Assembly: GCA_017652705.1 (NCBI GenBank)
Contig: JAGCAM010000079.1
Span: forward strand, 11,475-75,474
DNA length: 64,000 nt
Origin: Kiritimatiellia bacterium
GTDB taxonomy: Bacteria; Verrucomicrobiota; Kiritimatiellia; RFP12; UBA1067
Direction: 5' to 3'
Shown: positions 1-64,000 of the stretch, one piece after another
How the letters are laid out: each line of letters opens with the position of its first letter
Numbering within the stretch: the stretch's first letter is position 1
Notes under the pieces: model-generated
The model's database searches: none
Told to the model about the DNA's origin: nothing
Seen by the model: the letters and a program-made list of their open reading frames with translations, nothing else
Position numbers and translations under genes: made by a program

Positions 1-611
1 CCCTCCTCGCCGCAGTTCGCGTAGAAGTCCGCCACCTTGAAACCCTCGTGCGCGGCGATCGCCCTCACCGCGTCGACGTATTCCTTGAGATACACGCCGT
101 TTTTCGCATCGTACGAATGCGCCGGCAGATACTTGCCGAAACCGTACGACTTGCGCGGCGTGCAGAGTATTATCTTCGCCTTCGGATTCGCCGCGCGCAT
201 TTTGTCCACCAGCACCCTGTACCTGGCGTAGAAGGTCTTGTTGGTGGATCCGGCGAGATATTCGGACATGTCGCCCACCTTGGTGAGCTTGCCCCAGTCG
301 TTGATGCCGTGCTCGACGGTGTAGTAGTCGGCCCTCGGCACGTCGTGCGCGGCCTGCCCCACCACCGTGCCGCCGTTGATCGCCGGGTTCACGAACCCGT
401 CGAACTTGAGAACGTCCATCACCCGGCTCTGATAACCGCGGGAGAATCTGCCGCCGGACGCCTTGACGTTGTCGTTGTACCACGAGATGGACGTTCCCAG
501 ACTGCACCAGGTTCCGTTCATCTTGCGTTCCGCGAACGGATCGCGCCCGAATATCGCGCACCCTGCAATGAGCGCTGCACCCGCAGCCGCGGCGACTTGT
601 TCGAATTTCAT
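1..611 (-). CDS. SGNH/GDSL-type hydrolase lipoprotein. Partial: the N-terminus is in the window and the C-terminus runs off the left edge.
   Basis: I translated the reverse strand from the ATG at 609-611. The product begins MKFEQVAAAAGAALIAGCAIF, a signal peptide with a lipobox Cys, followed by sequence typical of the SGNH hydrolase fold. There is no stop codon inside the window. The upstream sequence GAAAGGAAAG is RBS-like. Confidence 0.5.
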   Translation of the reverse strand, partial: MKFEQVAAAAGAALIAGCAIFGRDPFAERKMNGTWCSLGTSISWYNDNVKASGGRFSRGYQSRVMDVLKFDGFVNPAINGGTVVGQAAHDVPRADYYTVEHGINDWGKLTKVGDMSEYLAGSTNKTFYARYRVLVDKMRAANPKAKIILCTPRKSYGFGKYLPAHSYDAKNGVYLKEYVDAVRAIAAHEGFKVADFYANCGEE

Positions 612-636
612 CAGTTCTTGCTTTCCTTTCTGTCGT

Positions 637-2385
637 TCAGTTGAAATCAAGCTGCTCCGCGCCATCCGGCCGCAGCGCCGCCTTGACCGCCGCGACGGCT
701 TCGGCTGCCGGGGAGATCACGGTTTTCGTCTTGTCGTCGCGGCGGCGCTTGACCTCCACCCCGCCTTTGGCGAGACCCTTGGCGCCGACCACCACCCGCA
801 CCGGGAAACCGATTAGATCCGCGTCTTTGAACTTGACGCCGGGTCTTTCGGCGCGGTCGTCCACGATGACGTCGATCCCCTCCGCCTCGAGCGCCGCCTC
901 AAGATCGAACGCAGCTTTCGCGGCGCCGTCGTCGGACGGGTCGAGCAGACAGACGCACACCTGGAAAGGCGCCACCGACGGCGGCCAGATTATGCCGTCT
1001 TTATCGTGGCTCTGCTCGATCACCGCCTGCATTGTGCGGCTGACGCCGATTCCGTAGCAGCCCATCGCCATGACCTGGTCTTCGAGGTTGCCGTTCTTGT
1101 AAACCGCGTTGAACGCGGCGGTGTATTTGACGCCGAGTTTGAAAACGTGCCCGACTTCGATGCCGCGCTTCACCGCCAGCGGACGGCCGCACTTCGCGCA
1201 GGCGTCGCCGTCTCTCGCTATCGCCAGATCGGCGTAGTCCCCCACGGCGATCTTCGCGTCGCGGGCGAGATCGACGTTCTTCGTGTGATAACCGTCCCGG
1301 TTGGCGCCGACGATGCACCCGGACGCCCCTTTCAGATCGAAATCGGCGACGATGCGCAGCGAAGAATCGGTCGGCCGCACCGGGCCCACCGAACCGGCGT
1401 TGGCGCCGGTCACGCGCAGCACCGTGTCGAAATCGGCGAGTTCCACTTTTTTCGCGCCGAGAAAATGCCGCAGCTTCACCTCGTTGACGTCGCGGTCGCC
1501 GGGCAGGCAGACCATCACCGGCGTGCCGTCGGCGCTGTACACGAGCGACTTGACGAACGCCGACCCCGGCACCCCCATGAACTTCGACACCTGCTCGATC
1601 GTCTTCGCCCCCGGCGTGGGTATCGTTTCGGGCGCGCCGCACTCGGCGGCGGCCGCGGCCGCCGCCGCACGGCGTTCGGCCTTCTCGAGATTCGCCGCGT
1701 AACCGCACCCGTCGCAGAAGGCGATGCCGTCTTCGCCCGAATCCGCCAGCACGTGGAATTCGTGGGAGAATTTGCCGCCGATGTCGCCGGTGTCGGCCTC
1801 GACCGGATACGCCTTCAGACCGCACCGTTCAAACACCCGCCTGTACGCCCTGTACATCGCCGTGTAGCTCGCGTCCGCGGCCTCCAGCGAAGTGTCGAAG
1901 GAGTATGCGTCCTTCATCAGAAACTCCTTGGAACGCATCAGCCCGAATCGCGGCCGTATCTCGTCGCGGAACTTCCACTGAATCTGGTAGACGGTGAGCG
2001 GCAGCTGCCGGTATGAGCTGACCACCGATTTGACGACGTCGGTCACCATCTCCTCGGCAGTGGGTGAAAGCGCGTAGTCGTGGGCGGCGCGGTCCTTCAG
2101 CCGGAACATCCCCGGCCCCATCGACTCCCACCTGCCGGACGTCTTCCAAAGTTCGGCCGGCTGGAGAATCGGCATCACGATTTCCTGAGCGCCGGCGCGG
2201 TCCATCTCCTCGCGGATTATCCGCTGGATCTTGTTGAGCGAGCGCATGCCGAGGGGCAGATAGGTGTACAGCCCGCCGGCGACCTTCTTCATCAGCCCCG
2301 CGCGGACGAGCAGCTTGTGCGAGTCAATTTCCGCGTCGCCGGGATCTTCGCGAAGCGTCTGAATCAAAAACTTTGTCCATCTCAT
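637..2385 (-). CDS. proS: Prolyl-tRNA synthetase, bacterial type with an editing insertion domain.
   Basis: The 582-aa ORF has class II aaRS motifs and the ProRS architecture (MRWTKFLIQTLREDPGDAEIDSHKLLVRAGL...). The length fits bacterial ProRS with the INS editing domain. Confidence 0.93.
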   Translation of the reverse strand: MRWTKFLIQTLREDPGDAEIDSHKLLVRAGLMKKVAGGLYTYLPLGMRSLNKIQRIIREEMDRAGAQEIVMPILQPAELWKTSGRWESMGPGMFRLKDRAAHDYALSPTAEEMVTDVVKSVVSSYRQLPLTVYQIQWKFRDEIRPRFGLMRSKEFLMKDAYSFDTSLEAADASYTAMYRAYRRVFERCGLKAYPVEADTGDIGGKFSHEFHVLADSGEDGIAFCDGCGYAANLEKAERRAAAAAAAAECGAPETIPTPGAKTIEQVSKFMGVPGSAFVKSLVYSADGTPVMVCLPGDRDVNEVKLRHFLGAKKVELADFDTVLRVTGANAGSVGPVRPTDSSLRIVADFDLKGASGCIVGANRDGYHTKNVDLARDAKIAVGDYADLAIARDGDACAKCGRPLAVKRGIEVGHVFKLGVKYTAAFNAVYKNGNLEDQVMAMGCYGIGVSRTMQAVIEQSHDKDGIIWPPSVAPFQVCVCLLDPSDDGAAKAAFDLEAALEAEGIDVIVDDRAERPGVKFKDADLIGFPVRVVVGAKGLAKGGVEVKRRRDDKTKTVISPAAEAVAAVKAALRPDGAEQLDFN

Positions 2386-2394
2386 AGTTGAACA

Positions 2395-3351
2395 TTATAC
2401 CATATTTCGGCGCAGCCCGCCGCTCTCGTAGATGCGCTCGATCAGCGAAACCGATTTGCGCGCCTCCTCGCCTGGCACAGGATACGGCGCACCGCTGTCC
2501 AGCGAACCGGCGAACGCCTCGAAGCACCGGAGATGCCCTTCGTACTCCAGCTGGTCCGGACGCGACGCGCCGGTAACGGCGTCGGTCACCTCTAAAGTGC
2601 CGGCGGTGCCGGTGATTTCCAGCATTTTACCGCGCCCGGGGAACGACGCGGTCGTCGCATATACGCCGCCGAGCGCCCCGCCCTTGAAAAGAATCGCCGC
2701 CGAGACCGTGTCCTCGGCCTCCATGGGGTGCGCCAGCGTCGCCGCGAACGCCTTCACCTCCACGACTTCGGGCATGAGCGCCGTAAGCCAGTCGATCATG
2801 TGGATCGACTGGTTCATGAGCGCGCCGCCGCCGTCCACCGCCCAGGTGCCGTGCCACGACGACTTGGTGTAGTACTCGTCGCCCCGCCACCAGGGTATGC
2901 GCACCCCGGCGTAGGTGATGCGCCCTAGTTCGCCGTTCTCCACCTTGCGCTTCGCCTCGAGGAACTCGTCGGTCCAGCGCGTCTGGAAAATGCAGCCGAG
3001 CGGCGTCGACGTCGCTCGGCACGCGGCGATCAGCTCGTCGATGCGCGCGGTGGTTATCGACAGCGGCTTCTCCACCAGCACCGGAACGCGGTGCGCGGCG
3101 GCGGCCTTCACCGCCTCGTCGTGACCGCCCGAAGCGGTGGCCACGCTCACCATGCCCGCGCCGGACTCCTCCAGCGCCGCGTCGAGGCCGCCCCACGCGC
3201 CGCCGCCGAACTCCGCGGACGCCTTCCGTGCGCTCTCCGGCATGAACGTGTCGCAGAAACCCGCCAGCTCGAGGTTTCCGGACGCGTTCACCGCCCGCGC
3301 GTGGAACCTTGCGATCAGCCCGGATCCGACAATCAGTACTTTTTTACCCAC
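2395..3351 (-). CDS. Gfo/Idh/MocA family NAD(P)-dependent oxidoreductase, cytoplasmic (no signal peptide).
   Basis: The N-terminal Rossmann motif is MGKKVLIVGSGLIARFHARAV. The length and C-terminal domain are typical of the family. It sits 9 bp from rubrerythrin on one side and 9 bp from proS on the other. Confidence 0.8.
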   Translation of the reverse strand: MGKKVLIVGSGLIARFHARAVNASGNLELAGFCDTFMPESARKASAEFGGGAWGGLDAALEESGAGMVSVATASGGHDEAVKAAAAHRVPVLVEKPLSITTARIDELIAACRATSTPLGCIFQTRWTDEFLEAKRKVENGELGRITYAGVRIPWWRGDEYYTKSSWHGTWAVDGGGALMNQSIHMIDWLTALMPEVVEVKAFAATLAHPMEAEDTVSAAILFKGGALGGVYATTASFPGRGKMLEITGTAGTLEVTDAVTGASRPDQLEYEGHLRCFEAFAGSLDSGAPYPVPGEEARKSVSLIERIYESGGLRRNMV

Positions 3352-3360
3352 CGCGGAACC

Positions 3361-3894
3361 TCAGAAATTGTCCTGCTGCAGCTGGAAGTACGCCTTCGGA
3401 TGTGCGCAGACCGGACACTTTTCGGGCGCCTTCTCGCCCTCGACGATCGCGCCGCAGTTGCGGCACTGCCATTTGTTCACGCCGACGCGCACCCAGACTT
3501 CACCGGCTTCGATGTTCTTCGCAAGCTTGCGGTAGCGCTCCTCGTGGTGTTTTTCAACCTCGGCCACCTTTGAGAAGAGAAACGCCAGCTGGGTGAAGCC
3601 CTCTTCTTTCGCCTCCTCGGCGAATCGCTTGTACATGCCGGTCCACTCTTCATGTTCGCCGGCCGCCGCGGCAAGCAGATTCGCCGGCGTGTCGCCGATT
3701 CCGTCCAGCGCCTTGAACCAGAGTTTCGCGTGTTCCTTCTCGTTCAGCGCGGTTTCCTGAAAGATCGCCGCGATCTGCTCGTAGCCGTCCTTCTTCGCGC
3801 GGGAGGCGAAGTAGTCGTATTTGTTGCGGGCCTGCGATTCGCCGGCGAACGCGGTCTGCAGATTCTTTTCGGTTTTTGATCCTTTGAGTTCCAT
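3361..3894 (-). CDS. rbr: Rubrerythrin: a ferritin-like diiron domain plus a C-terminal rubredoxin-like CxxC...CxxC domain.
   Basis: The 177-aa ORF contains [10 protein letters not shown] and EEAKEEG...EKHHEERY diiron ligand motifs. The C-terminus reads CRNCG...CPVCAHPK. An AGGAGG RBS lies 6 nt upstream of the ATG. Confidence 0.9.
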
Positions 3895-3932
3895 ATTCCC
3901 TCCTAAGTTTTTTTGCGTCAGGTTGATTTTGA

Positions 3933-3962
3933 ATTATACCACACCGCCGCGCAGACGGTCAA
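3933..3962 (-). promoter_or_regulatory. Sigma70-like promoter for rubrerythrin and the downstream operon: TTGACC-N18-TG-n-TATAAT.
   Basis: The reverse complement of 3933-3962 reads TTGACCgtctgcgcggcggtgtggTATAAT, with an extended -10 TG. It lies about 30 nt upstream of the AGGAGG RBS and ATG of rbr. Confidence 0.5.
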
Positions 3963-4218
3963 CCGCGGCGCCATCGCCACGCCCAGCCCCGAAGTCAACT
4001 CCGATGGCCTGCAAAGAAGGCTCCGCTACCGCTGCGCCCGAAGCTTCGCGCTCCCTGGCCGCTCAGAGGTTCAGCAGGAAATGCCGTCAAAAATCGGGGT
4101 ATGCGTGGAGATATAGCCTGATTGACGGCAGTCGCTGGCTGGTGAACGCGAAGGGCGAATTTGTTGCGAGCGGGCAGAATAGAGGCGCGAGAACACTCGC
4201 ATGGCTTTAGCCGCTCGC

Positions 4219-4251
4219 GGGGGTACCCACTTTTCGATTTTGGGGTACCCC
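4219..4251. promoter_or_regulatory. Two palindromic decamers in direct repeat, GGGGGTACCC-N13-GGGGTACCCC; a candidate operator-like element.
   Basis: This is seen directly in the sequence. Each copy is itself a palindrome (GGTACC core). The center-to-center spacing is 23 bp. The element sits in the 590-bp non-coding gap upstream of the rbr promoter. Confidence 0.3.
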
Positions 4252-4382
4252 TTTGCCGCTATAGTTGCATAGGAACGTCCCCGTGCACTTGTGGATCACC
4301 TCCGCCACGCAGATTCCAACACGGCGCGGCAAAAATTGTATTTGCGGAACGCGGCGGCCGCCACGGGCTGCCGTACGTCTTG

Positions 4383-4421
4383 TGCCACCCTTATCCCGGA
4401 TTTTCCGGGATAAGGGTGGCA
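4383..4421. repeat. Perfect inverted repeat forming a hairpin with 17-18-bp arms and a 3-nt loop. It lies about 58 bp downstream of the minus-strand glycosyltransferase gene. It may be a terminator or a protein-binding palindrome.
   Basis: The left arm GCCACCCTTATCCCGGA at 4384-4400 is the exact reverse complement of the right arm at 4404-4420, with a TTT loop. There is no flanking U-tract on either strand, so it is not a canonical intrinsic terminator. Confidence 0.55.
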
Positions 4422-4479
4422 TCGCCAGAAAGATTGCTTTTTGGCGTCGGAAAACAGTCGCAATGATTGCGGCAAGGGA

Positions 4480-5181
4480 TCACGGCCGGAAGGCGTAGAA
4501 AAACCAGCGGAGATAGTTGGGCAGCCACTTCCAAAGCTTGAAGTTGCTCTTGCCCGCCACCCGGTCGCGCCAGGTGGTGGGGACTTCGACGATCTTCCTG
4601 CCCGCGGCGCGCGCCTTTACCACCAGTTCGATGCCGAGCTCGAAACCGCCCGTCGACTCGATGGTCACCGTCTTCAGGAACGACTTGCGGTAGAGCTTGA
4701 AACTGTTGGTCGGGTCGTGCGTCGGCAGCCGCGCGAACCAGCAGAGCAGCAAGCCTGCCGTGCGCGAGAGAAGGCCCTTGAACTTCGGGCCGCCGTACTG
4801 CCTGCCGCCTTTCATGTAGCGCGAGGCGCAGACGATGTCGGCATTGTCGCGGTCGGCGGCGGCAACCATGTCGTTGATGACCCCGGGCGGATCGCACAAG
4901 TCCGCCATGGTGACCACCACCAACTCCCCCGGCGCTTCTTCGAGACCGGTCTTGATCGCATTGAGCGCGCCGCGTCCGTACTTGTTCTTCAGGAGCGTGA
5001 ACGGAAGCCTCGTTTTGCCTTCCAGCTCCCGCGCCGGCGCGAGCGTGGTGTCGTCGTCCCGGTCGTAGACGAGAGAAGTTTCGGCTTCAACAGCGACCTT
5101 GGCGTCGAGTTCCGCCAAGGTCGTGCGGATGTTGTCCCCTTCGTTGTAGACGGGGACGACGATGGAGACGCGCGCGCTCAA
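4480..5181 (-). CDS. Family 2 glycosyltransferase, of the polyprenyl-phosphate sugar synthase type (DPM1/ArnC-like).
   Basis: The N-terminus SIVVPVYNEGDNI and a DxD-type region identify GT2. The 233-aa size is typical of dolichyl/undecaprenyl-phosphate glycosyltransferases. Its start overlaps the epimerase stop by 4 bp. Confidence 0.8.
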   Translation of the reverse strand: MSARVSIVVPVYNEGDNIRTTLAELDAKVAVEAETSLVYDRDDDTTLAPARELEGKTRLPFTLLKNKYGRGALNAIKTGLEEAPGELVVVTMADLCDPPGVINDMVAAADRDNADIVCASRYMKGGRQYGGPKFKGLLSRTAGLLLCWFARLPTHDPTNSFKLYRKSFLKTVTIESTGGFELGIELVVKARAAGRKIVEVPTTWRDRVAGKSNFKLWKWLPNYLRWFFYAFRP

Positions 5182-6200
5182 ATGCCGCCGATCCGGATCT
5201 GCTCCTCGATCCAGGGCATCACCTCGTCGAGAATCTGGTCGAGCGTCGTGTCCGCCGAGAAGCCGAGGAGCTTCTTGGCCTTGTCCACCGCCGGGACGCG
5301 CTTCTGGACGTCATACTTGAACGGCTCGTCCGAAACGTACTTGAACGGCTTCGCGCCCTTGTGGCGGCGGTTCCAGATGTTCTGAGCGAGTTCCAGCACC
5401 GTGGTCGAGACCGGCGTGGAGAGGTTGAAGTCCTCGTTAACCGCCTCCGGCTTCTCGATGCAGAGGCGGATGCCCCGCGCGAGGTCGCCGCCGTAGGTGT
5501 AGTGACGAACCTGGTTGCCGGCGCCGAGGATGTGGAGCGGATCCTGCCCCTTGAACACCTTCTGCACCAGGTCCGGCACGACATGGCTCATGGCGAGCTT
5601 GACGTTCCCGCTCTCGATCTCCGTATCGCACAAGGCGCGCTTCTCGCCGATGCCGACGCAGTTGAACGGGCGGATGACGGTGTAGGGAAGCTGGTACTGC
5701 TCCCAGGCGCCCTGCGCGAAGTACTCGCAGGCGAGTTTCTGAAAGCCGTAGGTCGAGGACGGAGGCGGACACTTGCGCGCCTCCGTCTCAGGCGTCGGGT
5801 AGATGGCGGTATTCTCGAAGACCATCGACGACGAGAGGACGTTGATCTTCTTGAGCTTCGCGTTCTTCTTCGCCCAGACGGCGGTGTCGAACGTCGCCGC
5901 GGCGATTCGCTCGTTCTCCGCGAGGAGGTCGTAGGCGAAGGTGTGGAAGTAGGATATGCCCCCGATCATCGCAGCCGCGCCGAGGATCTGGTCGCAGTCC
6001 TTGACCAGGTCCTTCATCAGGTCGAGGTCCTTGACGTCGCCGCGGGTGAAGTGGTAGTTGGGGTGGTTGTCGTAGCTCTTCTTGACGGGCCCGTACTTGG
6101 AGAAGTTGTCGATGCCGACGACTTCGTGTCCGTGGTTGAGCAGCTCTTCGACGAGATATCCGCAGATGAACCCGGCGGAACCGGTTACCAGTATTTTCAT
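5178..6200 (-). CDS. NAD-dependent epimerase/dehydratase of the extended SDR family. It could be a UDP-sugar 4-epimerase or a UDP-glucuronate decarboxylase; these cannot be told apart by eye.
   Basis: The N-terminal Rossmann motif is MKILVTGSAGFICGYLVEELL. A YxxxK-type catalytic region is present. The ORF is 340 aa. Confidence 0.8.
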   Translation of the reverse strand: MKILVTGSAGFICGYLVEELLNHGHEVVGIDNFSKYGPVKKSYDNHPNYHFTRGDVKDLDLMKDLVKDCDQILGAAAMIGGISYFHTFAYDLLAENERIAAATFDTAVWAKKNAKLKKINVLSSSMVFENTAIYPTPETEARKCPPPSSTYGFQKLACEYFAQGAWEQYQLPYTVIRPFNCVGIGEKRALCDTEIESGNVKLAMSHVVPDLVQKVFKGQDPLHILGAGNQVRHYTYGGDLARGIRLCIEKPEAVNEDFNLSTPVSTTVLELAQNIWNRRHKGAKPFKYVSDEPFKYDVQKRVPAVDKAKKLLGFSADTTLDQILDEVMPWIEEQIRIGGI

Positions 6201-6498
6201 GTCTTACCTCTTTTTTGTGATTAAAGGAATCTCCTTGCCGGAATCGGCATCGTATTCGAAGTCAGACCCGGCCTCCGCGACCAACTTGCCCGCACCGCGG
6301 CAAAATGCAACTTGACAGTCGTCAGTCGCATAGCTGCGACGGCAATAGCCGGGCGACAGGCGGATGCGTCTTCCCGCCCTGCCCGAAGGCTCTTTCTGAC
6401 TGCAGAGCCCGTACGACACGGAGAAAAGTTCTGACACCTCGGTCCATTCGGCATCATTGAGAGTCGAACCTGGTCGAACCGAACATGTCAGAACCGCG

Positions 6499-7683
6499 TC
6501 ACCCATTGCGCCAACATCCCCAGCAGTCAACGAAAGGCTTTCTTATCCGCAATTTCCTGTACGCCGAGTGGGGTACGCCGAGGATGATGCCGTCCGACTC
6601 CTTGACGAATGCCTTGAGCGGCGTCGTGCCGGGCACGAACTCGTCGGTGACGAGGACCTTCGCCATCTTCATCTCCAGGAGTTTCTTCACCTTGAACGAG
6701 AGCGATTCGCGGATGTCGTCGTTATCCGGCTTGAACGCCATGCCCATGATGCCGATCTTCTTACCCTTGAGCGAACCCATCTTCGCCTCCAACTGGGAGA
6801 CGAGGAAGTTGGGGAGCCCCTCGTTGACGAGCATCGCGGAGTGCCCGAGGAAGAACTCGTTGTTGTGGAAGGCCGAGAGCTGCATCGTGTCTTTGAAGAG
6901 ACACGGCCCAGCGGCCAGGCCGGCGCCGGCGAAGTGCTTCGCGCGCGGGTAGTCGTCTTTCATCGCCCGGAGGATGCGGTAGAAGTCAAGCCCCTGCTTC
7001 TCCACCATCATGTAGAACTGGTTGGCGATGGCGAATTCGAGGTAGCGCCAGGCGTTCGTCATCAGCTTGGCGAGCTCGGCCTCCTCCGGCTTGATGCGGA
7101 TGATCTTCGGCGCGATCGCTGAAAAGAGCGCGGCGGCGGCGTTTTCGGCCTTCTTGTTGACGCCCGAGACGAGCTGCGGCAGGTTGAATATCTCCTCGAT
7201 GCCCTTTCCCTGGACGATACGTTCGGGGCAGAACGCCAAATTGGCCGCGCCGAGCTTCGCCTTGAGCGCATCCTCGACGATGCGCGTCACGCCCGGAAAG
7301 ATCGTCGAGCGCAAGACCACCAACTGGCGCTTGTTGAGGTACGGCAGATAGGCGGCGAGCACCTTCATCACGTCGTGTATCTTGGGGTTCAAATGCTCGT
7401 CGACCGGCGTGCCCGTGACGAACACGACGACATCCTGCTTCTTCACCACTCCGGCGTCCGACGTCGCGCGCAGATTCCTGCCGACGTGCGCTTTCAAGAG
7501 CTCGGTCGCGCCGTCTTCCTTGAAAGGCAGGTGCGCCTTGTTGACATTCTCCACCGCCTTCGGATTGACGTCGAGGAGCGTCACATCGAAGTTTCTGCTC
7601 GCGAAGGCGAGACCAAGTGGCGTGCCGACATGGCCGCAGCCGCCGATGATGCAAATCTTCTTTGCCTTTAGAACTCTTTTCAT
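6499..7683 (-). CDS. UDP-glucose/GDP-mannose dehydrogenase family protein (nucleotide-sugar dehydrogenase).
   Basis: The family begins at MKRVLKAKKICIIGGCGHVGTPLG, an NAD-binding motif. The central and C-terminal dehydrogenase domains follow. The ORF track extends to 7941, but the extra 86 residues are Arg/Pro-rich junk. A TATAAT box lies 7 nt upstream of the ATG at 7683, so the transcript is possibly leaderless. Confidence 0.8.
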   Translation of the reverse strand: MKRVLKAKKICIIGGCGHVGTPLGLAFASRNFDVTLLDVNPKAVENVNKAHLPFKEDGATELLKAHVGRNLRATSDAGVVKKQDVVVFVTGTPVDEHLNPKIHDVMKVLAAYLPYLNKRQLVVLRSTIFPGVTRIVEDALKAKLGAANLAFCPERIVQGKGIEEIFNLPQLVSGVNKKAENAAAALFSAIAPKIIRIKPEEAELAKLMTNAWRYLEFAIANQFYMMVEKQGLDFYRILRAMKDDYPRAKHFAGAGLAAGPCLFKDTMQLSAFHNNEFFLGHSAMLVNEGLPNFLVSQLEAKMGSLKGKKIGIMGMAFKPDNDDIRESLSFKVKKLLEMKMAKVLVTDEFVPGTTPLKAFVKESDGIILGVPHSAYRKLRIRKPFVDCWGCWRNG

Positions 7684-7991
7684 GCCTGCAATTATATCAT
7701 ATTGCGGCGCTTCTTGGCGCTGATTTTGACGCCGCGGCTTTCCCCGGCCCGGCCGAAAGCGCCGAACGCAGCTCTCTGGCGGCGATTTCAAGGCGGCCGT
7801 TGAGACGGGCATAGGCTGCATCGCGGACCGCGTCGAAAGCGGTGCGCAGATTCTTTCGCCGAGCTTCGAAGGCGGCGAACCCCTCAGCCGGGCACCCCAT
7901 CGCGATTTCCGCGCGGCGAAACGTTCCCTCAGCGATTCCAACGCGCCGCTTGACGGATTTTTTCACCTGCGCATTCGCCCGCCGGCAGACG

Positions 7992-9929
7992 TCACTTCCC
8001 GGCTGCGGCCAATTCCAGCGCCTGGCGGTAGACGCGGATTTTCGCGACGATCTCGGGCCGCGTCCAATTGATTACGAACGACGGATAGTACTGCCCGGTC
8101 TTGGGCGGGAATATACGGTTGAATTCGGCAAGCGCGGCGTCAAGCCCGGCGGCCGCTTTTTCAAGATCGGCGATTGCCGCCGCAACCTTGCCGACGTCGC
8201 CGCTGGCGAGATATTCCGCCAGCGATTTCAGGCCGCGCTGGTGAAAGGTCATCGCGTCGAGATCGAGCGCCTCGAAACGCGCGCGCCCCGCCTCGGCTGC
8301 CGCCAGCCCGGCGCTCGCGGTTCCCGCGGCGGACGTCGCGAGCGCGTCTGCCGCTTCACGCATCCTCTTCGCGCCGAACCCGAAGTTGCCCACCAGTTCC
8401 GCGCCGCTCTCGCCGCCGCGTTCGGGCATGAACCGGTAGTCGAAATATATATCGTAGGGCAGATTGCAGAACTGCCACGCGCGCAGATACGCCGCGGCGT
8501 TCCCGCTCAGATAATCACGCCACGGGCCGGGATTCTCCGGATCGACCGCAGCGGCGAGACGGGCGGTCAGAGAATCCGGTGTGTGCCCGCCTTCCCACGC
8601 CAGCAGAGACATGGCGAGCATGTTCCAGTCCACCCCCTGCAGTTCGCCGCCTACATGCAGCGACATCCAGCAGGTGATGCCCCCGTCGATGTAGGCGTCG
8701 GCGTCGCCGATCAGCACCTGCGGCAGATAGGGGGTGTGCCCCCGGAAAAGTATCTTGTCGTTGTAGTACTCGAAAGTGTGCGCGTCGTCCACGCCTTCGA
8801 AGCGGCGCTGGTATTCCTTGAGCGCGCGGTGGTAGGTGCGGTTGTGTGCGCACGACGGATCGTTCAGCGCGTGGGCGTAGCAGCGCTCGCGCGGCGCGAA
8901 CAGAAGAAAGCACTCCTTCGCTGGCGCGAACAACTTCGACGGAAACATCGTGTCGTGATAGGCGATGACCGGCACGCGCAGCGACGAGCCGAGCTCCCGC
9001 ACCGCCTCCGCCTCGATATTCATCACCAGCGCGCTCTGGTCGGTGCCGGTGAAAGCGCGGCAGCGCGAACACATGCACCAGCCGCCGCCGGGCAAATCGT
9101 CAGCCCAGGCGTGTATCGCGTGGACCCCCCCGCCGACTGCCGGCTCGAGACGCTTCTTGAAATTGCGCTTCACTATGTCGCGCGTCTTCGGATTCGTCGC
9201 GCAGAAGTTCGAGTCCTTCATCCGCTTGCCGTTGAAATCCTCGGGCTGGAACATGCGGAAGAGTTCGGGTTCTTTGTCGAAAAGTTCTCGCGGCAGACAC
9301 GAGCTCATGCCGTGGCCGCCGGCCTCGGCCCTGAACCCGAGTTTTTTGAGCAGATCCATGCGCTCCGGAACGATGCGCGCGGAGTGCGCGCAGATCGAGT
9401 TGAACTTGAGCTTGGCGAGAAACGCGTACCACTCCTCGACCGTGTACGACACGCAGGCGCTCGACGCGAAAAGCCCGCGTCGTTCAAAACGCGGATTCAC
9501 CGTCTTCACCTCGTCTTTCACCGGCTTCATCCGCCGCGGCACCAGCTCCCCCTTTTCGCCCGGCGCGATAAAGGAGAAGCCGAGTTCTTCGGCGATGGTG
9601 TAGACGCCGTTGAGAACGCCTTTGCCGCACGCAGCGGCGACCGTCACACCGTCTTTGCAGGCACTCTTGACGAACCCGTCGTGGCGCACCGAGGAGACGT
9701 CGCATTGGCGCGGCGCCCCGAGCGACACGGATTCGCCTGCGCCGGCCGCCGTCCGCACCGACGCCTTGACCCCGGCGCGCCCGAGCAGCCGCGCGAGTTC
9801 GCCCGCGGCGTAGTTGGTGAGTTCGCCGCCGGTGGCGGTTATTTCGACCTTTTCAAGCGAGACGGCGTCAAAGGCAGACACCGCCCCCGCCGACAGGGCG
9901 GCGGCAAGGGCGACTGTGATTCTGTTCAT
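7992..9929 (-). CDS. Secreted DUF4838-like protein, a putative glycoside-hydrolase-like TIM-barrel.
   Basis: A signal peptide is present (MNRITVALAAALSAGAVSA). The motif GGGWCMCSRCRAF matches the three other DUF4838-like proteins in the window over an extended region. Confidence 0.55.
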   Translation of the reverse strand: MNRITVALAAALSAGAVSAFDAVSLEKVEITATGGELTNYAAGELARLLGRAGVKASVRTAAGAGESVSLGAPRQCDVSSVRHDGFVKSACKDGVTVAAACGKGVLNGVYTIAEELGFSFIAPGEKGELVPRRMKPVKDEVKTVNPRFERRGLFASSACVSYTVEEWYAFLAKLKFNSICAHSARIVPERMDLLKKLGFRAEAGGHGMSSCLPRELFDKEPELFRMFQPEDFNGKRMKDSNFCATNPKTRDIVKRNFKKRLEPAVGGGVHAIHAWADDLPGGGWCMCSRCRAFTGTDQSALVMNIEAEAVRELGSSLRVPVIAYHDTMFPSKLFAPAKECFLLFAPRERCYAHALNDPSCAHNRTYHRALKEYQRRFEGVDDAHTFEYYNDKILFRGHTPYLPQVLIGDADAYIDGGITCWMSLHVGGELQGVDWNMLAMSLLAWEGGHTPDSLTARLAAAVDPENPGPWRDYLSGNAAAYLRAWQFCNLPYDIYFDYRFMPERGGESGAELVGNFGFGAKRMREAADALATSAAGTASAGLAAAEAGRARFEALDLDAMTFHQRGLKSLAEYLASGDVGKVAAAIADLEKAAAGLDAALAEFNRIFPPKTGQYYPSFVINWTRPEIVAKIRVYRQALELAAAGK

Positions 9930-9951
9930 GTCTTATCTCCCTCAAACTGGT

Positions 9952-10575
9952 TCAGCGGCCGGAAACCCAGCCCGCGATGTCGGTCTCCGAAGCATCGGTG
10001 AGGTTTTTCGGGGTCTCGAAAGTCGCCCCCGGCGCCGACGGTTTCAGGTAATCCAGAGTTTTCCCGGCGCCGCTGCCGCCGCTCGTGAAGAACGGCACGA
10101 TTTTCTTTCCCTTCAAGTCGTGGGCCTCGAGAAAGGTGTTGACGACTGTCGGCGCGACGTACCACCATATCGGAAAACCGAGATAGACGACGTCGTAATC
10201 TGCGATGTCGGCGATTCTGGTTTTGACGGCCGGCCGCGACTTCTTGTCGTTCATCTCCACCGAAGATCGGCTCTGTTTGTTGTGCCAGTCGAGGTCTTCC
10301 CTGTTGTAGGGCTTCTCGGGGGTGATTTCGACAAGTCTGCCCCCGGTCGCTTTGGCGACGAGCGCGGCTTTTGCCTTGGTGGTGCCGGTGGCGGAAAAAT
10401 AGGCGACGAGTGTTTTCATTTTCTTTCCTTTCACTTCTTTGCCGGCGGCCGGAGCGCCTCCCGCCGCCGGCGGTTCTTTTTCAGCCCCGTTTACGTCGTT
10501 CCCGCCTGAACCGCCGCAGCCTGCCAGCGCCGCGGCCGACACCGCGAAAACAAATTCTTTTCTGCTTAGTTTCAT
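9952..10575 (-). CDS. Flavodoxin-like lipoprotein, i.e. an extracytoplasmic FMN-binding protein.
   Basis: A signal peptide with a lipobox (LAGCGG) is present, followed by a Gly/Ala/Pro-rich linker. The flavodoxin core starts MKTLVAYFSATGTTK. A GGAGGAG RBS lies 7 nt upstream. A TGATATAAT box is further upstream. Confidence 0.7.
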   Translation of the reverse strand: MKLSRKEFVFAVSAAALAGCGGSGGNDVNGAEKEPPAAGGAPAAGKEVKGKKMKTLVAYFSATGTTKAKAALVAKATGGRLVEITPEKPYNREDLDWHNKQSRSSVEMNDKKSRPAVKTRIADIADYDVVYLGFPIWWYVAPTVVNTFLEAHDLKGKKIVPFFTSGGSGAGKTLDYLKPSAPGATFETPKNLTDASETDIAGWVSGR

Positions 10576-10610
10576 CTGACTTCTCCTCCGGTTTTACTGA
10601 GTGTATTATA

Positions 10611-11060
10611 TCATTGTCTGCGGCCTGAAATCAACACCAGTCGGCTTTCGGCAAGGAAAAACCCGAGGATCACCGTCCAGTACACGGTAAGCCCGGTATA
10701 GGCGCAGACCTCGTCCCTCCGCTCCCCGACGAGGACGACGAGAAGCGGGTTCAGGACCTTGCGGATCGGCTCGATGAAGCCCCTGAACGCCTTCATCGCC
10801 TCCGCCCATGCCGAGCGCAAACAGCATCGTGACGCGCGAAGCCAGATGCTGCCAGAACGCGGGCTCCGGTCCGCGCAGGATATCAAGGCAGAAAAGCCGC
10901 CCCGCCGGATAGCTGTGGGGCCGGGGAAAGACCGACGGAACCACGCCCTGCCCCATTCCAGAAATCCGGCCCCCGGCCATGTCGCGGCTCCGGGCTTTCG
11001 ACATTTACCCGGTAGTTTTCTGCATGGTATTCCTTTTCGCTTGCAAACATTCCAGGTGTC
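10611..11060 (-). pseudogene. Decayed gene remnant. Coding-like segments are split over three reading frames. No family was recognised.
   Basis: The reverse-strand frames give MTPGMFASEKEYHAENYRV... then ...FWQHLASRVTMLFALGMGGG... then ...MKAFRGFIEPIRKVLNPLLVVLVGERRDEVCAYTGLTVYWTVILGFF, each ending in a stop. No single intact ORF exists. Confidence 0.2.
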
Positions 11061-11081
11061 ATGCCGGTTTCCCGGAGCTGT

Positions 11082-11834
11082 CTATGAACGTTTCTTCCCG
11101 CCGACGGCGGAAAGAAGCATTGCGGTCAGCCAGCCGGGCAGCGGGCGGTCGTGGTTCAGCATTTTTTCGATGTAATCCTTGAAATCGAACCGCAGCTCCC
11201 GGAAATCCAGCTCGCCGGCCCGGTCGTCGTAGATGCAGTATGTCGTCACCATGTCGTTGCGCGGGTAGCCGACCGAACCGAGATTCACCAGATACCGCCA
11301 CCCGTCGCGGATTTTGAACGATCGCGGCTTCCAGCGCTTGATCACCCCTTTGGGGCTGCGCAGAAAAATCTCTGCGTGGTGGAGATGCCCGACGAACAGC
11401 AGTCTTTCAGGGGTGGCGTTGAACGAAAGGGATGCATCGTAGAGATCCATGATGTAGTTAAAATCGGCGGGGCTGGTGAAGTCGCCGTGCGCACAGGCGA
11501 AATCTCCGTTGGACCAGCTGACCGGGCGTTTGCGCAGCCAGGCGACATCCGGGGCAGAAAGGAGCTTACGGTCGAGGCGGTCGATGTCGTAGTTGGGGTT
11601 GACGCGCATCTCCACGGTCTGGCTCCGGGCCACGCAAACTTCGTCGTGGTTGCCGAGCAGCGCCACCGAAGCGCACTTGCGCAGGGCCGCCACGCACGCC
11701 GGAGCGTCATAGCCGTAACCGGTCGCATCGCCGCAGAAAATCCACTTGTCCACGCCACGCGCGGATCCGTCGGCAAGCACGGTTTCAAGCGCCCGGAAAT
11801 TTCCGTGAACGTCTGAAATGACGCCGTATTTCAC
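11082..11834 (-). CDS. Metallophosphoesterase (calcineurin-like phosphoesterase, YfcE/MJ0936-like).
   Basis: Motifs VISDVHGN, GD...GNHD and GHLH are present. The ORF is 250 aa. It overlaps the clpC stop by 4 bp. Confidence 0.8.
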   Translation of the reverse strand: MKYGVISDVHGNFRALETVLADGSARGVDKWIFCGDATGYGYDAPACVAALRKCASVALLGNHDEVCVARSQTVEMRVNPNYDIDRLDRKLLSAPDVAWLRKRPVSWSNGDFACAHGDFTSPADFNYIMDLYDASLSFNATPERLLFVGHLHHAEIFLRSPKGVIKRWKPRSFKIRDGWRYLVNLGSVGYPRNDMVTTYCIYDDRAGELDFRELRFDFKDYIEKMLNHDRPLPGWLTAMLLSAVGGKKRS

Positions 11835-14302
11835 TTAGCCTTCCCCGCCCGGCGGAAAACCAGGGCGGCTCCGTCTTTGGCGAGTCTGGCGCGCATCCGC
11901 GCCCCGGCTTTGCCGGAGAGCACAAGATCGGCGAGAGGATCTTCCACGAAATCCTGAACCACCCTGCGCAGCGGGCGGGCGCCGAGCGCAGGATCGTAGC
12001 CTTTTTCAATCAGAAAATCCGCCGCCTTGTCGTCGAGAGTAAACGTGATGTGCGCGTTTTTAAGCCGCGCCTGGAGTCCGGCGAGTTCAAGTTCGAGTAT
12101 GCGCCGCAGATCGGCCTTTTCGAGTTTTTTGAAGACGACTGTCTCGTCGAACCGGTTGAGGAGCTCCGGTCGGAAAGCCCGCTTCGCCTCGCCGAGCATT
12201 TTTTCTTTCAGCACGTCGTAGCTCGTCTCGGCGGTGTCTTTGGCGAAACCGAGCGTGTGGCCTTCGCGGGCGAAATCGAACCCGAGGTTGGCGGTGCAGA
12301 TCACGATGGTGTTTCTGAAGTCGATCATCCGGCCCTGGCCGTCGGTGAGGCGGCCTTCGTCGAGAATCTGCAGCAGCATGTTGCAGACGTCGGAATTAGC
12401 CTTCTCGAATTCGTCGAACAGCACGACCGAATAGGGCCGGCGGCGCACTTTCTCGGTGAGCTGGCCGCCTTCGTCGTAGCCGACGTAACCCGGGGGGGCG
12501 CCGACGAGGCGCGAGGAGGAGTATTTTTCCTGGAATTCAGACATGTCCAGCGCGATCAGCGCCTTGGAGTCGCCGTAAACGCGTTCGGCGAGCATCTTGG
12601 CGAGATGGGTTTTGCCGACGCCGGTCGGTCCGAGAAAGAGAAATGATCCGATCGGGCGCTTCGGGTCGGACATCAGCGCGCGGCTGCGGCGGAGCGCCCT
12701 GGCGATGGCGTTAACCGCCGGTGTCTGCCCGACCACCACTTCACCGAGGGCTTTTTCCATGCCGAGCAGTTTTTCGGCGGTGGTGGCGCACATCTTCTCG
12801 ACGGGCACGCCGCTCATCGAAGAAACGGTTTCTGCGACGTCCTTCTCGCCGATCTCGATGACCTCTTCGGCGTGGGTCTCCTTCCATTTGGCGAGCGCCG
12901 CTTCGAATTCTTCGCAGGCGCTGCGGATGGCGTCGCGGTACTGCGCCGCGGAATCGAAGTCGCCTTTCGCGACGACCTGTTCCTTACGGCCGCGCAAGGT
13001 GTCGATGCGGGCCTGCATTTCGGTGAGTTTCTTCGGACGGGCGCTTGCGCCGGCTCGCAGTCTGGCGCCGGTTTCATCCACCGCGTCGATCGCCTTGTCG
13101 GGCAGCTGGCGCGCCGGCAGGTAGCGCGCGGTGAGCTCCACCGCCGCGCGGATCGCCTGCGGCGTGTAGGCGACGGAATGGTATTCGGAATACTTGGGGG
13201 CGATGCCTTCGATGATGCCGACGGCTTCGACGACGGTCGGTTCGTCGACCTGCACCGACTGGAACCGGCGTTCCAGCGCGGCGTCGCGCTCTATGGACTT
13301 GTGGTATTCTTTGAGGGTGGTGGCGCCGACGCACTGCAGTTCGCCGCGAGCGAGCGCGGGTTTGAGGATGTTCGCCGCGTCCATGGCGCCCTCGGCGCCG
13401 CCGGCGCCGACCATGGTGTGTATTTCGTCGAGGAAAAGGATGATGTTGGCGCTGCGCTTCGTTTCGTCGATTATCTTCTTGAGCCGCTCTTCGAACTGGC
13501 CGCGGTACTGGGTGCCGGCCACGACGCGGGCCATGTCGAGCGCCACCACGCGCTTGTTCTGCATCTTTTCGGGCACCTCGCCGCGATGCACCGCCTGGGC
13601 GAGACCCTCGACGACGGCGGTTTTGCCGACGCCGGCCTCGCCGATCAGCACGGCGTTGTTTTTGGTGCGGCGCGAGAGAATCTGAATTATGCGTCTGAGT
13701 TCTTTCTCCCTGCCGATCACGGGATCGAGTTTCCCCTGCCTGGCGAGTTCGGTGAGGTCGCGCCCGTAGGCGTTGACCGTCGGCGTTTTCTGGGCCTTGC
13801 CGTTCGCCCCGGGGCGGGCGTCGCGCACATCTTCATCGGCCTCGCGGCGCTCCGGCGTTTCGTCGCCGCGGCGGTCGCCGCCCTGGCTGCCGGCGGCGAT
13901 GAACTTGTCGGCGGTGACACCGGCGTTGAACAGCAGCTGCGCGGCGGCGTTGTCCCCTTCACGGAGCATCGCGAGCACGAGATGCGCGGTGCCCACCGGT
14001 CTGCCGTCGCCGGCGTCCAGCGCGGCCATGTCGAGTATTTTTCTCGTGCGCGCCGTGAGCGGCAGCTGCCCCCGCTGCAGAATGCCCTCGGCGCCGCCGG
14101 AAATCATCGACTTCGCCGACTCGGCGAGATCTTCGAGCGCCAGCCCCAGCGTCACCAGCCGTCGGCAGGCTTCGCACTGCGGTATCGCGATTATGGAAAG
14201 AAAGATGTGCTCCGCGCCGATATGGTCGTGGCCGAACTGACGGGCGCAGCTGGACGACGCGTTCAACGCGTCGACGGCGTGCTTTGTGAAAACCACCTTC
14301 AC
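11831..14302 (-). CDS. clpC: ATP-dependent Clp protease ATP-binding subunit ClpC (class I AAA+ unfoldase).
   Basis: The 823-aa ORF has duplicated Clp_N repeats, two AAA+ modules (GEAGVGKTA and GPTGVGKT Walker A motifs) and a middle linker or UVR-like region. Confidence 0.9.
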
Positions 14303-15183
14303 AGGAACTTATCCTCCGCGCGCTCGTTCAGCACCACGTCTTCGAACCGGCGGTTCATCTCGTCGGCGCGCTCGGCGTCGATTTTATCCCGGTCTTCGGA
14401 TTCGAGTTTATCCTCCGAACCGCTCAGATCAACCGCTGCGAGCATCCTCTCGATTTCGTCGCCGGTGATGCCGTCGAGCATCTCTTCGGCGGCGGCGATT
14501 CTGAGCGGGGAGAGCAGATCGAAATATTCACCCGGCGACAGCAGCCGGCAGTTCTTCATGACCGCCAGCGCGCGGCAGAGCGAATCGCCCAGCACCCGCG
14601 GCATCTCCTCGAAAAGCCGCACCCGGGCGTTGCGTTCCTCCCGGAGCAGATCTTCGACGACGCGTTTCGCCCGGTCTTCCGGACCTGAATAGCGCAGCGA
14701 GAAAACGTGACCGGCGTCGTTCACCCCGTCGGCGTCTACCCCGGCGAGTTCCATCTTCAAAGCCCTCGCGGCGCGTTTTACCGCATCCAGCTCGCCGATG
14801 AGATGAAGCGCCTCGAGATGCAGCCGCCCGCCGATCAGGTACGCTGGATCCACCCCGGCTAGGGAATAGTCGCGGTATTCAGGCCTTTTCTCCTCTTTAG
14901 AAGCCCGCGCGGCCTTCTCCAGATCGGAAACCATGTCCTGAAAAGCGTTCATGATCGCTCCGATGATCTGGGGAGGCGCTTCACCCCCGTCCACCGGCGC
15001 CGAGATTTCGGTGACAGACATCGACACTTCACCGCCGGCACCCTTTACCTTTCTGGTGCGTTGGCTCTTCTTCTGCCGGCGCTGCCGCTCCGCCGCGGCG
15101 CAGGCGCGGCAGACGTAAAGCTCGTTGTCGTCGCTGCCAATCGCCGTCTCGGCGTCGGATTTATGACACAGTTCGCATTTCAT
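14299..15183 (-). CDS. Zinc-ribbon protein co-transcribed with clpC, possibly a McsA-like adaptor/activator. Function is uncertain.
   Basis: The N-terminus MKCELCHKSD...YVCRACAA has a C-x2-C...C-x2-C pattern. The rest is acidic and helical. It overlaps clpC by 4 bp and lies 52 bp downstream of dnaB. Confidence 0.4.
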   Translation of the reverse strand: MKCELCHKSDAETAIGSDDNELYVCRACAAAERQRRQKKSQRTRKVKGAGGEVSMSVTEISAPVDGGEAPPQIIGAIMNAFQDMVSDLEKAARASKEEKRPEYRDYSLAGVDPAYLIGGRLHLEALHLIGELDAVKRAARALKMELAGVDADGVNDAGHVFSLRYSGPEDRAKRVVEDLLREERNARVRLFEEMPRVLGDSLCRALAVMKNCRLLSPGEYFDLLSPLRIAAAEEMLDGITGDEIERMLAAVDLSGSEDKLESEDRDKIDAERADEMNRRFEDVVLNERAEDKFL

Positions 15184-15235
15184 GGATGTGTATTATATCA
15201 AATATTGCATCCGCTTGCCTTCCCGCGCCGCCACC

Positions 15236-16732
15236 TCACGCCATCGGGTCTGGCGAAAACTCACCCTGCATCATGTCAGGCTCGGGCTCAGACGATTTAA
15301 AGTTCTCCACCCCTTCGCCGCGGTCCGGCTCGCGGTCGAGAAACCTCACGTATTCGCGCAGAAAGGTCAATTTCACTTCGCCGGTTTCACCGTTTCTGTT
15401 CTTGGCGATGTCAACATACGCGAGGGTGGCGTCGCCGCATTCGGGATCGTTGGCGTTGCGCGCCGGGCGGCGGAGCAGAAAGACGACGTCGGCGTCCTGC
15501 TCGATCGCGCCGGAATCGCGCAGATCGGAGAGTTTGGGTTTTTCGAACTTGTCTCCGCGCTGCACGGTGGCTCGGGAAAGCTGCGAAAGCACGATCACCG
15601 GCACCTGCAGCTCCTTGGCCATCGCCTTGATCTGCTGCGAAATCATCGCGACCTCGATCTGCCGCCCCTGCCTCGCGCCTTCGCGGCAGCAGCACAGCTG
15701 CAGATAGTCGATGACGATTAGCTCGATGCCGAACCGTTTCTTCATCCGGCGGGCCCGTGCGCGCAGATCCATCACGTCAAGACCCGCGGCGTCATCCACG
15801 TAAATGGGCGACGACTTCAAAACGCCCAGCGCCCCCATGAGCTGTTCGGTCAGCCGCTGTTTCTCGCTCCGCGCCACCAGTTCGCGGTTCAACCGCCACA
15901 TGTTGATGCGCGCTCGCCCGGCCAGCATCCGCTTCGTGAGCTGCACCACGGGCATCTCCAGCGAAAAAACGGCCACCGGGTGTTTTTTGCCGCCGTCGTA
16001 CTTGACCGGCATGTCGTTCATCGCCATGCCCGTCGCGCAGCTCTCGGCGATGTTCATCGCCAGCGACGTCTTGCCCATCGACGGACGCGCCGCAATCACG
16101 ATCATTTCGCCGGGCTTCAACCCCTGAAGAACTTCGTCGAGATACTTGTAGCCGGTTGAAAGCCCTTCCATCAGTTTGCCGCCGGACTCGAACAGCCTGT
16201 CGATGCGGTTGAAACTTTCCTGCACCGCGTCCGGCCACGGCATGGTTTCACCGGCGGAACCGCCGATTTCGAGAAAGGACTTCTCCGCCTCGCCCAGCAC
16301 GACCTGCGGGTCGGGGTACTCGCCTTCGTCATAGCACTTTTTGACCACGTCGGTGGCCCGCTCGATCATCACGCGGCGCAGATATTTGGCCCGCAGTATG
16401 CCGATGTAATGCTCCGCGTGCGCCGTCGTCGGCACCTGGTCGATAAGCGACTGGATGTAACCGACCCCGCCGATCGCCTCGAGCCGGCCGTCTCCGCGCA
16501 ACTCTTCGATAAGCACAAGCGCGTCGATCGGCTTTGCTTCGACGCTCATCTTCAGAATGGCGGAATATATGGTCTGGTTCGCCGGATTGAAAAACGCTTC
16601 GGGCACTATCCCGCGCGTGCGGCATTCATCAAGCACGTGTTCATCGCCGTGGGTGGTGGCGTCAAGAAGGATGGACCCTAGAACCGCCCTTTCGGCGGCG
16701 GGGTTGTTCGGTGGTGCTTTCAAATCTTCCAT
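15236..16732 (-). CDS. dnaB: Replicative DNA helicase DnaB.
   Basis: The DnaB N-terminal domain starts MEDLKAPPNNPAAERAVLGSILL. The RecA-like C-terminal domain has the Walker A motif GKTSLAMNIA. The ORF track's extension to 16786 (MCRQRIRRRRFF) is not DnaB-like. A TGGTATAAT box lies 7 nt upstream of the ATG at 16732. Confidence 0.9.
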   Translation of the reverse strand: MEDLKAPPNNPAAERAVLGSILLDATTHGDEHVLDECRTRGIVPEAFFNPANQTIYSAILKMSVEAKPIDALVLIEELRGDGRLEAIGGVGYIQSLIDQVPTTAHAEHYIGILRAKYLRRVMIERATDVVKKCYDEGEYPDPQVVLGEAEKSFLEIGGSAGETMPWPDAVQESFNRIDRLFESGGKLMEGLSTGYKYLDEVLQGLKPGEMIVIAARPSMGKTSLAMNIAESCATGMAMNDMPVKYDGGKKHPVAVFSLEMPVVQLTKRMLAGRARINMWRLNRELVARSEKQRLTEQLMGALGVLKSSPIYVDDAAGLDVMDLRARARRMKKRFGIELIVIDYLQLCCCREGARQGRQIEVAMISQQIKAMAKELQVPVIVLSQLSRATVQRGDKFEKPKLSDLRDSGAIEQDADVVFLLRRPARNANDPECGDATLAYVDIAKNRNGETGEVKLTFLREYVRFLDREPDRGEGVENFKSSEPEPDMMQGEFSPDPMA

Positions 16733-16887
16733 GCCGCAGATTATACCAGAAAAAAACCTTCTGCGCCGAATGCGTTGTCTACACATGTCTACCGCTGTAA
16801 ACAGCTTGTGAACAACCGGTCGCCGGGGAGGGAGCGGATGGCAATTGGCGGATTATTCACCACGCCGATTGTCTCGTCCCGGTGAAA

Positions 16888-17679
16888 TCAGTAGACGACC
16901 GTGCAACTGACGAGATCGTGGTCGCTCAAATCGCCGGCGGGCATGAAACGCGCGTCTTTAAAGTCCATGCCTTTAATCATGATGTTGTCCAGCGGAGATT
17001 TCGGATTGTTCGAGGGGTAAGTCGGCGTGGCGTCGCCGTTGACCAGTTTGTAGCCGGCTTTCATGAATACGTCGTATTCTTCCCAGAAGCCGATGTTGAA
17101 GTCGCCGGAGATTATCACCCGCGGCTCGTTGCGGAAATCGTCGATCAGTTTCTTCATCTGGAGTTTGCGGTCGTCTTCGTGGCCGGTCTTGAAGGTGGTC
17201 CAGTCAAGGTGCGTCTGCACCGCCCAGAACGGTTCGGCGCCGGACGGCTTGAGTTTAATCGCGAGGTAGTACACCCGCTGGTCGTGTTGCGGATACTCGA
17301 CGATTTTGGTCTCGGCGATTTCGAAACCGTTCAGGCAGAATGCGTTCCACTGATAATCATGGCCCGGCCCTTTGACGCATTTGCTGTAGCGGCCGAAAAC
17401 CGCCGCTTCGGACGAGATTCCGCCGCAGGTTGTGAACGCCTCGGAGAATTCGCAGACGCCGAGCACCTGCGCACCGACCTTGTCGAGGAAATCCCTGTAC
17501 GCCCGTCCGCGTTCGCCTGCCTGTTCCGGCGGAATGGTGGAGGCTCTGGATCGTCCCCATGCAAAATGGCCGATGTTCCAGCTCGCGTAGGTGAATTCAC
17601 CGGATTTCGGAACGCTCGAACAGCCAGCCGCCGCAAGGCACATGGCGGCGAAACCGATTTTGGCGAATGCAGGCTTCAT
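16888..17679 (-). CDS. Endonuclease/exonuclease/phosphatase (EEP) family lipoprotein.
   Basis: A signal peptide with a lipobox (AAAGCSS) is present. EEP motifs include ASWNIGHF, ISGDFN and SDHD. The ORF is 263 aa. Confidence 0.7.
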   Translation of the reverse strand: MKPAFAKIGFAAMCLAAAGCSSVPKSGEFTYASWNIGHFAWGRSRASTIPPEQAGERGRAYRDFLDKVGAQVLGVCEFSEAFTTCGGISSEAAVFGRYSKCVKGPGHDYQWNAFCLNGFEIAETKIVEYPQHDQRVYYLAIKLKPSGAEPFWAVQTHLDWTTFKTGHEDDRKLQMKKLIDDFRNEPRVIISGDFNIGFWEEYDVFMKAGYKLVNGDATPTYPSNNPKSPLDNIMIKGMDFKDARFMPAGDLSDHDLVSCTVVY

Positions 17680-18884
17680 TTCTTCACCTCCGCACGGGGC
17701 TCGGTCTCCAGCCAGGCGTCTCTGGACGGCAGAAACTCGTTGTTCTCCGCTATGACTTGCGACACTTTGCCGTCAAGCCCGAGAAAGCGTATCGGCTTGC
17801 CCGTGCGGTTGTCCATTTTGCAGTTGCGGACCGTAAGTCTGCGCACGGTCGCTTTGGGATCGACGCCGATCGTGTCCGCCGGCAACCGGGTTTCGTTGCG
17901 GTAAACGCGCTCCACGGTGAGATTGCCGATGTCGTTCGGCCCCTCCACCTCGATGATCGGCATCCTGCGCCGGTACCAGACGTCCATCGACGGCGGGCCG
18001 AACTCCTTGGAAGCGAACACGTCGGTAATCACGATGTCGTCCATGACTCCCCGTGGTTTCTGCGGAAAGTAATGGGTGAGCCCCACCGTGTAGCAGTAGA
18101 AGTTGCCGTGGACGTTTCTGATGGTCACGCGTTTAAGTTCGGCGCCGGCGGAGAGGAGACGCGCGGCGCTGTGGCAGTATTCGCAGTAAAGTCCGTCGAT
18201 GTCGACGTCGGTTATCGGGCCCTCTTCCGGCGAGCAGATGCCGTCGTTAGCGTTGAGCGCGACCATGTCGTCGAAACAGGTTCCACGCAGGTTGGTTATC
18301 CGGAAATGGTGGCAGAAGCCGTCGAGATGGACGCCGTCGAGGTTGAGCGGTATCGGATTCCATTTTTTATAGTCGAAGGTAACGTCGTCGACGGTGACGT
18401 ACGACGCCTTGGCGAATTCGATGCCGTACGTCACTGGATTGCGTATCGTCACGCCGCGCAGAGTCACATTCTCGACGTGGCAGAAACGCATACCGATGCC
18501 GATGAACCATTCGGGGTCGAATTTTTCCGGGATCTTCGCCCGCAACTCCGGCAGATGCATGAAGTTGCCGGTCTGACTGACGTTGTCGGCGTCCCAGATG
18601 CCGCCGGTGACGGCGACGAAACGGTTGGTGCCGCCGCCGCGGTAGCATTTGTTCTCGAGCATAGGGCAGTCCGAACCCGGCGCCAGGCGCACGACAGAGA
18701 AACGGTCGAGCCGCAATTCCGTGTTCGAACCGATGCGAAGGGTTTTGGAGATGCGGTAATGCGCGGCCGGCGGCGGCAGATACACGCACGCAGCCCCTGA
18801 ATCGAGACGTTCCTGTATCGCCGCGGTGTCATCCGCGATTCCGTCGCCGACTATCGCGGCGAGCGCCAACATCCACAATGTCAT
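17676..18884 (-). CDS. Secreted right-handed beta-helix protein of the pectate-lyase superfamily (GH28-like).
   Basis: The N-terminal motif GDGIADDTAAIQERLDSGA is typical of GH28 and related beta-helix proteins. Repetitive beta-strand segments follow. The signal peptide is short. Confidence 0.6.
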   Translation of the reverse strand: MTLWMLALAAIVGDGIADDTAAIQERLDSGAACVYLPPPAAHYRISKTLRIGSNTELRLDRFSVVRLAPGSDCPMLENKCYRGGGTNRFVAVTGGIWDADNVSQTGNFMHLPELRAKIPEKFDPEWFIGIGMRFCHVENVTLRGVTIRNPVTYGIEFAKASYVTVDDVTFDYKKWNPIPLNLDGVHLDGFCHHFRITNLRGTCFDDMVALNANDGICSPEEGPITDVDIDGLYCEYCHSAARLLSAGAELKRVTIRNVHGNFYCYTVGLTHYFPQKPRGVMDDIVITDVFASKEFGPPSMDVWYRRRMPIIEVEGPNDIGNLTVERVYRNETRLPADTIGVDPKATVRRLTVRNCKMDNRTGKPIRFLGLDGKVSQVIAENNEFLPSRDAWLETEPRAEVKK

Positions 18885-18935
18885 GACTAATCTCCTTCGT
18901 CGCTTTTTTTCTTCATGTCAGCACAGAAACTTCAT

Positions 18936-19012
18936 TGGTGGGACCGCCGGGAATCGAACCCGGAACCTACGGTTTAGGAAACCGTCGCTCTGTCCAGTTG
19001 AGCTACGATCCC
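18936..19012 (-). tRNA. tRNA-Arg, anticodon CCT.
   Basis: I folded the reverse complement by hand. The acceptor stem is GGGATCG/CGGTCCC. The D-stem is GCTC/GAGC. The anticodon stem is ACGGT/ACCGT around the loop TTCCTAA. The T-arm is CCGGG-TTCGATT-CCCGG. The discriminator is A and CCA is encoded. Confidence 0.85.
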
Positions 19013-19089
19013 GCGTTTTTGTCAGAACTTTCTTCCGTCATTGCCAAACACTTGGAAAACGAAGCGGCGAGTAATCGTTAGTTCCGTGT

Positions 19090-19119
19090 ATGATATCATT
19101 TCAAACCCGCGATTGTCAA
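19090..19119 (-). promoter_or_regulatory. Candidate sigma70 promoter, TTGACA-N18-TATCAT, upstream of tRNA-Arg.
   Basis: The reverse complement reads TTGACAatcgcgggtttgaaatgaTATCAT. It lies about 78 nt upstream of the mature tRNA 5' end. Confidence 0.35.
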
Positions 19120-19130
19120 TGCGAAGGCGG

Positions 19131-22100
19131 TCATCGGCCTGCGATTTTAATCGTGCCCGGCTTCAGACCGGGTGCGGTTACAGTCAGCTCAGGGGCGTCG
19201 CCGGTGCCCCGGTAGCGCCTCACCGCCACCACCGCTTTGCCGAACCACAGCGAGTGCCCTTTCAGACTCTTGAAAGACACCATCGACCGGGGATCGCCGT
19301 TGCCTACCGCCGCGATTTCACCCGGGCCTTTCAACAAGACGTCGAACTTCGCGTCCGAGACCGGCGAACGGTTGCCTTTCGAGTCCACCGCGTCAATCTG
19401 CACGAAAACCAGATCGGAGCCTTCCGCCGAATACGGATCGCGCGTGAGCCTGATCGCCTTCGGCGCACCTGCCGTTTTCATCTTCGCTTCGCCGATTTTC
19501 TCCCCGCCGCGGTACGCCACAGCTTTCAGCTCACCAGGCCTGTACGGCACGTCGAACCAACGCAGTCTGTACTTCGCGCACACTTCATAATACCTGTTGG
19601 TGAGCGCAGGGTTGCGTTCCACCACCCCCTTGCGGCGGCGGCCGAGCGATCTGCCGTTGAGAAAAAGTTCCGCCTCGTCGCCTGATGTGTAGACGTAGAC
19701 AGGCACTTTGGTCCCTTTATGATCATTCCAGTTCCAGTGCGGAAGAATGTGCACAGTCTCCGCCTTTTTGTTCCAGTGCGAGCGGTAGAGATGCCAGCGG
19801 TCTTTTGGAATGGCGCAGATGTCGGCGGCGCCGAAGTAGGAACTGCGCGAAGTGTCGGCGACGGTGAAGCTGCGGCCGGCCGCCTTGACATAGTGGCTGC
19901 CAAACTCGCTGGCGCCGAGGAACCAGAGTGTGTAGGGGGTGGGCTCGCCAATGTAGTCGATGCCCGACCAGACAAATTCGCCGCAAACGTAGCGGTCGCG
20001 TTCCATCCGGTCGAATTCGACGTCGGCGATGTCGCCCCAGGTCGCGGCGATCTGGTCGTAGCCGTCGACTTTCCAGTTTTTGACGTCGGCGCGGAACCAT
20101 TCTCCGTGCTCGGTGTTGTTGGTGTTGGACCACCCCTCGCGTTCTTCGTTGCCGGCGAACGGAACCCGGTAGAAGCCGTAGTCGGAGAACGCGCTCGCGG
20201 ATTCCGAATAGAACAGCGGCATCGCCGGGTTGCGCGCGTGCATGTGGCGGTAGCTGCCGCCGTAGTTCCAGCCGTTGAGGTCGAGTCCGTCGAGATCGCC
20301 TTTTTCGACGGCCTTTACGTAGCAGCAGCCAATGCCGACCGGACGGGTGGAGTCTTCGGAGAGAACCGCCTTGCGGAAACGGTCGCAGCGTTCGCGGGAG
20401 GTGCCCTGGGAATATTCCTCGCAGTTGAAATAGATTTCATTGCCGAGCGACCAGGTGAACACGCAGGGATGGTTGCGGTCGCGGCGGACGAACGCCTTAA
20501 GATTGCGCTCGACGTATTCTTCGAGATTCTCCCCGGGGAGCCGCCCGGCGGTGCCGTCCCATTTGTCGAAACATTCATCCCAGACTAGGATGCCAAGTTC
20601 GTCGCAGAGATCGAGCAACTGCGGGGCGGGGCAGTTGTGCGAGGTGCGTACGGCGTTCACGCCCATGTCGCGCATGCAGAGAAGCTGGCGCTTCGCGGCG
20701 TCGCGGTCGAACGCCATGCCGAGCGGCCCCAGATCGGAATGGAGGTTGACGCCGTGAATCTGCAGGCGGCGTCCGTTGAGAAACAGTCCGTTGGTGGTTA
20801 CGGAAACGGAGCGCACCCCGTAGCGGAACTTTTCACCGGCGACGGCGTATTCGTAGAGATAAGGGTCGTCCACGTCCCAGAGACGTGGTTTGAGAATTTT
20901 GAACGAGGCGGACTTTGGACCCGAAAGTGTGCGCCAGCTGACGTTGACGGTCGCCTCGGCGGCGGATATTTTCGGAGTGGTGATCGCCACCGAGCCGGGG
21001 ATGGCGTGACCGTCGCCGCGGGTCACGAGGCGAACGCTGCGGTAAATGCCGCCGCCGGGGTACCAGCGCGATTTGTGGTCGGTCGTGTCGGCGGAGACTT
21101 CAAGACTGTTTTCACCGTTGACGACAAGAGCGGACACATCGAGGATGAAGGATGCGTAGCCGTAATCCCACCCGCCGGCGTCTTTGCCGTTGACCTTGAC
21201 TTTCGGGCGGGCCATCACTCCGTCGAATTCAAGGTAGACCCGCTCGCCCGGCTTGCCGGACTTGCGCCAGACGAAGCTGCGTCGGTAGTCGCCTTTGCCG
21301 CACCACGACAGCTTGCCGGTGGCGTAGTCGTTGGTGTGGTTGAACGGCCCCGCTATCGCCCAATCATGGGGAACCCGCACCTTTGACCAAGCGGAGGAGC
21401 CGCCGCGGCGGAATTCCCAGGCGTCACCGTCGAGAGAGATGGATCGGAACGCCGAGTCGACGTTTTCCCTGGCGAAAGCGGAGAGGTCGGGTTCACCCCA
21501 CAGCGGAACGTAATTGCGGTCTCCGAGAGTTACCGCGAAGGAGGATATCTCCTCGAAACCGAGGAGGCGGTAGTATTCCACGTCGGCGGCGACGACGTCC
21601 TTCGCCTGGCGGAAAAGTTTCACGGGAGATGTCCAGTGGGAGTACAGGGAATTGTCGAACCAGTATTCGAGAACGCGAGAACCGGCGGAGCCGAACTTTT
21701 CAATCAGGGCTTTAAGGGGCTTGGTCTCGCCGTTGTTCTGGTCGGCGAGGGGACGGCCGAGATCGCGTTTGATGGGGGCGTATTCAAGGAACACGCCTTT
21801 GACCGGTTTCACTTTCTCCGGCGGGTTGATGGCGTCGGCGTAGGCAAGGTAGCAGAGTTCGGCGTCGGGTATGAACTTGCGCAATTCGGTCACGATGGCG
21901 TTGGCGAAAATCAGCTGCTGGTCGCTGGCGGAGAATCCGCGGCATTTTTCGCATTTGCACACGCCGCCGTGCACGTCGTCAAGCCACAGACAGTAGCGGC
22001 GGTTGCCGCCGTAGAGGGCCTTGGCGAGTTCGACCGCGCGTTTCCCCGCAATGTTCATGGCTTCGGGGTTGGAGAAGCAGAAGTTCTTGTCCCTGCAGCG

Positions 22101-24380
22101 GGCGCCCTTCTCGTCCATGCGGAAATATTCGGGGTGAACGTCGAAAAGGTTGCGCGGCAGCAGCCAGCTGGCGGCGTGGATTTCATAGCCGATGTCGATG
22201 CCGAGGGCTTTGGCGCGGTCGATGAGGGCGCGGTAGCCGGGCTCTTTCAGTCTGGCGAGTGTTTTATCGAGCGCGACTTCGGCCTGGCCGCCGCCGCCGG
22301 GATGGATGGAAAGATTGTGGAGACCGAGATTCACCGCGCGGTCCACCCAGCGGTCGGAGAGTTCGTCGGTGCCGATTACGAGGGATGTTTTAAGCGCCCC
22401 GGCCGGCGGAGCGGCCGGCTTTTTTTCACGGAACCAGACCTGCATGTCGTTGCCGGGCTGGCGGTGGTCCCACGCGAAGTACGGTATCAGTTTCAGCCCG
22501 TTGGAAGCTTTGAGCGCGGGGAAGGTCTTGTCGCCGATCACGATGGTGTCGTCGGTGAAAGTGGCGTCTTCGGGAAGAACGGCGTCGTAGGCCGCGCCGC
22601 CGTTGTCGCAGCCTTCGGCGCAGTAGAGCATGGGGCCGCGTTCGACGGCGAGACGGCCGAGGTCGTCGACGACGGCGCGGTGGGCGCGGATACGCTTGAC
22701 CGGCATGGGGAAATTGACTTCGACTTTGTCGCCGGCCTTCCATTTTCTGTCGATGTCGATGTAGCCGTCTTTGCCCGGTGCGGGGTCAAGAGCGGCGCCG
22801 TTCACCGAGAGAGTGATTTCCTTGACGCTTGCGGGCACGGTCTGGGTGTACAGGTCGCCGGGCACCGGTTCACCTTTCGCCCAGCCGGGAACGCGGAGTT
22901 TTAGCGTGAACCGCTTTTCGGCGGCCGGGCTGACGGCCAGCGTTGCGCGGCCGTTCCACGGATATCCCGTGTCGCATTTGAACTTGACCCCTTCCACCTC
23001 GGCTTCGCCCTGCATGACGAGGTTCCAGAATATGTTCGCGCCGTCGGTCGCCCACGCGAAGGACGGTATCTGGGGGATGAAGCGGACGTCATTCACCGGG
23101 CAGCAGCTGCAGCCGAACCACTTCGAACGTCTGTAACCTCCTTTGCAGGCGAGCGGGTTGGGGTAGAAGTACTCGTCGCCGGTGAGTGACACGCCGGAGA
23201 GGAATCCGTTGTAGATGACCCGCTCGAGTATATCGACGTATTTGGATTCGCCGGAAAAGCGGAACATACGTTCGTTCCACAGGGCGTTGGCGATCGCGGC
23301 GCAGGTTTCCAGATAGGTCACGCGGTAGTCGTTGGGCAGCAGATAGTCGCGCTCGAACGCCTCGCCGCGGGGGGTTCCGCCGACGCCGCCGGTGAGGTGC
23401 AGCTTGCGACCAGAAACGTTGAGCCAGATGGCGGAAATCGCGTCGAGGTACGCCTTGTCGCCGGTGAGGGCGGCGACGTCGGCGACACCGCAGTACAGGT
23501 AGCCGGCGCGCACAGCGTGGCCGACCGCCTCGCGCTGGAGGACGACGGGCATGTGATCCTGGATGCCCGCGCCCGGGGCGACGATGGGGTCGACCGGTTC
23601 ACCGCCGGGGCCGACCGGCCGCCCGTCTTCGAGAGACCTGCCGCGGCCGCGCATTTCAATGAAGTGGCGCGCGAGGTTGAGATAACGCTTCCTGCCGGTC
23701 ACCCGGTAGAGCTTGGCGAGGGCGAGCTCGATTTCCTCATGGCCGGGCGCGTCTTTGAGCTGGGTCGGGTCGGGCCCGAACACGCGGCAGAAAAGATCGG
23801 CGGATTTTACGGCGACGTCGAGGAAATTGCGCTTGCCGGTGGCCCGGAACCACGCGCAGGCGGCTTCGATCATGTGCCCGTTGTTGTAAAGTTCGTGGCT
23901 GGAGCCGATGTTGGACCAGCGAACGGGGCCCATCATGCCGCTGCTGCCGCCGCCTTTGCTGAAGTGCCAGTGGCCGAGCGTTCTGGCGGTGTAGAGGTAG
24001 CCGTCTAATTCCTGCGCTTTGGCGAACTGACCGATAAGCCAGTCGCAGTATTTTTCAAGTTCGGGGTCGGGGTGGTTGGCGAGCACGTAGGCCGCCCCTT
24101 CCACCACCTTGAACACGTCGGAATCGTCGAAGGGAATTCCGCCGAACTTGCCGGCGCGGGCGGCGGCGTTGGTGAAGTTGGCGATGCGCGGCGTCTCGTT
24201 GCATTTGTCGAAACAGTTTTTGAGGGTGGAAAGACGGTTCGTCTCCAGCCGGTCGTACCAGAAGCCGCCGGTGACTCTGACCTTGGTCATGTCGGCGGAG
24301 CGGATCGGGTAGTCGTTGGCGGCGGCGGCCGCAGCGGCGGCAACGAACGCTGCGACGGCGACAGAGAGTTTCTTTTTCAT
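19131..24380 (-). CDS. Giant secreted three-module glycosidase: GH127/DUF1680-like beta-L-arabinofuranosidase-like module, then DUF4838-like module, then GH2 module.
   Basis: The 1749-aa ORF carries a signal peptide. The N-terminal roughly 650 aa contain the consecutive-Cys motif FGCSCCPVND characteristic of GH127. The middle contains GGVCKCEKCRGF and flanking DUF4838-like sequence. The C-terminal roughly 700 aa show the GH2 sugar-binding domain (VPHDWAIAGPFN, YLEFDGV), a TIM barrel (NAVRTSH, WSLGNE) and a C-terminal beta domain. Confidence 0.75.
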   Translation of the reverse strand: MKKKLSVAVAAFVAAAAAAAANDYPIRSADMTKVRVTGGFWYDRLETNRLSTLKNCFDKCNETPRIANFTNAAARAGKFGGIPFDDSDVFKVVEGAAYVLANHPDPELEKYCDWLIGQFAKAQELDGYLYTARTLGHWHFSKGGGSSGMMGPVRWSNIGSSHELYNNGHMIEAACAWFRATGKRNFLDVAVKSADLFCRVFGPDPTQLKDAPGHEEIELALAKLYRVTGRKRYLNLARHFIEMRGRGRSLEDGRPVGPGGEPVDPIVAPGAGIQDHMPVVLQREAVGHAVRAGYLYCGVADVAALTGDKAYLDAISAIWLNVSGRKLHLTGGVGGTPRGEAFERDYLLPNDYRVTYLETCAAIANALWNERMFRFSGESKYVDILERVIYNGFLSGVSLTGDEYFYPNPLACKGGYRRSKWFGCSCCPVNDVRFIPQIPSFAWATDGANIFWNLVMQGEAEVEGVKFKCDTGYPWNGRATLAVSPAAEKRFTLKLRVPGWAKGEPVPGDLYTQTVPASVKEITLSVNGAALDPAPGKDGYIDIDRKWKAGDKVEVNFPMPVKRIRAHRAVVDDLGRLAVERGPMLYCAEGCDNGGAAYDAVLPEDATFTDDTIVIGDKTFPALKASNGLKLIPYFAWDHRQPGNDMQVWFREKKPAAPPAGALKTSLVIGTDELSDRWVDRAVNLGLHNLSIHPGGGGQAEVALDKTLARLKEPGYRALIDRAKALGIDIGYEIHAASWLLPRNLFDVHPEYFRMDEKGARCRDKNFCFSNPEAMNIAGKRAVELAKALYGGNRRYCLWLDDVHGGVCKCEKCRGFSASDQQLIFANAIVTELRKFIPDAELCYLAYADAINPPEKVKPVKGVFLEYAPIKRDLGRPLADQNNGETKPLKALIEKFGSAGSRVLEYWFDNSLYSHWTSPVKLFRQAKDVVAADVEYYRLLGFEEISSFAVTLGDRNYVPLWGEPDLSAFARENVDSAFRSISLDGDAWEFRRGGSSAWSKVRVPHDWAIAGPFNHTNDYATGKLSWCGKGDYRRSFVWRKSGKPGERVYLEFDGVMARPKVKVNGKDAGGWDYGYASFILDVSALVVNGENSLEVSADTTDHKSRWYPGGGIYRSVRLVTRGDGHAIPGSVAITTPKISAAEATVNVSWRTLSGPKSASFKILKPRLWDVDDPYLYEYAVAGEKFRYGVRSVSVTTNGLFLNGRRLQIHGVNLHSDLGPLGMAFDRDAAKRQLLCMRDMGVNAVRTSHNCPAPQLLDLCDELGILVWDECFDKWDGTAGRLPGENLEEYVERNLKAFVRRDRNHPCVFTWSLGNEIYFNCEEYSQGTSRERCDRFRKAVLSEDSTRPVGIGCCYVKAVEKGDLDGLDLNGWNYGGSYRHMHARNPAMPLFYSESASAFSDYGFYRVPFAGNEEREGWSNTNNTEHGEWFRADVKNWKVDGYDQIAATWGDIADVEFDRMERDRYVCGEFVWSGIDYIGEPTPYTLWFLGASEFGSHYVKAAGRSFTVADTSRSSYFGAADICAIPKDRWHLYRSHWNKKAETVHILPHWNWNDHKGTKVPVYVYTSGDEAELFLNGRSLGRRRKGVVERNPALTNRYYEVCAKYRLRWFDVPYRPGELKAVAYRGGEKIGEAKMKTAGAPKAIRLTRDPYSAEGSDLVFVQIDAVDSKGNRSPVSDAKFDVLLKGPGEIAAVGNGDPRSMVSFKSLKGHSLWFGKAVVAVRRYRGTGDAPELTVTAPGLKPGTIKIAGR

Positions 24381-24410
24381 TTCAGCGGTCTCCTTTTAAG
24401 GGTGAAGCTT

Positions 24411-24902
24411 TCACAGATGTTTGATGTTGATTTTGCCTGTGGCGAGTCCCGGGGCCGATGCCGTCAGGGTGGCGGGGCCTTTGCCGGTGCGCCGAAGGAT
24501 TACCAGGGCCTTGCCGTGGAAAAGACGGTTGCCGGCGACGTCCTTGACCGAGTCGTAATCGCGTGGGTCGCCGTTGCCTACCGCTTCTATGACGGCGTCG
24601 CCGCGGACCGCGAAACCGACTCGGTCGCCGGCGTCGGGAACGCGCGTACCGGCTGCGTCCGCTTTCGCGGCGGTTTTCACGCTGGCCACGCCGATCTTCC
24701 TGCCCCTGAGATAGCGGACCGCCCTGAGTTCGCCCGGTTCCCACCGCACGTCAAACCAGCGCAAACGGTAGCGGCCCATAATCTTGTAATACGGGTTGTC
24801 GCGGCCTTTCCCGTTGAACTTGGCGACGTCGCCGCAGTCGCTGTGCAGCGGATAGTCGAGGCGGAGCTTCCGTTTCATTGGCCTTATTTTGTTTTGTCGC
24901 AC
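24411..24902 (-). pseudogene. 3' remnant of a GH2 gene (C-terminal beta-sandwich domain only).
   Basis: RYRLRWFDVRWEPGELRAVRY...AVGNGDPRDYDSVKDVAGNRLFHGKALVILRRTGKGPATLTASAPGL aligns with the last roughly 150 aa of the GH2 module of the giant protein at 19131..24380. The upstream GH2 domains are absent. Confidence 0.5.
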
Positions 24903-24912
24903 TGAATGGCGG

Positions 24913-27669
24913 TCATTGCTCGACGAATTTCAGTACGCCGAAGGCGTTGAGATCGCTGTTGAAATTGCCGAACCTGTTGTAAAGCCGCGAAAGTTCCCAC
25001 ACCGAACCGGGGGTGCGCTTCGACTTGTCTTTGAGCCAGGCGTCGGCGATTCTCAGCCGCGCGATGTTGCCGTTCCAGTGGATGCCGCCCTGCGTGGTCG
25101 GTATTTTCGCGTCGGCGAAGAAACCGAGGTCGCTGTACGGTATGTAGATTTCGACCGACCAGGAGTCTTTGTTGATTTTCGCCCCGCTCTTCAGCCCCTT
25201 CGGTTCCCACTTCTTGGTCTGAACCCGCAACTGGTTGACGGCGTCGATCCAGAGTTTGAAATAGACGCCTTCAAGCTCGCCGGTGGGGTCGACGAAAATT
25301 TCAAGACAGTCGTTGCCCCACCAGTCGCCGGCCGGGTGCGAAGTCTGCAGGCGGTCGGGGGTCTTCTCCATGCAGGTGATGCCGAACACCACGCCTTGCG
25401 AAGTCCATACCGCCTGCACGTAAGTCGGATATTTCGCCACGGTGTTGGTGCGGCTGCCGCTGCCGTCGATACCCGCGAGCGCGCAGGAGAGCGGCTCGGC
25501 GAGCTTCCAGCACGGGTCGGAGAGGTCGCCGTCGATTTTCGGAAGTTCGGCGGCCTTGCGCATGTGCAGGTCGGGGAAGGCCTTGTTGTTGGCGTACTCC
25601 CAGCTTTCCCTGAAAAACCGCTCGAAGGGTTTGGCGTAGTAGGCGAGACGGTTCGAGGCGGCCGCATCGTCGGCGAGAGCCCTGAACGACTCTTTGATTA
25701 TGCGTTCCATCTCCTCCACCTCGGCGCGCGGGTAGCTGATGCCGAAAACGTTTTTGCTGGTGACGCTCGGCCGCTTCCACTGCCGTGCCCACCCTTTCTC
25801 CTGCATGTCGATAAGTTTGCGCATCGGCGCGGCGGCCTTGCCGAACATCCGACTGGCGAATTCGTCGTAGACGTCTTTCGCCTCGAAGCCGGGGTTCCAC
25901 ATCGCCCGCACCCAGACGTAGGCGGAGAGCCCGAGCCGGTCGACCGGATACCCCCCGTTCAGGAAAGATCCGCAGATCACGCCCTTCATCCTGCGGTAGA
26001 ATTCAACAGCGGTGCCGCCGAAAACGTAAGGGGCGCAAGTCCGGTCGGCCGGCCAGCAGATGTAGTGCCAGTTCTGCACGGGGTTGCCGGTCGCCTTCGC
26101 CCATTGGCGCATGAGCTCCTCCTCGTGTCTGCGGGCTGATTCCTGGGCGAGCAGCGCGAGGCCCGGCATGGTGCACAGAAACGCGTCCACGTTGCCTTCG
26201 GCCGTGAGATCGAGACCTTTGGGCACGTCGCAGGTGTTGATGTAGGGAAGTATGGAAATGCGCCAGTCGGGATATTTCCGCTTCATCCATTTGGCGAGTT
26301 CCTTGGTGAAATACCCCCAGATTATCGGCGAAGCGTCGCCCGTGGGCGCGGCTGACTTGTCCACGAGTTTTTTGCAGAAATCGCAGTGGCAGACGACGGC
26401 GGCGTCGTACTGCGAAACGGTTACGGTTTTGCGCTGCACGTCGACGGGGTCGCCCATAAAGCCGCGGCGTTTGCCCTCGACCGTCAGGTTGATGTGCTCC
26501 TTGTAGGTCTGCAGCGTGCGGGGGTTGCCGTAACAGAGCATGGCGGTGCGGGCGCGTTCGCCGTTTTCGGACAGGGCGAAGATTTCCGGTCGCCCCGTCC
26601 AGCGGCTCGGCTTGTAACCGAGATTGGGGTCGACGTGCCAGTAGCTCGGGGTGTGGACCCGGTGCGATGACTGGTGGGCGTCGCCGAATTTCCAGCCGCG
26701 GTGACCCGCTGCGAATTCGGTGCGGAATTCATAGACCGGTTTGTCCGACCAGTTGAACCGTGGCAGGGCGAGACCTTCCGTTTTGATAACGAGTTCGCCG
26801 ATCTTGCGGTCGGGGTAGTACTGGCGTACGCCGAGTATCCGTTCGGCGAAGTCGTAGACGGCGTAGCCGGAGGCGGTCGCATGCGCGCCGATGAGGAAAA
26901 CGTCCCCTCCTTTGGTGAGACAGCGGAAGGCGTGTGCGCCGACGCCCCACCGGGTGTCGGGGGTGCCGGGGCGGGTGACGCCGGCTTCGCGGGCGGCGAG
27001 GGTGTCGCCGATGTAGATCGCGCCGCCGCCGGTGTAGGCGGTGTTGGTGCCGAGATGGAGAACCGGCGGCTTGGCGCCGGTCATCTTTTCGATTATTTCA
27101 GCGAGCCACACCGCTTCGCCGCGCGCTTCGGCCGCCACGATCGGCATGCGGGCGACGCCGTCGGCGACGACCACGACCGGTTCCCCGCGAGGGGCCGAGA
27201 ACGCGGTGAGCGGGGTCAGGTCTTTGGCGCGCGGATTGCCGGGCGCGAGCTGCGCTCTGGATCCGTCCTCCGCGGTGACGAAACTCCCTTTCCGTTCCGC
27301 GGCGGCGGCCGAAGTCTTGGTGAAGTAGTTGGTGGCGAGCGCGGTACGCGACGTCCGGCGGTACGCCTCGAAGAGAACTGAATACTCACCGGCCGGCAGA
27401 TCTTCGACATGCAGCGAAAGCGCATTGCGCCCGACCCGCAAGGGAACCGACTGCGTGCGGAGCATCCTGCCGGACGCGTCGCGCAGCGTCATTTTCACGC
27501 TGTCGGCGGTGCAGACCGGAACCTTTGCCTCGAAGGCGACGTAGACGTCGTCCTTGCCGAGCGTCTGCCGGTCGCCCGAGGCGCCGGTAAATCCGACGGC
27601 CGGCGCCGCGGCGGCGGCGGCGGAAAGGATTGCCGCGGCGGCGAAAAGAACCTGTGCTGTCTTTGTCAT
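24913..27669 (-). CDS. Secreted DUF4838-like protein with a C-terminal CBM9-like (DOMON-type) carbohydrate-binding domain.
   Basis: A signal peptide is present. VVCHCDFCKK and the flanking region are paralogous to the 7992, 19131 and 30401 proteins. The C-terminal motif PKIDGDLSDPCWKLAEP...YFKL is CBM9-like. Confidence 0.6.
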   Translation of the reverse strand: MTKTAQVLFAAAAILSAAAAAAPAVGFTGASGDRQTLGKDDVYVAFEAKVPVCTADSVKMTLRDASGRMLRTQSVPLRVGRNALSLHVEDLPAGEYSVLFEAYRRTSRTALATNYFTKTSAAAAERKGSFVTAEDGSRAQLAPGNPRAKDLTPLTAFSAPRGEPVVVVADGVARMPIVAAEARGEAVWLAEIIEKMTGAKPPVLHLGTNTAYTGGGAIYIGDTLAAREAGVTRPGTPDTRWGVGAHAFRCLTKGGDVFLIGAHATASGYAVYDFAERILGVRQYYPDRKIGELVIKTEGLALPRFNWSDKPVYEFRTEFAAGHRGWKFGDAHQSSHRVHTPSYWHVDPNLGYKPSRWTGRPEIFALSENGERARTAMLCYGNPRTLQTYKEHINLTVEGKRRGFMGDPVDVQRKTVTVSQYDAAVVCHCDFCKKLVDKSAAPTGDASPIIWGYFTKELAKWMKRKYPDWRISILPYINTCDVPKGLDLTAEGNVDAFLCTMPGLALLAQESARRHEEELMRQWAKATGNPVQNWHYICWPADRTCAPYVFGGTAVEFYRRMKGVICGSFLNGGYPVDRLGLSAYVWVRAMWNPGFEAKDVYDEFASRMFGKAAAPMRKLIDMQEKGWARQWKRPSVTSKNVFGISYPRAEVEEMERIIKESFRALADDAAASNRLAYYAKPFERFFRESWEYANNKAFPDLHMRKAAELPKIDGDLSDPCWKLAEPLSCALAGIDGSGSRTNTVAKYPTYVQAVWTSQGVVFGITCMEKTPDRLQTSHPAGDWWGNDCLEIFVDPTGELEGVYFKLWIDAVNQLRVQTKKWEPKGLKSGAKINKDSWSVEIYIPYSDLGFFADAKIPTTQGGIHWNGNIARLRIADAWLKDKSKRTPGSVWELSRLYNRFGNFNSDLNAFGVLKFVEQ

Positions 27670-27683
27670 TTTTCCGCGCCATT

Positions 27684-29771
27684 TCAGAACTTCACGGAAG
27701 TCGAGAGCGTATCGACGAAACCGGGCTGTCCGCCGCCGACGTAAACCGCGGTTTCACCCGAGGGCACCGTCGCTTTGCCGTCTTCGCCGAAAACCGCGAA
27801 CTGCTCGTTCAGCAGCGTGAAGGTGACGTTCCGCGACGCACCGGGGGCGATGCGAACGCGCGTGAACCCCTCAAGATGGTGCAGACGGCGGTCGCCGGCC
27901 GCGGCGGGGGCTTTCAGATAGAGCTGCACGACTTCGTCGCCGGCGAGCTTGCCGGTGTTTTTCACGTTGACGGTGATCTCTGCGCCGGACGCCGTCTTTT
28001 TGGCCCGGATGTCGGAGTAGGCGAAAGTCGTATAGGAAAGTCCGTAACCGAACGGATACGCCGGCTTTTTCGTGGCGTAGCGGTAGGTGCGCCCGACGAG
28101 GGTGTAGTCGGCGAACGCGGGAAGGTCGTCGTAGGATTTCGGGTAGGTGATGGGGAGCCTCCCGGCCGGGTTGTTTTTGCCGAATATCGTGCGGGCGACT
28201 GCGCGCCCCCCCTGTTCACCGGGATACCATGCGAGAATGACCGCGTCGGAATTTCTGACGACCGGCTCGAGATCGAACGGGCTGCCGCCGAAGATGACCG
28301 AGACTACGCACTTGCAGCTCTTGCGGTAGCCCTCAAGCAGTTTCAACTGGTTCTGGGGCAGCGAATAGGAGGTGCGGTCGCCGCCGGAATTGTTGACGCT
28401 GCACCCCTCCTCGCCTTCGTCTTCGGCGGTGATGCCGAGACAGACTATCGCGATGTCGCTGCCGTGGGCGCCTTCGGGCACGCCGATTACGCGAACCCCC
28501 GGGCCTGCCTCTTCGACCACCCCGGAGAAGACTGTTGACGGACGCGCAGCGTAGCCGCAGTAGTTGCCGATAAGAGCCACTTCGTCCATCGCGCGCGGAC
28601 CGACCACGCCCACGCAGACGGCTTTCTTGGGGTCGAACGGCAGTGCGCCGTTGTTGGAAATCAGCACGAGAGATTTCTCGGCGGCCTCAAGCGCGAGATC
28701 GCGGTTGGCCTCGGTCGCGACGTCCTTTTCGCCGAGGTGATCCCACGGCGTGGAACCGTTTCTGTCGAACTGGCCGAGCAGAACGCGGGTGTTGAGAAGC
28801 TGCACCAGCGGTCGCTTGAGCTCGTCGCCGGTGACCTTGCCCTCTTTAATGGCGTCGCGGAGGCAGGCGTAGGTGCCTTCCGAACAAAGGTCGAGACCGG
28901 CCGCGATCGCCGCTTTGCACGCCGCCACCCTGTCGGCGGTGAAATGATGTCCGGTGTGGATGTCGGCGACCGCGCCGACATCGCTGACGATATGGCCTTT
29001 GAAGCCCCATTCGCCGCGGAGGATGTCCGTGAGCAGTTCGCGGTTGGCGCAGCACGGCACGCCGTTGAGGGCGCTGTAGGCGCCCATGAACGCCTCGACT
29101 TTCGCGTGCATCGCCAACGTGCGGAACGCCGGCAGATAGTATTCGCGGAGATCCCGCGCCGAAACCTTGGCGTTGAACCCGTGGCGCAGACGCTCGGGCC
29201 CCGAATGCACCGCGAAGTGTTTGGCGCACGCCGCGGTTTTCAGATACTTTTTGTCGTACCCCTGCAGCCCGCGGACGTACGCTCCGCCCATTACGCCGGA
29301 GAGGTAGGGGTCTTCGCCGAACGTCTCCTGGCCGCGCCCCCAGCGCGGATCGCGGAACATGTTGACGTTGGGGCTCCACAGGGTAAGCCCTTTGTAGATT
29401 TCACGCTGGTCGCGTTCGCGGAAGAGGTTGTACTTGGCGCGCGTCTCGGTCGAGACGACGTCGCCGACGCGCTCCTGCAAGCCGGAGTCGAACGAGGCGG
29501 CCATGCCCATCGACTGCGGGAACACCGTGGCGAGACCGGCGCGGGCGATGCCGTGCAGCGCCTCGTTCCACCAGTGGTAGCGGGGAATCCCGAGCCTGTC
29601 GACGGCGGGGGAGTCCATCATCAGCAGATCGACGCGTTCCTCTGGGGAGAGTTGCTCGACCATCGTCCGCGCGCGCAGCTCGCATTCGGAACGGCGGTAG
29701 TCGGAAGGTATGGCTGCGGCGGATGCCGCGGCGAACGCGGCGATGGAACCAGCGGCTATTTTCATGTTCAT
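27684..29771 (-). CDS. Glycoside hydrolase family 3 (beta-glucosidase/beta-xylosidase, BglX-like), secreted.
   Basis: The 695-aa ORF has a signal peptide. GH3 N-domain motifs include WNEALHG and KHFAVHSGPE. The catalytic region reads GFKGHIVSDVGAV. A C-terminal alpha/beta domain and FnIII-like domain follow. Confidence 0.9.
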   Translation of the reverse strand: MNMKIAAGSIAAFAAASAAAIPSDYRRSECELRARTMVEQLSPEERVDLLMMDSPAVDRLGIPRYHWWNEALHGIARAGLATVFPQSMGMAASFDSGLQERVGDVVSTETRAKYNLFRERDQREIYKGLTLWSPNVNMFRDPRWGRGQETFGEDPYLSGVMGGAYVRGLQGYDKKYLKTAACAKHFAVHSGPERLRHGFNAKVSARDLREYYLPAFRTLAMHAKVEAFMGAYSALNGVPCCANRELLTDILRGEWGFKGHIVSDVGAVADIHTGHHFTADRVAACKAAIAAGLDLCSEGTYACLRDAIKEGKVTGDELKRPLVQLLNTRVLLGQFDRNGSTPWDHLGEKDVATEANRDLALEAAEKSLVLISNNGALPFDPKKAVCVGVVGPRAMDEVALIGNYCGYAARPSTVFSGVVEEAGPGVRVIGVPEGAHGSDIAIVCLGITAEDEGEEGCSVNNSGGDRTSYSLPQNQLKLLEGYRKSCKCVVSVIFGGSPFDLEPVVRNSDAVILAWYPGEQGGRAVARTIFGKNNPAGRLPITYPKSYDDLPAFADYTLVGRTYRYATKKPAYPFGYGLSYTTFAYSDIRAKKTASGAEITVNVKNTGKLAGDEVVQLYLKAPAAAGDRRLHHLEGFTRVRIAPGASRNVTFTLLNEQFAVFGEDGKATVPSGETAVYVGGGQPGFVDTLSTSVKF

Positions 29772-30397
29772 TTGACTTCTCCGTGTGGGATTTTAACCTT
29801 TGCGGGTTGAAAAATCATTTGAAGGCCACTTTCGCCGGCGCAAGGCCGTCGGAACTCGCGGTCAGTTCGGCAGCCCCTTCCGCACTCGATGCCCGCCCCC
29901 GGGTACCAGCGCGAAGCGTGGTTGTAGGTCGAACACGCGACGACGACGTGGTTCGACTTTGCCGCCAGCAGCCCGGTGACGTCCATCCGGAAACTCATGT
30001 AGCCGTAGTCCCAGCCGCCGGCCAGCCGCCAGTTGACGTAGCCTTTCGCGTCGGCCATGACGCCGTCGAATTCAAGGTAGGCTTTGTCGCCGTTCTCGAG
30101 CAGCGCCCAGTCCGCCGCCGGAATGTCGTCCACCCACCTGCGGTACATGTAGGCCCCCTTCCACGGCAGCTTGCCGGTGACCGGCCCGGCCAGGGGGTTG
30201 AACGGGCCTTCGATCGCGGCGTCGTGAGGCACTTCGACCTTTCGCCATCCTTCGGTCGGATCCGCCGCCTGGATGTTGCGCAGGTGGTCGCCGTTCAAGT
30301 CGCGGATGTACAGCCATCCGCCGTCGAGCGGAACCGTGCCCGCACCGGCGGCGAAGACGCCGCCGAGAACGGCGAGCGGAAAAATGATCTTTCGCAT
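29768..30397 (-). pseudogene. Truncated or frameshifted GH2 N-terminal sugar-binding domain fragment with its own signal peptide.
   Basis: VPHDAAIEGPFN...YLEFDGVMADAKGYVN...GGWDYGYMSF...RWYPGAGI matches the GH2 N-domain of the giant protein. The frame then degenerates (ECGRGCRTDREF...) and stops 3 bp before the GH3 start. Confidence 0.5.
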
Positions 30398-30400
30398 GCC

Positions 30401-33400
30401 TCAGTTCTCGCGGAAGATGAACTTTGAAAAAGCTCCCGGATCGCTGTTGTAGCCGTTGCCGCGCGTATGCAGGCGGGACATCTCGGTGGTGTGCGGGGTT
30501 CGCTTGTTGAGCGGACGGATCGTCTTGTCGCCGCGGCGGAGGCGGATGAAGTTCCCCGTCCAGGACATGCCCCCTGAAGTCGTCGGGTGCACCGCGTCTT
30601 TGTAGAGCGCGATCATCGGCTTGTACGGCACGTAAAGTTCGATGCTCCACGACTTCTCGTTCTTCGCGATCGCGCAGCGGACGCCTTCCGGCCCCTGGGC
30701 CTTCTTGAAGCCGTCGTACCACTCGAACTTGCCGCTCGCGTTGATAATCACGCGGCCGAAAGCGCCGTAGTCGCCGCCGAGGTCGATCAGCGCTTCGACG
30801 CAGTCGTTGACCCAGTAGTTGCCGGTGGGGCCGTCGTTGCAGAGGTTCGCCATGTCGCTTTCGCGGCAGTCCATGCCGAACGTGACTGCGGTCGGCGTCC
30901 ACACCGCGCGTATCGACGTGCCCTCTTTCGGCGTCGTGCCCTCCTTGCGCGCGCCGGTGAACTCCTGCGCTTCGGCCAGCTTCCAGCAAGCGTCGTCGAG
31001 CTTGCCGTCGATCACGGGGTCCTGCGACACTTTCTGCATCATGAGCGGCGCAAAGGCGCTGCCGGCGGCGTATTCGGCCGATTCCTTGAAAAACTGCGTG
31101 AAGCCGCCTTTGTAGTAGGCGATGCGCTTCATGAGCAGCTCGTCGCCGGCGCAGAGCTGCTCTGCCTCGGCGAAGAGCCCCTCCATCCTCAGAACTTCCG
31201 CCCGCGGATAGGAAATCGTGTAGATGTTCCGGTTGTTGACGCGGGAGACCTTCCACTGCCGCTCCCAGCCTGTCTCCTGCAGGCGGACGATCTCGCGCAG
31301 CTGTTTCGCCGCGGGCCCGAACATGCGGTCGGCGAAGGTGTCGTAGACGGAGTCGATGTTCAGCTCGGGGTTCCACAGCAGGCGCATCCAGCAGTAGGCC
31401 GAAAGCACCAGCCGGTCTACCGGGTAACGACCGTTGAGAAAGCTGCCCGCTGTGATTTCGCGCGTGTCGCGGTAGTGGCGCTGGGCCGTCTTGGCGAAGA
31501 TAAACGGCGCCTGGCAGGTCTCCGCCGGCCAGCAGATGTAGTGCCAGTTCTGCACCGGCCGACCCGTCACCCGCGCCCAGTCGCGGATGAGTTGCTCCTG
31601 GAACTCCTTCACCGGCTTCTCCTTCAGCATGGCGAGACCGGGCATCGTGCAGAGAAACGCCTCGACGTTGCCCTCTTCGACGAAGTCCACCCCGTCGGGT
31701 ATGTCGGTCGTGTTGTGGTACGGCAGAATGACTATTTTCCAGCCGGGCAGTTCCTTCTTCGCCCACTTGGCGAGTTCTTTCGTGAAGTAGCCCCAGAGCA
31801 CGTTCGAAAAGCTCACGCGGCTTTCGGCGATGTTCTCCTGCGGGTGTCTGGCGAGTATCGCCTTGCAGTATTTGCAGTTGCAGAAAACGGCGATGTCCCA
31901 CTGCGAAACGGTGATGCACTTCGCCAGCGGTGCGGTGATGTCGCCGCGTGGCGAACCGCTGGCGATTTCGGCGAGGATGCGCTCCTTGTACGTTTCGAGG
32001 GTGCGGGGGTTGCCGTAGCAGAGCAGCGGCATCGTCGCCCGTTTGCCGTCGTCGGTCAGCGCGAAGATTTCCGGCCGCGTGAACATGAAGTTGAGGTTGG
32101 TGTTCCTGTTCCACGCCCCGGGCGCATGCACGTGGTGCTCTCCGCAGTGGCTGTCGCCGTTTTTCCACACCCGGCACCATTCGTTGCCTTCGTACGGCCA
32201 GAGGTCGCGCTTGGCGAAAACCGGCTTGTCGGAGTAACTGAACGCCGGCAGCGAAAGCCCGTATGTTTTCACCACAGTGCGGCCGCCGTTCTTGACGTCC
32301 CAGTATTCGCGCACGGCGAGGGCGCGCTCCGCGAAGTCGGTCGCCGCGTAATCGCACCGCGCGCCGCAAAGGTAGACCGACCCGTCTTTCACGCACACCT
32401 TGAACCCGTGCGCGTCGACGCCCCAGCGCTCGCGCTGGTAGGTGGCGAGCCCCGCGCGGCGCGTCGCCGCTACATCGCCTATGTAGATCGCCGGGGCGTT
32501 GGTGACCGGTCTGCCGCCGCACTCGCGCACGATCCTGAGCCTGGCGCCGGTCATGTCCTCGATCACCGAGGCGATGAACTGCGCGGCGAACTGCCCGTCA
32601 CGCGAATCTTCGCAGACGATGTCCATCGCCGGTATCGAGCCGAGAGCGACGGTCGCGCCGGCGCCGCCCAGCCAGCGGAAATCTTTCACCGGCGTCAGAT
32701 CGCGCGCGTTCACGTTCATCGGGGCGCGCTGCGCATGATAAACCCTGCGGCGGACGTCGTCGACGCGCACCACCGCCCCGCCGCGCTTGCCCGATTCCTC
32801 CGCGGCGGCCATGAGCGCGAAGATCTCGTCGGTTTCCTCGGAAGGGAAAGGCTTCACCCCGGTTTTGAAAAACTTGAGTATCTCCTCGAGCATCGGCGCG
32901 TAACCCTCGTATCCCCCGAGATCGACCACCCCCTTGTCGGCGGTGAACGCCTGGCCGGAGTAATTCCACATCCCGGGCCCGCGCATCATGCGCAGACCGC
33001 CGAATCTGCCGTCGCGCCATCTGACGGCCACGAAATCGTTGCTTTCGTTCGAAAAGCAGCTGACCGATTCGGCACCGACCCCCATCACCGCCACGAGCGG
33101 CTCGAAACCGTGGATGCCGTACCAGGTGAACCGCGAGTGGGTGCGCTCAAGCGGCGAGGGAGCAGCGTAGTTGACGCCGCGCACCACGCCCAGCTCCCCT
33201 TTGCGCGCCGCCTGCACCTTCGAAGTCCACCGCAGCGCGGAACAGCTGAAGAAATTGGCGTTGACCCGGCGCGCCTCGTCGAATATCCGGGTGGCGGACT
33301 GGTAGTCGCTGGCGAGGGGCTTGTCGATGAACACCCGCTTGCCGCTCGCGAAAACCTCCCGCGCCTGGGCCAGATGCTCGCGGCCGTCCTGCGTTTCAAG

Positions 33401-33721
33401 CAGCACCACGTCGCACTTCGCCAGCACGTCTTTGACGCTCGGCTCCATTTCAACGCCCATCTCCTTCATCTGCCCGATGTATTTCGGGTAGTTGTTCGTC
33501 ACCGCGGGTATCGTGCGCGAGCCGTACTTGTACGCGGCCACGACCCGGAAATCTTTGAATATCTCGCGGTCGCGCTTGACGTTGATGTGCCTGGTGAACT
33601 CGGTGGCGTGCGACGTGTCGACGCCGATGACGCCGATCTTGATTTCGCCGGCCGTCGGGGCGGCCGCGGCCGCCGCCGCCGCGAGAAGTGCGATTGAGCG
33701 AAGTGGTCTGTCCATTTTCAT
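30401..33721 (-). CDS. Fusion protein: Gfo/Idh/MocA oxidoreductase, then DUF4838-like domain, then CBM9-like domain. It has a Sec-type signal peptide.
   Basis: After the signal peptide (MKMDRPLRSIALLAAAAAAAAPTAG) comes a Rossmann Gfo/Idh/MocA domain (IKIGVIGVDTSHATEF...). The middle section contains AVFCNCKYCKAILARHPQ and WGYFTKELAKWAKKELPGW, which are nearly identical to the 24913 protein. The C-terminal PVIDGKLDDACWKLAE motif is CBM9-like. The ORF track's start at 33757 adds 12 residues. Confidence 0.7.
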   Translation of the reverse strand: MKMDRPLRSIALLAAAAAAAAPTAGEIKIGVIGVDTSHATEFTRHINVKRDREIFKDFRVVAAYKYGSRTIPAVTNNYPKYIGQMKEMGVEMEPSVKDVLAKCDVVLLETQDGREHLAQAREVFASGKRVFIDKPLASDYQSATRIFDEARRVNANFFSCSALRWTSKVQAARKGELGVVRGVNYAAPSPLERTHSRFTWYGIHGFEPLVAVMGVGAESVSCFSNESNDFVAVRWRDGRFGGLRMMRGPGMWNYSGQAFTADKGVVDLGGYEGYAPMLEEILKFFKTGVKPFPSEETDEIFALMAAAEESGKRGGAVVRVDDVRRRVYHAQRAPMNVNARDLTPVKDFRWLGGAGATVALGSIPAMDIVCEDSRDGQFAAQFIASVIEDMTGARLRIVRECGGRPVTNAPAIYIGDVAATRRAGLATYQRERWGVDAHGFKVCVKDGSVYLCGARCDYAATDFAERALAVREYWDVKNGGRTVVKTYGLSLPAFSYSDKPVFAKRDLWPYEGNEWCRVWKNGDSHCGEHHVHAPGAWNRNTNLNFMFTRPEIFALTDDGKRATMPLLCYGNPRTLETYKERILAEIASGSPRGDITAPLAKCITVSQWDIAVFCNCKYCKAILARHPQENIAESRVSFSNVLWGYFTKELAKWAKKELPGWKIVILPYHNTTDIPDGVDFVEEGNVEAFLCTMPGLAMLKEKPVKEFQEQLIRDWARVTGRPVQNWHYICWPAETCQAPFIFAKTAQRHYRDTREITAGSFLNGRYPVDRLVLSAYCWMRLLWNPELNIDSVYDTFADRMFGPAAKQLREIVRLQETGWERQWKVSRVNNRNIYTISYPRAEVLRMEGLFAEAEQLCAGDELLMKRIAYYKGGFTQFFKESAEYAAGSAFAPLMMQKVSQDPVIDGKLDDACWKLAEAQEFTGARKEGTTPKEGTSIRAVWTPTAVTFGMDCRESDMANLCNDGPTGNYWVNDCVEALIDLGGDYGAFGRVIINASGKFEWYDGFKKAQGPEGVRCAIAKNEKSWSIELYVPYKPMIALYKDAVHPTTSGGMSWTGNFIRLRRGDKTIRPLNKRTPHTTEMSRLHTRGNGYNSDPGAFSKFIFREN

Positions 33722-33876
33722 GACTCCGGTTAGTGGTTGTGGCTGTTCGATTCTCAAAGTCCAGAGCTGCAGACTCTGCCGTTCTGAAAGATATTTGTCG
33801 CGGAAACCGCGGGTGTGAAGCCAGCCTTCGGCGATGTTGGGCTTTTCAACATACCGCTCTCATCGCCGCACCGCCG

Positions 33877-35232
33877 TCAGCCGCGGAACCGCACCGGCGG
33901 CTCCCAGCCTTTCGCGTATTCGTCGCGGCACCACAGCTTCGCGGCAGCCCCTTTGTTCTGCAGCGCACCCGTCTTCGCGTCGAGCCGGATGGTTTCGCCG
34001 GTCGACCACGCCAAATTGGCGGTGTGCGCCATCTGCGTCGTCGCGAGCGACTTGTCCGGACCAGCGAAGCATAGTTTCGGATCCTTCGCGCGGATCGCGT
34101 CCACCCAGTTGCTGACGTGGTCGGTGTCCATGTAGCTCGCGCCGGTCGTGGACTGTATCCACTCGAACGCGCTCTGATCAAGCCACTTGCCGACGAGTTT
34201 GCTCTTGTTGTCGTACTGGAAAACCCCGTCCTGCGGGTGGAAAAGCACCGAACCGCCGGGGCCGAAGAACATGCACCCCGTGCCGATGTCGTGCGGCGCC
34301 TTCACGTTCGTCGACGAGAGGCATTCGAAAGTGATGATGCGCCCGTCGGCGAACTGGTAGCTCGCGTGCTGGGTGTCGGGCCATTCCCAGTCGTCGCCGG
34401 AGTGGAAGCACCTCGCGCCGAGCGAAACCGTCTTCACCGGGTAGTCCACGCCCATGCCCCAGCGGGCGATGTCGAGAAAGTGCGGCGAGTTGTTGCCCAT
34501 CTCGCCGGTGCCCCAGCGGCGGAACCAGTGCCAGTTGTAATGCACGTAATTGTCGTGGAAGTCCGTGCGCGGCGCCGGCCCCTGCCACATTTCCCAGTCC
34601 AGCCACTTCGGCGGGGCGACCTTCTTGCCGACGCCGATCGTCCCGCGGCGGGAGGTGTACCAGCAGCGTGCGTACTTTACATCGCCGATGAGCTCCTTGA
34701 GCCGCGGTATCATCTCGCGGTACACGCGCGAAGCGCGGCGCTGGCAGCCGATCTGCAGCACCTGGCCTGTCTTCTTCCACGTGTCGAGCAGAATCTGCCC
34801 CTCCTCGCCGTTGTAGCTGCACGGCTTCTCGACGTACACCGCCTTGCCCGCGAGCATGGCCATCCACGCCAGCGGCGCGTGCCAGTGGTCGGGCGTCTCG
34901 CAGATGATCCCGTCGATGTCTTTCATCTCGAGGATCTTGCGGATGTCCGTCGTCTGATAGGGCTTCTTGCCGGTGCGCTTCTCGACTTCCGCCACCGCCG
35001 CCGGCATCCCCTCCGGCCGCGTGTCGACGTCGCAGATCGCCGCCACTTCGACGCCGGGCGTCACCGACGCCGCGCGCATCACCCAAATGCCGCGGCACGC
35101 GCCGCGGCAGCCCATGACCGCCACCCGGACCCGGTTCGACGGAGCGCCCGCCCCGATGACGTTCTTCGCCGACGCGATGAAAAACGCGCCCGCCCCGCCT
35201 TTGATGAAGTTCCTTCTGTCCGTCTTGCTCAT
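33877..35232 (-). CDS. Tat-exported Gfo/Idh/MocA oxidoreductase, a candidate glycoside 3-dehydrogenase.
   Basis: A twin-arginine motif MSKTDRRNFIKGGAGAF is followed by a Rossmann domain. The ORF is 451 aa. Confidence 0.85.
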   Translation of the reverse strand: MSKTDRRNFIKGGAGAFFIASAKNVIGAGAPSNRVRVAVMGCRGACRGIWVMRAASVTPGVEVAAICDVDTRPEGMPAAVAEVEKRTGKKPYQTTDIRKILEMKDIDGIICETPDHWHAPLAWMAMLAGKAVYVEKPCSYNGEEGQILLDTWKKTGQVLQIGCQRRASRVYREMIPRLKELIGDVKYARCWYTSRRGTIGVGKKVAPPKWLDWEMWQGPAPRTDFHDNYVHYNWHWFRRWGTGEMGNNSPHFLDIARWGMGVDYPVKTVSLGARCFHSGDDWEWPDTQHASYQFADGRIITFECLSSTNVKAPHDIGTGCMFFGPGGSVLFHPQDGVFQYDNKSKLVGKWLDQSAFEWIQSTTGASYMDTDHVSNWVDAIRAKDPKLCFAGPDKSLATTQMAHTANLAWSTGETIRLDAKTGALQNKGAAAKLWCRDEYAKGWEPPVRFRG

Positions 35233-35287
35233 TCGATTGCCTCGTTTCCCATGTTGGTTTATGTGATTGAACGCTCCCGTCGCCGCC

Positions 35288-36685
35288 TCACGGCTTCGGC
35301 CAGTACTTGTCGGTGTATTTGGTGGGTATGCCCACTTCGCCCCGCTCGAAATTGTTCGCCAGTATACGCCAGCCGAGGTCCAGCGCGTCGATGAGGTCGA
35401 TGTTCACCGAGAGATCCATCATCTCGCGCTCGAATTCCACGCCGTACTTCAGCAGCTTTTCGTCCCATTCCGACATTTTGAAGCCCATCGACTGCTTTTC
35501 GACCGTTTCCTTGTACTGGGCGTAAAGCTTGATCATCGCGTCCATGATCGTGCGGTGGTCTTCGCGCGTGCAGTTGTTCGCGCGGAACCAATCCTTCTCT
35601 TTCGCCGAATTCTCCCCGGCTTCGGCCTGACCGAGCACCGACCGCTGCAGCGTCGAATACGACTTGCCCTTGTTTACCTGCTGCTTCAGGCGCGACAGCG
35701 AGCCGAAAGGCTCGATGCGCCCGTTTTTGAGGTAGAACTGGCCTTCCGTGATGTAGCCGGTGTTGTCCGGCACCGGGTGGGTCACGTCGTCGCCCGGCAT
35801 CGTCGTCACCGCGAGAATCGTTATCGAGCCCGCGCCTTCGAAATCCACCGCCTTCTCGTAGCGGGCGGCGAGCTGGGAATAGAGATCGCCCGGATACCCG
35901 CGGTTGGAAGGTATCTGCTCCATCGTGATCGCGATTTCCTTCAGCGCGTCGGCGAAGGACGTCATGTCGGTCAGCAGCACCAGCGCGTCTTTGCCGTCGA
36001 GCGCGAACTTCTCCGCCACCGCCAGCGATATGTCGGGCACCAGCACGCACTCCACGGTCGGATCCGCCGCGGTGTGCACGAACATCACCGTCTTCGCGAG
36101 CGCGCCCGATTTGTCGAGGGTGTCGCGGAACTTCAGGTACTCGTCGTGTTTGAGCCCCATGCCGCCGATGACGATCACGTCAGAGTCGGCCTGCAGCGCG
36201 ATGCGCGCGAGCAGCTCGTTGTAGGGCTCGCCGGCGCGCGAGAAAATCGGCAGCTTCTGCGATTTCACCAGCGAGTTGAACAGGTCGATCATCGGTATGT
36301 TCGTGCGCACCATCTCGTGCGGCATCACCCGTTTCGCCGGGTTCACCGACGGCTGGCCGATCGGCGATGGATTCTCGGTTATCTCCGGCCCGCCGTCGCG
36401 CGGCGCCCCCGAACCCGTGAACGCCCGGCCGAGCAGATCGTAGGAAAAGGGAACTTTCATCGTCTCGCCGAGAAACCGCACGCTCGCCGCGGTGTCGACA
36501 CCGCGCGCCCCCGCGAAAATCTGAATCGTCACGTTCGGCCCGTCCAGCTTGATGACCTGCGCAAGCGACGTTCCAGCCCGCGAGACCACCTCCGCTATCT
36601 CGTGGTACTTGACACCCTCCGCGCGGAGCGTCGCCACCGAACCGGCCAGATCGTCTATTTTGTGATAAACAGTGTTGTTGAACAT
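35288..36685 (-). CDS. V/A-type ATP synthase subunit B (non-catalytic nucleotide-binding subunit).
   Basis: The 465-aa ORF starts [28 protein letters not shown], the N-terminal beta-barrel domain. A central RecA-like domain without a Walker A P-loop follows. The C-terminal helical domain matches V-type B subunits. A GATATAAT box lies 6 nt upstream of the ATG. Confidence 0.75.
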
Positions 36686-36866
36686 AGCTTAATTATATCA
36701 AAAATCTCCCGCCTTGTGTATCGCGCCGGCGCATGTCGCGGATGTCCGCAACTCGCCCGCGACACATTCTTCGCGTCTTTGCGCACGGAAAAAACGGGGA
36801 ACCTCCAAGGGAGCGCCTGTCCCGGCGGCCCCGGCAAAAGCAGGCGCGGCGATGGCGGCAAACCGG

Positions 36867-37286
36867 TCAGGCGAAGGTGATGCGGCGGCTGTCGCCGAAG
36901 ATGCCGAACGCGACGCGGCGGGCGGAGGAGGGTATGAGAGACCCCGCCCGGTCCGGCCATTCCACCGCCAGAACCGCACCAGCGGCGAGATAATCCTCCC
37001 AGCCGACGGCGAGAACGTCTTCTTCGCCCCCGAGACGGTATAGGTCCATGTGAACGAGCGTAAGACCGTCTTCCGCCGGCGGGTGTTCCTGCACGATGCA
37101 GAACGTCGGGGAAGTTACGCGGCCGCGCACGCGCATCGCCGCCGCCAGCCCCTGTACGAAGGTGGTTTTGCCGGCGCCGAGGTCGCCTTCAAGGCAGACG
37201 ACGTCGCCGGGGCGCAGCCCCGCGGCGAACCGCCGCGCCAGTGCCCAGGTCGCTTCGGGCGACGCGGTCTCAAAGACACCCGTCAA
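36867..37286 (-). CDS. tsaE: tRNA threonylcarbamoyladenosine biosynthesis protein TsaE (YjeE ATPase).
   Basis: The ORF is 139 aa. The P-loop is LEGDLGAGKTTFVQGL. The context TSPTFCIVQEH is typical of TsaE. Confidence 0.85.
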   Translation of the reverse strand: MTGVFETASPEATWALARRFAAGLRPGDVVCLEGDLGAGKTTFVQGLAAAMRVRGRVTSPTFCIVQEHPPAEDGLTLVHMDLYRLGGEEDVLAVGWEDYLAAGAVLAVEWPDRAGSLIPSSARRVAFGIFGDSRRITFA

Positions 37287-38199
37287 CGGAAAGCTCCCTG
37301 AAACAGTATTCGAGGTACCGCGGCGAAAACGCCGAAGAGTGCGGAGTTGTGATGCAGTTGTCGAGCGCGGCGAGTTCGGCGGCGTTGGAACCGAACACCG
37401 GCAGCGTGACCGTGTGCTCGTTTTTTCTGACGTCGAGATACGCCCCGGCGATGCGGCGCGATTTCAGCGCGGCGTACAGCGCTTTTTCGTCGACGGAATT
37501 GCCGCGGCCGACGTTGATCACCACGGCGCGCCGGGGCAGCAGTCTCAGTTTCGCGGCGTCGAGATAATCATCGGTGCCGGTCGTGGACGGCAGCGCCATA
37601 ACCAGCCAGTCGGCGGCGGCGAACGATTTTTCAAGCGCCGCGCCGCGCACGCGGCGCCCGCCGCGGAAGACTCCGTGCGAGGTCACGCCGGTGACGTCCA
37701 CCCCGAGCGCCCCGAGTTTGGCGCCGATCGCCCTGCCGACGTTGCCGTAGCCCACGACAACCGCGCGGGTGCCGGCGACCTCCCGGCATTTGTCGGAGAG
37801 CTCCACCCTCGGCCACGGTTTACGGAGTTCGGGACGGAAAAAACCGTGCGCCCAGGCGAGAACGAACGCGGCGACCGATTCAGCCATGATCGCGCCATGG
37901 AAATGGCCGAAATGCATTTTCACGCGGTCGGGAGCCGATGACGGCAGCAGTTCGCGGCCGGCTGCCGGCGTGGCGAGCAGCACGAGACGCGGCGCGAGCC
38001 CGAACCATTCTTCCCGGAAGTTCCAGACGATCGCGTGGGTCGCTTCGGGCAGACGGCGCAGGAATTCGCGTTCGCCCCTCACCCTGACCACGCGCCCGCG
38101 TCCGCCGACGAGAGACTGCAGAACCGCGAGCGAAGCCGCATTGACGCGGAAGCATTTCTCCGGCCATTCCAGCCACACGAGATAGACGTTATTCGTCAA
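37270..38199 (-). CDS. D-isomer-specific 2-hydroxyacid dehydrogenase family protein.
   Basis: The NAD-binding motif VVGYGNVGRAIGAKL is present. A catalytic His/Glu/Arg region is present. The ORF is 309 aa. Confidence 0.7.
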   Translation of the reverse strand: MTNNVYLVWLEWPEKCFRVNAASLAVLQSLVGGRGRVVRVRGEREFLRRLPEATHAIVWNFREEWFGLAPRLVLLATPAAGRELLPSSAPDRVKMHFGHFHGAIMAESVAAFVLAWAHGFFRPELRKPWPRVELSDKCREVAGTRAVVVGYGNVGRAIGAKLGALGVDVTGVTSHGVFRGGRRVRGAALEKSFAAADWLVMALPSTTGTDDYLDAAKLRLLPRRAVVINVGRGNSVDEKALYAALKSRRIAGAYLDVRKNEHTVTLPVFGSNAAELAALDNCITTPHSSAFSPRYLEYCFRELSVDGCL

Positions 38200-39874
38200 G
38201 CTGTCCCTTGTAAAAGACGCGCTTCACCTTGCCGATCGAGGTGCGGACGAGCGGCTCCTTCGAAACCACGACCTTTCTCACGCGCTTGTAGTCGGCGAGT
38301 TCGGCGCATTTCTCCTGCGCGCGTTTGACCGCGGTCTTTTCTATCTCCTCCCAGGGCGGCAGAACGCCGCCGTTCCGGCGCTTGAACCACTCTTCGTCCG
38401 GGTAGATTACCGCGCCCACTTTTTCGCCCGGATCGCCGCCATGTGTGTATCCGACCACGACGACATCCTGCACGGCGGGTTCCTTGGCGATCATGATTTC
38501 GACTTCTTCAGGGTAGATGTTCTTGCCTTCTCGGTTGACGATAAGCGCCTTTTTGCGCCCGCGGATGGTGATGAAACCGTCTTCGTCCATGGAAGCGAGA
38601 TCTCCGGTGCGCAGCCAGCGGCCGCCCGCTCCGTCGTCGTCGAAAGCTTCGGCGGAGGCTTCGGGATTGTGGAAGTAGCCCTTCATCACGATCGGGCCTT
38701 TGATCTGCAGTTCGCCCACGCCCTGATCGTTCTTGTCGGCGAGCCGCACTTCTATGCCCTTCACCGGCAGACCGATGGTGCCTACCTTGGGCAGCTCGGG
38801 CGGGCAGACCGAGACCACCGGCGAACATTCAGTAAGGCCGTACCCTTCGAGGAACCGCACGTGGATGCGGTTGAAACATTCAATGACATGCCGCGGACAC
38901 GGTGCGCCGCCGGTGATTATGAACCTCAGCCTGCCGCCGAGCTTAAGTTTCACCATGTGCATCACCGGCCCGCGCAGACCGATGCGCATCAGGAATCTGG
39001 CGAGTTTCGATTTGGCGAGGCCGTCCTCGATTTTGTCGTGCAGCTTCTCGGCGAGCAGCGGCACGGCGAGCAGAACGGTCGGTTTCAAGTCGTGGATGTC
39101 GCGGCCGACGGTGCGCAGCGACTGGTTGAAGTACATTTTCGCGCCGCAGTAAACCGGCACGACGAAATTGGTGGTGAACGAAAAGGCGTGGAAAAGCGGC
39201 AGCACCACGAAAAAAGAGTCGCCGCTGGAAAGCGGGGCCCCGAACCGGGCGACGGAGCCGACGACGTCCTGAACGAAATTGTCATTGGTCAGCATCGCCC
39301 CTTTTGGCCTGCCGGTGGTTCCGGATGTGTAAATGATCGAGGCCACGTCGGCGGGAGCCGACACGTTGGCGTCGTACCAGGCGCCGCCCCCGGCGACCTT
39401 CAGCCTGGCGTATTCGACGACGTCGACGCGGCCGAGTATGCGCTGGCCTTCGCGCACCAGCCCGTCGACGATGACAACGCCGCGTAGATCGGGCAGATTG
39501 CCGGCGATCGTCATGATCATGCGCAGATGGGCGGTGTCGGTGGTGACCACCCTCACGCGGGCGTCGCGCAGAATGTAGGCGACTTCGTCGTTGTGGAGCT
39601 TGGGGTCGATCGGCACCACGGCCACCCCCGCGCCGCTCTGCGCGAGATACGACTCAAGCCAGATCGGACCGTTCGGCAGAATGATCGCGGCGTTGTCTTC
39701 GCGCGGGACGAGCGAGAAGCGGGTTCCGTAGCCCTCGGCAACCTCGCGCACACCCCGCAGCATGTCGCCGTAGCCGATGGTTTTCCACACGCCGCCTTCG
39801 CAGTGTTTGACCGCCACGTTTTCCGGCGACGCCGCAGCCCATTTCTCAAGCAAACTTCTGATTGTCATAGTCAT
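38189..39874 (-). CDS. AMP-dependent synthetase/ligase of the long-chain fatty-acid-CoA ligase (FadD) type.
   Basis: The AMP-binding motif is IIYTSGTTGRPKGAML. Adenylation core motifs include YGLTE and GDLASMDEDGFITIRGR. The start was chosen at MTMTIRSLL. The ORF track's TTG start at 39925 adds 17 residues. Confidence 0.8.
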   Translation of the reverse strand: MTMTIRSLLEKWAAASPENVAVKHCEGGVWKTIGYGDMLRGVREVAEGYGTRFSLVPREDNAAIILPNGPIWLESYLAQSGAGVAVVPIDPKLHNDEVAYILRDARVRVVTTDTAHLRMIMTIAGNLPDLRGVVIVDGLVREGQRILGRVDVVEYARLKVAGGGAWYDANVSAPADVASIIYTSGTTGRPKGAMLTNDNFVQDVVGSVARFGAPLSSGDSFFVVLPLFHAFSFTTNFVVPVYCGAKMYFNQSLRTVGRDIHDLKPTVLLAVPLLAEKLHDKIEDGLAKSKLARFLMRIGLRGPVMHMVKLKLGGRLRFIITGGAPCPRHVIECFNRIHVRFLEGYGLTECSPVVSVCPPELPKVGTIGLPVKGIEVRLADKNDQGVGELQIKGPIVMKGYFHNPEASAEAFDDDGAGGRWLRTGDLASMDEDGFITIRGRKKALIVNREGKNIYPEEVEIMIAKEPAVQDVVVVGYTHGGDPGEKVGAVIYPDEEWFKRRNGGVLPPWEEIEKTAVKRAQEKCAELADYKRVRKVVVSKEPLVRTSIGKVKRVFYKGQLDE

Positions 39875-39921
39875 AACTGATGAGATTATTCTACCATTTT
39901 TAAGCTTGGTTGTCCAACCGT

Positions 39922-40455
39922 TCAACGGGCCGGATTCTCGAATTCCCTGACGACGTCAAGCAGCTGCTCGGCGAGATCGGGGTCTGCCTCGAAGAGGTTG
40001 ACGTTTTCGGAATAAGTGTAACTGGAAAGGTTCGCCTTGGCGGCGATGAACCGGTCGGTGACCTCTTTGCCGGCCGACTTGCCGGTTTTTTCACGGTCGA
40101 GCAGGCCGAAATTCACGAGATTCTGGAAAATATCGTTGGCGGCTTCGGGGGTGATCTGCAGACGATGGGATTTAATGTCGCTCCAGACGTCGCTATTATA
40201 GCGCTTCGCGAAATCGTTCGAGACGAGCTCGCTGGAGCCCTTTTTAACCTCCACGAGTCCGTTGCCGTAAATCATGACGGAGACTCTGCGCGCGGGTTCG
40301 CGGCGGAGATTGTAGTAATGTACGGCCACCCAGTTGAGGGAGCTTTGAGACACCGTTATGTAGGGGTCGACCCAGAACGGGCCGCAACCCTGCGGCAGAA
40401 CGGCGGCCGAGACGGCCAAGGCCAGCAATACGGCGGTCAGCGGCGGTTGGCGCAT
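39922..40455 (-). CDS. Lipoprotein of unknown function.
   Basis: From the internal start the product reads MRQPPLTAVLLALAVSAAVLPQGCGPFW, a signal peptide plus lipobox. The upstream part of the ORF track's translation is Arg/Pro-rich and overlaps coaX. Confidence 0.4.
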   Translation of the reverse strand: MRQPPLTAVLLALAVSAAVLPQGCGPFWVDPYITVSQSSLNWVAVHYYNLRREPARRVSVMIYGNGLVEVKKGSSELVSNDFAKRYNSDVWSDIKSHRLQITPEAANDIFQNLVNFGLLDREKTGKSAGKEVTDRFIAAKANLSSYTYSENVNLFEADPDLAEQLLDVVREFENPAR

Positions 40456-41189
40456 ATCAGGCCGGCTCCGTGGAGAGTGAGGGTGGGATCGATCGTGAAC
40501 GGCAGATCGAGGTCTTTCAGCACCCAGCCGGCGAAACCTCCGGTGGCGACGAGCTTGAAGTCGCATCTGAAATTGCGGCGGAGCTGGGCCGCGATTTCAC
40601 GCACCATGCCGCGGTAGCCGACAAGGGCGCCGAAACGCATCGCGCCGGCGGTGGAACGGCCGATTTTCGGCGCCCGGCCGGCGCCGATTTTCATGCGCGG
40701 CAGTTTCGCCGCGCGTTCGAAAAGATAGTCGCGCATCAGAGGAAAGCCCGGCGCGATCACCCCGCCGCGCCAAACCCGGTCGCCGGTGACTACCGCCGCG
40801 GTAAGGGCGGTGCCGAAGTCCATCACCAGCACCGGGGCGCCGTAGCGCGAAACTGCGCCGGCGGCGTCGGCGAGACGGTCGGCGCCGATCGTAGCGGGGT
40901 TCGGGTAGTCGAGAACTATCGAAGCGCCGCCGACGCGCCTTGTGAAATCCCGGTGCGACACCGGTTTGAAGTCGAAACCTGCCCGGGCCGAAAACTCGGC
41001 CCAGGCGCGGTCCGCCGCGGGCACGACCGAGACGTAGGCGAAGCGCTCGGCTTTCGGCGCGAGGCGCGACGCGGCGGCGATCGCCGCGTCACCAGCTCCG
41101 TCGAAGTGCTTCACGCAGCTCACACGGCCGTCGGACCACAGTCCAACGGCCGTCGAGGTGTTGCCCACGTCTGCGACGAGAACCCTCAC
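40437..41189 (-). CDS. coaX: Type III pantothenate kinase (CoaX).
   Basis: The N-terminal motif is VLVADVGNTSTAVGLW. Type III PanK sequence continues throughout. The start is probably the GTG encoding V33 of the track's translation, because further upstream overlaps the DUF1080 gene. Confidence 0.85.
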   Translation of the reverse strand: MRVLVADVGNTSTAVGLWSDGRVSCVKHFDGAGDAAIAAASRLAPKAERFAYVSVVPAADRAWAEFSARAGFDFKPVSHRDFTRRVGGASIVLDYPNPATIGADRLADAAGAVSRYGAPVLVMDFGTALTAAVVTGDRVWRGGVIAPGFPLMRDYLFERAAKLPRMKIGAGRAPKIGRSTAGAMRFGALVGYRGMVREIAAQLRRNFRCDFKLVATGGFAGWVLKDLDLPFTIDPTLTLHGAGLICANRR

Positions 41190-42688
41190 AGCGCCTTGAT
41201 GAAGATGTTGCGCCACTCGGTCGGATCGCCGTGGCACTGCAGCTCGATCTGCTCGCTCGCCGGCACCGGTTTGTCCCGCTGCCACAGGTTTTCAAGCACG
41301 GTGTTGTCGACGACGAGTTCGCCGTTCAGCCAAACCGACACCTTGTCACCGCGCATGATCACGTGGAAACGATTCCAGTCGCCCACCTGCCGGTCGGCGA
41401 TTTTAAGTGCCTTCGAGAGATTGCCGGTCTTGGCCGTGTTGTTGTTGTAAAGGCCGCCGGAACCGATGTGCCACTGGTTGTGGGCGTCCCAGATCTGCAC
41501 CTGGGGCACACCGCGGAGGTAAAGCCCCGAGTCGCCGGTGATGGACATGATGCGCCAGTCGCACCACATTTCGAAATCGCCGTAATTGCGCTTGGTGGCG
41601 AGGGAATATCCGCCGCGGTAGCCGTCGAAGAAGAGGTTGCCGTTCCTGACATGCCAGTGCTCGTCGCGGCCCTTGTCGGCGATTTTCTGCATTTCGGCGT
41701 TCTTTTCGGCGGTGGCGGCCGCGCGCGTCGCGGGCTTGTCGAAACCGCCTTCGGTCGTGACGCCCTTCCACATCTTAGCGATCTGGCCGGGGCAGCCGTC
41801 GAAGTAGGTCTCGAAACCGGCGGGCGCGGCCATCTTCTGACGCGGACAGACTTCGCCCATCTTCGCGTCGTCGGGAAGCGGCTTGATGCGGATGTTCTTC
41901 CATTTCACGTTGCTGCCGTGGCCGAGCCAGCCGATGCGGCCGCGCCGGTTGTGGAGACCGGGGTGTTTGCAGTGGTCGGGAGTGTCGCCGTCGCCCTTGA
42001 ATTTCGAGAGGTCGGCCTTGGTGATCAGATAGCCGTTGAGATAAACCTCGATCTCGCTGCCGATGACCTTGACTTCCTCGAAATTCCACATGCCGGGTTT
42101 GCGCACGTAGCTGCCGCCGCCGGTGAAGTTTTTCTCCTTGCCCCAGATCTGCTTGTCGACGTTGTCGCGCAAAGACGGCACTACGCCGTAGACCGAACCG
42201 GTGTACTGGTAGGGCTTAAGCTTGTCGACCTTGTTCGAAGCGTCGTAGTAACTCGAACCGCCGTCGTCGAGCAGCTGCAGCTCGCACATCGCGTGGTACG
42301 CCGCGTCCTTGTCGGGGTCGGAGATGCGTATGCCGAGACCGTTGTTGCCGTTCGGCGGCATGGCGAACTCGAAGCGGAGTATGAAATTGCCGAACTCCTT
42401 CGCGGTGACGAGATCGCCGCGCTGACCCGGGGGCAGTTTGCGGTCGGGGAAGCACTGCAGCACCCCCGGTTCCTTCGGATCTACCCCGTACATGGCGGTG
42501 GCGCCCTGCCACCCCTCGAGGTCGTAGCCGTTGAAGAGCGACACGAAACCTTCGTTCACCGAATCGGGATAGACCCGTCCGCACTCGCAGGAAGGCGCAC
42601 ACGCGCCCTTCTCCGCGCTGTTCAAACCGCAGCAACCCGCGGTCGCCAGAACCGCGGCGCCCGCCGCGGCGATAGTTTTGATTTTCAT
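41186..42688 (-). CDS. Lipoprotein with two tandem DUF1080 domains (3-keto-disaccharide-hydrolase-like jelly-roll).
   Basis: A signal peptide with a lipobox (LATAGCCG) is present. Two repeats of the GFVSLFNGYDLEGWQG...WRNIFIK type are present. The start was chosen at MKIKTIAAAG, which gives a 4-bp overlap with nadC. Confidence 0.75.
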   Translation of the reverse strand: MKIKTIAAAGAAVLATAGCCGLNSAEKGACAPSCECGRVYPDSVNEGFVSLFNGYDLEGWQGATAMYGVDPKEPGVLQCFPDRKLPPGQRGDLVTAKEFGNFILRFEFAMPPNGNNGLGIRISDPDKDAAYHAMCELQLLDDGGSSYYDASNKVDKLKPYQYTGSVYGVVPSLRDNVDKQIWGKEKNFTGGGSYVRKPGMWNFEEVKVIGSEIEVYLNGYLITKADLSKFKGDGDTPDHCKHPGLHNRRGRIGWLGHGSNVKWKNIRIKPLPDDAKMGEVCPRQKMAAPAGFETYFDGCPGQIAKMWKGVTTEGGFDKPATRAAATAEKNAEMQKIADKGRDEHWHVRNGNLFFDGYRGGYSLATKRNYGDFEMWCDWRIMSITGDSGLYLRGVPQVQIWDAHNQWHIGSGGLYNNNTAKTGNLSKALKIADRQVGDWNRFHVIMRGDKVSVWLNGELVVDNTVLENLWQRDKPVPASEQIELQCHGDPTEWRNIFIKAL

Positions 42689-43590
42689 TTTGTCCTCCAT
42701 TCCAATGTTAAATCTATGGAACCCGCCGAGTGGGTGAGGCAGCCGAGGGATATGGCCGTCACGCCGGTCGCGGCGACTTTGCGGGCGGTCGCCAGGGTGA
42801 TGCCGCCGGACGCCTCGGTCTTAACTCTGCCGCGGCACATGGCGACGCAGCGCTTCATGTCCGCGCACGACATGTTGTCGAGCATGATCCATTCCGGCAG
42901 CGCCTTGAGGGCGCTCGCGCACTCGCGCGGCGTTTCAACCTCCACCTCCACCGCGAGCCGCGGAAACTTCTTTCTGGCGGCGGCGACGGCGAGGTCAAGC
43001 GCGTCGGGATCGCCGCCGCGCCAGAGCCGGCGGTGGTTGTCTTTGATCAGCACCCGGTCGAACATGCCGAACCGGTGGTTCGAACCTCCGCCGCACAGAA
43101 CGGCGTATTTGTCGAACATCCTGAGCCCGGGGGTGGTCTTGCGGGTGTCGAGTATGACCGTGCCGTAGTGCGCCGTGGCGTCGACGAACTTCTTCGTGAG
43201 CGTGGCCGTCGCGCACATCCGCTGCATGAAATTGAGCGCGGTCCGCTCCGCCGCGAGAATCGATCTCGCTCTGCCGCGGAAGACGAGAATCGGCTCGCCG
43301 CCGCGCACCGTTGAGCCGTCCTTTTTGAGTATCCGCACTTTCACGGCATGATCCACCGCCTTGAAAACCGCAGCGGCCACGGTCGCGCCGGCGACGACGC
43401 AGCCGGCCCCTCGCGCGTATATCTCGCCGTCGGCGAAGACGTTCTCCGGCACCAGCGCCTCCGAAGTCGCGTCAATGCGCCGCCGGGACGCCGAACCGCG
43501 GCCTCCGGGCACGAGGTCTTCGTCCAGCGCGCGCAGGACGGCCTCTTTGGCCGGCGCGGAGCGCATAACGTCCTTCATCTTCGCGGCCAT
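42685..43590 (-). CDS. nadC: Nicotinate-nucleotide pyrophosphorylase (quinolinate phosphoribosyltransferase).
   Basis: The 301-aa ORF has the QPRTase N-terminal domain and a TIM-like C-terminal domain, with motifs LDTRKTTPGLR and ILDNM. Confidence 0.9.
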   Translation of the reverse strand: MAAKMKDVMRSAPAKEAVLRALDEDLVPGGRGSASRRRIDATSEALVPENVFADGEIYARGAGCVVAGATVAAAVFKAVDHAVKVRILKKDGSTVRGGEPILVFRGRARSILAAERTALNFMQRMCATATLTKKFVDATAHYGTVILDTRKTTPGLRMFDKYAVLCGGGSNHRFGMFDRVLIKDNHRRLWRGGDPDALDLAVAAARKKFPRLAVEVEVETPRECASALKALPEWIMLDNMSCADMKRCVAMCRGRVKTEASGGITLATARKVAATGVTAISLGCLTHSAGSIDLTLEWRTK

Positions 43591-43591
43591 C

Positions 43592-43807
43592 TCAGGCGGG
43601 CATCAGAAATTCCCAATGCTGCCAGAGAATGTAAGTCAGAATGCCGGCTGCGGCGAGGGCGATCAGCCCCGCGACGCCGGCGCAGGCCGCCGCCTTGCCG
43701 CCCCCTGACTTGCGCACGGTCGCGGGGTCGACGGGGTCGAGCCGCAGACGGTCCGCGATTGACACCCCGCCGGGCGCCTTGACCTTCATCGTCTTTTTTA
43801 TTTTCAT
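43592..43807 (-). CDS. Small basic protein with a single C-terminal transmembrane helix (71 aa), function unknown.
   Basis: The product reads MKIKKTMKVKAPGG...AAACAGVAGLIALAAAGILTYILW. Codon usage is GC3-rich like the neighbouring genes. It sits tightly packed between the TIM-barrel gene and nadC. Confidence 0.4.
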   Translation of the reverse strand: MKIKKTMKVKAPGGVSIADRLRLDPVDPATVRKSGGGKAAACAGVAGLIALAAAGILTYILWQHWEFLMPA

Positions 43808-43875
43808 GTCTTCATTATACCACTAATCGCCGCCGGAAATCAACCCGGCGGCGATCGTGGTTTGCGGAATCACGC

Positions 43876-44868
43876 TCAGCGGAACCCCTTGTTCCGCAGG
43901 AATTGGTAGCTCGGCAGCACCGCCGAGAGGTCTTCGAAGTGGCGTTCGCACTCGACCACGTACCACTTGACCCCGTCGGCTTCTGTCGCCACGATGAGCC
44001 CGTCCCAGTCGACCGGGACTGCCCCGGGCCTGCCGGGCTGGCCGAGAATGGCGTCGAACTCTTTGACGTCCTTGCCCATGCCGTTCTCCTTAGCGTGGAT
44101 CGTGGGCGAGCGGTGCGGGTATTTGCGGAACTGCTCCTTGGGGTCGACGCCCGCGCAGGTGGACCAGCCGACATCCTGCTCCATGCAGACGTTCTGGCTG
44201 GTGTTGGAGAAGAAATAATCCCAGAACGAAGTGCCGTCGGTCATCTTGATGCCGTGTTCCCACGTGTGGTTGTGCAGGCCGATGCGGCAGCCGTACTTCG
44301 CCGCGACTTCGGCGCCCTTGTTGTAGAGTTCGACGAGACGCTTGGTGAATTCGTCGATCTCCTTCGTCGGCTGGCAGGTTTCGCCGCCCTGGCCGGTGGA
44401 CCATTTCGCGCCCGGGGGAATGTTGCCGCCGCCGGGGCAGATGATGAGGTTGTTGCCGTAGGCGAGGTTGAAATCGCACGTCGCCTTCATCACGTCGGGG
44501 TTGAACGACCATTCTGCGGTGTTGAAACCGAATTCGCCGTTGCCGACGTGGGTTCCGCAGGCGACGAGCCCGCTGTCGGCGAGCATCTTGCGCAGCGCGA
44601 TCGCGTCGTTGCCGTAGTAGCCGGCGAATTCCACGCCGGTGTAGCCGATCGCCGCGACGTCGTCGAGCGCCTTGGCGAGACCGGCGGCGGGAACAGTTTC
44701 CTTGCCGTCCTTGTCTTTTCTGCCGCCGATGTAGGCGTGGATGGAGTAGAGCTGCAGCGCGAGCCGCGCCTGAAGGGATCTGCCGCTAGAGCAGATGCAG
44801 CCCGGCAGCGCGACCGCGGCTCCGCCGGCGCCGATCGCCGACAGAAACTGTCTTCTTGATACGTTCAT
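43876..44868 (-). CDS. Tat-exported xylose-isomerase-like TIM-barrel protein (sugar phosphate isomerase/epimerase family).
   Basis: The Tat motif MNVSRRQFLSAIGAGGAA is present. The body is an AP-endonuclease-2/xylose-isomerase-like barrel (GYTGVEF, GLHNHTWEH). Confidence 0.8.
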   Translation of the reverse strand: MNVSRRQFLSAIGAGGAAVALPGCICSSGRSLQARLALQLYSIHAYIGGRKDKDGKETVPAAGLAKALDDVAAIGYTGVEFAGYYGNDAIALRKMLADSGLVACGTHVGNGEFGFNTAEWSFNPDVMKATCDFNLAYGNNLIICPGGGNIPPGAKWSTGQGGETCQPTKEIDEFTKRLVELYNKGAEVAAKYGCRIGLHNHTWEHGIKMTDGTSFWDYFFSNTSQNVCMEQDVGWSTCAGVDPKEQFRKYPHRSPTIHAKENGMGKDVKEFDAILGQPGRPGAVPVDWDGLIVATEADGVKWYVVECERHFEDLSAVLPSYQFLRNKGFR

Positions 44869-44917
44869 CTTTATTTTCCTTTCTTTTATTTTGGGTGAAT
44901 CTGGTCAAATCCTGTTG

Positions 44918-46315
44918 TCACCAGCCGGAGAGACGCGGCAGATTGAGCCGCCCGTTGGCCGGGGTCGATCCGTCGAACCTGCCGGCGGAGGCGTTCCAGA
45001 CAAGCTTTTTGCCCGAGTCGAAGAGCGCCGCGACGCCGAGCAGCGAACACTGCGTCATCGCGCCGGCGTACACGAAATCGCTGCCGACTTTCGGCCCGCC
45101 CGCGACAGCCCTCACGAACTCGATGTACGGCTTGTCGTCGGGTGCGTCGCCCGGTATGCGCTCGTACTTGCGCGGGGGCAGCGCGTTGTCGGCGCGCATC
45201 TTTTCAAGAGTGCGGTCCGGCAGCAGCCGCAGGAAGTTCGCCCCGTGGTGGCCGTACTCGATCACCCCCTTCGTGCCGTAGACGAACGCGCCGTTGCACA
45301 TCCAGTTGCGGCCGGCGCGGGCCTCCTTGCTGTTGTACGGCGGAAAGTACTTCATGTCGTCAAGATACTGCGAAGGCTTCGGCACGTCTTTGCACGCGAC
45401 GCCGTCGTACCATACGAGCTTGAACGGTTTGCCGTCCGGCTTCGTGTAGCAAAACGTCGTCTTCACCCCTTTGGGGAACGTGTCACCGTGAACTTCGGGC
45501 CGCCAAGAACCAACCACGTCGGCCTGCACGCTCAAAGGCAGACCGAAGCCGAACGTCCAGAAAATCGGATCCATCAGATGGCAGCTCCAGTCGCCCAGCG
45601 TGTTGCAGCCGTACATCGTCCAGCACCGCCACGTTCCCGGACAGTACTTCGGGTAGTACGGCCGGTGCGGAACCGGCCCCTGCCACTGGTTCCAGTCGAG
45701 CGTGGATGGAACCTCCCACTTCTTTTTGAGCTCGGCGAGGTCGTCCATGTACGAATACACGGCCGGGCACCAGATGTGCGCCTCGGTGACTTCCCCGATG
45801 AGCCCGGCTTCAATCCATTCGCGGAAGTCGCGGATGGTGTCGAAGGCGTGGCCCTGGTTCATCGCCTGGGTGACGAGTTTCGGATTCTCCTTCGCCGCCT
45901 TGAGCATCGACTCCATTTCACTGAAGCTCTGGCAAAGCGGCTTTTCGCACTGCACGTGCTTGCCCCGCTTCAGGCATTCGACCGCCATGGTGGCGTGCCA
46001 GTGGTCGGGCGTGCCGATCAGCACCGCGTCGATGTCGCGGTCCATTTTGTCGAGCATGGTGCGGTAGTGGGAAAAGAACGGCACGGCGGAGTGGGCCTTG
46101 CGCATCGCCTCGCTGCGCTTGAGGTCGACGTCGCAGAGCGCCACGAACTTCGCGCCGGCTTTTTCCAGCCCGCGCATGTCGTCGGCAGGTCGGCCCCCGC
46201 AGCCGATCGCCGCCATCTGCACCGTCTCATTGGCGCGGTAGGCAGTCGCACAGCCAGAAAATATCATCGGGAACCCGAACGCCGAAGCGCCCCGTATGAA
46301 TTCACGTCTGTTCAT
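44918..46315 (-). CDS. Tat-exported Gfo/Idh/MocA oxidoreductase, a candidate glycoside 3-dehydrogenase.
   Basis: The Tat motif MNRREFIRGASAFG is present. The Rossmann motif is VQMAAIGCGGRPADD. The ORF is 465 aa. Confidence 0.85.
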   Translation of the reverse strand: MNRREFIRGASAFGFPMIFSGCATAYRANETVQMAAIGCGGRPADDMRGLEKAGAKFVALCDVDLKRSEAMRKAHSAVPFFSHYRTMLDKMDRDIDAVLIGTPDHWHATMAVECLKRGKHVQCEKPLCQSFSEMESMLKAAKENPKLVTQAMNQGHAFDTIRDFREWIEAGLIGEVTEAHIWCPAVYSYMDDLAELKKKWEVPSTLDWNQWQGPVPHRPYYPKYCPGTWRCWTMYGCNTLGDWSCHLMDPIFWTFGFGLPLSVQADVVGSWRPEVHGDTFPKGVKTTFCYTKPDGKPFKLVWYDGVACKDVPKPSQYLDDMKYFPPYNSKEARAGRNWMCNGAFVYGTKGVIEYGHHGANFLRLLPDRTLEKMRADNALPPRKYERIPGDAPDDKPYIEFVRAVAGGPKVGSDFVYAGAMTQCSLLGVAALFDSGKKLVWNASAGRFDGSTPANGRLNLPRLSGW

Positions 46316-46360
46316 GTTGTTTTATCTCCTTTACCGGTTATGAAATCGACGACATCGGCG

Positions 46361-49300
46361 TCACTTCACCGTGACGGTCTTCTCGGACGAGACTCCGGTC
46401 ATCACGTCGGTTACGACGATCTTCCAGCGGTCGACGCTTTCGTTGAACGCCACGCGGAAGTCGCACGACGCCCTGCCCCCCTTCGCGTCCACCAGCTTGA
46501 ACTTGACGGGCGCGAGGCGCTCGAAGCTTTCGCCCTCCGGCGGCAGCATTTCGAAGCGCAGCACGTGGGTGACGGGCTTCGCCCCCGCGTCGCCGGCGAC
46601 GACCGCCGCCTCCACGTGCAGGTCGGAACCCTTCGCCGCCGAATCCGGCGCGTTCACCTCCACCGCCTTCACCTCGTAGGGCAGCAGCGCGTAGAAGCAC
46701 TCGTCGAGCCCGTTGAACACCACCGGTATCGCGTCGGTGCGGCCGACGGGTCTGCCCGCGCGGATGTCGTAGACCCAGTTCGTCGAGGCGAGTTTGACCT
46801 CCGCCTTCATCGGGAAGCGCTCGCAGCTGCGGCCCGACTTCTCCACTCCGAGGCACACCGCGCCGTCGCGCGTGAAGCGCGTGAATTCGGCCGGCACCGT
46901 CACTCCGTCGGCCACCGCCCGCGCGAACGGCCGGTGCCCGCAGGCCGCGAAAACGCGGCGGAACGCCTCGTTCGCCGCGCCGAGTTCGCCGCGCCCGTCC
47001 AGAAACGGTATCGCAGCCATGTTGATGTTGAACAGCACCGCCCTGCCCTTGCCGAATTCGCGGACGAAAAACGCCTCCGCGCCGGACGCCGCCCGGGCAT
47101 GCGCCTTCGCGCCGGACGCCCGCAGCGACGCGTCGACCAGAACCCCCTTGATCTCCACCGGCGCGGCGGCGAGCCCCTCCACGCGCAGCGTCGCGTGCTC
47201 GACCTTCGCCTCCGGCGAGAGCCGCTTCACGCCGAAGAGTTCGTCCAACGGAGGCTTCGCGTGGCGGACACCGTCCACCCCGTGCGTCGCGATGCGCGCG
47301 TCGGCGATGACGCTGCCGCCGTTCCTGACGAACGAAATTATCTCCTCGATCTCCTTGTCGCTCAGGATCTGCGTGTAGCCGAGCACCAGCGTCTTGACGC
47401 CTTTCCTGAGGTCGCCCTTCTCGATCATTTCGCTCGAAATGCCGTCCCACTGGAAACCGTGCGCGACCACCAGCCCTTCAAGCGTGCCGCGGGCCTGGCC
47501 GTGGGTGCTCATCTCTTTCACGAGCGGGCTGAGATGGCCGGAGTTGCGGCTCACCAGCACGCGGATGCCGTCGTTCTCGCGCTTGGAACGGGTGGTGAGC
47601 GCCACCGGCCCGCGCATGATTTCGCGGTACGTCGCGAACATCCACCCCGCGCGGCCGGGGTTCACCGACCCGTCGCCTTCGACCATGTAGCTGCCCAGCC
47701 AGAACCAGCTGAAATTGCACCCGTCGAGAAGGCCGTGCCATACCTGCCGTTCGCGAATCGGCCTCTTTACCTTCTTGCCGCCGTACACGCCGATGCACTC
47801 GCCGATGTAGCGGTGCGGAACTGCCCGCGCGAGCTGGATGTCTTCGCTGCCGGCGTAGGGGCAGACCGTGTTGAGGTGCTTGAGCACGTCGTACTTGATG
47901 TTGCCGAGCGTCGACGCGCCGAACCCGAAGCCGATCGACCGGTCGCGCGAACAGACCCCGCGCGCGATCGCCGCCGCCTGGTCGACGAACGCGTCCTCGA
48001 GGTACGTCTGCCGGTCGATCGCCGGCGCAAACACGCCGTCCTTCTGCCGTTCCTCTATCAGCTTCTGCTCGATTTCGAGAAAATCCTTCACCGACGTCTT
48101 CCACACGGCGTTGAGCTTGTCGACCGTGCCGTACTTCTTCTTCAGCCAGAAGAGGAAGTTCACGTACTGCGGCGACTCGGCGGGTTTCGCCGCCTTCACC
48201 GCCTCGAGCGTGACGTCTTTCCAGTCGGCGAACTTCGTGTTCAGATGCGCGTTCATCACTTCCACCCTGTCGTACGCGTCGCGCATCGCCGCGACGACCG
48301 TCGGCAGTTCGTTCGGCGTCAGGTTCTCGACCATCTTCGCCACCGAATCGCGGTCGGTTCCGAACAGCCGGAAGTCCTTCACCCCCTGCCTGCGCAGGTT
48401 CTCGGCCTTGCGCTCGCGGTACGCCGGCACCCAGTCGGGTATGGTGTTCTGAATTACGCTCGGTGCACCCGAGTCGTCGCCGAGCGAAATGAAGCGCCCG
48501 TTGATTTTCCGACACTGCTCGGCGTGTTCCGCGTAGCGGCGTTCGAGATGCTTCAGCCACCAGCGGCTTGAAATCGAGCAGCCCCTGTCGGAGGTGCTGC
48601 CGGGTATGCGGTCGCGGATGACCGGGTCGCCGCCGCGAAAGCACGATCTGACGTCGCTGGTCTCCCACAGATCAATGCCGCAGTACTGGAAGTATGCAAG
48701 GCGAAGCTCAGCGAATTCGCCGCTGCCGCACGGGTCGGTGGTGAAAATGCGGTAGTCCGCGCCAGCGTCGCCGCGGTGGAGAAAACAGGTCAGCCGCCTG
48801 ACGTCGAAAACCCGGTCGCCTTCAAGGTAGACGTCGATGAAGTTGCAGCTCCAGTCGAGAAACTTCTGGTCGAAGACGATTTCGACCGAATCCGCCGAGG
48901 CGTCGACCGCCGCCTCCACCCGCGAAATGACGCGGTTGCGCACGTCGCGCAGATCGCCGCGCACTTTGAGCCCGCCCGCCGACGCGCCGTTCACCGCCGC
49001 CCTGACCGCGATCTTCTCGCCCGGGTTGAACGTGCCGCGCCCGGCCGAGAACCGAACTTCGCCGAACTCCGGCGGCGCGATCTCCGCGCGGCAGTAGGCG
49101 CCGCCGCAGCCGCACTTGACCGGCTTGCCTGGCTTGATCACCAGTTCGCCTGAAGCGAAATCGAGCAGCTTGCCGCCCGCCTCGAGCCGCGCGTCGACCG
49201 TGTAGCGGCCCGCGCCGAGCCGCGGCGCCGCGAGCGTCACGTGGTTGGTGCCCGCCGGCAGATCCACCGCGGGGCGGTCCGGGCCCGCCAGAAGCCTGCC

Positions 49301-51379
49301 GAACGTGTCGCGTACCCGCCAGACGACTTCGCCCTTCCACGCCGGGCCCGCGGTGGTCAGCGTCGCCGCCGCACCGGTGCCGCCGTCCTGCACCGGAGCG
49401 CCTACTTCGAGGCAGCGGCGTTTGCCGCGCATGCCCAGCCCCGTCATCACCGCGCGGGCCGCCGCGGCGAGGCAGTATTCGTCTTCGTAGGCGATGTCCG
49501 GCGTGAGCGTCCAGCCGGGCGTGATCAGCGTCGTCAGGCACCACCCGGCCGCCCTGCCCGGATTGTAGCAGGCGAACGAACCCTTGCCGAACGCCGCGGT
49601 CGCGACGCCGGGCAGCCGGCAGTCGATCGACTTTTCAAGATCGAACCTCCCGCCGCCTTCCGGACGCACGAGTTTCACCATCCCCTTCGGGTTGCCCCGC
49701 GCGAGTTCTTTTTCGTGCTCGACTTCGCGGCCGAACACGTTGTTGCCGTTCACCACCACCACCTTCGCCCCTTCGAGCATCCGCCCGTAAAGCCAGCACT
49801 GCAGCTCCATCGGCCACGCATCGATCGACGTGCCGAGAAAGACGAACTGTTCGTACGGCGTCTCCTTGAGCATCCGCTCGAGCATCTTGCGCTTCTCCGG
49901 CGCGAGCATCAGGCCTTCGTAGAAATAGTCGCTCGTCTTGCCGAGACCGCGGTCGAAACACTGAAAAACGTCCGCGTCGACGTCAAGCCGGTTCATCAGC
50001 GCCCACGCCTCCCACGCGCCGTGCTGGTGGGCGCAGACGAGCGTCTTGCCGGACGCCCGCTCCGCGAGGTTCTTCGCCCACGGGAACAGCGTCGGTTCGC
50101 TGTTCCGGCGTTCCCACGGCTTCGGCGTTCGCTCCGGCTCCTCGGCGAATTTGTCCGGCGCGTCGGCCGGCGGGTTGATCTTCACCGGCACGCGCACTTT
50201 CTTCTCCGTGCGCATCAGGTTGCGCACGCACTCCCAGTAGGCGTTTTCGAACGCGGCGTCCCACGCTTTGTTCTTGCGTTCCAGCTCCGAAACCGCCGCG
50301 ATGTCCAGCTTCGCCGCGGCAAGCACGTTCGACCTGGCCGTCTCGTATTCGCCCCGCTGGCTGGATATCCGCCTGAGGACGTCGCCGAAGAACCCCTTTC
50401 TCGGCGGCTCGGTTATTGATGCTACGAAATCGTCGAGACGCTTGAGTTTCGCCCCGCAGCCGGCTATGCACTCCTTGCCCTTGGCGAGATAGCTGAGCCG
50501 CGACTCGCGGCCGTGGTCGACCACCACGTATTCCGAATCGGTCTGCACGTAGATCGTGCGCCGGTCGAGATCAGGATACGCCAGCCGCAGCCCGTCAACC
50601 GGGTTCTTCGGCGTCTTCTCCACCAGCACGCACTTGCCGTAGAGCTCGGCGTTGTGGTGGGTCTGCCCCTGGGTCGACCAGCCCAGCACCGCCATCGCTT
50701 CGCGCGTCGAGTCGGGCGGCAGTCCGGAACCAGGTTTCGGATACCACGTCTTCCAGAGCCTGATACGCGCGGGCTCCATGCCGAAAATGTAGCCGACTTT
50801 CGCTTTCATCTCCAAGTGCGTCAGCGCGAAGCGCGCCTCCACCTGCCAGTAGTCCTTGCCGATCGTGTACGCCTTGTCCCAGTCGGAGTTGAGCCCGTAG
50901 TTGCTGTCGGCGAGAATGCCCCAGCCGAAGTCGTAGTACCAGATGATCTCCTTCTCGTCGGTCGGGTTCAGCCAGATCTGGAACTTCGTGTGGCGGTCGT
51001 TGTTGCCGTCGAGGTGCAGTTCGACGTTGTCCCGCCAGATGAAGTTCCGCCGGCGGTCGTTGCGCGCGTCGTTGAACCGCTTCATGTTCTCCGGGGTGTC
51101 CTCCCAGCAGGTGGCCAGCACGTAAAAGTACTTGTCGTCCCAGAGACACCTGAATTCGGTGCGCGGCGTCTTCCACCGCGTGTCGATGGAGACCGTCGTG
51201 CAGCCGAATTCCGTCAGCGGCACGGCGCGTTTCCAGTCGGCCTCGTCCATCTTGCCGTCGATGACGACGGGGGCGGTCGCCTTCTCGACGAAGTGCAGTT
51301 TGAAACTGTCGGTCGTCTTGTCGGCCGCCTGCGCGGCCGCCGCGATCGAAACCGCTGCCAGTATGGTCGTCTTTTTCAT
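46361..51379 (-). CDS. Giant secreted multidomain protein: an N-terminal CBM9-like domain, a central region of unknown function, and a C-terminal GH42-like TIM barrel with a GATase1-like trimerisation domain and a beta domain.
   Basis: The 1672-aa ORF has a signal peptide. The CBM9-like motif is VIDGKMDEADWKRAVPLTEF. A GH42 trimerisation-like motif is KTLVLGYTQILSDKEIEEIISFVRNGGSVIADARIA. The architecture parallels the next gene. Confidence 0.55.
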   Translation of the reverse strand: MKKTTILAAVSIAAAAQAADKTTDSFKLHFVEKATAPVVIDGKMDEADWKRAVPLTEFGCTTVSIDTRWKTPRTEFRCLWDDKYFYVLATCWEDTPENMKRFNDARNDRRRNFIWRDNVELHLDGNNDRHTKFQIWLNPTDEKEIIWYYDFGWGILADSNYGLNSDWDKAYTIGKDYWQVEARFALTHLEMKAKVGYIFGMEPARIRLWKTWYPKPGSGLPPDSTREAMAVLGWSTQGQTHHNAELYGKCVLVEKTPKNPVDGLRLAYPDLDRRTIYVQTDSEYVVVDHGRESRLSYLAKGKECIAGCGAKLKRLDDFVASITEPPRKGFFGDVLRRISSQRGEYETARSNVLAAAKLDIAAVSELERKNKAWDAAFENAYWECVRNLMRTEKKVRVPVKINPPADAPDKFAEEPERTPKPWERRNSEPTLFPWAKNLAERASGKTLVCAHQHGAWEAWALMNRLDVDADVFQCFDRGLGKTSDYFYEGLMLAPEKRKMLERMLKETPYEQFVFLGTSIDAWPMELQCWLYGRMLEGAKVVVVNGNNVFGREVEHEKELARGNPKGMVKLVRPEGGGRFDLEKSIDCRLPGVATAAFGKGSFACYNPGRAAGWCLTTLITPGWTLTPDIAYEDEYCLAAAARAVMTGLGMRGKRRCLEVGAPVQDGGTGAAATLTTAGPAWKGEVVWRVRDTFGRLLAGPDRPAVDLPAGTNHVTLAAPRLGAGRYTVDARLEAGGKLLDFASGELVIKPGKPVKCGCGGAYCRAEIAPPEFGEVRFSAGRGTFNPGEKIAVRAAVNGASAGGLKVRGDLRDVRNRVISRVEAAVDASADSVEIVFDQKFLDWSCNFIDVYLEGDRVFDVRRLTCFLHRGDAGADYRIFTTDPCGSGEFAELRLAYFQYCGIDLWETSDVRSCFRGGDPVIRDRIPGSTSDRGCSISSRWWLKHLERRYAEHAEQCRKINGRFISLGDDSGAPSVIQNTIPDWVPAYRERKAENLRRQGVKDFRLFGTDRDSVAKMVENLTPNELPTVVAAMRDAYDRVEVMNAHLNTKFADWKDVTLEAVKAAKPAESPQYVNFLFWLKKKYGTVDKLNAVWKTSVKDFLEIEQKLIEERQKDGVFAPAIDRQTYLEDAFVDQAAAIARGVCSRDRSIGFGFGASTLGNIKYDVLKHLNTVCPYAGSEDIQLARAVPHRYIGECIGVYGGKKVKRPIRERQVWHGLLDGCNFSWFWLGSYMVEGDGSVNPGRAGWMFATYREIMRGPVALTTRSKRENDGIRVLVSRNSGHLSPLVKEMSTHGQARGTLEGLVVAHGFQWDGISSEMIEKGDLRKGVKTLVLGYTQILSDKEIEEIISFVRNGGSVIADARIATHGVDGVRHAKPPLDELFGVKRLSPEAKVEHATLRVEGLAAAPVEIKGVLVDASLRASGAKAHARAASGAEAFFVREFGKGRAVLFNINMAAIPFLDGRGELGAANEAFRRVFAACGHRPFARAVADGVTVPAEFTRFTRDGAVCLGVEKSGRSCERFPMKAEVKLASTNWVYDIRAGRPVGRTDAIPVVFNGLDECFYALLPYEVKAVEVNAPDSAAKGSDLHVEAAVVAGDAGAKPVTHVLRFEMLPPEGESFERLAPVKFKLVDAKGGRASCDFRVAFNESVDRWKIVVTDVMTGVSSEKTVTVK

Positions 51380-51419
51380 TCGCTTTTCTCCCCCGCGCCG
51401 CGGAATCTTTCCGCAACGC

Positions 51420-54400
51420 TCATTTCACCGGTGCCGCGAGCGTCACCGCCGCCGCGCTTTCAAGCCCGGTCGCCATGTCGCGCAGCACAACTTTGTAACG
51501 TCCGGGCGCGTCGGAATACGGGAACTGGAAGTCCACCTTCGTCTTGCGGTCCGCGCAGAACAGCGTTTCGCGGTTCGCGATGCGCGCGCCTGCGGGCGAC
51601 TCAGTCTCCAGCCGGTATACCGAGCCTTTGCGCAAAACCGCCGTGTCCAGCGAAATCTCGTCGCCGGGCGCGATTTCCGTCTTCGTCAGCCTGACTTCGG
51701 GCGGCCGCTGCTCGGTCTTGAACGCCGCGTAGAGCGCATGCGGTTTCTCGAGACGCGCGATCGTTATGCGGTCGGACCGGCCGATGAAACCGACATCGGA
51801 TTCATACACCCACTTCTCCTCGCCGAGCTCGATTTCCGCCCGCTTGCCGAGATTGTAGGTGCTGGTGACGAACCCGAGCAGCGTCATGTCGCCGAGTTCG
51901 CGGATCCGGAACTTGACACCGTCCGTCGAAATCCCGGAAAGCTTCTCCTTCACCGTTATCCCGCTCTCGGCGAGCAGCGCGGTTATCCGGTCGTCTTTCC
52001 AGCCGCGCTTGAGCTCCTTCCATAGACCGGAGAGCGGCGGTTTTTCGCGGCGCGCGAGGTATCCGTCGAGAACGCCCGGTTCGCAGTCGGAATATATCTT
52101 GCCGCCGCGTTTCGCGAACTTGGCGAGCGCGGCGGTTTCGCCGTCGTCGAGGGCGACCGCGCCGGAGAGAAACAACGCCTTCATCTCGTCCAGCCTGCAC
52201 AGCGACCGCCGGGTGACGATCGCCGTGTCCATGCCGTTGCGGTAGCAGTAGTCGATGAACGCGCCGTTGCCCTCGCGGGCGGACGGAAAATCGTCCGAAA
52301 GCGTCGACGCGTGGTTGGAGGCGTGGGAATAGTAGATCGCGAAGGCGCTTTTCCGCATCGGCACCCGGCACAGCAGCGCGCCGATCCCGCGCGACAGCGG
52401 CCTCCACGTGGGCAGCATGCGCTTCACGTACGGTGCCGGCTGAAAATCGCTCGACATTCCGGACTCCGCGCTCGCGGGGTCCATCTGGAACCAGAGGTCG
52501 GCGTTGAGGGTTCCGCACAGCACGTACCCCCACTGCTCCGCGGCGAAACCGTCGCGCGGCGAGCGTTGGTAGCCGCCCCACCAGATGCCGCGCAGGCAGC
52601 GCGGCGCGATGTTGCGCACCAGTTCGTCGTCGACCTTGTTGCCGTACGGCCCCCAGAACTCCAGTTTCGAAAGCGTGTATTCGATGTCGGCGCCGGGCGA
52701 CCCCTCCGCGCCGCAGCGCGCTTTCGGGTCGCGCTTCTTGATTATCGCCGTCAGTTCGTGGAATGTGTCGGCGTAGAGGTGCTCCGCGTACTGCACCTGG
52801 TCGTACCACGTCACCCAGTCGTTCGCCGCCCTGGACGCTTTCACGCGCACGTGCGGCGCCTCCGCGAAGTCCGCTATGTTGGTGCCGTGCGCCCGGTTGT
52901 ACGCCGCAAGCGTGCCGTAACGCTTCTTCAGATAATCGCGGTAGTACCCTTCGCTCTCGGCGTCGCCGAAGCCGATGTCGGACGAATACCCGCACTCGTC
53001 GCCGAAACTCCAGGCGAGCGGTCCGTACGGCAGCGTTGCGTCGATTCTCTTGTTGTAGAAACGCGCGAGCCGCTCGCGGACCGCCGGCCGGTGCACGTTG
53101 AGGTCGTGCCCGTTCGCGTCCCACCACTGCTTGATTTCGGGATCGCCGCGCGACGATTTCGGTATCGGGCATTGCGTCGTCCACACCGTGCCGCTGGGAC
53201 CGGCGGCGAGGCACACGCGCGTCGAATACGGCAACGCCCGACCGTTGAATATCGCGCTCAGCGAGCCGGACGACAGATGGTTGTTGTAGCCGATTTCATC
53301 CATCAGCGGGGGCGCGAAGAGTTCCGCGAGATTGCCTGGGCCGATGCCGTCCCAGCAGATCATCGCGTAGTCTTCGAAACGGTGCGTCGGGAAGAACACC
53401 AGTTTCTTCACCTTCGCCGCCGCGCCCCCGTCGGCCTTCCTCAACGTCACGTCGACGCACCCCGCCTTCGTCGGGAACGGCTTCGCGGCGATCTGATACC
53501 TCACGCTCCGCGCGCCGCCGCCCACCGGAATCTTGCACCTGGCCCGCACCTGGCGGTAGGGCATGTCGCGCAGCAGCACATCGACCGTCCACTTCTCCCC
53601 ACGAGGCACGGGCTTCTCCCACGCGATCACCGTGTCGAACCGGCAGCCCTCCGCTACCACCATCCTGTTCGTGCCGTTGACGGTCATCGCCCCGACCGGG
53701 CTCTGCACCGTAAACTTCCTCACCGACGCGAAATCGTCGCAGCCGCCGCTCCCCGGCACCACGTCGACGTAGTAGTCGCCCCCGGAGTAACCGGATATGT
53801 CGACCGCGAACACGTTGCGCCCGGCCTTGACCGGCGCCGTCTCGTCGACCAGCAGTTCGTTGTCAGACGATCTCACCCGGTACTTCACCGAATCGCACGC
53901 GCCGCGGGGCGCGGCTTCCACGGTGAACGGATACAGCTCGGTGCCGAGCGGCAGCGGCTCGGCCACGCCGGCGGCCTGCGCGAATTTAACCGTCGACGCC
54001 GGGTTGCGCCCCGCCGCGTAACGCGCCGCGTTCATGAAATACGTCGACCGCGTCTCGTAGTTGGCCCTCCACGCGAAGTTCCAGAATTCAGGCACCGGCA
54101 CGTCGATGCACACCACGCGCCCCCTGCCGTAGCGGTACGCCCTCACCGCCTTCGGCGACAGCCCCGCCGCCGACAGTATCCGCCGGCCTTCCTCGTCGGG
54201 CTCGAGGTACTTCTCGTCGGGCACCAGATCGCGCCCAACCCTGGAACCCCGCAGCACCAGCCCCACCCCCTCGTCATGCACCCGCCTGACGATCTCGCAG
54301 CGGTACACCGCCGGTATGCCGGACGGATAGGTGTAGTGAAGCACGATCACTTCGGGGTTTTTCGCCAGCATCGTTTCAAACTGACGGTAGCGCGGCAGCG

Positions 54401-55667
54401 GCAGCCCCCCGGTCACGAGATCGGCGAAGATCGACGAATATCCGAACGGCATCGGGAAAACATCCACCTTGAAATCGCAGCGCTGGCAGACCTCAACCGC
54501 ATCGCGGACCCACGGCCCGGTTCCGGTTATGCACAGCACCTTCGCCGCGCCGCCGAGCGATTTTTCGCACCATTTCAGATGCGGCGTCACGTACGCCGTC
54601 TGACTCGGATTCCACCTGAACCAGCCGTTGTGGCCGTCGTACTCCTTCGGCGGGTTGAGGTCGTATGTGCCGGCGAGCCGCAGCTTCTTCGGCGGCAGCG
54701 GCTTCTCCATCGTCGCCATCCTGACTATGTTGGTGAGCGCGGCGTCCGTCTCCGCCTTGTCCGCCGCGGCGATTTCGTCGAGCGTCTCCTGTATCGTCTT
54801 CGATATCTCGCGCGTGCCGTCTTCGTCGTGCAGGTAGCTCTTGCCGCCGATGCCGACCGCCCAGTACCCTGGCACGCGCTTCTCGATCATCTTAAGTATC
54901 GTCGCCGCGGCTGGCTTCGCCCCGTCGGAAAACTGCAGATACCCGAACCTGTTCGCCGAGAAAAAGCTCGCCATCACCGCCGAAGCGCCGAAATCGCCCC
55001 AGCCGCGCTCGGTGAAACGGAACCGCGAATGGTTGAACCGCCACACTTCGCCCGGCCTGACCTTCGCCCGCCCGTGCAGCGCCGCCCACGGTATGAAAAG
55101 CTCGAATTCCCAGCGGTCGCTGAATATCTTCGCCGCGCTCTTGATGCCGTCGGGCTTCCACGCCGGCTGCGGATTGTTCGGATCCATTCTCCAGAGCGTG
55201 GAACAGACGCCGAGCGAATTGACCATGAACTTGTAGAACCCGACCGCGTCGCCGACCGGATCAAGGTAAATCTCGCCGATGTCGTCGGTCTCGATCGCAT
55301 TGTCGCCGCTCTTGCGGGCCCGTTGCCGCAGATTGCCGGGCTGCGACTCGGGGTTGCACACCCCGACGTACAACCCCGCGTCGTCGTACATGATCGCCGC
55401 GCTCGTGCCCTCGAACTTGTGCTTCGGCCGCGGTTTTATGTATTCGTAGTAGACCGTGTGCGGCATGGCGTCTTTCCAGCACGCATCGTCGAGCGCCCCG
55501 TCGATTTTCGGCGGCGTCTTCGCCGGCATCGCCACGTCAAATGAGATTTCCGCCACGTCCACCGCCTGCACCGCCGCCGCGAACACTGCCGCAACGCCGC
55601 ATACCGCGGCCCTCAATGCCGTCAAGCGGCCGGTATGTCGGTCGACAAAAGATTTTTCAGTTTTCAT
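51420..55667 (-). CDS. Giant secreted multidomain protein paralogous to the previous gene: CBM9-like N-terminus and a GH42-like beta-galactosidase-type region.
   Basis: The start was chosen at MKTEKSFVDRHTGRLTALRAAVCGVAAVFAAAVQA, a signal peptide. The CBM9-like motif is PPKIDGALDDACWKDAMPHT. The TIM-barrel region includes WSFGDECGYS. The trimerisation-like motif is MKALFLSGAVALDDGETAALAKFAKRGGKIYSD. Confidence 0.55.
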   Translation of the reverse strand: MKTEKSFVDRHTGRLTALRAAVCGVAAVFAAAVQAVDVAEISFDVAMPAKTPPKIDGALDDACWKDAMPHTVYYEYIKPRPKHKFEGTSAAIMYDDAGLYVGVCNPESQPGNLRQRARKSGDNAIETDDIGEIYLDPVGDAVGFYKFMVNSLGVCSTLWRMDPNNPQPAWKPDGIKSAAKIFSDRWEFELFIPWAALHGRAKVRPGEVWRFNHSRFRFTERGWGDFGASAVMASFFSANRFGYLQFSDGAKPAAATILKMIEKRVPGYWAVGIGGKSYLHDEDGTREISKTIQETLDEIAAADKAETDAALTNIVRMATMEKPLPPKKLRLAGTYDLNPPKEYDGHNGWFRWNPSQTAYVTPHLKWCEKSLGGAAKVLCITGTGPWVRDAVEVCQRCDFKVDVFPMPFGYSSIFADLVTGGLPLPRYRQFETMLAKNPEVIVLHYTYPSGIPAVYRCEIVRRVHDEGVGLVLRGSRVGRDLVPDEKYLEPDEEGRRILSAAGLSPKAVRAYRYGRGRVVCIDVPVPEFWNFAWRANYETRSTYFMNAARYAAGRNPASTVKFAQAAGVAEPLPLGTELYPFTVEAAPRGACDSVKYRVRSSDNELLVDETAPVKAGRNVFAVDISGYSGGDYYVDVVPGSGGCDDFASVRKFTVQSPVGAMTVNGTNRMVVAEGCRFDTVIAWEKPVPRGEKWTVDVLLRDMPYRQVRARCKIPVGGGARSVRYQIAAKPFPTKAGCVDVTLRKADGGAAAKVKKLVFFPTHRFEDYAMICWDGIGPGNLAELFAPPLMDEIGYNNHLSSGSLSAIFNGRALPYSTRVCLAAGPSGTVWTTQCPIPKSSRGDPEIKQWWDANGHDLNVHRPAVRERLARFYNKRIDATLPYGPLAWSFGDECGYSSDIGFGDAESEGYYRDYLKKRYGTLAAYNRAHGTNIADFAEAPHVRVKASRAANDWVTWYDQVQYAEHLYADTFHELTAIIKKRDPKARCGAEGSPGADIEYTLSKLEFWGPYGNKVDDELVRNIAPRCLRGIWWGGYQRSPRDGFAAEQWGYVLCGTLNADLWFQMDPASAESGMSSDFQPAPYVKRMLPTWRPLSRGIGALLCRVPMRKSAFAIYYSHASNHASTLSDDFPSAREGNGAFIDYCYRNGMDTAIVTRRSLCRLDEMKALFLSGAVALDDGETAALAKFAKRGGKIYSDCEPGVLDGYLARREKPPLSGLWKELKRGWKDDRITALLAESGITVKEKLSGISTDGVKFRIRELGDMTLLGFVTSTYNLGKRAEIELGEEKWVYESDVGFIGRSDRITIARLEKPHALYAAFKTEQRPPEVRLTKTEIAPGDEISLDTAVLRKGSVYRLETESPAGARIANRETLFCADRKTKVDFQFPYSDAPGRYKVVLRDMATGLESAAAVTLAAPVK

Positions 55668-55740
55668 GAAGTTAATTCTACCAAAATACGCCGCCAAGGG
55701 CAATAGCACGCGCCGGACGCGGTACGTCGGCGGCTGTCAC

Positions 55741-57267
55741 TCACTTGCGGGGGACGGACTGCCCGCCGGCGCAGCTGCACGGCAGAAACCGCACGCGTAC
55801 CATCTCCGCGTCCGAAAGCCGGACGTCGTCAGGCAGCGGACCGGGCTTCTCCGCCGAAACGAAAGCGTTCGGCCGCGGCTCCTGGACGGGCACGACGATC
55901 CATTCCGACCCGTCGGCCTTCCGCTCGACGCGCCCGCCTTCCGCCGCAACGACCTGGCGGACGAGTTTTTCGCTGACGGCCTTGAGTTTGTCCCAGTCGT
56001 AGTCGGTGAATTCCCACTTTCTGCCGCGGTCGAGCTTTTCCAGAAACCCGCCCCGGATGCGGCTCGCGCCGAGCGAGGCTCCGAGCACTCCGCAGGCGGA
56101 GGCCGGGTTGCAGTCCGAATCGCATCCGCACCCGGTGGCGATCCTCGCGGTTTTCTCCATGTCGCCATCGCCCCACAGGTATCCGATCAGCACGTAAGCG
56201 CCGTTCAGCCTGACGTCGATGCCGGCAAAGGAGACGAATCTGCAGTTCTGGGGCGTGAAGTATTTGCGCGTAAGCGCCTCCCACGCAGTCCGCCAGTTCG
56301 ACGGGTCGCGCCCGTACGCCGCGAGCGTGTCGCGCACCATCTCCGCGTAGCGCGACTCCGCCGGAATGTGCCTGAGCGCCGAGCGCACGACCGAGGGGCG
56401 GTCCTGCGTGAAATACGCCTCGGCGTACATCGCCCCTACGAACTGCCCCGCGTAGAGCCCGTCGCCGTAGTTCATCACCGCGCCGAACCGGTTGCCCAGC
56501 CTGACCGCGCGGTTGGGCAGCCCCGGCGATATTATGCCGCTGAAGTCGGCCTCGATCTGATAGTCTATGTCGTACGGGGTCGGATGAAAGTTCGGGTGCC
56601 CGCAGCTGGGCGCCGCAATCCCGCGGCGCAGATTGTTCCGGGCGTTGTGGTTCGCGCACCACAGCCGGTACTTAGAATTGGCGAAGGCGATGCCGGCCTC
56701 GCGCGCGTCAACGTCGACTCCGCACCTGTCGAGCACGTCGAGAAACGTCATCTCCACGTAGAGATCGTCCTGGCAGAAGGTGCCGTTGATGATCTCGGCC
56801 TTGTATTCAGGCATGAGGTCGTCAGGCACGGGCTTGCCTACGCATTTGAATTCCGTCGGCGCGCCGTAGGCGACGCCGATGGACTGCCCGAGCCACGCGC
56901 CGGACATCCTGTCGCGGAATTGATCCATGGCGAGACTTCTCTCCGGCGCAGCCCTCTTCGCCCCTGTCTTCGGAACGGCTTTCTCTTTCGGCGCGGCGCC
57001 GACCCCTTCAATCGAATTCTTCTCCGCAACTTCGCCCTTTTCCGCACTTTTGACGGCGGCCCTCTCTTCGGGCAGATCGACTATCGTGCCGGGAAGCAGT
57101 TTCCTGCCCCCTATTACATTGCCGCCTTCTATAACCTCGACCGGCACGTCGCGCTTAAGCCGGTAGCTTCTGATCTTTCGGACGTCGTTTTGCTTCTCCT
57201 GCCCGAATGCCGCAAAAATCGCCAGCGCCATCGCGCAGACGGCCGTCATCGCTACGTGTTTCTTCAT
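55741..57267 (-). CDS. Secreted ADP-ribosylglycohydrolase (ARH/DraG) fold protein.
   Basis: A signal peptide is present (MKKHVAMTAVCAMALAIFAAFG). A linker of about 100 aa follows. The ARH-type core has the motif GAWLGQSIGVAYGAPTEF. A C-terminal extension is present. Confidence 0.65.
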   Translation of the reverse strand: MKKHVAMTAVCAMALAIFAAFGQEKQNDVRKIRSYRLKRDVPVEVIEGGNVIGGRKLLPGTIVDLPEERAAVKSAEKGEVAEKNSIEGVGAAPKEKAVPKTGAKRAAPERSLAMDQFRDRMSGAWLGQSIGVAYGAPTEFKCVGKPVPDDLMPEYKAEIINGTFCQDDLYVEMTFLDVLDRCGVDVDAREAGIAFANSKYRLWCANHNARNNLRRGIAAPSCGHPNFHPTPYDIDYQIEADFSGIISPGLPNRAVRLGNRFGAVMNYGDGLYAGQFVGAMYAEAYFTQDRPSVVRSALRHIPAESRYAEMVRDTLAAYGRDPSNWRTAWEALTRKYFTPQNCRFVSFAGIDVRLNGAYVLIGYLWGDGDMEKTARIATGCGCDSDCNPASACGVLGASLGASRIRGGFLEKLDRGRKWEFTDYDWDKLKAVSEKLVRQVVAAEGGRVERKADGSEWIVVPVQEPRPNAFVSAEKPGPLPDDVRLSDAEMVRVRFLPCSCAGGQSVPRK

Positions 57268-57361
57268 GCGTTCCCTTTCATTTTCGTTTTACATCTTTCT
57301 TGCTTGCGGTCGAATCCCTTTCACTGAGGCAATCGGTGCAAAGGCCATCTCGCAAATATCA

Positions 57362-57814
57362 TCACCCCCAGGCCAACCTGACATTCTCGACACCCCATGT
57401 CCACGCGCTTCCGGAAAAGCCGTGGATCCCCGTCAATGTCCCGACCGGCACACTCCTCCCGAGATTGACCCCTGCGTCAACGCATGGCGTTCCCTGCGCT
57501 AAAAAGCAATCCTGCATGAAAAGCGGATCGGAATAGATAAGAATTCCGTTTTTGTAGTATCGCTGGGCGGTCGGCGTTATTACCGCGGTGATGACATTCG
57601 TAACGCCGGGCGATACCGCAATGGCGGTGTCACAGTCAGGGTTGCCGTTGCCGGATATATCTTTCCATGTGGTTGCGGCAGAATCATGCACGCCTGCACC
57701 GGCGTCGTCGATGCCGTCGAAATGTACAACGAGACCTCCTTGTATGTAGGCGCTCGCGGGCATGCCGTCTGCCGTCATCAACATAATCGCAAGTACAACC
57801 GGAAAATATTTCAT
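57362..57814 (-). CDS. Small secreted concanavalin-A-like lectin/LamG-type domain protein. It may be truncated.
   Basis: A signal peptide is present. LVVHFDGIDDAGAGVHDSAATTWKDISGNGN resembles the start of LamG_3-type domains. The 150-aa ORF is shorter than a full domain. Confidence 0.4.
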   Translation of the reverse strand: MKYFPVVLAIMLMTADGMPASAYIQGGLVVHFDGIDDAGAGVHDSAATTWKDISGNGNPDCDTAIAVSPGVTNVITAVITPTAQRYYKNGILIYSDPLFMQDCFLAQGTPCVDAGVNLGRSVPVGTLTGIHGFSGSAWTWGVENVRLAWG

Positions 57815-57944
57815 CCCGACAACTCCTTATTTTGCGCGCGCCGCTCAACTCCGCAAGCGACGCACCGATTGATTGTGCAACAATACTACCAAATTCAACG
57901 TTTCCGCGCAAGGGCGTTGAACAGCCTTGGGGCGCGCGGCGGGG

Positions 57945-57974
57945 TTGACGGGAAACGGCTGAATTTGATATACT
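57945..57974 (+). promoter_or_regulatory. Candidate promoter for tRNA-Tyr: TTGACG-N18-TATACT.
   Basis: TTGACG is at 57945-57950 and TATACT at 57969-57974. The element ends 20 nt upstream of the tRNA 5' end. Confidence 0.4.
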
Positions 57975-57994
57975 ACGCGCTGTTTACGACACAT

Positions 57995-58080
57995 GGTGGG
58001 ATACTCAAGTGGTCAACGAGGGCAGACTGTAAATCTGCTGGCTTGCGCCTTCCAAGGTTCGAATCCTTGCCCCACCACCA
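57995..58080 (+). tRNA. tRNA-Tyr, anticodon GTA, class II with a long variable arm.
   Basis: The acceptor 5' strand is GGTGGGA and the 3' strand is CCCCACC, followed by discriminator A and CCA. The anticodon stem-loop is GCAGA-CTGTAAA-TCTGC. The long variable arm is GGCTTGCGCCTTCC. The T-loop is GGTTCGAATCC. There is one A-C mismatch at the base of the acceptor stem. Confidence 0.85.
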
Positions 58081-58182
58081 TCCATGAAAAGACAATTCCC
58101 CGCAAGGAACCGGTCATGGACATGCTCCCAGTCGGGGCGCATCCCGGCGACATGGAATATTCGCTGGGCGGCACCCTTTTAA

Positions 58183-58474
58183 ATACAAAAACTTGAGCAC
58201 AAGATATTCATCGCCCTGACCACGAGCGGCAACACCGGCTCGAACGTGCTGACCGACGTCAAGTTGATCGGCGAAACCCGAGAAAGGGAAATGCTGGAAG
58301 CGGCGAAGACCTACGACGCCGAAGTGCGCTTTCTGCGGAACGACGACGAGCGCCTGCTCGACACCAACGAAACCCGCACTCAGGTTCTATACGGCATGCG
58401 CCGGGCGAACACCGACGTGACTTTCACCCACGCGCCGAACGACGAAAGCCCCGACCACTGGATGACCTCCCGCA
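58183..58474 (+). pseudogene. Internal fragment of a LmbE/PIG-L-type N-acetylglucosaminyl deacetylase gene, abutting tRNA-Tyr.
   Basis: The in-frame translation ...TDVTFTHAPNDESPDHWMTSR fits the DVVFTHxPxDxHPDH motif of LmbE-like deacetylases. There is no N-terminal HPDDE region and no start codon. The 3' part degenerates into junk (STAACTRNVSPRTEW...). Confidence 0.3.
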
Positions 58475-58557
58475 GTACGGCTGCATGTACGCGGAATGTT
58501 TCACCGCGTACAGAATGGCCGGCTACATGCCGGATTTCAGACTGCTGCCCTGAGCCT

Positions 58558-59799
58558 TCAGCCGAGCCTGTCCACCGTCATAACGGGCAGATTCTTTCCG
58601 GAAGGCTCTTTCATCGGCTTCATGCCGGAGGGGTCGAATGCGTAGCCGTTCGAGCCGAGCGGCCAGACGGCCGGGGCGGTGTTGAGCACGGTTGCGCGAA
58701 AGCCCTGCATCGTCGCGCCGAGATTGCCGGTGTGGGAGCTGTTACAACCCTCGTTCTCGATCACGAACGGATTGCTGTATCCTTTCACCATGAGCGTCTC
58801 GAGGAACTTCGTCCAGTCGCAGGAATCGCTGCCGCCGAAACCGGGCAGGCGCGGCTCGTAATTGAGACGGTCCCACTCGTTGGCGGGCAGCGGCACACCG
58901 GCCTTCTTCGCGAGGACGGGGTCGACGCTCTGCATGGGGAACAGGCGTCCCCAGTGTACGGCTTCGGTTTCTCCGGGGAAGTTCCTCGTGCCCTTGATGT
59001 GGACGCGGCGCAGCTTTTTGAAATCCATCGCCTCGATAACCGCCGAAGGGTCGATGTGCTGCCAGATGTCGTGCGACGGATCGTACGTCTCTTGCAGCGC
59101 TGAGTCGTCGTCAAGCACGGCGTACATCAGTTTGCGCGCAGCGAGACACCCCGGCAGGTTGCAGTAGCAGTCGGTCGAAGACAGCGGCCGCCACCCCTCC
59201 ATCGGGCAGTTTTCGACGCAGAGCGTGACTCCGAGGTCCTTGGCGTATTTGAGAATCGGGGTGAAGACCTTTTTGAACTTCATGAGGTTCTTCTCGAAGC
59301 CGTTCTCCTCGTTGGAGAGGGCGACGTCGTACCCGACGAACGTTCCGCAGACGACGTCGTTCGCGTCGCCGCCGAGCAGCGCGGCGATGCGGACGAGTTT
59401 GAGGATGTGGTTCTGGTTGACGATCTGGAGTTCGGGTTTGCCGCCGATAAGGTTGTCGTAGGCGCCGACCGACATGCGCACGCCTTCGCGGTTGCAGATG
59501 TCGATCACCCGTCTGGCGTCGTCGATCGAGAAATTCTCGTAGTCGAGATGCGTGGCGACGTGATCCTGGCGGTCGGTGTCGCGGCGGAACACGCAGAGCT
59601 CGAGGCCCTGGGCTCCGACGCTTTTGGCGCGGGCGACGACGGTTTCGAAATTGCGGTCGGCGGCGAGCGCGCTCGACATCAGCCAGATCTGGTTGTTGCG
59701 CGGTTTCGGCTTCGCCTGCCGGGCTAACGCCGAACCGGGGGTGAACGCACCCGCCGCGGCTAGCGCGGCGGCGCTTTTGAAGAAGTCCCTCCTGTTCAT
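58558..59799 (-). CDS. Tat-exported xylose-isomerase-like TIM-barrel protein (sugar phosphate isomerase/epimerase family).
   Basis: The start was chosen at MNRRDFFKSAAALAAAGAFTPG, a Tat motif. The barrel region contains GAQGLELC and CVENCP. Confidence 0.75.
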   Translation of the reverse strand: MNRRDFFKSAAALAAAGAFTPGSALARQAKPKPRNNQIWLMSSALAADRNFETVVARAKSVGAQGLELCVFRRDTDRQDHVATHLDYENFSIDDARRVIDICNREGVRMSVGAYDNLIGGKPELQIVNQNHILKLVRIAALLGGDANDVVCGTFVGYDVALSNEENGFEKNLMKFKKVFTPILKYAKDLGVTLCVENCPMEGWRPLSSTDCYCNLPGCLAARKLMYAVLDDDSALQETYDPSHDIWQHIDPSAVIEAMDFKKLRRVHIKGTRNFPGETEAVHWGRLFPMQSVDPVLAKKAGVPLPANEWDRLNYEPRLPGFGGSDSCDWTKFLETLMVKGYSNPFVIENEGCNSSHTGNLGATMQGFRATVLNTAPAVWPLGSNGYAFDPSGMKPMKEPSGKNLPVMTVDRLG

Positions 59800-59813
59800 G
59801 ACCGGCCCTTCCG

Positions 59814-61373
59814 TCAGACCACGATCTTCCAGTTGTCGCGGTAGCACGGGCGCTTCAGCCAGTCCGGATCGCCGGTGCCGTTGGCGAAGGTCATGTTCGG
59901 CCCGTCCCAGTCGAAACCGGTGTCGTAGATGTAGCTCAAGTTGCAGAGCTGGCAGAGAATCGCGCCGCGGGCGCCTATTTCAGCTGTGGAGACGGTGGGC
60001 TTGCGCGTTTCGATGCACTCGCAGAAATTGGCCACCTGGTTGGTACTCTTGTAGAGCTGCACCGGGGCGCCGGCGAGATTGAACTTCTCGATCAGGGTCT
60101 GCACCGCTCTGCCGAGGCGGTCGTCTTTCTTGACCATCGAATCGGTGCCGTAATCTTTGCCGACGGATGCGGCGACGATCTTGTCCTTCATGAACTCGCA
60201 CGTCTCGATCTGCTTGCGGATCTCGAGGTCGGGCTTGACGAGGCCGGTGCCCTTCCAGACGGCGACCTTGCCGCGGTTGACGGCGACGATGCCGTCGGTT
60301 CCGTAGAAGACCGTTCCCCACACGCCGAAAGGCCCGTGGTAGAGCTCGATGTCGCCGCTCTTGCCCTTGAAAAGCATCTTCATGCCGTACTGGCGGCGGC
60401 CGCCGTGGTAGAGGTCGGTCGAGTAGGGCTCGTCGGAGCGGATGATCTTGTATGGGCCGGACTTGTCCATGTCCATGCCCCACTGGGCGATGTCGAGGTG
60501 GTGAGCGCCCCAGTCGCCGCAGTAGCCTGTGCCGATGTCGTCGTCGAAGCGCCAGAACATCGGGTAGAACTTGTTCACGCCCTTCGGCGCGAGAAGGTTG
60601 GAGTAGGGACGCCATTTGGCGGGGCCGAGCCAGCGGTTCCAGCCCCATTCGCCGAGTTCGGCGTAGCCATCGCTCTCGGCCGCGGCGTTCCGGGGGTCGT
60701 CGAAGAACCTGAGGGGATGCGACGGGCCGCCGAGTTTCTTGCCGCCGATGCCGTAGTTGGCGTCGACGTACTTAAGCTCGCCGATGCCGCCGTTGCGGAC
60801 GATCATGCACGCGGCGCGGAATTCGCTGACCTTGGCCCAGCTGCGCTGCATCGAGCCGGTCTGGAACACCCGGCCGTACTTCTTCTGGGCCGCGATCACC
60901 TGTTTCGCCTCCTCGGGCGAGAAGGTGAGGGGCTTTTCGCAGTACACGTCTTTGCCGTGCTTCATCGCCTCGACGCACATGTAGGCGTGCCAGTGGTCGG
61001 GGGTGGCGATGCACACCGCGTCGATCGACGGGTCTTTGATGATTTCGAGGAAGTCCAGCACGACGCGGCAGCCTGAGTCGCCGTAGAGCCGGTTGACTAT
61101 TTCAGCCGCCGCCTTGGCGCGGGTCCCGTCGCAGTCGCAGACGGCTGCGATTTTCACCGTGTCGCGCAGGTGTTTGGTGAGTTCCGAATCGCCGGCGAAC
61201 TGCGGGATGAGCGCACTGCGCATCTGGATGCCGCAGCCGATCATGCCGATCTGGCGTTTTTCGCCGGGCTTGAGCGGATGCAGGCCGATTTTGCCGTCCG
61301 CGCGGCCGGCGAGGGCCGCCGCCGCGGCGGATCCGAAGATGAAGTTTCTGCGGTCGAGTTTCATGTTGTGCAT
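59814..61373 (-). CDS. Tat-exported Gfo/Idh/MocA oxidoreductase, a candidate glycoside 3-dehydrogenase.
   Basis: The Tat motif MKLDRRNFIFGSAAAAALAG is present. The Rossmann motif is IGMIGCGIQMRS. The ORF is 519 aa. Confidence 0.85.
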   Translation of the reverse strand: MHNMKLDRRNFIFGSAAAAALAGRADGKIGLHPLKPGEKRQIGMIGCGIQMRSALIPQFAGDSELTKHLRDTVKIAAVCDCDGTRAKAAAEIVNRLYGDSGCRVVLDFLEIIKDPSIDAVCIATPDHWHAYMCVEAMKHGKDVYCEKPLTFSPEEAKQVIAAQKKYGRVFQTGSMQRSWAKVSEFRAACMIVRNGGIGELKYVDANYGIGGKKLGGPSHPLRFFDDPRNAAAESDGYAELGEWGWNRWLGPAKWRPYSNLLAPKGVNKFYPMFWRFDDDIGTGYCGDWGAHHLDIAQWGMDMDKSGPYKIIRSDEPYSTDLYHGGRRQYGMKMLFKGKSGDIELYHGPFGVWGTVFYGTDGIVAVNRGKVAVWKGTGLVKPDLEIRKQIETCEFMKDKIVAASVGKDYGTDSMVKKDDRLGRAVQTLIEKFNLAGAPVQLYKSTNQVANFCECIETRKPTVSTAEIGARGAILCQLCNLSYIYDTGFDWDGPNMTFANGTGDPDWLKRPCYRDNWKIVV

Positions 61374-61432
61374 TTCCTTTTCAGTGTTTTCAATCGTGTT
61401 GTTTCATCCGTTGACGGTTGAGCCGCCGGCGG

Positions 61433-62482
61433 TCAGATCGCCGGACGGAGAATCATGTTTTTGAAGTCGGCGTCGGAGTGGTCGCCCTGCAGGTAGATGG
61501 GGCCTTTCGCGTCGACATCGGCGTCGATGGCGCCGCCGGTCACGCCGGTGACCTCGGCGTTTTCGATGATGGTGACGCCGTTGAGGACGACGGTCAGACG
61601 GCGCTTGTAGATCGTGACGCTCACGTGCTGCCATTCGCCGGGCGCCTTTTCGGCGGCGGTGATCGGCGTGACGCGGCCGTAGTAGGCGGCCATGTTGTGG
61701 CGGTTGACCGGCTTCTTGTAGCTGTCGATCACCTGGCACTCGAAACGCCCGCGCAGATAAACGCCGGAGTTCGACCCCTCTGGCACGCGCACGTCGTATT
61801 CAAGGTTGAAGTCGCCGAAGTCGTCGCGCCTGGTGACGAGATTCACCCCGCCGCCCTTCCACTTGCCGTCGGGCTTGCGGCCGAGCGCGTTGGAGAGGAC
61901 GCCGTCCTTGAACTTCCAGCCGAAGACGCCGCCCTTGCTCATCGCCTTCCAGCCGTCGAGACCGTCCTTGAGCAGATCGACGGGTTCTCCGAACTTCGCG
62001 TTCTTCACGTTGGCGAGCTGGCAGACCGGTGCGATGCGCCAGCCGGAGAACGGCTTGTAATCGCCGTTCGCCTTGCCGTCCTTGTCGCAGGGGGCGATCT
62101 CGCCCTCGAGTTTGCAGCCTTTGACCTTGCCGCGCATCAACACGCCGTACGGGTGGCGGAACGAGAAGGAGTCCCCCTCGACCTTCACGTCAAGGCACCA
62201 CTCCGGAGAGCCCCAGCGGTAGAGGACGAAAGCTTTCGGCTCGCCTTCTTCGGTACGGGAGAAAATGAGGCTCGAAGCGTACATCGAATCGTACGGCAGC
62301 TTCGCGCCCCAGTTGCCTATCACGGGGTCGATCGACGTCTGGTCGCAGATTTTCGGCGCGCACGGCGTGCAGGGCCGGCCGGGCCGGCAGCAGGTCTCTC
62401 CGGCGGTCTGGCATTCGGCGAAGGCCGCCGCGGCGGACACAGCCGCGACTGATGCGAGGATGGCGGATTTTTTCATTTTCAT
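61433..62482 (-). CDS. Secreted DUF1080 (3-keto-disaccharide-hydrolase-like) protein with a Cys-rich N-terminal extension.
   Basis: A signal peptide is present. The first roughly 60 mature residues contain 9 Cys (ECQTAGETCCRPGRPCTPCAPKICDQ). The C-terminal roughly 200 aa, LDGWKAMSKGG...YLQGDHSDADFKNMILRP, form a DUF1080 jelly-roll. Confidence 0.7.
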   Translation of the reverse strand: MKMKKSAILASVAAVSAAAAFAECQTAGETCCRPGRPCTPCAPKICDQTSIDPVIGNWGAKLPYDSMYASSLIFSRTEEGEPKAFVLYRWGSPEWCLDVKVEGDSFSFRHPYGVLMRGKVKGCKLEGEIAPCDKDGKANGDYKPFSGWRIAPVCQLANVKNAKFGEPVDLLKDGLDGWKAMSKGGVFGWKFKDGVLSNALGRKPDGKWKGGGVNLVTRRDDFGDFNLEYDVRVPEGSNSGVYLRGRFECQVIDSYKKPVNRHNMAAYYGRVTPITAAEKAPGEWQHVSVTIYKRRLTVVLNGVTIIENAEVTGVTGGAIDADVDAKGPIYLQGDHSDADFKNMILRPAI

Positions 62483-63837
62483 TTGCTCCTTAGATATGCG
62501 CTGTATGCGCGGTAGGTTTCATAACAGTCGTTTTTGGAAACGATTTCCCACGGGGCGTGCATGTTCCACATGGGCGTGCCCATGTCGAGAACCTTCATGC
62601 CGAATCTAGCCATGTACTGCGAGATGGTTCCGCCGCCGCCCTTCTCCATCTTGCCGAGTTCGGCCATCTGCCACGCGACGCCTTCTTCGGCCATGATGCG
62701 CCTGATTTCGGCGATGAATTCGGGCGAGCAGTCGCTGGCACCGCCCTTGGTGGCGCCGCCGGTGTACTTCGAAGCCGCCACCCCCTTGTGGAGACGCGCC
62801 TCGTTGCCGGTCGAATCGACGTCTGGAAAGTGCGGATCGGCCGCAGCCGTGACGTCTGCCGAAAGCATCGTCGATTTTTCGAGCGCGCGGCGCACCGCGA
62901 TGTCTTTCGCGCCGCGCTCCTGAAGCTCGATCATCTCGGCGACGGTGTTCTCGAAGAATGAACTCTGCATCCCGGTCGACCCCATCGACCCGATCTCCTC
63001 CTTGTCGCACATCAGAATCGAGGCGGTGACGGACGGCGTTTCGCCGGCGGCGTCGAGAAGCGCCCGGAGCCCGGCGAAGGAGCATACCCGGTCGTCGTGG
63101 CCGTAACCGGTTATGAGCGCACGGTCGAGGCCGACGTATCGCGGCATTCCGGCCGGCACCATTTCGAGCTCGGCGCTTAGCAGGTCTTCATCGTCGATCT
63201 TGTAAGTCTTCTTCAGGTACGCGACGAGCTTCGAGCGCGGCGATCCGCGGTCGTCCGGTTTCGCGTCGGCGTCGCCGGTCGTCCAGCAGACGGGGTCGAG
63301 ATCCTCCGCCGGGAAAAACTCGTCGCGCTTTTTCGCGGCCTGGTCTTTGCCGAGATGGGGCAGAATGTCGGATATGACGAAAACCGGATCGTCAGCCCCG
63401 TCGCCGACCGCCACCTGCACTTTGGAACCGTCTTTGCGCACGACCGTGCCGTAGAGGGCGAGCGGCAGCGTGAGCCACTGGTATTTCTTGATGCCGCCGT
63501 AGACGTGGCAGTCGAAGTAGACGCAACCGCCCTTCTGATAGAGCGGTTTGGGCTTAAGGTCGAGCCGGGGGGCGTCGGTGTGGCCGCCGACGACTTTGAG
63601 GCCGGCTTCGGAGATGCGACGGCGGCCGATGACGGCAGCCATGACCGTGCGGTCTTCGCAGCCGCGGAACACTTTATCCCCCGCTTTGAGGGATCTGAAG
63701 GAGGAAATCTCCCTGAAACCCTTCGCCTTCAACTGGCGCACGCTTTCGGCGTAACTTCTGCGCTCGGTCTTGGCGATGCCGAGATAGCGAATATATTCGT
63801 CGCAGTATTTGTCTGGCGACATGTACTTCTTTTTCAT
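62479..63837 (-). CDS. M18-family (aspartyl/aminopeptidase I-type) zinc aminopeptidase.
   Basis: The 452-aa ORF has motifs GGHTDAPRL, DDRVCSFAG, CDKEEIGSMG and the C-terminal NMHAPWEIVSKNDCYETYRAY, all typical of M18/M42 aminopeptidases. Confidence 0.75.
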   Translation of the reverse strand: MKKKYMSPDKYCDEYIRYLGIAKTERRSYAESVRQLKAKGFREISSFRSLKAGDKVFRGCEDRTVMAAVIGRRRISEAGLKVVGGHTDAPRLDLKPKPLYQKGGCVYFDCHVYGGIKKYQWLTLPLALYGTVVRKDGSKVQVAVGDGADDPVFVISDILPHLGKDQAAKKRDEFFPAEDLDPVCWTTGDADAKPDDRGSPRSKLVAYLKKTYKIDDEDLLSAELEMVPAGMPRYVGLDRALITGYGHDDRVCSFAGLRALLDAAGETPSVTASILMCDKEEIGSMGSTGMQSSFFENTVAEMIELQERGAKDIAVRRALEKSTMLSADVTAAADPHFPDVDSTGNEARLHKGVAASKYTGGATKGGASDCSPEFIAEIRRIMAEEGVAWQMAELGKMEKGGGGTISQYMARFGMKVLDMGTPMWNMHAPWEIVSKNDCYETYRAYSAYLRSK

Positions 63838-64000
63838 GAGGTAAAGTATATCAAATTAGCGCTCCGCTGTACACCCGGGCGGCGCTTTCCGGAAATTCCA
63901 AATCACCTTACCGTCACTGCCGCCAAGGGCTATTGCCGCGGCAAAAGGCGTGGCGCGACACCGGTGGACAAGGTTTTGAAATCTCCGTTCCATTCAACGA

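Follow-up and report, generated by a model that had tools for sequence, protein, structure and literature searches.

The window analysed here, a stretch of 64,000 nucleotides from a Kiritimatiellia bacterium, encodes on its minus strand four proteins that share an extended conserved block and a C-x-C-x2-C motif. This raises the question of whether they form a new enzyme class in the oxidative degradation of glycans, as an earlier note on this DNA had proposed, or belong to a glycosidase group that is already known. The four are p7992 (7992..9929; 645 aa), a secreted single-module protein; p24913 (24913..27669; 918 aa), also secreted; p30401 (30401..33757; 1118 aa when read from the TTG codon at 33757), in which the shared domain follows a Gfo/Idh/MocA-like module; and p19131 (19131..24380; 1749 aa), a secreted glycosidase of three modules. 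Our analysis favors the second answer: the four segments are probably divergent members of the DUF4838 (PF16126) glycosidase superfamily that carry a structural Zn(Cys)4 site, and not an oxidative enzyme class.

A Pfam search matched all four proteins to PF16126 above its cut-off of 26.6 bits (36.6 bits for p7992, 84.6 for p24913, 90.1 for p30401 and 54.7 for p19131), which bears out the homology first suspected from the shared block, and a profile scan of all ORFs in the window recovered these four and no fifth member. The C-x-C-x2-C motif occurs once in each protein, with the flanks originally reported, at residue 285 in p7992, 427 in p24913, 626 in p30401 and 808 in p19131. It is absent elsewhere from the window's stop-free stretches of at least 300 aa (35,008 aa), in which simple arithmetic gives a chance expectation of about 0.1 at around 1.5% Cys. 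The proteins p24913 and p30401 share 44% identity across some 800 aa, and p7992 and the middle module of p19131 share 33% across 209 aa; between the pairs, BLAST sees only the PE.F...CxCxxC block of about 125 aa, with E-values from 1e-4 to 1. The family is thus two deeply separated pairs, which would represent ancient subtypes, A (p24913 and p30401) and B (p7992 and the p19131 module).

Subtype A consists of an N-terminal GH20b/GH67N-like domain, a (beta/alpha)8 barrel, a helical region and a CBM9-like domain. The N-terminal domain is present in three of the proteins and missing from the p19131 module, which is a TIM barrel alone. In p24913, a signal peptide and a short N-terminal region precede the DUF4838 region (aa 150-700) and the CBM9-like domain (aa 701-918). 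In subtype B, p7992 reaches 449 bits with the A2 family profile and has P0157, P0159 and P0176 among its close representatives. Canonical DUF4838 members score far higher on Pfam, with P0207 reaching 475 bits in total over two copies against 37-90 bits for the window proteins; given these low scores, the subtypes could have diverged in activity. The domain had been described as lacking an assigned activity, which is incorrect: PF16126 is the catalytic domain of both GH163 and GH185, represented by the endo-beta-N-acetylglucosaminidase BT1035 and the 6-sulfo-GlcNAcase Sp_0475, respectively (PMC10570127, PMC10154615).

AlphaFold models of the window proteins (pLDDT 94.6; 89.5 for the p19131 module) are TIM barrels, whose nearest solved folds are GH115, GH20, GH84 and GH67, and GH42 for the short form. 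Profile searches of the PDB gave GH67 at 2e-13, GH115 at 8e-11, GH20 at 3e-8 and GH84 at 2e-7. The PF16126 superfamily, with GH163 and GH185 inside it, is distant kin of these four families. In an alignment of 52 sequences the near-invariant residues are, in p24913 numbering, R316, H339, R372, C379, D422, C427, C429, C432, Y476, Y536 and W591; in the predicted model D422 comes directly after beta4, and strand 382-387 ends with Y536. Mutagenesis of Sp_0475 supports the importance of Q174, H227, D309 and Y436 (PMC10570127, PMC10154615). The His-to-Asp spacing is 83 residues in p24913 and 82 in Sp_0475, and the Asp-to-Tyr spacing 114 and 127, an equivalence drawn from spacing and conservation and not from an alignment. 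The H...D...Y constellation would thus be shared with GH185, in which mutagenesis supports it. We propose that the active site lies at the C-terminal face of the barrel, where the Asp ending beta4 (D422 in p24913, D621 in p30401, D278 in p7992 and D802 in p19131) would serve as general acid/base, assisted by the conserved His past beta3 and the invariant Tyr ending beta7. Each of the four proteins is, on this evidence, most likely a glycosidase.

Which sugar they release is a more tentative matter. Substrate-assisted, HexNAc-type activity is our default expectation, held at slightly under even confidence, as both characterized DUF4838 enzymes cleave beta-GlcNAc (PMC10570127, PMC10154615) and the family-invariant set of His, Asp and Tyr is like that of GH185; alternatively, they would release a different sugar from pectic or arabinogalactan side chains. 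All four domains reside in glycan-degrading proteins, as the earlier note had it. Their genomic partners, namely GH127, GH2, GH28-like and GH3 proteins in the window and GH78, GH10, feruloyl-esterase-like, aldose 1-epimerase and UxaE proteins elsewhere, are more suggestive of plant or algal wall glycans than of HexNAc-rich ones. The GH3 gene (27684..29771, minus strand; Pfam Glyco_hydro_3, Glyco_hydro_3_C and Fn3-like) sits between the two subtype-A genes in one gene string. These partners would suit glycosidases that act on a uronic acid, as GH115 and GH67 do, or on a neutral sugar of pectin or arabinogalactan, without substrate assistance and possibly by inversion or with a carboxylate nucleophile. 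Such a reading draws further support from the long form matching the alpha-glucuronidases GH67 and GH115 best in both sequence and fold, and from the absence of the GH20 H-x-G-G-D-E motif. However, the GH67 and GH115 matches rest mostly on the N-terminal domain and the beta8 region and are not carried by catalytic residues. In subtype B, the invariant beta7 Tyr is preceded by an acidic residue ('(E/D)-Y-W'), at the place of the nucleophile in clan GH-A enzymes such as GH42 (PMC8573354), but this residue is not kept in subtype A ('W-H-Y'). We therefore consider this reading unlikely, although it is the strongest of the competing ones.

The earlier note took the Cys triad to suggest a metal site, and metal binding by the cysteines is indeed very probable; the signature is nevertheless Cys4 and not Cys3, because in each of the four proteins a further conserved Cys ('C-x2-N-P') precedes the triad by 40-48 residues (C243, C285, C287 and C290 in p7992; C379, C427, C429 and C432 in p24913). 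The triad follows the beta4 Asp by 5-7 residues, and in p7992 beta4 ends in a D277-D278 pair. Of 270 family members sampled, 261 have the full Cys4, with the fourth Cys 39-48 residues upstream (141/150 nearest representatives and 120/120 canonical PF16126 proteins). The motif is therefore a hallmark of the whole DUF4838 family and not specific to this locus. With the barrel-only profile, the best PDB sequence match was the GH42 structure 3tts (residues 91-162), at an E-value of 0.21 that is not significant alone; the cysteines themselves contribute part of the signal. This alignment places PE.FR.D..G.R and the first Cys in register, the DD pair against the N-E (acid/base) of GH42, and CxCxxC against CYCDNC. 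The aligned cysteines are the GH42 zinc ligands, and that site is described as non-catalytic and stabilizing (PMC8573354).

These observations suggest that Cys4 is most likely a structural Zn(Cys)4 site and not a catalytic or redox center; like the corresponding site of GH42 beta-galactosidases, it would clamp the beta3 and beta4 loops together beside the active site. A catalytic or redox metal, an Fe-S cluster or a pair of disulfides would be improbable substitutes. The four invariant cysteines do adjoin the putative acid/base, the window proteins are exported, so that disulfides are chemically possible, and in one GH42 enzyme zinc increased activity as well as stability (PMC8573354). Against this, the C-x39-48-C-x-C-x2-C spacing matches the stabilizing GH42 site, and Cys4 is equally conserved in standalone barrel-only members without a signal peptide, which should be cytoplasmic and thus favor metal over disulfides. 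EDTA-treated GH185 also retained basal activity and showed no rate enhancement by metals (PMC10570127), a result that is relevant only if Sp_0475 bears Cys4.

The Pfam order of p19131 confirms that DUF4838 lies between a GH127-like and a GH2 module in one polypeptide. The GH127 module (aa 26-651; 22428..24305, minus strand) matches PF07944 at 330.5 bits together with the GH127 middle and C-terminal domains, and contains E358-x-C360 and C424-x-C426-C427, which would correspond, by comparison with HypBA1, to the GH127 zinc/nucleophile site. The barrel-only DUF4838 module (aa 662-977; 21450..22397, minus strand; Pfam match aa 727-895) carries C768, C808, C810 and C813, with D801-D802 ending beta4. 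The GH2 module (aa 995-1749; 19134..21398, minus strand) comprises Glyco_hydro_2_N, Glyco_hydro_2_C, DUF4982 and Glyco_hydro2_C5 and has the motifs 'GNEI' (1313-1316) and 'YSES' (1390-1393). The NCBIfam matches, GalB at 623 bits and aceric acid hydrolase at 377 bits, are both under cut-off. The protein is probably a three-activity exo-glycosidase. The polypeptide would have two activities only if the barrel were a non-catalytic spacer or binding module, for which one could cite its lack of the long-form N-terminal domain and an architecture without a second example among the best 120 of 511 matches. We regard this as just as improbable as a non-zinc role for the cysteines, since the barrel agrees with the standalone barrel-only family at all 22 of its invariant positions, H, DD, Cys4 and Y among them, and is modeled as a complete eight-stranded barrel.

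The proposal of a new enzyme class rests on p30401, which is 100% identical to an NCBI 'DUF4838 domain-containing protein [Kiritimatiellae bacterium]' of 1104 aa; the NCBI gene (30401..33715) starts at M15, 14 codons later than the TTG from which we number residues. The reported arrangement agrees with Pfam (GFO_IDH_MocA, 36.2 bits, aa 39-167; DUF4838, aa 500-824): a Sec-type signal, the Gfo/Idh/MocA-like module (aa 36-345; 32723..33652), the DUF4838 region with its N-terminal alpha/beta domain, TIM barrel and helical region (aa 355-905; 31043..32695; C580, C626, C628 and C631, candidate acid/base D621) and a CBM9-like domain (aa 906-1118; 30404..31042), all on the minus strand. The CBM9 assignment is weak on Pfam, where p24913 scores 16.4 bits against a cut-off of 23.4 and p30401 has no match, but it gains transitive BLASTP support: the C-terminus of p30401 shares 39% identity with its counterparts in p24913, P0150 and P0151 (E 1e-46 to 1e-53) and 27% with the CBM9_1 region of P0207 (E 1e-9). 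Independently assembled full-length orthologs (P0002-P0005; 54-71% identity) show that the fusion is conserved within a small clade and hence neither an artefact nor unprecedented. It recurs in at least five clusters, with a permuted-order variant in P0014, and only GH127-DUF4838-GH2, a genuine singleton, retains the novelty claimed for both.

The conserved fusion is one argument for the reading in which DUF4838 acts, with a Cys3 metal site, on 3-keto glycosides supplied by a fused or adjacent Gfo/Idh/MocA enzyme, and other features lean the same way. A canonical Tat-exported Gfo/Idh/MocA oxidoreductase gene (33877..35232, minus strand; Pfam, N-terminus 'DRRNFIKGG') lies directly upstream of p30401, an order conserved with orthologs in L016 (54% identity) and L001 (48%). 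Subtype-A genes likewise have Gfo genes as neighbors in MAGs of Lentisphaerales, Pirellulaceae and Planctomycetales. The module matches Gfo/Idh/MocA structures in the PDB (best 3ezy, 1.8e-10), among them DgpA (7xr9, 6.5e-7), a C-glycoside 3-oxidase; it retains the 'DKP' Lys and 'WYGIH' His, and polar residues invariant across 27 such modules from differing fusion contexts suggest an active enzyme. However, these modules are also fused to GH28, GH39+FAD, a GH36-like domain, GDPD, PF16490 and WD40 propellers, so they are not specific to DUF4838, and 269 of 269 other sampled DUF4838 proteins lack one. The p30401 module would best be described as an atypical, promiscuous accessory unit. Its glycine loop reads G-V-I-G-V-D-T-S-H and not GxGxxG, the acidic beta2 end is missing, and it has no Tat motif, its export signal being of the Sec type, whereas both GxGxxG and a Tat signal are found in the canonical periplasmic Gfo enzymes of the window. 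Some 4 of 11 lineages show adjacency, where Gfo gene density predicts about 19%, a level that this density could still explain, and the Cys motif and H/D/Y set are equally conserved without a Gfo partner, including in canonical PF16126 proteins. The upstream Tat-Gfo gene and the fused module leave room for a redox link, yet we find no positive support for a 3-keto activity or a new enzyme class, which we judge slightly less probable still than the alternatives for the cysteines or the p19131 barrel.

That either fusion arose by mis-assembly or an error deleting a stop codon is scarcely credible, even for a metagenome-assembled genome with a triple fusion seen once: the identical 1749-aa product (P0030) is on three assemblies (NCBI, ENA and Logan), the five full-length Gfo-DUF4838 clusters come from different samples, internal modules lack signal peptides and other start-proximal features, linkers are short or of low confidence, and GC3 is uniformly high (0.80-0.86).

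Both fusions are genuine, and may reflect a tendency of PVC-type bacteria to link CAZyme modules within a single secreted polypeptide, with p30401 bearing its Gfo-like module as an accessory; DUF4838 is also found fused to esterase, GH78, GT4, aldose 1-epimerase, CBM9 and SLH domains. Tat-Gfo, sugar-phosphate-isomerase-like and DUF1080 proteins carry out the known oxidative route, whose periplasmic oxidoreductase AL3 has a Tat signal, unlike the p30401 module, and a tightly bound cofactor (10.1101/2024.03.25.586180). The window encodes the genes of this route (Tat-Gfo, a sugar-phosphate-isomerase-like TIM barrel and DUF1080) separately from the fusion; of these, the sugar-phosphate-isomerase-like and DUF1080 proteins are the known lyase and hydratase partners. 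The four proteins would instead be uncharacterized subfamilies of an already known glycosidase superfamily, alongside its two characterized enzyme families, GH163 and GH185.

All four open reading frames singled out in the earlier note are present on the minus strand of the window, and each encodes a DUF4838 domain (PF16126) scoring above the Pfam gathering threshold of 26.6 bits: 36.6 bits for p7992 (7992-9929), 84.6 for p24913 (24913-27669), 90.1 for p30401 (30401-33757) and 54.7 for p19131 (19131-24380). Third-position GC of these frames is 0.80-0.86 in a window of about 63% GC, and each product has a Sec-type signal sequence at its N-terminus; the NCBI annotation starts p30401 at M15, giving a protein of 1104 residues. 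Every protein contains one C-x-C-x2-C motif with the flanking residues first reported for it, the motif occurs in no other long ORF of the window, and a scan of all window ORFs with the family profile found no fifth member. The two composite architectures that had been read from the sequence are borne out by Pfam. In p30401 a Gfo/Idh/MocA Rossmann domain is followed by DUF4838; in p19131 a complete GH127 (catalytic domain 330.5, middle domain 73.6 and C-terminal domain 73.2 bits) is followed by DUF4838 and then by a complete GH2, whose sugar-binding, TIM-barrel and C-terminal domains match across residues 998-1745. The GH127 part contains E358-x-C360 and C424-x-C426-C427, presumably the zinc/nucleophile motifs of that family, and the GH2 part contains 'GNEI' (1313-1316) and 'YSES' (1390-1393), whose N-E and S-E pairs we take to be the GH2 catalytic motifs. 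The NCBIfam GalB model matches the GH2 module with 623 bits, under its equivalog cut-off, and no NCBIfam model matches the DUF4838 parts of the window proteins.

The four proteins had been regarded as a single paralog family. They are homologous, but they form two old pairs and not a recent paralog set. p24913 and p30401 (subtype A) are 44% identical over about 800 residues and share the pattern V-S-Q-W-D-x4-C-x-C-x2-C; p7992 and the DUF4838 module of p19131 (subtype B) are 33% identical over 209 residues and share W-x-D-D-x4-5-C-x-C-x2-C-x2-(L/F)-S-x-S-D-Q. Between the pairs BLAST detects only a block of about 125 residues, running from 'PE.F' through the cysteine cluster. The CBM9 label attached to the C-terminus of subtype A is sub-threshold on Pfam (CBM9_1 threshold 23.4 bits; p24913 16.4 bits, p30401 no match), but these C-termini are homologous to those of proteins that pass the threshold (representatives P0150, 33 bits; P0151, 25 bits; P0207, 84 bits). 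An F5_F8_type_C domain was matched in none of the four proteins, which have a CBM9-like domain or nothing there instead. Elsewhere in the window, two adjacent giant ORFs, 46361-51379 (-) of 1672 residues and 51420-55709 (-) of 1429 residues, with third-position GC of 0.85-0.89, are nearly devoid of Pfam annotation: the former has only a CBM9_1-like stretch at its N-terminus, and the latter gives a weak match to the CBM9-like part of the DUF4838 family profile.

The statement that DUF4838 has no assigned activity is out of date, as it is the catalytic domain of GH163 and GH185 (PMC10570127). The GH163 founder, BT1035 of Bacteroides thetaiotaomicron, is an endo-beta-N-acetylglucosaminidase that cuts GlcNAc-beta1,2-Man in complex N-glycan antennae (PMC10570127; PMC10154615). 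[quoted passage not shown] Mutagenesis of this enzyme points to Q174, H227, D309 and Y436, and a sequence similarity network of 3,826 sequences contains many uncharacterised clusters (PMC10570127). A profile built from the four window domains matched, among 1.84 billion representatives of clusters at 50% identity, 9,765 at E <= 0.001 and 306 at E <= 1e-30; this is a large family, with two characterised members. The four domains are new, uncharacterised variants inside a known glycosidase superfamily.

Of the two uncharacterised subtypes that the window samples, one is barrel-only and also exists as standalone, apparently cytoplasmic proteins of about 320 residues. The p19131 module (residues 662-977) can be aligned over its whole length, at 32-47% identity, with standalone proteins of 308-364 residues, and none of the 22 columns invariant among these is lost in it. 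The standalone proteins open directly on strand beta1 and have no signal peptide. Standalone DUF4838 TIM barrels of about 310-330 residues, apparently cytoplasmic, are widespread (P0208, P0212, P0227, P0228 and others). Their alignment, A3, has invariant H, DD, Cys4, Y, R and D residues, barrels of this type are sometimes joined to an aldose 1-epimerase, CBM9 or pectate-lyase-like domain, and no characterised member was found among them.

The cysteine triad reported for the window is present in all four proteins, but it is only part of the conserved set, since 40-48 residues ahead of it all four also conserve a fourth cysteine, within a 'C-x2-N-P' loop. C-x-C-x2-C occurs in 141 of the 150 nearest representatives, and nearly all of those 141 also have a cysteine 39-48 residues upstream; of the nine that lack it, several are short and match just the C-terminal half of the profile. 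In a sample of canonical PF16126 proteins, drawn with a domain of P0207 (two DUF4838 copies, 475 Pfam bits in total), the triad and the upstream cysteine are found in every protein (120/120). As it is near-universal in both samples, the Cys4 motif is a hallmark of the family and not a peculiarity of this locus; as a criterion it is empirical, unpublished and drawn from the present analysis. The paper describing GH185 nowhere mentions cysteine or zinc (PMC10570127).

A comparable arrangement is known from GH42, where the ligands of the 'Cys-Zn' cluster are Cys113, Cys153, Cys155 and Cys158, the acid/base Glu148 lies five residues ahead of the triad, and the site is stabilising, not catalytic (PMC8573354). 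The top PDB match of the barrel-only profile is the GH42 structure 3tts, residues 91-162, at an E-value of 0.21 that is not significant alone. Column for column, it places 'PE.FR.D..G.R' on 'PDVLRVDYEGRKR', the first cysteine on that of 'NSCPNS', 'W.DD' on 'VSNE' and the triad on 'CYCDNC'. The window domains have the GH42-type site pattern, with a cysteine in the loop after beta3 and C-x-C-x2-C shortly after the beta4 acid. Disulfides are unlikely because many family members appear cytoplasmic and, given this together with the match in pattern and position, the four cysteines are best explained, by analogy with GH42, as a putative structural Zn(Cys)4 clamp linking the beta3 loop to the beta4 loop. 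True membership of GH42, which the cysteine block had suggested, was considered and rejected: there is no PF02449 match, alignment is confined to the stretch from PE.F to the Cys4, the GH42 catalytic residues are absent, and the long form is nearer GH115, GH20 and GH84. For work on GH163 and GH185, the near-universal Cys4 signature, aligning as it does with a structural zinc site of GH42, may be of use in that it fixes the position of the putative catalytic Asp and bears on conditions for expression and crystallisation (zinc, reductant).

The structural models are in keeping with the barrel assignment. Residues 150-700 of p24913, modelled from a 52-sequence alignment, gave a pLDDT of 94.6 and a pTM of 0.93, and the p19131 module gave a model with eight strands (pLDDT 89.5, pTM 0.87). 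Across 52 diverse members the near-invariant residues (p24913 numbering) are R316 in beta1, H339, G370, R372, C379, D422, C427, C429, C432, Y476, W591 and Y536, the last of these being invariant. In the p24913 model D422 lies just past strand beta4, and Y536 ends strand 382-387 (model numbering). H and D are 83 positions apart, and D and Y 114, against 82 and 127 for H227-D309-Y436 of Sp_0475, a correspondence by spacing and not by alignment; no counterpart of Q174 was identified. In subtype B a D-D pair ends beta4, which we take to be like the GH84 catalytic doublet and treat as a lead only; a regular-expression search found the GH20 motif H-x-G-G-D-E in none of the four proteins. Direct phmmer searches of p24913 and p7992 against PDB sequences returned nothing relevant, the structural matches coming from family profiles only. 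On the basis of the fold, the near-invariant residues and the Sp_0475-like H/D/Y spacing, we propose that these domains would use ordinary glycosidase chemistry, with the beta4 Asp as the probable acid/base.

Two directions are indicated for the substrate. The characterised relatives would argue for a HexNAc, and the genomic company argues for side chains of plant or algal walls. In the window the neighbours and partners of DUF4838 are GH127, GH2, GH3 and a GH28-like protein; elsewhere its partners include GH78, GH10, a feruloyl-esterase-like domain, aldose 1-epimerase and UxaE. The window subtypes adjoin pectin- and arabinogalactan-type enzymes, not N-glycan or mucin loci, which makes them sensible candidates in a search for new specificities and possibly new CAZy families.

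The fusion of a Gfo-like module, DUF4838 and a CBM9-like domain in p30401 had been called unprecedented, but it is conserved in a small clade. Four further clusters (P0002-P0005), from different ENA assemblies, have the same architecture at 54-71% identity over 98% of the length, and in one compared locus (L002) the fusion gene is followed by a DUF4838-only gene, reproducing the two kinds of DUF4838 gene seen in the window. A permuted order, DUF4838, Gfo-like module and GH36-like domain, occurs in P0014, with a GH127 gene after it. None of 269 other sampled members of the DUF4838 family has the Gfo-like module, which is missing from relatives in Lentisphaerales, Victivallis, Planctomycetales, Pirellulaceae, Phycisphaerales and Armatimonadetes MAGs. 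With full-length orthologs on one side and this absence on the other, we regard the fusion as real and conserved, yet rare. The P0014 locus (L001) is partly syntenic with window positions 33877-37286, having a Tat-Gfo ortholog, the DUF4838/Gfo-module fusion, GH127 and, further on, TsaE; there GH127 is a separate gene, and DUF4838 stands ahead of the Gfo-like module.

The GH127-DUF4838-GH2 arrangement of p19131 is a genuine singleton. Among the best 120 of 511 matches only its own cluster has this order, and in the same set GH127 is commonly joined to GH2, GH51, GH43, GH32, GH95, sulfatase and other modules. An identical product of 1749 residues is called on three assemblies (NCBI, ENA ERZ28654704 and Logan SRR12529136), and its internal modules lack signal peptides. 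Other fusion partners of DUF4838 are esterases, GH78, a GT4-type glycosyltransferase, aldose 1-epimerase, pectate-lyase-like folds, SLH and CBM9, so that modular fusion is normal for this family. Two orphan GH2 pieces flank the GH3 and DUF4838-CBM9 genes of the window. One, at 29768-30397 (-), is a 209-residue ORF with a signal peptide and the GH2 sugar-binding domain only, 49% identical to p19131 residues 995-1112; the other, at 24411-24902 (-), is a 163-residue ORF with GH2 C-terminal domain 5 only, 40% identical to residues 1595-1746, and has a gene call in the ENA and Logan assemblies too. Together they look like a second GH2 gene whose catalytic core has been replaced by, or split around, an insert of about 5 kb, which, if true, would be evidence of local module shuffling.

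The Gfo-like module of p30401 (32723-33652, -) comprises about 300 strongly conserved residues and recurs at 39-66% identity, in an internal position or at either terminus, in many proteins that are otherwise unrelated (P0008, P0009-P0017, among them P0014 and P0016, P0018 and P0019-P0029), where its partners are GH28, PF16490, GH39 with an FAD oxidoreductase, a GH36-like domain, GDPD and WD40 propellers. Its invariant stretches are G..G.DTSH, LE.NDGR.H, FIDKP, WYGIHG.E and FF.TG..P...EET. Judged by its sequence it is a true Gfo/Idh/MocA relative: the PF01408 match of p30401 is 36.2 bits (cut-off 24), 'IDKP' is invariant across 27 such modules, profile matches in the PDB reach 1.8e-10 and include AFR, YjhC and DgpA, and the 'DKP' Lys and a His are kept. 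NAD(P) binding is nevertheless uncertain because three canonical features are missing. The dinucleotide loop reads G-x-x-G-x-D-T-S-H in place of GxGxxG, beta2 ends in 'AAYKYGS' with no terminal acidic residue, and 'W-Y-G-I-H' has Trp where the D-x3-H motif has Asp. p30401 has a Sec-type signal, whereas RRxF Tat motifs, GxG loops and 'CDVD'-type beta2 ends are seen in all three canonical Gfo enzymes that the window encodes for export. A GH109-like identity for the module was dropped, as the PDB searches gave generic Gfo/Idh/MocA dehydrogenases and no match named GH109.

The earlier note saw in this fusion a candidate new enzyme class acting on oxidised glycosides, a proposal that nothing we computed supports. 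In the 3-keto route as described (AL/BT1-3), a Tat-exported oxidoreductase that binds its cofactor tightly works in the periplasm, and the bonds are broken by a sugar-phosphate-isomerase-like TIM barrel and a DUF1080 lyase/hydratase (10.1101/2024.03.25.586180). Genes of this type lie in the window apart from DUF4838, at 33877-35232, 41186-42700, 43876-44868, 44918-46315 and 58558-61373. At 43876-46315 (-) and again at 58558-61373 (-) a xylose-isomerase-like TIM barrel is paired with a Gfo/Idh/MocA oxidoreductase, both oxidoreductases and the barrel protein at 43876 bearing Tat motifs; 41186-42700 (-) encodes a double DUF1080 (3-keto-disaccharide hydrolase) protein, and the gene set of this recently described route is thus present in several copies within 64 kb.

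A link between DUF4838 and Gfo oxidation of glycosides has a low probability. It draws on gene order, in that the Tat-Gfo gene at 33877-35232 directly precedes the fusion gene, as its orthologs do in L016 (54% identity) and L001 (48% identity), and Gfo genes adjoin subtype-A DUF4838 genes in L003, L005 and L004. They do not, however, adjoin DUF4838 in L006, L007, L008, L017, L020 or L021, nor at p24913. Adjacency in about 4 of 11 lineages compares with about 19% expected from Gfo gene density and is not distinguishable from chance, because about one gene in ten is a Gfo gene here. Single-protein scans gave six loci in genomes and five in metagenomes, a sample too small for proper neighbourhood statistics. 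The route's Tat-Gfo, sugar-phosphate-isomerase-like barrel and DUF1080 proteins are, moreover, encoded separately in the window. We consider very improbable the fuller version of this reading, in which the conserved set of Tat-Gfo gene, atypical Gfo-like module and subtype-A barrel would make up a periplasmic oxidative glycosidase in a Kiritimatiellae clade, the barrel would process C3-oxidised glycosides by elimination or hydrolysis and not by a Koshland-type or substrate-assisted mechanism, and the 'G-x-D-T-S-H' module would represent a redox or lyase unit of a new kind, cofactor-independent or unusually loaded, that many PVC CAZymes recruit. On present evidence, no new enzyme class follows from the finding.

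The window resembles the 3-keto route in encoding all three of its protein kinds and in having a Tat-Gfo gene directly ahead of p30401; the module fused to DUF4838 is, however, an atypical Gfo relative without a Tat signal, the route's lyase belongs to another TIM-barrel family, using a catalytic Glu and Co2+, and DUF4838 is no component of the route as described. The GH20/GH84 beta-hexosaminidases and GH115/GH67 alpha-glucuronidases provide significant profile matches and the closest solved folds, sharing an N-terminal alpha/beta domain, a (beta/alpha)8 barrel and helical C-terminal elements, but identity is just 10-15%, their catalytic motifs are missing here, and none of the descriptions of them that we found names a Cys4 site. 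In GH42 (Thermus A4, 1kwg/1kwk; Bacillus circulans, 3tts) the Cys-x39-Cys-x-Cys-x2-Cys zinc site lies five residues past the beta4 acid/base, and fold similarity to the barrel-only module is high; GH42 nonetheless belongs to clan GH-A, with an N-E acid/base and an M-E nucleophile, and has the cysteine cluster in some members only, whereas in DUF4838 it is almost universal. Kinship with GH185 is seen at the level of the Pfam domain; the sequence cluster of Sp_0475 (cluster 3 of Bains et al.) is cytoplasmic, whereas the window proteins are secreted and have additional CBM9-like, Gfo-like, GH127 and GH2 modules. GH163, whose kinship is likewise shown at Pfam level only, has the same Pfam catalytic domain, and BT1035, secreted or surface-located, ends in a module of carbohydrate-binding type, F5/F8 type C where the window proteins have a CBM9-like domain; the window domains differ in scoring just 37-90 Pfam bits and in keeping company with plant-wall-type CAZymes and not with N-glycan loci.

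Follow-up and report, generated by a model that had tools for sequence, protein, structure and literature searches.

A GH127–DUF4838–GH2 fusion protein from a Kiritimatiellia bacterium: one gene, three complete modules, and a possible plant glycan substrate

Introduction

The locus considered here, which lies in the window (the whole stretch of 64,000 nucleotides of Kiritimatiellia DNA that was analysed), raises two questions: whether a long open reading frame (ORF) with three glycosidase-like parts is one gene or several genes joined by error, and, if it is one gene, which glycan its product might degrade. The reading that we favour, with a probability of roughly 0.7, is that of a genuine, lineage-specific fusion in a ruminant-gut Kiritimatiellia bacterium, encoding a polypeptide exported through Sec, in which three catalytic heads, each independent, would trim a glycan while tethered to one another.

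Integrity of the fusion gene

The fusion ORF occupies 19131..24380 (−), starts with ATG, and encodes 1749 amino acids (aa) followed by a stop codon at 19131..19133 (−), with no internal stops. A Shine-Dalgarno sequence, AGGAG, can be read at 24390..24394 (−), 9 nt 5′ of the ATG at 24380. Judged by eye from the translation, aa 1–22 (MKKKLSVAVAAFVAAAAAAAAN), which include the start codon and span 24315..24380 (−), form a putative Sec signal peptide with a KKK n-region and an Ala/Val-rich h-region; since Cys is absent from it, the protein is not expected to be a lipoprotein. The original prediction of one secreted protein of this length, combining GH127-like, DUF4838-like, and GH2 modules, is borne out by the uninterrupted ORF and by Pfam matches far beyond chance, with secretion predicted from the putative Sec signal peptide, and the motifs that it had named were located at aa 422–428 (FGCSCCP), aa 1003–1007 (VPHDW), and aa 1310–1315 (WSLGNE).

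A rival explanation is that the long ORF is an artefact, produced by a sequencing or assembly error that merged two or three neighbouring genes or by a chimeric contig. Such an origin would fit a protein that occurs as a singleton in a metagenome bin built from short reads, that comes in every assembly from one population, and that is encoded directly downstream of a GH2 gene relic, a sign that the region has been rearranged. The junctions between the modules, 11 and ~0–9 residues in length, point the other way. The first is formed by linker 1 (aa 652–662, REKKPAAPPAG; 22395..22427 (−)), a Pro/Ala-rich segment bounded by the alignments to PDB 6EX6 and to stand-alone DUF4838 proteins, whose translation contains neither Met nor a hydrophobic signal-like stretch. 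Read-through of adjacent genes for secreted enzymes would leave traces at such places, yet in both sequence and translation the two junctions are free of any stop, start codon or Met, ribosome site, signal peptide, or intergenic remnant. A chimeric join would leave truncated modules, whereas all three are complete, each aligning end to end with stand-alone homologues, and GC3 is uniform along the ORF, at 0.72–0.87 across all 75-codon blocks, both junctions included. Furthermore, the identical protein was recovered from three different assemblies (a 101-kb MAG contig at NCBI, a 54.5-kb scaffold at ENA, and a 7-kb Logan contig), which argues against an artefact, although these are one base apart and represent one strain or population, and so do not amount to independent evolutionary evidence for the fusion. 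The false read-through that the original prediction had named as one way in which it could fail is thus very unlikely as the source of the 1749-aa ORF, and an artefact of any of these kinds appears highly improbable: positions 19131–24380 are a genuine single gene with three complete modules on one polypeptide. The protein is already present in NCBI as MBO7721726.1, from a Kiritimatiellia MAG, under the automatic name 'DUF4838 domain-containing protein'.

The terminal GH127 and GH2 modules

The GH127 module (aa 23–651; 22428..24314 (−)), delimited by Pfam and by alignment to 6EX6, consists of a catalytic (α/α)6 domain followed by two β-sandwich domains, one middle and one C-terminal. Pfam places these at aa 33–439 (E=1.7e-98, 330.5 bits), aa 451–559 (E=1.4e-20, 73.6 bits), and aa 561–651 (E=1.4e-20, 73.2 bits), so that the complete GH127 set of PF07944, PF20736, and PF20737 is present, with all three scores well above the cut-offs. 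The module aligns with residues 4–623 of the stand-alone 648-aa chain 6EX6 (E=3e-164), which we take to be BT3674 of Bacteroides thetaiotaomicron, and also in full length with 4QJY and 3WKW; the weakest among the full-length GH127 structure matches is PDB 5MQO, at 256 bits. In the alignment with HypBA1 (3WKW/3WRE), Glu340 corresponds to E322, and, with the motif positions taken into account, Glu358, Cys360, Cys426, and Cys427 correspond to E338, C340, C417, and C418. In HypBA1, E322 is the acid/base, and E338, C340, C417, and C418 are the Zn ligands, C417 serving also as the nucleophile. All residues expected of a GH127 active site (a nucleophilic Cys, an acid/base Glu, and Glu plus three Cys as Zn ligands) are therefore conserved, and the first head would be a retaining GH127 β-L-arabinofuranosidase of the 6EX6 type, with Cys426 as the predicted nucleophile, Glu340 as the acid/base, and Zn at Glu358/Cys360/Cys426/Cys427. 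The NCBIfam model for aceric acid hydrolase of the BT1003 type (NF049879) gave 376.8 bits, below its equivalog cut-off of 950.

At the other end, aa 974–1749 (19134..21461 (−)) form a five-domain, GalB-like GH2 β-galactosidase module, as outlined by Pfam, NCBIfam, and alignment to PDB 5T98. The Pfam matches comprise the GH2 N domain (PF02837, aa 998–1120), the TIM barrel (PF02836, aa 1192–1348, E=1.9e-25), DUF4982 (aa 1556–1629), and GH2_C5 (aa 1646–1745), together with a weak match to the Ig-like domain PF00703, and the features of CAZy family GH2 (N domain, Ig-like domain, TIM barrel, N-E acid/base, and nucleophile Glu) are all found. The start of the module is set by residue 21 of a homologue (P0244), which aligns to aa 974, and no signal peptide of its own is present. 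Residues 52–814 of 5T98 align with the module (E=1e-132), bringing WSLGNE (E1315) and YSESAS (E1393) into register with WSIGNE and GSETSS, and Glu1315 and Glu1393 are thus the probable acid/base and nucleophile, respectively. The best-scoring NCBIfam family is GalB (NF041463), at 623.5 bits against an equivalog cut-off of 900; since both terminal modules fall below the NCBIfam equivalog cut-offs, these models give neither of them an exact specificity. The profile check that had been proposed for the terminal modules thus strongly supports GH127 and GH2 at the level of Pfam, and the third head would be a GalB-like GH2 β-galactosidase acting through Glu1315 and Glu1393.

The compact PF16126 module

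Between them lies a compact (β/α)8 barrel of the PF16126/DUF4838 type (aa 663–973, ~310 aa; 21462..22394 (−)), identified by Pfam, stand-alone homologues, and a structural model. Pfam recognises DUF4838 (PF16126) at aa 727–895 (E=1.2e-14, 54.7 bits against a gathering cut-off of 26.6), with only positions 55–224 of the 325 in the profile matched. The module corresponds to the full length of stand-alone proteins of ~307 aa, in which Met lies 2–3 residues before SLVIG and the C-terminus directly follows GEPDLSAF; its nearest homologues (P0124, P0125, and P0128) carry their own signal peptides. Copies of this subfamily number at least 280 among the species-representative genomes of GTDB, and most of the 80 that were inspected come from ruminant and gut Clostridia. 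No PDB chain matched the module significantly in either sequence or profile searches, NCBIfam gave no match, and a search for a CBM in the C-terminal extension of homologues of ~510 aa yielded no Pfam match. The model of the module (pLDDT 96.2) has a fold like that of GH20, GH84, and GH42, with GH20 and GH84 as the top fold matches.

The residues that mark the module are a Cys4 cluster (C768, C808, C810, and C813), W799-x-D801-D802 after strand 4, E866 (EYAP), and E905-Y-W-x-D909 after strand 7. We propose that the second head is a probably retaining exo-glycosidase, in which Asp801-Asp802 occupies the position of the catalytic Asp-Asp of GH84, the Asp-Glu of GH20, and the Asn-Glu of GH42, with Glu905 following strand 7 and the Cys4 cluster, probably binding Zn, flanking strand 4. 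Alternatively, the fusion may be real and this module a rigid spacer or carbohydrate-binding scaffold, leaving a bifunctional protein with β-L-arabinofuranosidase and β-galactosidase activities. The module departs from its family at six conserved positions (H670G, P671T, F798L, K918S, C950V, and D956N), several of them on the catalytic face, immediately following strands 1 and 8, and a lost activity would be consistent with the absence of the His-Pro pair after strand 1 and with C950V, D956N, and K918S, given that the closest stand-alone relatives keep all of these residues, as well as with a subfamily that has no known activity and no structural or NCBIfam counterpart. However, the invariant family residues are all kept (the Cys4 cluster, W799, D802, H735, Y906, D909, and others), as are 76 of the 82 conserved positions; some stand-alone members, such as P0141, likewise lack His-Pro, and conservation along the whole 310-aa barrel exceeds what a spacer would need. 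A non-enzymatic middle module is accordingly rated as distinctly unlikely, and a third catalytic head remains our preferred assignment.

In CAZy families GH163 and GH185 the catalytic barrel is PF16126, whose characterised members are β-GlcNAc-ases, namely BT1035 (GH163, endo-β-N-acetylglucosaminidase) and Sp_0475 (GH185, 6-sulfo-β-GlcNAc-ase) (PMC10570127). The latter is reported to have a GH20/GH84-like (β/α)8 fold with active-site residues Q174, H227, D309, Y436, and R633 (PMC10570127). The middle module shares the Pfam family and the GH20/GH84-like barrel with these enzymes, whereas the numbering of Sp_0475 reaches at least residue 633 and the module is a minimal barrel of ~307 aa, half the size of GH163/GH185 enzymes; moreover, canonical DUF4838 paralogues in the window have S-Q-x-D where the module has W-x-D-D. 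These differences in size and motif suggest a subfamily separate from GH163 and GH185. A parallel of another kind is seen in GH42, whose pattern of C113...N147-E148...C153-x-C155-x-x-C158 (PMC8573354) resembles C768...D801-D802...C808-x-C810-x-x-C813 in the module. Assignment to GH42, a family of trimeric three-domain enzymes with an N-E acid/base after strand 4 and a nucleophile Glu after strand 7, was rejected, as PF02449 does not match, D-D replaces N-E, and the PDB profile search returned no GH42 member; the only features in common are the arrangement of the four Cys and the barrel fold in general.

It is conceivable, and we put it forward tentatively, that the compact PF16126 subfamily represents a novel family of glycoside hydrolases or a novel specificity, with a Cys4-Zn site and a catalytic Asp-Asp pair, and that the fusion acts as a Rosetta-stone clue to a third sugar removed from plant side chains of the arabinogalactan/pectin type. 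The chief practical use of the fusion is as a pointer: it gives an initial, if weak, clue to the function of a widespread ~307-aa DUF4838 subfamily without a characterised member, and it provides both a construct and a set of residues to target (D801, D802, E905, and C768/C808/C810/C813).

Genomic context

The fusion gene belongs to a series of glycosidase genes, all on the same strand, at a locus that also encodes three further PF16126 proteins and several of the GFO/IDH/MocA type. The relic mentioned above is a 155-aa ORF (24411..24878 (−)) located 30 nt upstream and called as a gene with PF18565. It derives from the C-terminus of another GalB-like GH2, of which it retains the end of DUF4982 and the C5 domain, less 25 aa deleted internally, and it lacks a signal peptide. 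It matches aa ~1595–1746 of the fusion at 41% identity (E=2e-29) and is the trace of an old rearrangement at the fusion gene's 5′ border. Further upstream lie a canonical DUF4838 protein of 918 aa (24913..27669 (−); Pfam E=9.5e-24) and a GH3 exo-glycosidase (27684..29771 (−)), assigned by Pfam and closest to the β-xylosidase Xyl3A, with an NCBIfam score of 694 bits, below the cut-off of 1250. On the downstream side, a 402-aa β-helix protein (17676..18884 (−)) shows weak GH28/pectate-lyase-like Pfam matches (E=1.6e-5 and 1.5e-4); its homology to the β-helix of another fusion protein carrying one (P0139) is not significant. A promoter-like site was noted at 19119–19090 (promoter scan 11/12).

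In a related contig (L089), an orthologue of the 918-aa DUF4838 gene (69% identity) is followed by a GH30 gene and then by a stand-alone middle-module gene, placing the orthologue two genes upstream of that copy and showing that the fusion is derived. In tblastn searches of 86 loci with stand-alone middle-module homologues, for which the GH127 and GH2 modules and the neighbour proteins of the window served as queries, none had GH127 or GH2 within 10 kb and no linkage was conserved, so that this single fusion is what suggests a functional coupling of the three heads. The contexts of the stand-alone genes are heterogeneous and include GH29, GFO/IDH/MocA, or housekeeping genes.

Possible substrates

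Tethering would co-localise the three heads and fix their stoichiometry at 1:1:1, such that a branched plant glycan with β-L-Araf caps and β-Gal, e.g. an arabinogalactan-protein or a pectic side chain, may be trimmed stepwise at one place. The original prediction had proposed a single substrate needing three sequential activities, with an AGP/extensin-type glycan as one candidate. This idea is plausible: the GH127 module is closest to 6EX6, and larch arabinogalactan is a substrate of BT3674-type GH127 (PMC10850190). An arabinogalactan-type plant glycan is the inferred substrate. As an observation that counts against a plant substrate, β-GlcNAc, the sugar of the characterised PF16126 enzymes, does not occur in arabinogalactan.

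The target may instead be HexNAc glycans, such as host or microbial N-/O-glycans or LacNAc-type chains, from which GH2 would remove β-Gal, the PF16126 head β-GlcNAc by substrate-assisted catalysis as in GH163/GH185, and GH127 another capping sugar. Consistent with this are the exclusive β-GlcNAc specificity of characterised PF16126 enzymes (PMC10570127), the fit of Asp-Asp after strand 4 to the GH84 arrangement, the GH20 and GH84 fold matches, the additional PF16126 and GFO/IDH/MocA proteins of the locus, and one stand-alone middle-module homologue that adjoins a GH29 fucosidase. On the other hand, every GH127 enzyme characterised so far has plant β-L-Araf or aceric acid as its target (PMC10850190), and the similarity of the GH127 head to 6EX6 agrees with such a role; the GH3 and GH28-like β-helix neighbours are typical of plant-wall degradation; and the middle module, at half the size of the GH163/GH185 enzymes, has no recognisable sequence features in common with them outside the Pfam core. 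A HexNAc target therefore seems unlikely, and tethered trimming of a plant glycan remains the favoured model. The protein is a ready candidate for debranching complex plant glycans with a single polypeptide.

Comparison with known systems

The architecture was predicted to be undescribed, and this agrees with our searches, although the sequence itself had already been deposited. No second GH127–DUF4838–GH2 protein was found with the full protein, with a junction-spanning 450-aa piece, or with phmmer of aa 500–1400 against 1.84 billion representatives, the completeness of the last two lists not being guaranteed, as the fusion's own entry was missing from them; a literature search likewise found no paper describing this architecture. 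The accompanying view that GH127 and GH2 are normally separate proved too strong, since GH2-GH127 fusions involving two GH2 subtypes exist in databases (P0023, P0025, P0051, P0032, and P0065). Nearly all of the best 120 GH127 relatives carry further enzyme domains, and the closest GH2 relatives include AXE1-GH2 (P0241), GH31-GH2-GH43 (P0243), GH28-GH2 (P0262), and GH2-SASA fusions. The domain combination is new, yet its kind is ordinary, mix-and-match enzyme fusions being common, and the protein is one more case of uncultured PVC-group gut bacteria shuffling complete glycosidase modules into multi-headed enzymes.

Taken singly, the terminal modules closely follow known enzymes. HypBA1 of Bifidobacterium longum (3WKW) and 6EX6 share with the GH127 module the three-domain layout, the acid/base Glu, the Zn-binding Glu and three Cys, and the Cys nucleophile, and differ in being stand-alone proteins of ~650 aa, whereas the module here is the N-terminal third of a larger protein. 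GalB-like GH2 enzymes (NF041463; PDB 5T98 and 9BEY) have in common with the GH2 module the five-domain layout with DUF4982 and C5 and the catalytic NE and E motifs, while the module differs in lacking a separate signal peptide and in its placement behind two other modules.

At the level of the whole protein, the database GH2-GH127 fusions, e.g. P0051 (1536 aa, Planctomycetes MAG) and P0032 (1875 aa, LacZ-type), similarly combine several complete catalytic modules, including GH2 and GH127, in uncultured polysaccharide degraders; their order is GH2 then GH127, the reverse of that seen here, their GH2 modules belong to other subfamilies, and they contain no PF16126 module. Our searches found no experimental description of these multi-catalytic fusions. 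The model for β-D-glucuronidase/β-L-arabinofuranosidase of the BT0996 type (NF049877) matched the fusion on the GH2 barrel only, with 75.2 bits against a cut-off of 1800. BT0996 of B. thetaiotaomicron is a characterised enzyme through which one polypeptide dismantles rhamnogalacturonan II. With a GH2 β-glucuronidase and GH137, it sets a precedent for a β-L-arabinofuranosidase and a GH2 enzyme on one polypeptide, whereas its arabinofuranosidase belongs to GH137 rather than GH127 and its catalytic modules number two rather than three.

Domain composition of the fusion protein

The 1749-aa protein is encoded by an ORF at window positions 19131-24380 (minus strand), which comprises 1749 codons with an ATG start, zero internal stops and an AGGAG box 9 nt 5′ of the ATG, and its N-terminus (MKKKLSVAVAAFVAAAAAAAAN) has, as judged by eye, the appearance of a Sec-type signal peptide. 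Pfam assigns the GH127 catalytic, middle and C-terminal domains to aa 33-651 (E=1.7e-98, 1.4e-20 and 1.4e-20, respectively), DUF4838 (PF16126) to aa 727-895 (54.7 bits against a cut-off of 26.6), and a GH2 set (N domain, TIM barrel, DUF4982 and C5) to aa 998-1745. The original prediction of a single ORF joining GH127, DUF4838 and GH2 modules is confirmed by ORF reading and Pfam, which backs both terminal modules, and the motifs on which it drew were all located: FGCSCCP (aa 422-428), VPHDW (aa 1003-1007) and WSLGNE (aa 1310-1315); its interpretation is supported in part. In the databases the protein has the accession MBO7721726.1 (title 'DUF4838 domain-containing protein [Kiritimatiellia bacterium]') and forms a singleton cluster; if the sample names follow the scheme that we assume, it presumably derives from a ruminant gastrointestinal metagenome. 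We place the probability that it is a true three-module glycosidase whose end modules are active at roughly 0.7.

Authenticity of the fusion

A false read-through between neighbouring genes is not supported, and the fusion is genuine on four lines of evidence: module completeness, junctions, GC3 and recovery in three assemblies. All three modules are complete, with edges that coincide with those of stand-alone proteins. The GH127 part covers residues 4-623 of the 648-aa chain 6EX6 (alignment, E=3e-164). The middle part corresponds to the full length of a ~307-aa protein family, whose stand-alone members have an initiator Met aligning 2-3 residues before SLVIGTDEL and C-termini directly after GEPDLSAF. 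The GH2 part, aligned over 5T98 residues 52-814, begins where its homologues begin past their signal peptides (residue 21 of the database protein P0244 corresponds to aa 974).

The junctions consist of an 11-residue Pro/Ala linker and then a nearly direct join; both lack a Met, any hydrophobic signal-like stretch and translated intergenic-like sequence. The closest middle-module homologues (database proteins P0124, P0125 and P0128) carry their own signal peptides, remnants of which would have been left by mere read-through of adjacent secreted-enzyme genes. Additionally, GC3 is 0.72-0.87 in every 75-codon block of the ORF, both junctions included. An identical protein is encoded in three assemblies (an NCBI MAG contig of 101 kb, an ENA scaffold of 54.5 kb and a Logan contig of 7 kb), which excludes an assembler artefact; with a single base separating each from the window, the three come from one population and do not count as independent evolutionary evidence.

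Genomic context and origin

The fusion gene sits in a same-strand run that comprises, in order, a GFO/IDH/MocA gene, a GFO/IDH/MocA-DUF4838 fusion, a 209-aa ORF, a GH3 gene closest to beta-xylosidase, a 918-aa DUF4838 gene, a 155-aa ORF (24411-24878, minus strand), the GH127-DUF4838-GH2 fusion, a beta-helix gene with a weak GH28-like match, and a gene for an Exo_endo_phos (endonuclease/exonuclease/phosphatase family) protein. Wedged between the gene for the 918-aa DUF4838 protein and the fusion, the 155-aa ORF is what remains, in truncated form, of the C-terminal end of another GalB-like GH2: it is 41% identical to the C-terminus of the fusion, has lost 25 aa internally and lacks a signal peptide. 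A rearrangement probably left it behind as a pseudogene fragment, and its presence shows that the fusion gene was rearranged at its 5′ edge. Just past the fusion stop codon, before the beta-helix gene, lies a near-consensus sigma-70-like promoter (19119-19090, minus strand; TTGACA, 18 nt spacer, TG-TATCAT, 11/12 matches), and the beta-helix gene may therefore be transcribed separately.

A related locus (L089, 666-6151 of ENA ERZ27247096 k141_476949, 57% GC) carries an orthologue of the 918-aa DUF4838 protein (69% identity), a GH30 gene and a stand-alone middle module (61% identity), a gene order which indicates that, in the ancestral state, the middle module was encoded separately at this locus and that the fusion is lineage-specific. 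Farther downstream, L089 encodes a fusion of SASA and 3-keto-disaccharide-hydrolase domains. Conserved linkage of stand-alone middle-module homologues to GH127 or GH2 was seen at 0 of 86 loci; their contexts vary: one has a GH29 fucosidase gene immediately downstream, two have GFO/IDH/MocA genes close by, and others have housekeeping genes around them. At two gut Clostridia loci (L002, 8001-10278; L003, 6956-9233), a GH29 alpha-L-fucosidase gene lies 40 nt downstream of the stand-alone ~308-aa DUF4838 gene; the pair resembles a two-gene operon and could offer a hint to subfamily substrates.

Elsewhere in the window, genes at 2395-3351, 41186-42700, 43876-44868, 59814-61373 and 61433-62482 (all minus strand) encode parts typical of oxidative glycoside-cleavage chemistry, including more GFO/IDH/MocA oxidoreductases, two PF06439 3-keto-disaccharide hydrolases and a xylose-isomerase-like TIM barrel. 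Two adjacent giant ORFs (46361-51379, 1672 aa, and 51420-55709, 1429 aa; both minus strand) have almost no Pfam signal beyond a weak CBM9-like match at the N-terminus of the former, and their coding strand assignment is provisional, as long ORFs overlap them on the opposite strand.

The GH127 and GH2 modules

In the alignment with 3WKW/3WRE, Glu340, Glu358, Cys360, Cys426 and Cys427 map onto HypBA1 E322, E338, C340, C417 and C418, which are the acid/base, Zn ligands and Cys nucleophile of that enzyme. The nearest solved structure to the GH127 module is 6EX6 (551.6 bits), presumably BT3674, whereas HypBA1 (329 bits) and 5MQO (256 bits) score lower; the module falls under the NCBIfam equivalog cut-off for aceric-acid hydrolase. 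The GH2 module is GalB-like but likewise under cut-off (623.5 bits against 900, NCBIfam). Among solved structures, it is closest to the GH2 entries 5T98 ('Glycoside Hydrolase') and 9BEY ('GH2 beta-galactosidase'), with which its N-E and nucleophile-Glu motifs align.

The middle module and the compact PF16126 subfamily

CAZy GH163 and GH185 have PF16126 as their catalytic barrel. They include BT1035 (GH163), an endo-beta-GlcNAc-ase acting on complex N-glycans, and Sp_0475 (GH185), a 6-sulfo-beta-GlcNAc-ase; the barrel is distantly GH20-like and employs substrate-assisted catalysis (PMC10570127). At the family level, DUF4838 now has an assigned function. On sequence grounds, the middle module is placed in a compact subfamily of its own: its length is ~307 aa, its Pfam match spans only profile positions 55-224, and PDB and NCBIfam gave zero matches even with a 118-sequence profile. 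At least 280 subfamily copies occur in GTDB species representatives, and the 80 inspected are mostly stand-alone genes without a signal peptide in ruminant and gut Clostridia MAGs.

Family-invariant features include a Cys after strand 3 (C768), a W-x-D-D motif ending strand 4 (D801, D802), a C-x-C-x-x-C motif just past it (C808, C810, C813), a Glu in EYAP (E866), and an E-Y-W-x-D motif after strand 7 (E905, D909). An Asp-Asp pair ending strand 4 is the GH84 arrangement, and our preferred reading is thus that the module would be a retaining glycosidase, possibly substrate-assisted. In the arrangement of its cysteines, and in their distance from the acidic pair of strand 4, the subfamily resembles the structural Zn cluster of GH42 (C113, N147-E148, C153, C155, C158; PMC8573354). 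The fused copy retains 76 of the 82 strongly conserved subfamily positions; the other six have changed, two of them immediately beyond strand 1 (H670G, P671T), the remaining four being F798L, K918S, C950V and D956N. It may have altered specificity or lost activity.

The window contains four PF16126 barrels (7992-9929, 21462-22394, 24913-27669 and 30401-33757, all minus strand), in all of which the Cys and C-x-C-x-x-C, resembling the GH42 structural Zn cluster, are invariant. The compact W-x-D-D type includes the 645-aa protein (7992-9929), and S-Q-x-D replaces W-x-D-D in the two canonical proteins (918 aa and 1118 aa). The barrel at 30401-33757 (called gene 30401-33715, 1104 aa) belongs to a second unusual fusion, in which an N-terminal GFO/IDH/MocA NAD-binding oxidoreductase precedes a canonical DUF4838 barrel ~39% identical to the 918-aa paralogue; this protein could couple sugar oxidation to glycoside cleavage. 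A separate GFO/IDH/MocA gene follows (33877-35232), whose best NCBIfam match, far below cut-off, is a BT_2158-type glycoside 3-dehydrogenase.

Proposed function and substrate

The exported polypeptide would bring three exo-glycosidase heads to neighbouring non-reducing ends of one branched glycan, with the GH127 head removing beta-L-Araf, the GH2 head beta-Gal, and the PF16126 head a third residue; tethering would provide co-localisation and fixed stoichiometry. Our best guess for the substrate is an arabinogalactan-protein or pectic side chain, based on the 6EX6-like GH127 head and the plant-wall-type neighbours (the GH3 near beta-xylosidase and the GH28-like protein). Alternatively, the substrate might be a host glycan or N-glycan (LacNAc), in view of the HexNAc chemistry of characterised PF16126 enzymes. 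Any specific assignment for the fusion, including the plant glycan that we prefer, is doubtful.

Comparison with known multi-catalytic enzymes

In a full-protein search of 5.8 billion 90% clusters, the fusion was the only protein to join the middle module to GH127 or GH2. A junction-spanning query found no second such protein, nor did an exhaustive search with aa 500-1400 among 1.84 billion 50% representatives, but sub-fragment negatives may be incomplete, since the full-length query recovered the fusion's own entry (P0001 / MBO7721726.1) and the sub-fragment queries did not. Among the 120 best GH127 relatives, almost every one has additional enzyme domains (such as GH51, GH95, GH43, GH32, GH29, sulfatase or GH2), and GH2-GH127 fusions are known with two GH2 subtypes, in the order GH2 then GH127; the original premise, that the two families normally occur as separate enzymes, was therefore overstated. 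The nearest GH2 relatives (57-58% identity) occur in fusions, namely AXE1-GH2, GH31-GH2-GH43 (three catalytic modules, 1907 aa), GH28-GH2, pseudopilin-GH2 and GH2-SASA proteins. Of the claim that the architecture is undescribed, the novelty of the exact combination stands, although multi-enzyme fusion as a phenomenon is already common. The part deserving experiment is the uncharacterised compact DUF4838 subfamily; the multi-catalytic CAZyme fusion itself holds little surprise for a specialist, being a new domain combination within the well-known combinatorial multi-catalytic CAZymes of uncultured polysaccharide degraders.

Follow-up and report, generated by a model that had tools for sequence, protein, structure and literature searches.

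Two short open reading frames in a Kiritimatiellia glycosidase gene row as probable deletion relics of GH2 genes

Introduction

Deletional bias in bacterial genome decay yields pseudogenes by deletion. Two short ORFs in the genome of an uncultured Kiritimatiellia bacterium (assembly GCA_017652705.1, contig JAGCAM010000079.1, positions 11,475 to 75,474; this stretch of 64,000 nucleotides is referred to below as the window) resemble such deletion pseudogenes in that they appear to be truncated by large deletions, have a shifted frame, lie among intact neighbours, are annotated as "hypothetical protein" and lack a conserved orthologue. Nothing essential differs. The locus is particular only in that a pair of paralogous GH2 genes in its row seem to have been hit, while a third, fused into a giant protein, is intact.

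The enzymes from whose clade the two ORFs derive are GH2 beta-galactosidase-type proteins with DUF4982 and C5 domains, for which the closest structures are 5t98/5t99, 9bey, 4ypj and 7cwd. N-domain motifs, DUF4982 and C5 are shared with them; the Ig-like domain and the TIM barrel with its catalytic glutamates, which those enzymes have, are found in neither ORF. The intact DUF4838 neighbours share PF16126, the catalytic domain of the GH163 BT1035 and GH185 Sp_0475 families (PMC10570127), a likeness by domain only that makes these neighbours context for the GH2 remnants.

Results

The glycosidase genes of the locus form one co-directional, tightly spaced row (Table 1), in which a scan for promoters and terminators returned nothing above shuffled expectation. 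The GH3 and DUF4838/CBM9 genes between the two short ORFs are intact (695 aa and 918 aa), as the first-pass annotation had stated. The 1104-aa protein is called as a gene in the ENA scaffold. In BLASTP it is 43% identical to the 918-aa protein over 817 aa, through to the C-terminus, and the latter is a paralogue of its C-terminal ~800 aa; the two genes also carry collinear DNA repeat patches at a spacing of 5476-5491 nt. Each of these DUF4838-CBM9 paralogues is followed by one of the short ORFs, relic 1 after the 1104-aa gene and relic 2 after the 918-aa gene. PF16126 is carried by both paralogues and by the middle of the giant, whose GH2 module keeps 90/90 conserved GH2 columns. For the short span over which the giant matches DUF4838 (profile positions 55-224), a truncated domain was considered and rejected; the DUF4838 protein at 7992-9929 gives a similarly short match (16-227).

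Table 1. Features of the glycosidase row, listed in the direction of transcription (positions in the window)
Feature	Position	Strand	Content	Basis
GFO_IDH_MocA + DUF4838 + CBM9-like gene, intact	30401..33715	-	1104 aa	Pfam matches
Putative GH2 relic 1, 5' part	29888..30397	-	start codon, signal peptide, GH2 N-terminal sugar-binding domain	
Putative GH2 relic 1, 3' tail	29815..29889	-	24 codons, SSAEGAAELTASSDGLAPAKVAFK, and TGA stop (29817-29815)	three-frame translation
Putative former intergenic spacer, GH2-1/GH3	29772..29814	-	43 nt, contains GGAG; read through out of frame by the 209-aa ORF	
GH3 gene, intact	27684..29771	-	695 aa; GH3 N, GH3 C and Fn3-like domains	Pfam
DUF4838 + CBM9-like gene, intact	24913..27669	-	918 aa	Pfam
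Spacer, DUF4838-CBM9 stop to called relic 2 ATG	24879..24912	-	34 nt, AT-richer	
Putative GH2 relic 2	24411..24878	-	end of DUF4982, C5 domain, own stop	PF18565, PF16355
GH127-DUF4838-GH2 fusion (giant), intact	19131..24380	-	1749 aa	Pfam
GH2 module of the giant	about 19131-21500	-	only complete GH2 in the window	Pfam, tblastn

The upstream ORF (29768..30397, minus strand; 209 aa) encodes a truncated GH2 N-domain and flanks the intact GH3 gene. Its ATG lies 3 nt past the stop of the 1104-aa gene, its N-terminus is signal-peptide-like (MRKIIFPLAVLGGVFAAGAG), and its N-domain carries the motifs PHD.AIEGPF, LEFDGVMA, WDYGY and RWYPGAGI. On an 829-position GH2 profile built from 95 database proteins it covers positions 34-180 with 137 bits, and it keeps 17/18 columns conserved at ≥90%; the retained parts have no internal stops. 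The domain breaks off after RWYPGAGI (29888), and the final beta-strand motif YRxVxL is absent. The match to Pfam Glyco_hydro_2_N (PF02837) spans positions 32-142 of 169, with 143-169 missing, and its score of 26.1 bits against a cut-off of 28 falls short of a complete N-domain. The last 38 of the 209 residues (172-209) are an out-of-frame read. This ORF had been described as stopping 3 bp before GH3; its TGA (29770-29768) instead overlaps the GH3 ATG (29771-29769) as ATGA.

Beyond the break, in a frame one base off from that of the 5' part, lies the tail listed in Table 1. It is only 24 residues long. As judged from its alignment, SSAEGAAELTASSDGLAPAKVAFK with its stop is the very end of a GH2 C5 domain, the TGA being the ancestral stop; the last 24 codons of the parent gene, GH2-1, would read AELTASSDGLAPAKVAFK followed by a stop. 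Searched with a C5 profile made without window sequences, the six-frame translation of the window gave the tail 11.8 bits (E 0.014) at positions 86-109 of 112, the third-best match overall and the top match outside the annotated GH2s, the next reaching 7.2 bits. Decoys amounting to 2.16 M residues gave a maximum of 9.3 bits, below the score of the tail. In an alignment with 88 GH2s the tail falls on the terminal columns, and 43 nt separate its stop from the GH3 start. The junction is placed at about 29888/29889 and spans a gap of some 605 profile positions, or roughly 1.8 kb. The upstream relic thus keeps both ends of a GH2 gene without ~605 internal codons. A frameshift had been proposed for the N fragment: the frame does change, but at a large deletion junction with a GH2 C-terminus beyond it and not by a simple frameshift.

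The downstream ORF (24411..24902, minus strand) codes for the C-terminal ~150 aa of a GH2; both ENA and NCBI call it as a gene of 155 aa. It matches Glyco_hydro2_C5 with E 1.2e-16 (60.9 bits), together with the end of DUF4982, and on the GH2 profile it occupies positions 658-701 and 728-809 (92 bits). The gap is an in-frame internal deletion of about 26 profile positions (702-727) with its junction near 24660. Roughly the first 640 profile positions are missing, the N-domain included; all 10/10 conserved columns in the remainder are kept, and there are no internal stops. Pairwise alignments to two database GH2s (P0361, P0379) put the 5' limit of GH2 homology at about 24880. The sequence MKRKLRL at 24878 was considered as the original start and signal peptide of the parent gene, GH2-2, and rejected, because its counterpart in the alignment is an internal GH2 motif, GRRRKLKAD..YPL. 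The initial assignments of the two ORFs, a signal peptide with GH2 N-domain and a GH2 C-terminal end, were borne out by translation, Pfam and the GH2 profile.

The two fragments had also been called complementary. They are not: the tail of relic 1 covers positions about 786-809 of the full GH2 profile, and the same terminal C5 strand is present in relic 2. These two terminal-strand copies have diverged at the DNA level, which argues that the tail of relic 1 is not a recent copy of that of relic 2. The similarity profile of the tail correlates weakly with those of both the N fragment (rho 0.27) and the C fragment (rho 0.37).

The catalytic core was sought in all frames with the giant's module (tblastn) and with the full GH2 profile (six-frame). 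Neither the Ig-like domain (PF00703) nor the (beta/alpha)8 barrel (PF02836) gave a match between 24381 and 30400 outside the two fragments, in agreement with the original observation that the barrel is missing. On this sequence evidence the relics cannot be glycosidases, as both lack the Ig-like domain and the barrel that bears the catalytic glutamates.

The N fragment is 49% identical to the giant's GH2 over 124 aa (E 4.8e-26) and the C fragment 40.5% over 153 aa (E 9.6e-23). This module had been taken as the nearest relative of both. It is among the closest GH2s and is the only other one in the window, but by identity it ranks 2nd (N) and 5th (C) among 96 GH2s, and database GH2s reach 55% (P0375, N fragment) and 43% (P0361, C fragment). 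The identities of the N and C fragments to the 96 GH2s correlate with rho 0.41, which lies within the range of real genes (median 0.46) and above most random chimeras. The value is not decisive, as it would fit one gene as well as close paralogues. At the DNA level the sole repeat shared by the relics and the giant's GH2 is a patch of 60 nt, 78% identical, where the conserved LEFDGVMA motif is encoded (repeat family D3). With this single patch, and with protein identities of 40-50%, the suggestion of recent shuffling among paralogous glycosidase genes was not supported.

Clustering of about 15 billion proteins at 90% identity leaves each of the two ORFs a singleton, and no conserved stand-alone counterparts of these short ORFs were found in relatives. 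The collections searched hold no close relatives of the source organism, which bears on the singleton result. A word-indexed search with the 209-aa query put the closest relative of the N fragment at 48% identity; its matches are all ≤361 aa, so that a full-length orthologue could be missed. Among 14 short database proteins with a GH2_N domain only, 10 end in out-of-frame Arg/Pro/Ser-rich sequence and would themselves be broken; most of the short GH2_N matches examined elsewhere are frameshifted or contig-edge fragments. The reading of both ORFs as broken GH2 remnants, made at the outset, agrees with their truncated domains, the 38 residues out of frame and their singleton status.

No close relative with an intact syntenic GH2, the comparison that the first-pass annotation had proposed, was found in GTDB species genomes, protein collections or metagenomes. 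GH3 orthologues of 69-78% identity from other metagenomes (P0122, P0123, P0133, P0141) stand in unrelated contexts with no adjoining relic or GH2. In GTDB species genomes the best matches to the 918-aa DUF4838-CBM9 protein are 33-44% identical, and none adjoins a GH2; adjacency of DUF4838-CBM9 and GH2 was not seen in the GTDB species genomes or metagenome loci. A metagenome scan with the N fragment returned 80 loci (41-57% identity), none of them syntenic. In 5.8 billion sequences no protein has the architecture of the giant, the matches covering only its GH127 third. The ancestral gene order is therefore inferred rather than observed.

The NCBI MAG contig (101 kb), the ENA scaffold (54.6 kb) and Logan contigs are identical across both relics; all three assemblies derive from one sample and one run (SRR12529136) and are not population-level. 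Neither junction has a mobile-element or long-repeat signature, and neither has repeats that would cause assembly collapse or show a recombination mechanism.

Discussion

Both relics have GH2 homology that breaks off at a junction, both contain a GH2 C-terminus, and their neighbours are intact; they carry disabling lesions, and their truncated form is not conserved as a gene in the collections searched. We consider it probable, at about 0.62, that independent deletions in two different GH2 genes left the two short ORFs behind as non-functional relics. At least two GH2 genes probably existed besides the giant's module, since both relics hold the same terminal C5 strand in copies diverged at the DNA level and relic 1 has its own stop. 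Two independent simple deletions would be the simplest account of the losses. In one row, GH2-1 would have stood between the 1104-aa gene and GH3, and GH2-2 between the 918-aa gene and the giant, with a DUF4838-CBM9 paralogue immediately upstream of each. In GH2-1 a single deletion of about 605 internal codons would have brought codon ~171 up against the last 24 codons, which lie in another frame, so that the annotated ORF would consist of the N-domain and 38 junk residues and end on the GH3 start codon. GH2-2 would have lost its first ~640 codons and later ~26 more in frame.

The deletions appear to be recent: the decay looks young because the conserved columns (17/18 and 10/10) are retained and the retained parts have no internal stops. 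The small in-frame deletion in relic 2 would show continuing loss by deletion. Loss of these genes may have been tolerated because the giant's intact GH2 module belongs to the same GH2 clade. The relics may still be co-transcribed with the row, but would yield no working enzyme.

An unlikely alternative, adapted from the first interpretation to take in the tail, places one GH2 between the 1104-aa and giant genes, with its core (~181-640) replaced by a ~5-kb donor segment that began within the 3' end of another GH2 and continued via the spacer and GH3 to the end of DUF4838-CBM9. On this view a single gene would have supplied both the N and the C fragment, with the tail coming from the donor. 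Their similarity to the 96 GH2s is like that of one gene or of close paralogues (rho 0.41), they overlap only through the tail, and the very different contexts of GH3 orthologues elsewhere suggest that such genes do move. However, this course calls for an insertion plus a deletion whose two ends fall in a single gene, where two plain deletions suffice, it takes a coincidence for the donor to have brought along a paralogue of the gene that immediately precedes the recipient, and the junctions have neither the mobile-element or long-repeat signature nor the repeats that would reveal a recombination mechanism. That the block of GH2 3' end, GH3 and DUF4838-CBM9 moved as a ~5-kb cassette into the middle of a paralogous GH2 is quite unlikely. 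If it did, Kiritimatiellae glycosidase rows would be rebuilt by segmental replacement between paralogous loci, and, a step further, the 209-aa ORF would be kept because its ATGA overlap couples translation into GH3.

It is very unlikely that the ORFs are functional stand-alone genes, encoding a secreted, lectin-like protein made of the GH2 N-domain and a small protein with a C5 domain, or, for the first ORF, a leader coupling GH3 translation via ATGA. Both are open, with plausible start sites in a tightly spaced row, and keep conserved residues and, in the N fragment, a signal peptide; against this, the N-domain lacks its last strand (Pfam 143-169) and ends in 38 out-of-frame residues, the C5 domain of relic 2 lacks about 26 positions, and both are singletons in 15 billion proteins, the short GH2_N matches elsewhere being mostly frameshifted or contig-edge. 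The chance that a collapse or strain chimera in assembly removed the GH2 cores, a concern raised from the start, is slim indeed: the source is a metagenome-assembled genome and every assembly comes from one run, but the three agree across both relics, no junction repeats would cause a collapse, and relic 2 carries an independent small deletion too. Hardly credible is the model as first written, a single GH2 whose barrel was replaced by the GH3-DUF4838 segment, leaving complementary halves and a tail of chance resemblance; the coordinates are complementary apart from the tail, but the upstream relic has its own C-terminus and stop, overlapping relic 2 in GH2 coordinates, and the tail lies exactly at the break, stops before a normal spacer and beats all decoys in 2.16 M residues.

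Read as deletion relics, the case is ordinary gene decay and matters little beyond annotation. MBO7721730.1 and MBO7721727.1, both annotated as "hypothetical protein", should be marked as fragments of GH2 pseudogenes, and the CAZyme count for this MAG should include one GH2 at the locus, not three. The locus illustrates, cleanly and on a small scale, how redundant paralogues in a glycan-degradation gene row can be lost in parallel, and how a "frameshifted" short ORF can conceal both ends of an internally deleted gene.

Gene content of the locus

The minus-strand genes from 33877-35232 down to 19131-24380 in this Kiritimatiellae MAG form a co-directional, closely packed row. The two GH2 fragments described by the first-pass annotation exist and were correctly placed: both short ORFs, labelled 'hypothetical protein' by NCBI (J6T01_04905, J6T01_04890), carry GH2 Pfam domains, and tblastn with the GH2 module of the giant, the 1749-aa fusion, recovers exactly these pieces (N fragment, 49% over 124 aa; C fragment, 40.5% over 153 aa) and no further GH2 sequence in the window. 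As it also proposed, the GH3 and 918-aa DUF4838/CBM9 genes between them are complete.

Features of the GH2 relic locus and of contigs carrying GH3 orthologues
Feature	Position	Strand	Source
GFO_IDH-like, 451 aa	33877-35232	-	
GFO_IDH+DUF4838+CBM9-like, 1104 aa	30401-33715	-	
209-aa ORF (relic 1), partial Glyco_hydro_2_N (profile positions 32-142 of 169)	29768-30397	-	Pfam
GH3, 695 aa, complete	27684-29771	-	Pfam
DUF4838+CBM9-like, 918 aa, complete	24913-27669	-	Pfam
155/163-aa ORF (relic 2), Glyco_hydro2_C5 and end of DUF4982	24411-24878/24902	-	Pfam
GH127-DUF4838-GH2 fusion, 1749 aa (giant)	19131-24380	-	
Toxin-antitoxin pairs, contig L005	1355-1925, 8018-8603, 16874-17559		
Toxin-antitoxin pairs, contig L006	9245-9878, 14341-14996		

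DUF4838, which serves as catalytic domain in GH163 and GH185 (PMC10570127), is present in the intact neighbours of the relics. A fourth DUF4838-containing protein (7992-9929, minus strand, 645 aa) brings the DUF4838 modules in the 64-kb window to four. Two other large minus-strand ORFs are nearly or entirely free of Pfam matches: a partial N-terminal CBM9 is the sole match in the 1672-aa product of 46361-51379, and there is none in the 1429-aa product of 51420-55709.

A GH2 C-terminus within relic 1

GH2 homology in the 209-aa ORF ends at 'RWYPGAGI' (codon atc, 29890-29888), after which intact GH2s continue with 'YRxVxL'. In a frame shifted by one base, the 75 nt beyond the break specify SSAEGAAELTASSDGLAPAKVAFK and then a TGA stop (29817-29815). 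The peptide is recognisable as the strand that typically closes a GH2 C5 domain; its counterparts are GPATLTASAPGLATGKINIKHL in relic 2 and DAPELTVTAPGLKPGTIKIAGR in the giant, both followed by a stop, and GGALTASADGLAPDRCLF in the database protein P0379. A C5 profile was built from 84 database GH2s, with all window sequences left out, and run on all stop-to-stop peptides from the six-frame translation of the window. The giant (96 bits) and relic 2 (78 bits) took the first two places, and the relic 1 tail was third at 11.8 bits (E 0.014), matching positions 86-109 of 112, the domain's very end; the next match scored 7.2 bits, and the decoy maximum was 9.3 bits (reversed sequences, 2.16 million residues). 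Since the tail scores above the decoys, lies exactly at the GH2 break on the correct strand, and has a stop followed by a normal 43-nt spacer containing GGAG before the GH3 ATG, we take it to be a genuine GH2 C-terminus.

Remnants of at least two GH2 genes

As a common scale for both relics, 95 full-length GH2s were used to build a profile of 829 positions. Relic 1 retains positions 1-180 and about 786-809, having lost about 605 positions (roughly 1.8 kb); its junction shifts the frame, so that the annotated ORF runs through the old stop and the spacer to a TGA (29770-29768) overlapping the GH3 ATG. Relic 2 retains about 640/658-701 and 728-809, and lacks the first ~640 positions and 26 more lost in frame (junction near 24660). 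The fragments had been considered complementary; as positions about 786-809 occur in both, they do not make up two halves of the same gene. In DNA sequence the two tails differ considerably, and neither is therefore a recent copy of the other. Neither relic qualifies as a functional GH2, since the Ig-like domain and the catalytic barrel are both absent. Within the relics' clade the closest solved members are the beta-galactosidase-type enzymes 5t98, 9bey and 4ypj. The retained parts look young, judging from their intact conserved columns (≥90% among GH2s; 17/18 in relic 1, 10/10 in relic 2) and freedom from internal stops.

In the earlier proposal the broken pieces are real, but their reading as a single destroyed GH2 needs correction: the pieces number three and trace to two genes or more, whose loss was most likely the result of two independent deletions. 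The 1104-aa protein is paralogous to the 918-aa one (43% identity over 817 aa, reaching both C-termini), their genes share collinear DNA patches spaced 5476-5491 nt apart, and each adjoins a relic downstream, relic 1 at 3 nt and relic 2 at about 34 nt. The simplest history would begin with the order [DUF4838-CBM9][GH2-1][GH3][DUF4838-CBM9][GH2-2][giant], both free-standing GH2 genes later being gutted through deletions. Two plain deletions are preferred on grounds of parsimony, and that deletion acts at the locus is evident from relic 2, which underwent a third, minor one. The phenomenon would be ordinary deletional pseudogenisation. The giant's GH2 module is intact (90/90 conserved columns) and belongs to the relics' clade, making redundancy with it a plausible reason for tolerating the losses. 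Contrary to what had been suggested, it is not the fragments' closest kin: among 96 GH2s it ranks 2nd by identity to relic 1 and 5th to relic 2, and database GH2s are equally close or closer. Nor do the relics share long or high-identity DNA repeats with it, leaving the recent shuffling among paralogues previously invoked without support.

Alternative origins of the fragments

It is possible that just one GH2 was hit, its core being exchanged for a donor segment that starts within the 3′ end of a different GH2 and stops past a DUF4838-CBM9 gene. Similarity profiles of the N and C fragments to 96 GH2s are correlated (rho 0.41; median 0.46 in real genes, 0.12 in random chimeras), a value as compatible with a single gene as with close paralogues. 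The profile of the relic 1 tail correlates weakly with those of both fragments (rho 0.27 and 0.37). GH3 orthologues (69-78%) occur in unrelated gene contexts, DUF4838-CBM9 relatives do not exceed 44% identity and have no GH2 nearby, and the N fragment picked up 80 metagenomic GH2 loci (41-57% identical), none of them syntenic; the collections searched contain no close relative for a synteny comparison.

That the short ORFs are functional stand-alone proteins is unlikely. The N-domain has lost its final strand and closes with 38 residues read out of frame; about 26 positions are gone from the C5 domain; and when about 15 billion proteins are clustered at 90% identity, each ORF stands alone. Short 'GH2_N-only' database matches, many labelled partial on the full list, were themselves frameshifted in 10 of the 14 examined. 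All ten, which are metagenomic, pass into out-of-frame sequence rich in Arg, Pro and Ser, in five cases directly behind 'RWYPGAGIYR'; the remaining four just break off. Several of these proteins lie on long contigs (P0064 on 81 kb, P0102 on 139 kb), and broken GH2 calls, whether sequencing errors or pseudogenes, appear to be common in metagenome assemblies.

An assembly artefact, the other concern raised at first pass, is also unlikely: the NCBI contig, the ENA scaffold and two Logan contigs (100% identical), all derived from one sample, agree over all junctions. The ENA scaffold has 1 mismatch in 22,088 nt, A versus C at 19683, in the C-terminal part of the giant's GH2.

Neighbouring fusions and GH3 orthologues

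Among 5.8 billion proteins none shares the giant's architecture, every match being to the GH127 third only (~36% of the query). All three modules look intact. GH127-GH2 fusions without DUF4838 exist (e.g. P0263, P0269, P0291; ~1536 aa). The 1104-aa protein is a fusion, with a glycosidase-like DUF4838-CBM9 body behind a GFO_IDH_MocA oxidoreductase-like domain at the N-terminus; a free GFO_IDH paralogue lies just upstream. Homologues of the two fused parts lie separate in the Pirellulaceae MAG L012, about 7 kb apart (9995-12310, 19420-20358), so the fusion may be lineage-specific.

On contigs with GH3 orthologues, toxin-antitoxin pairs (ParE/PhdYeFM, PIN/MazE-like) occur repeatedly among glycosidase genes. 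The gene call for one orthologue, P0123 (L004 19-2826; 78% identical), gives 935 aa, ~240 aa of which are extra. As tblastn aligns the window GH3 to L004 only over 127-2103, these lie mostly past the match, at the C-terminal end.
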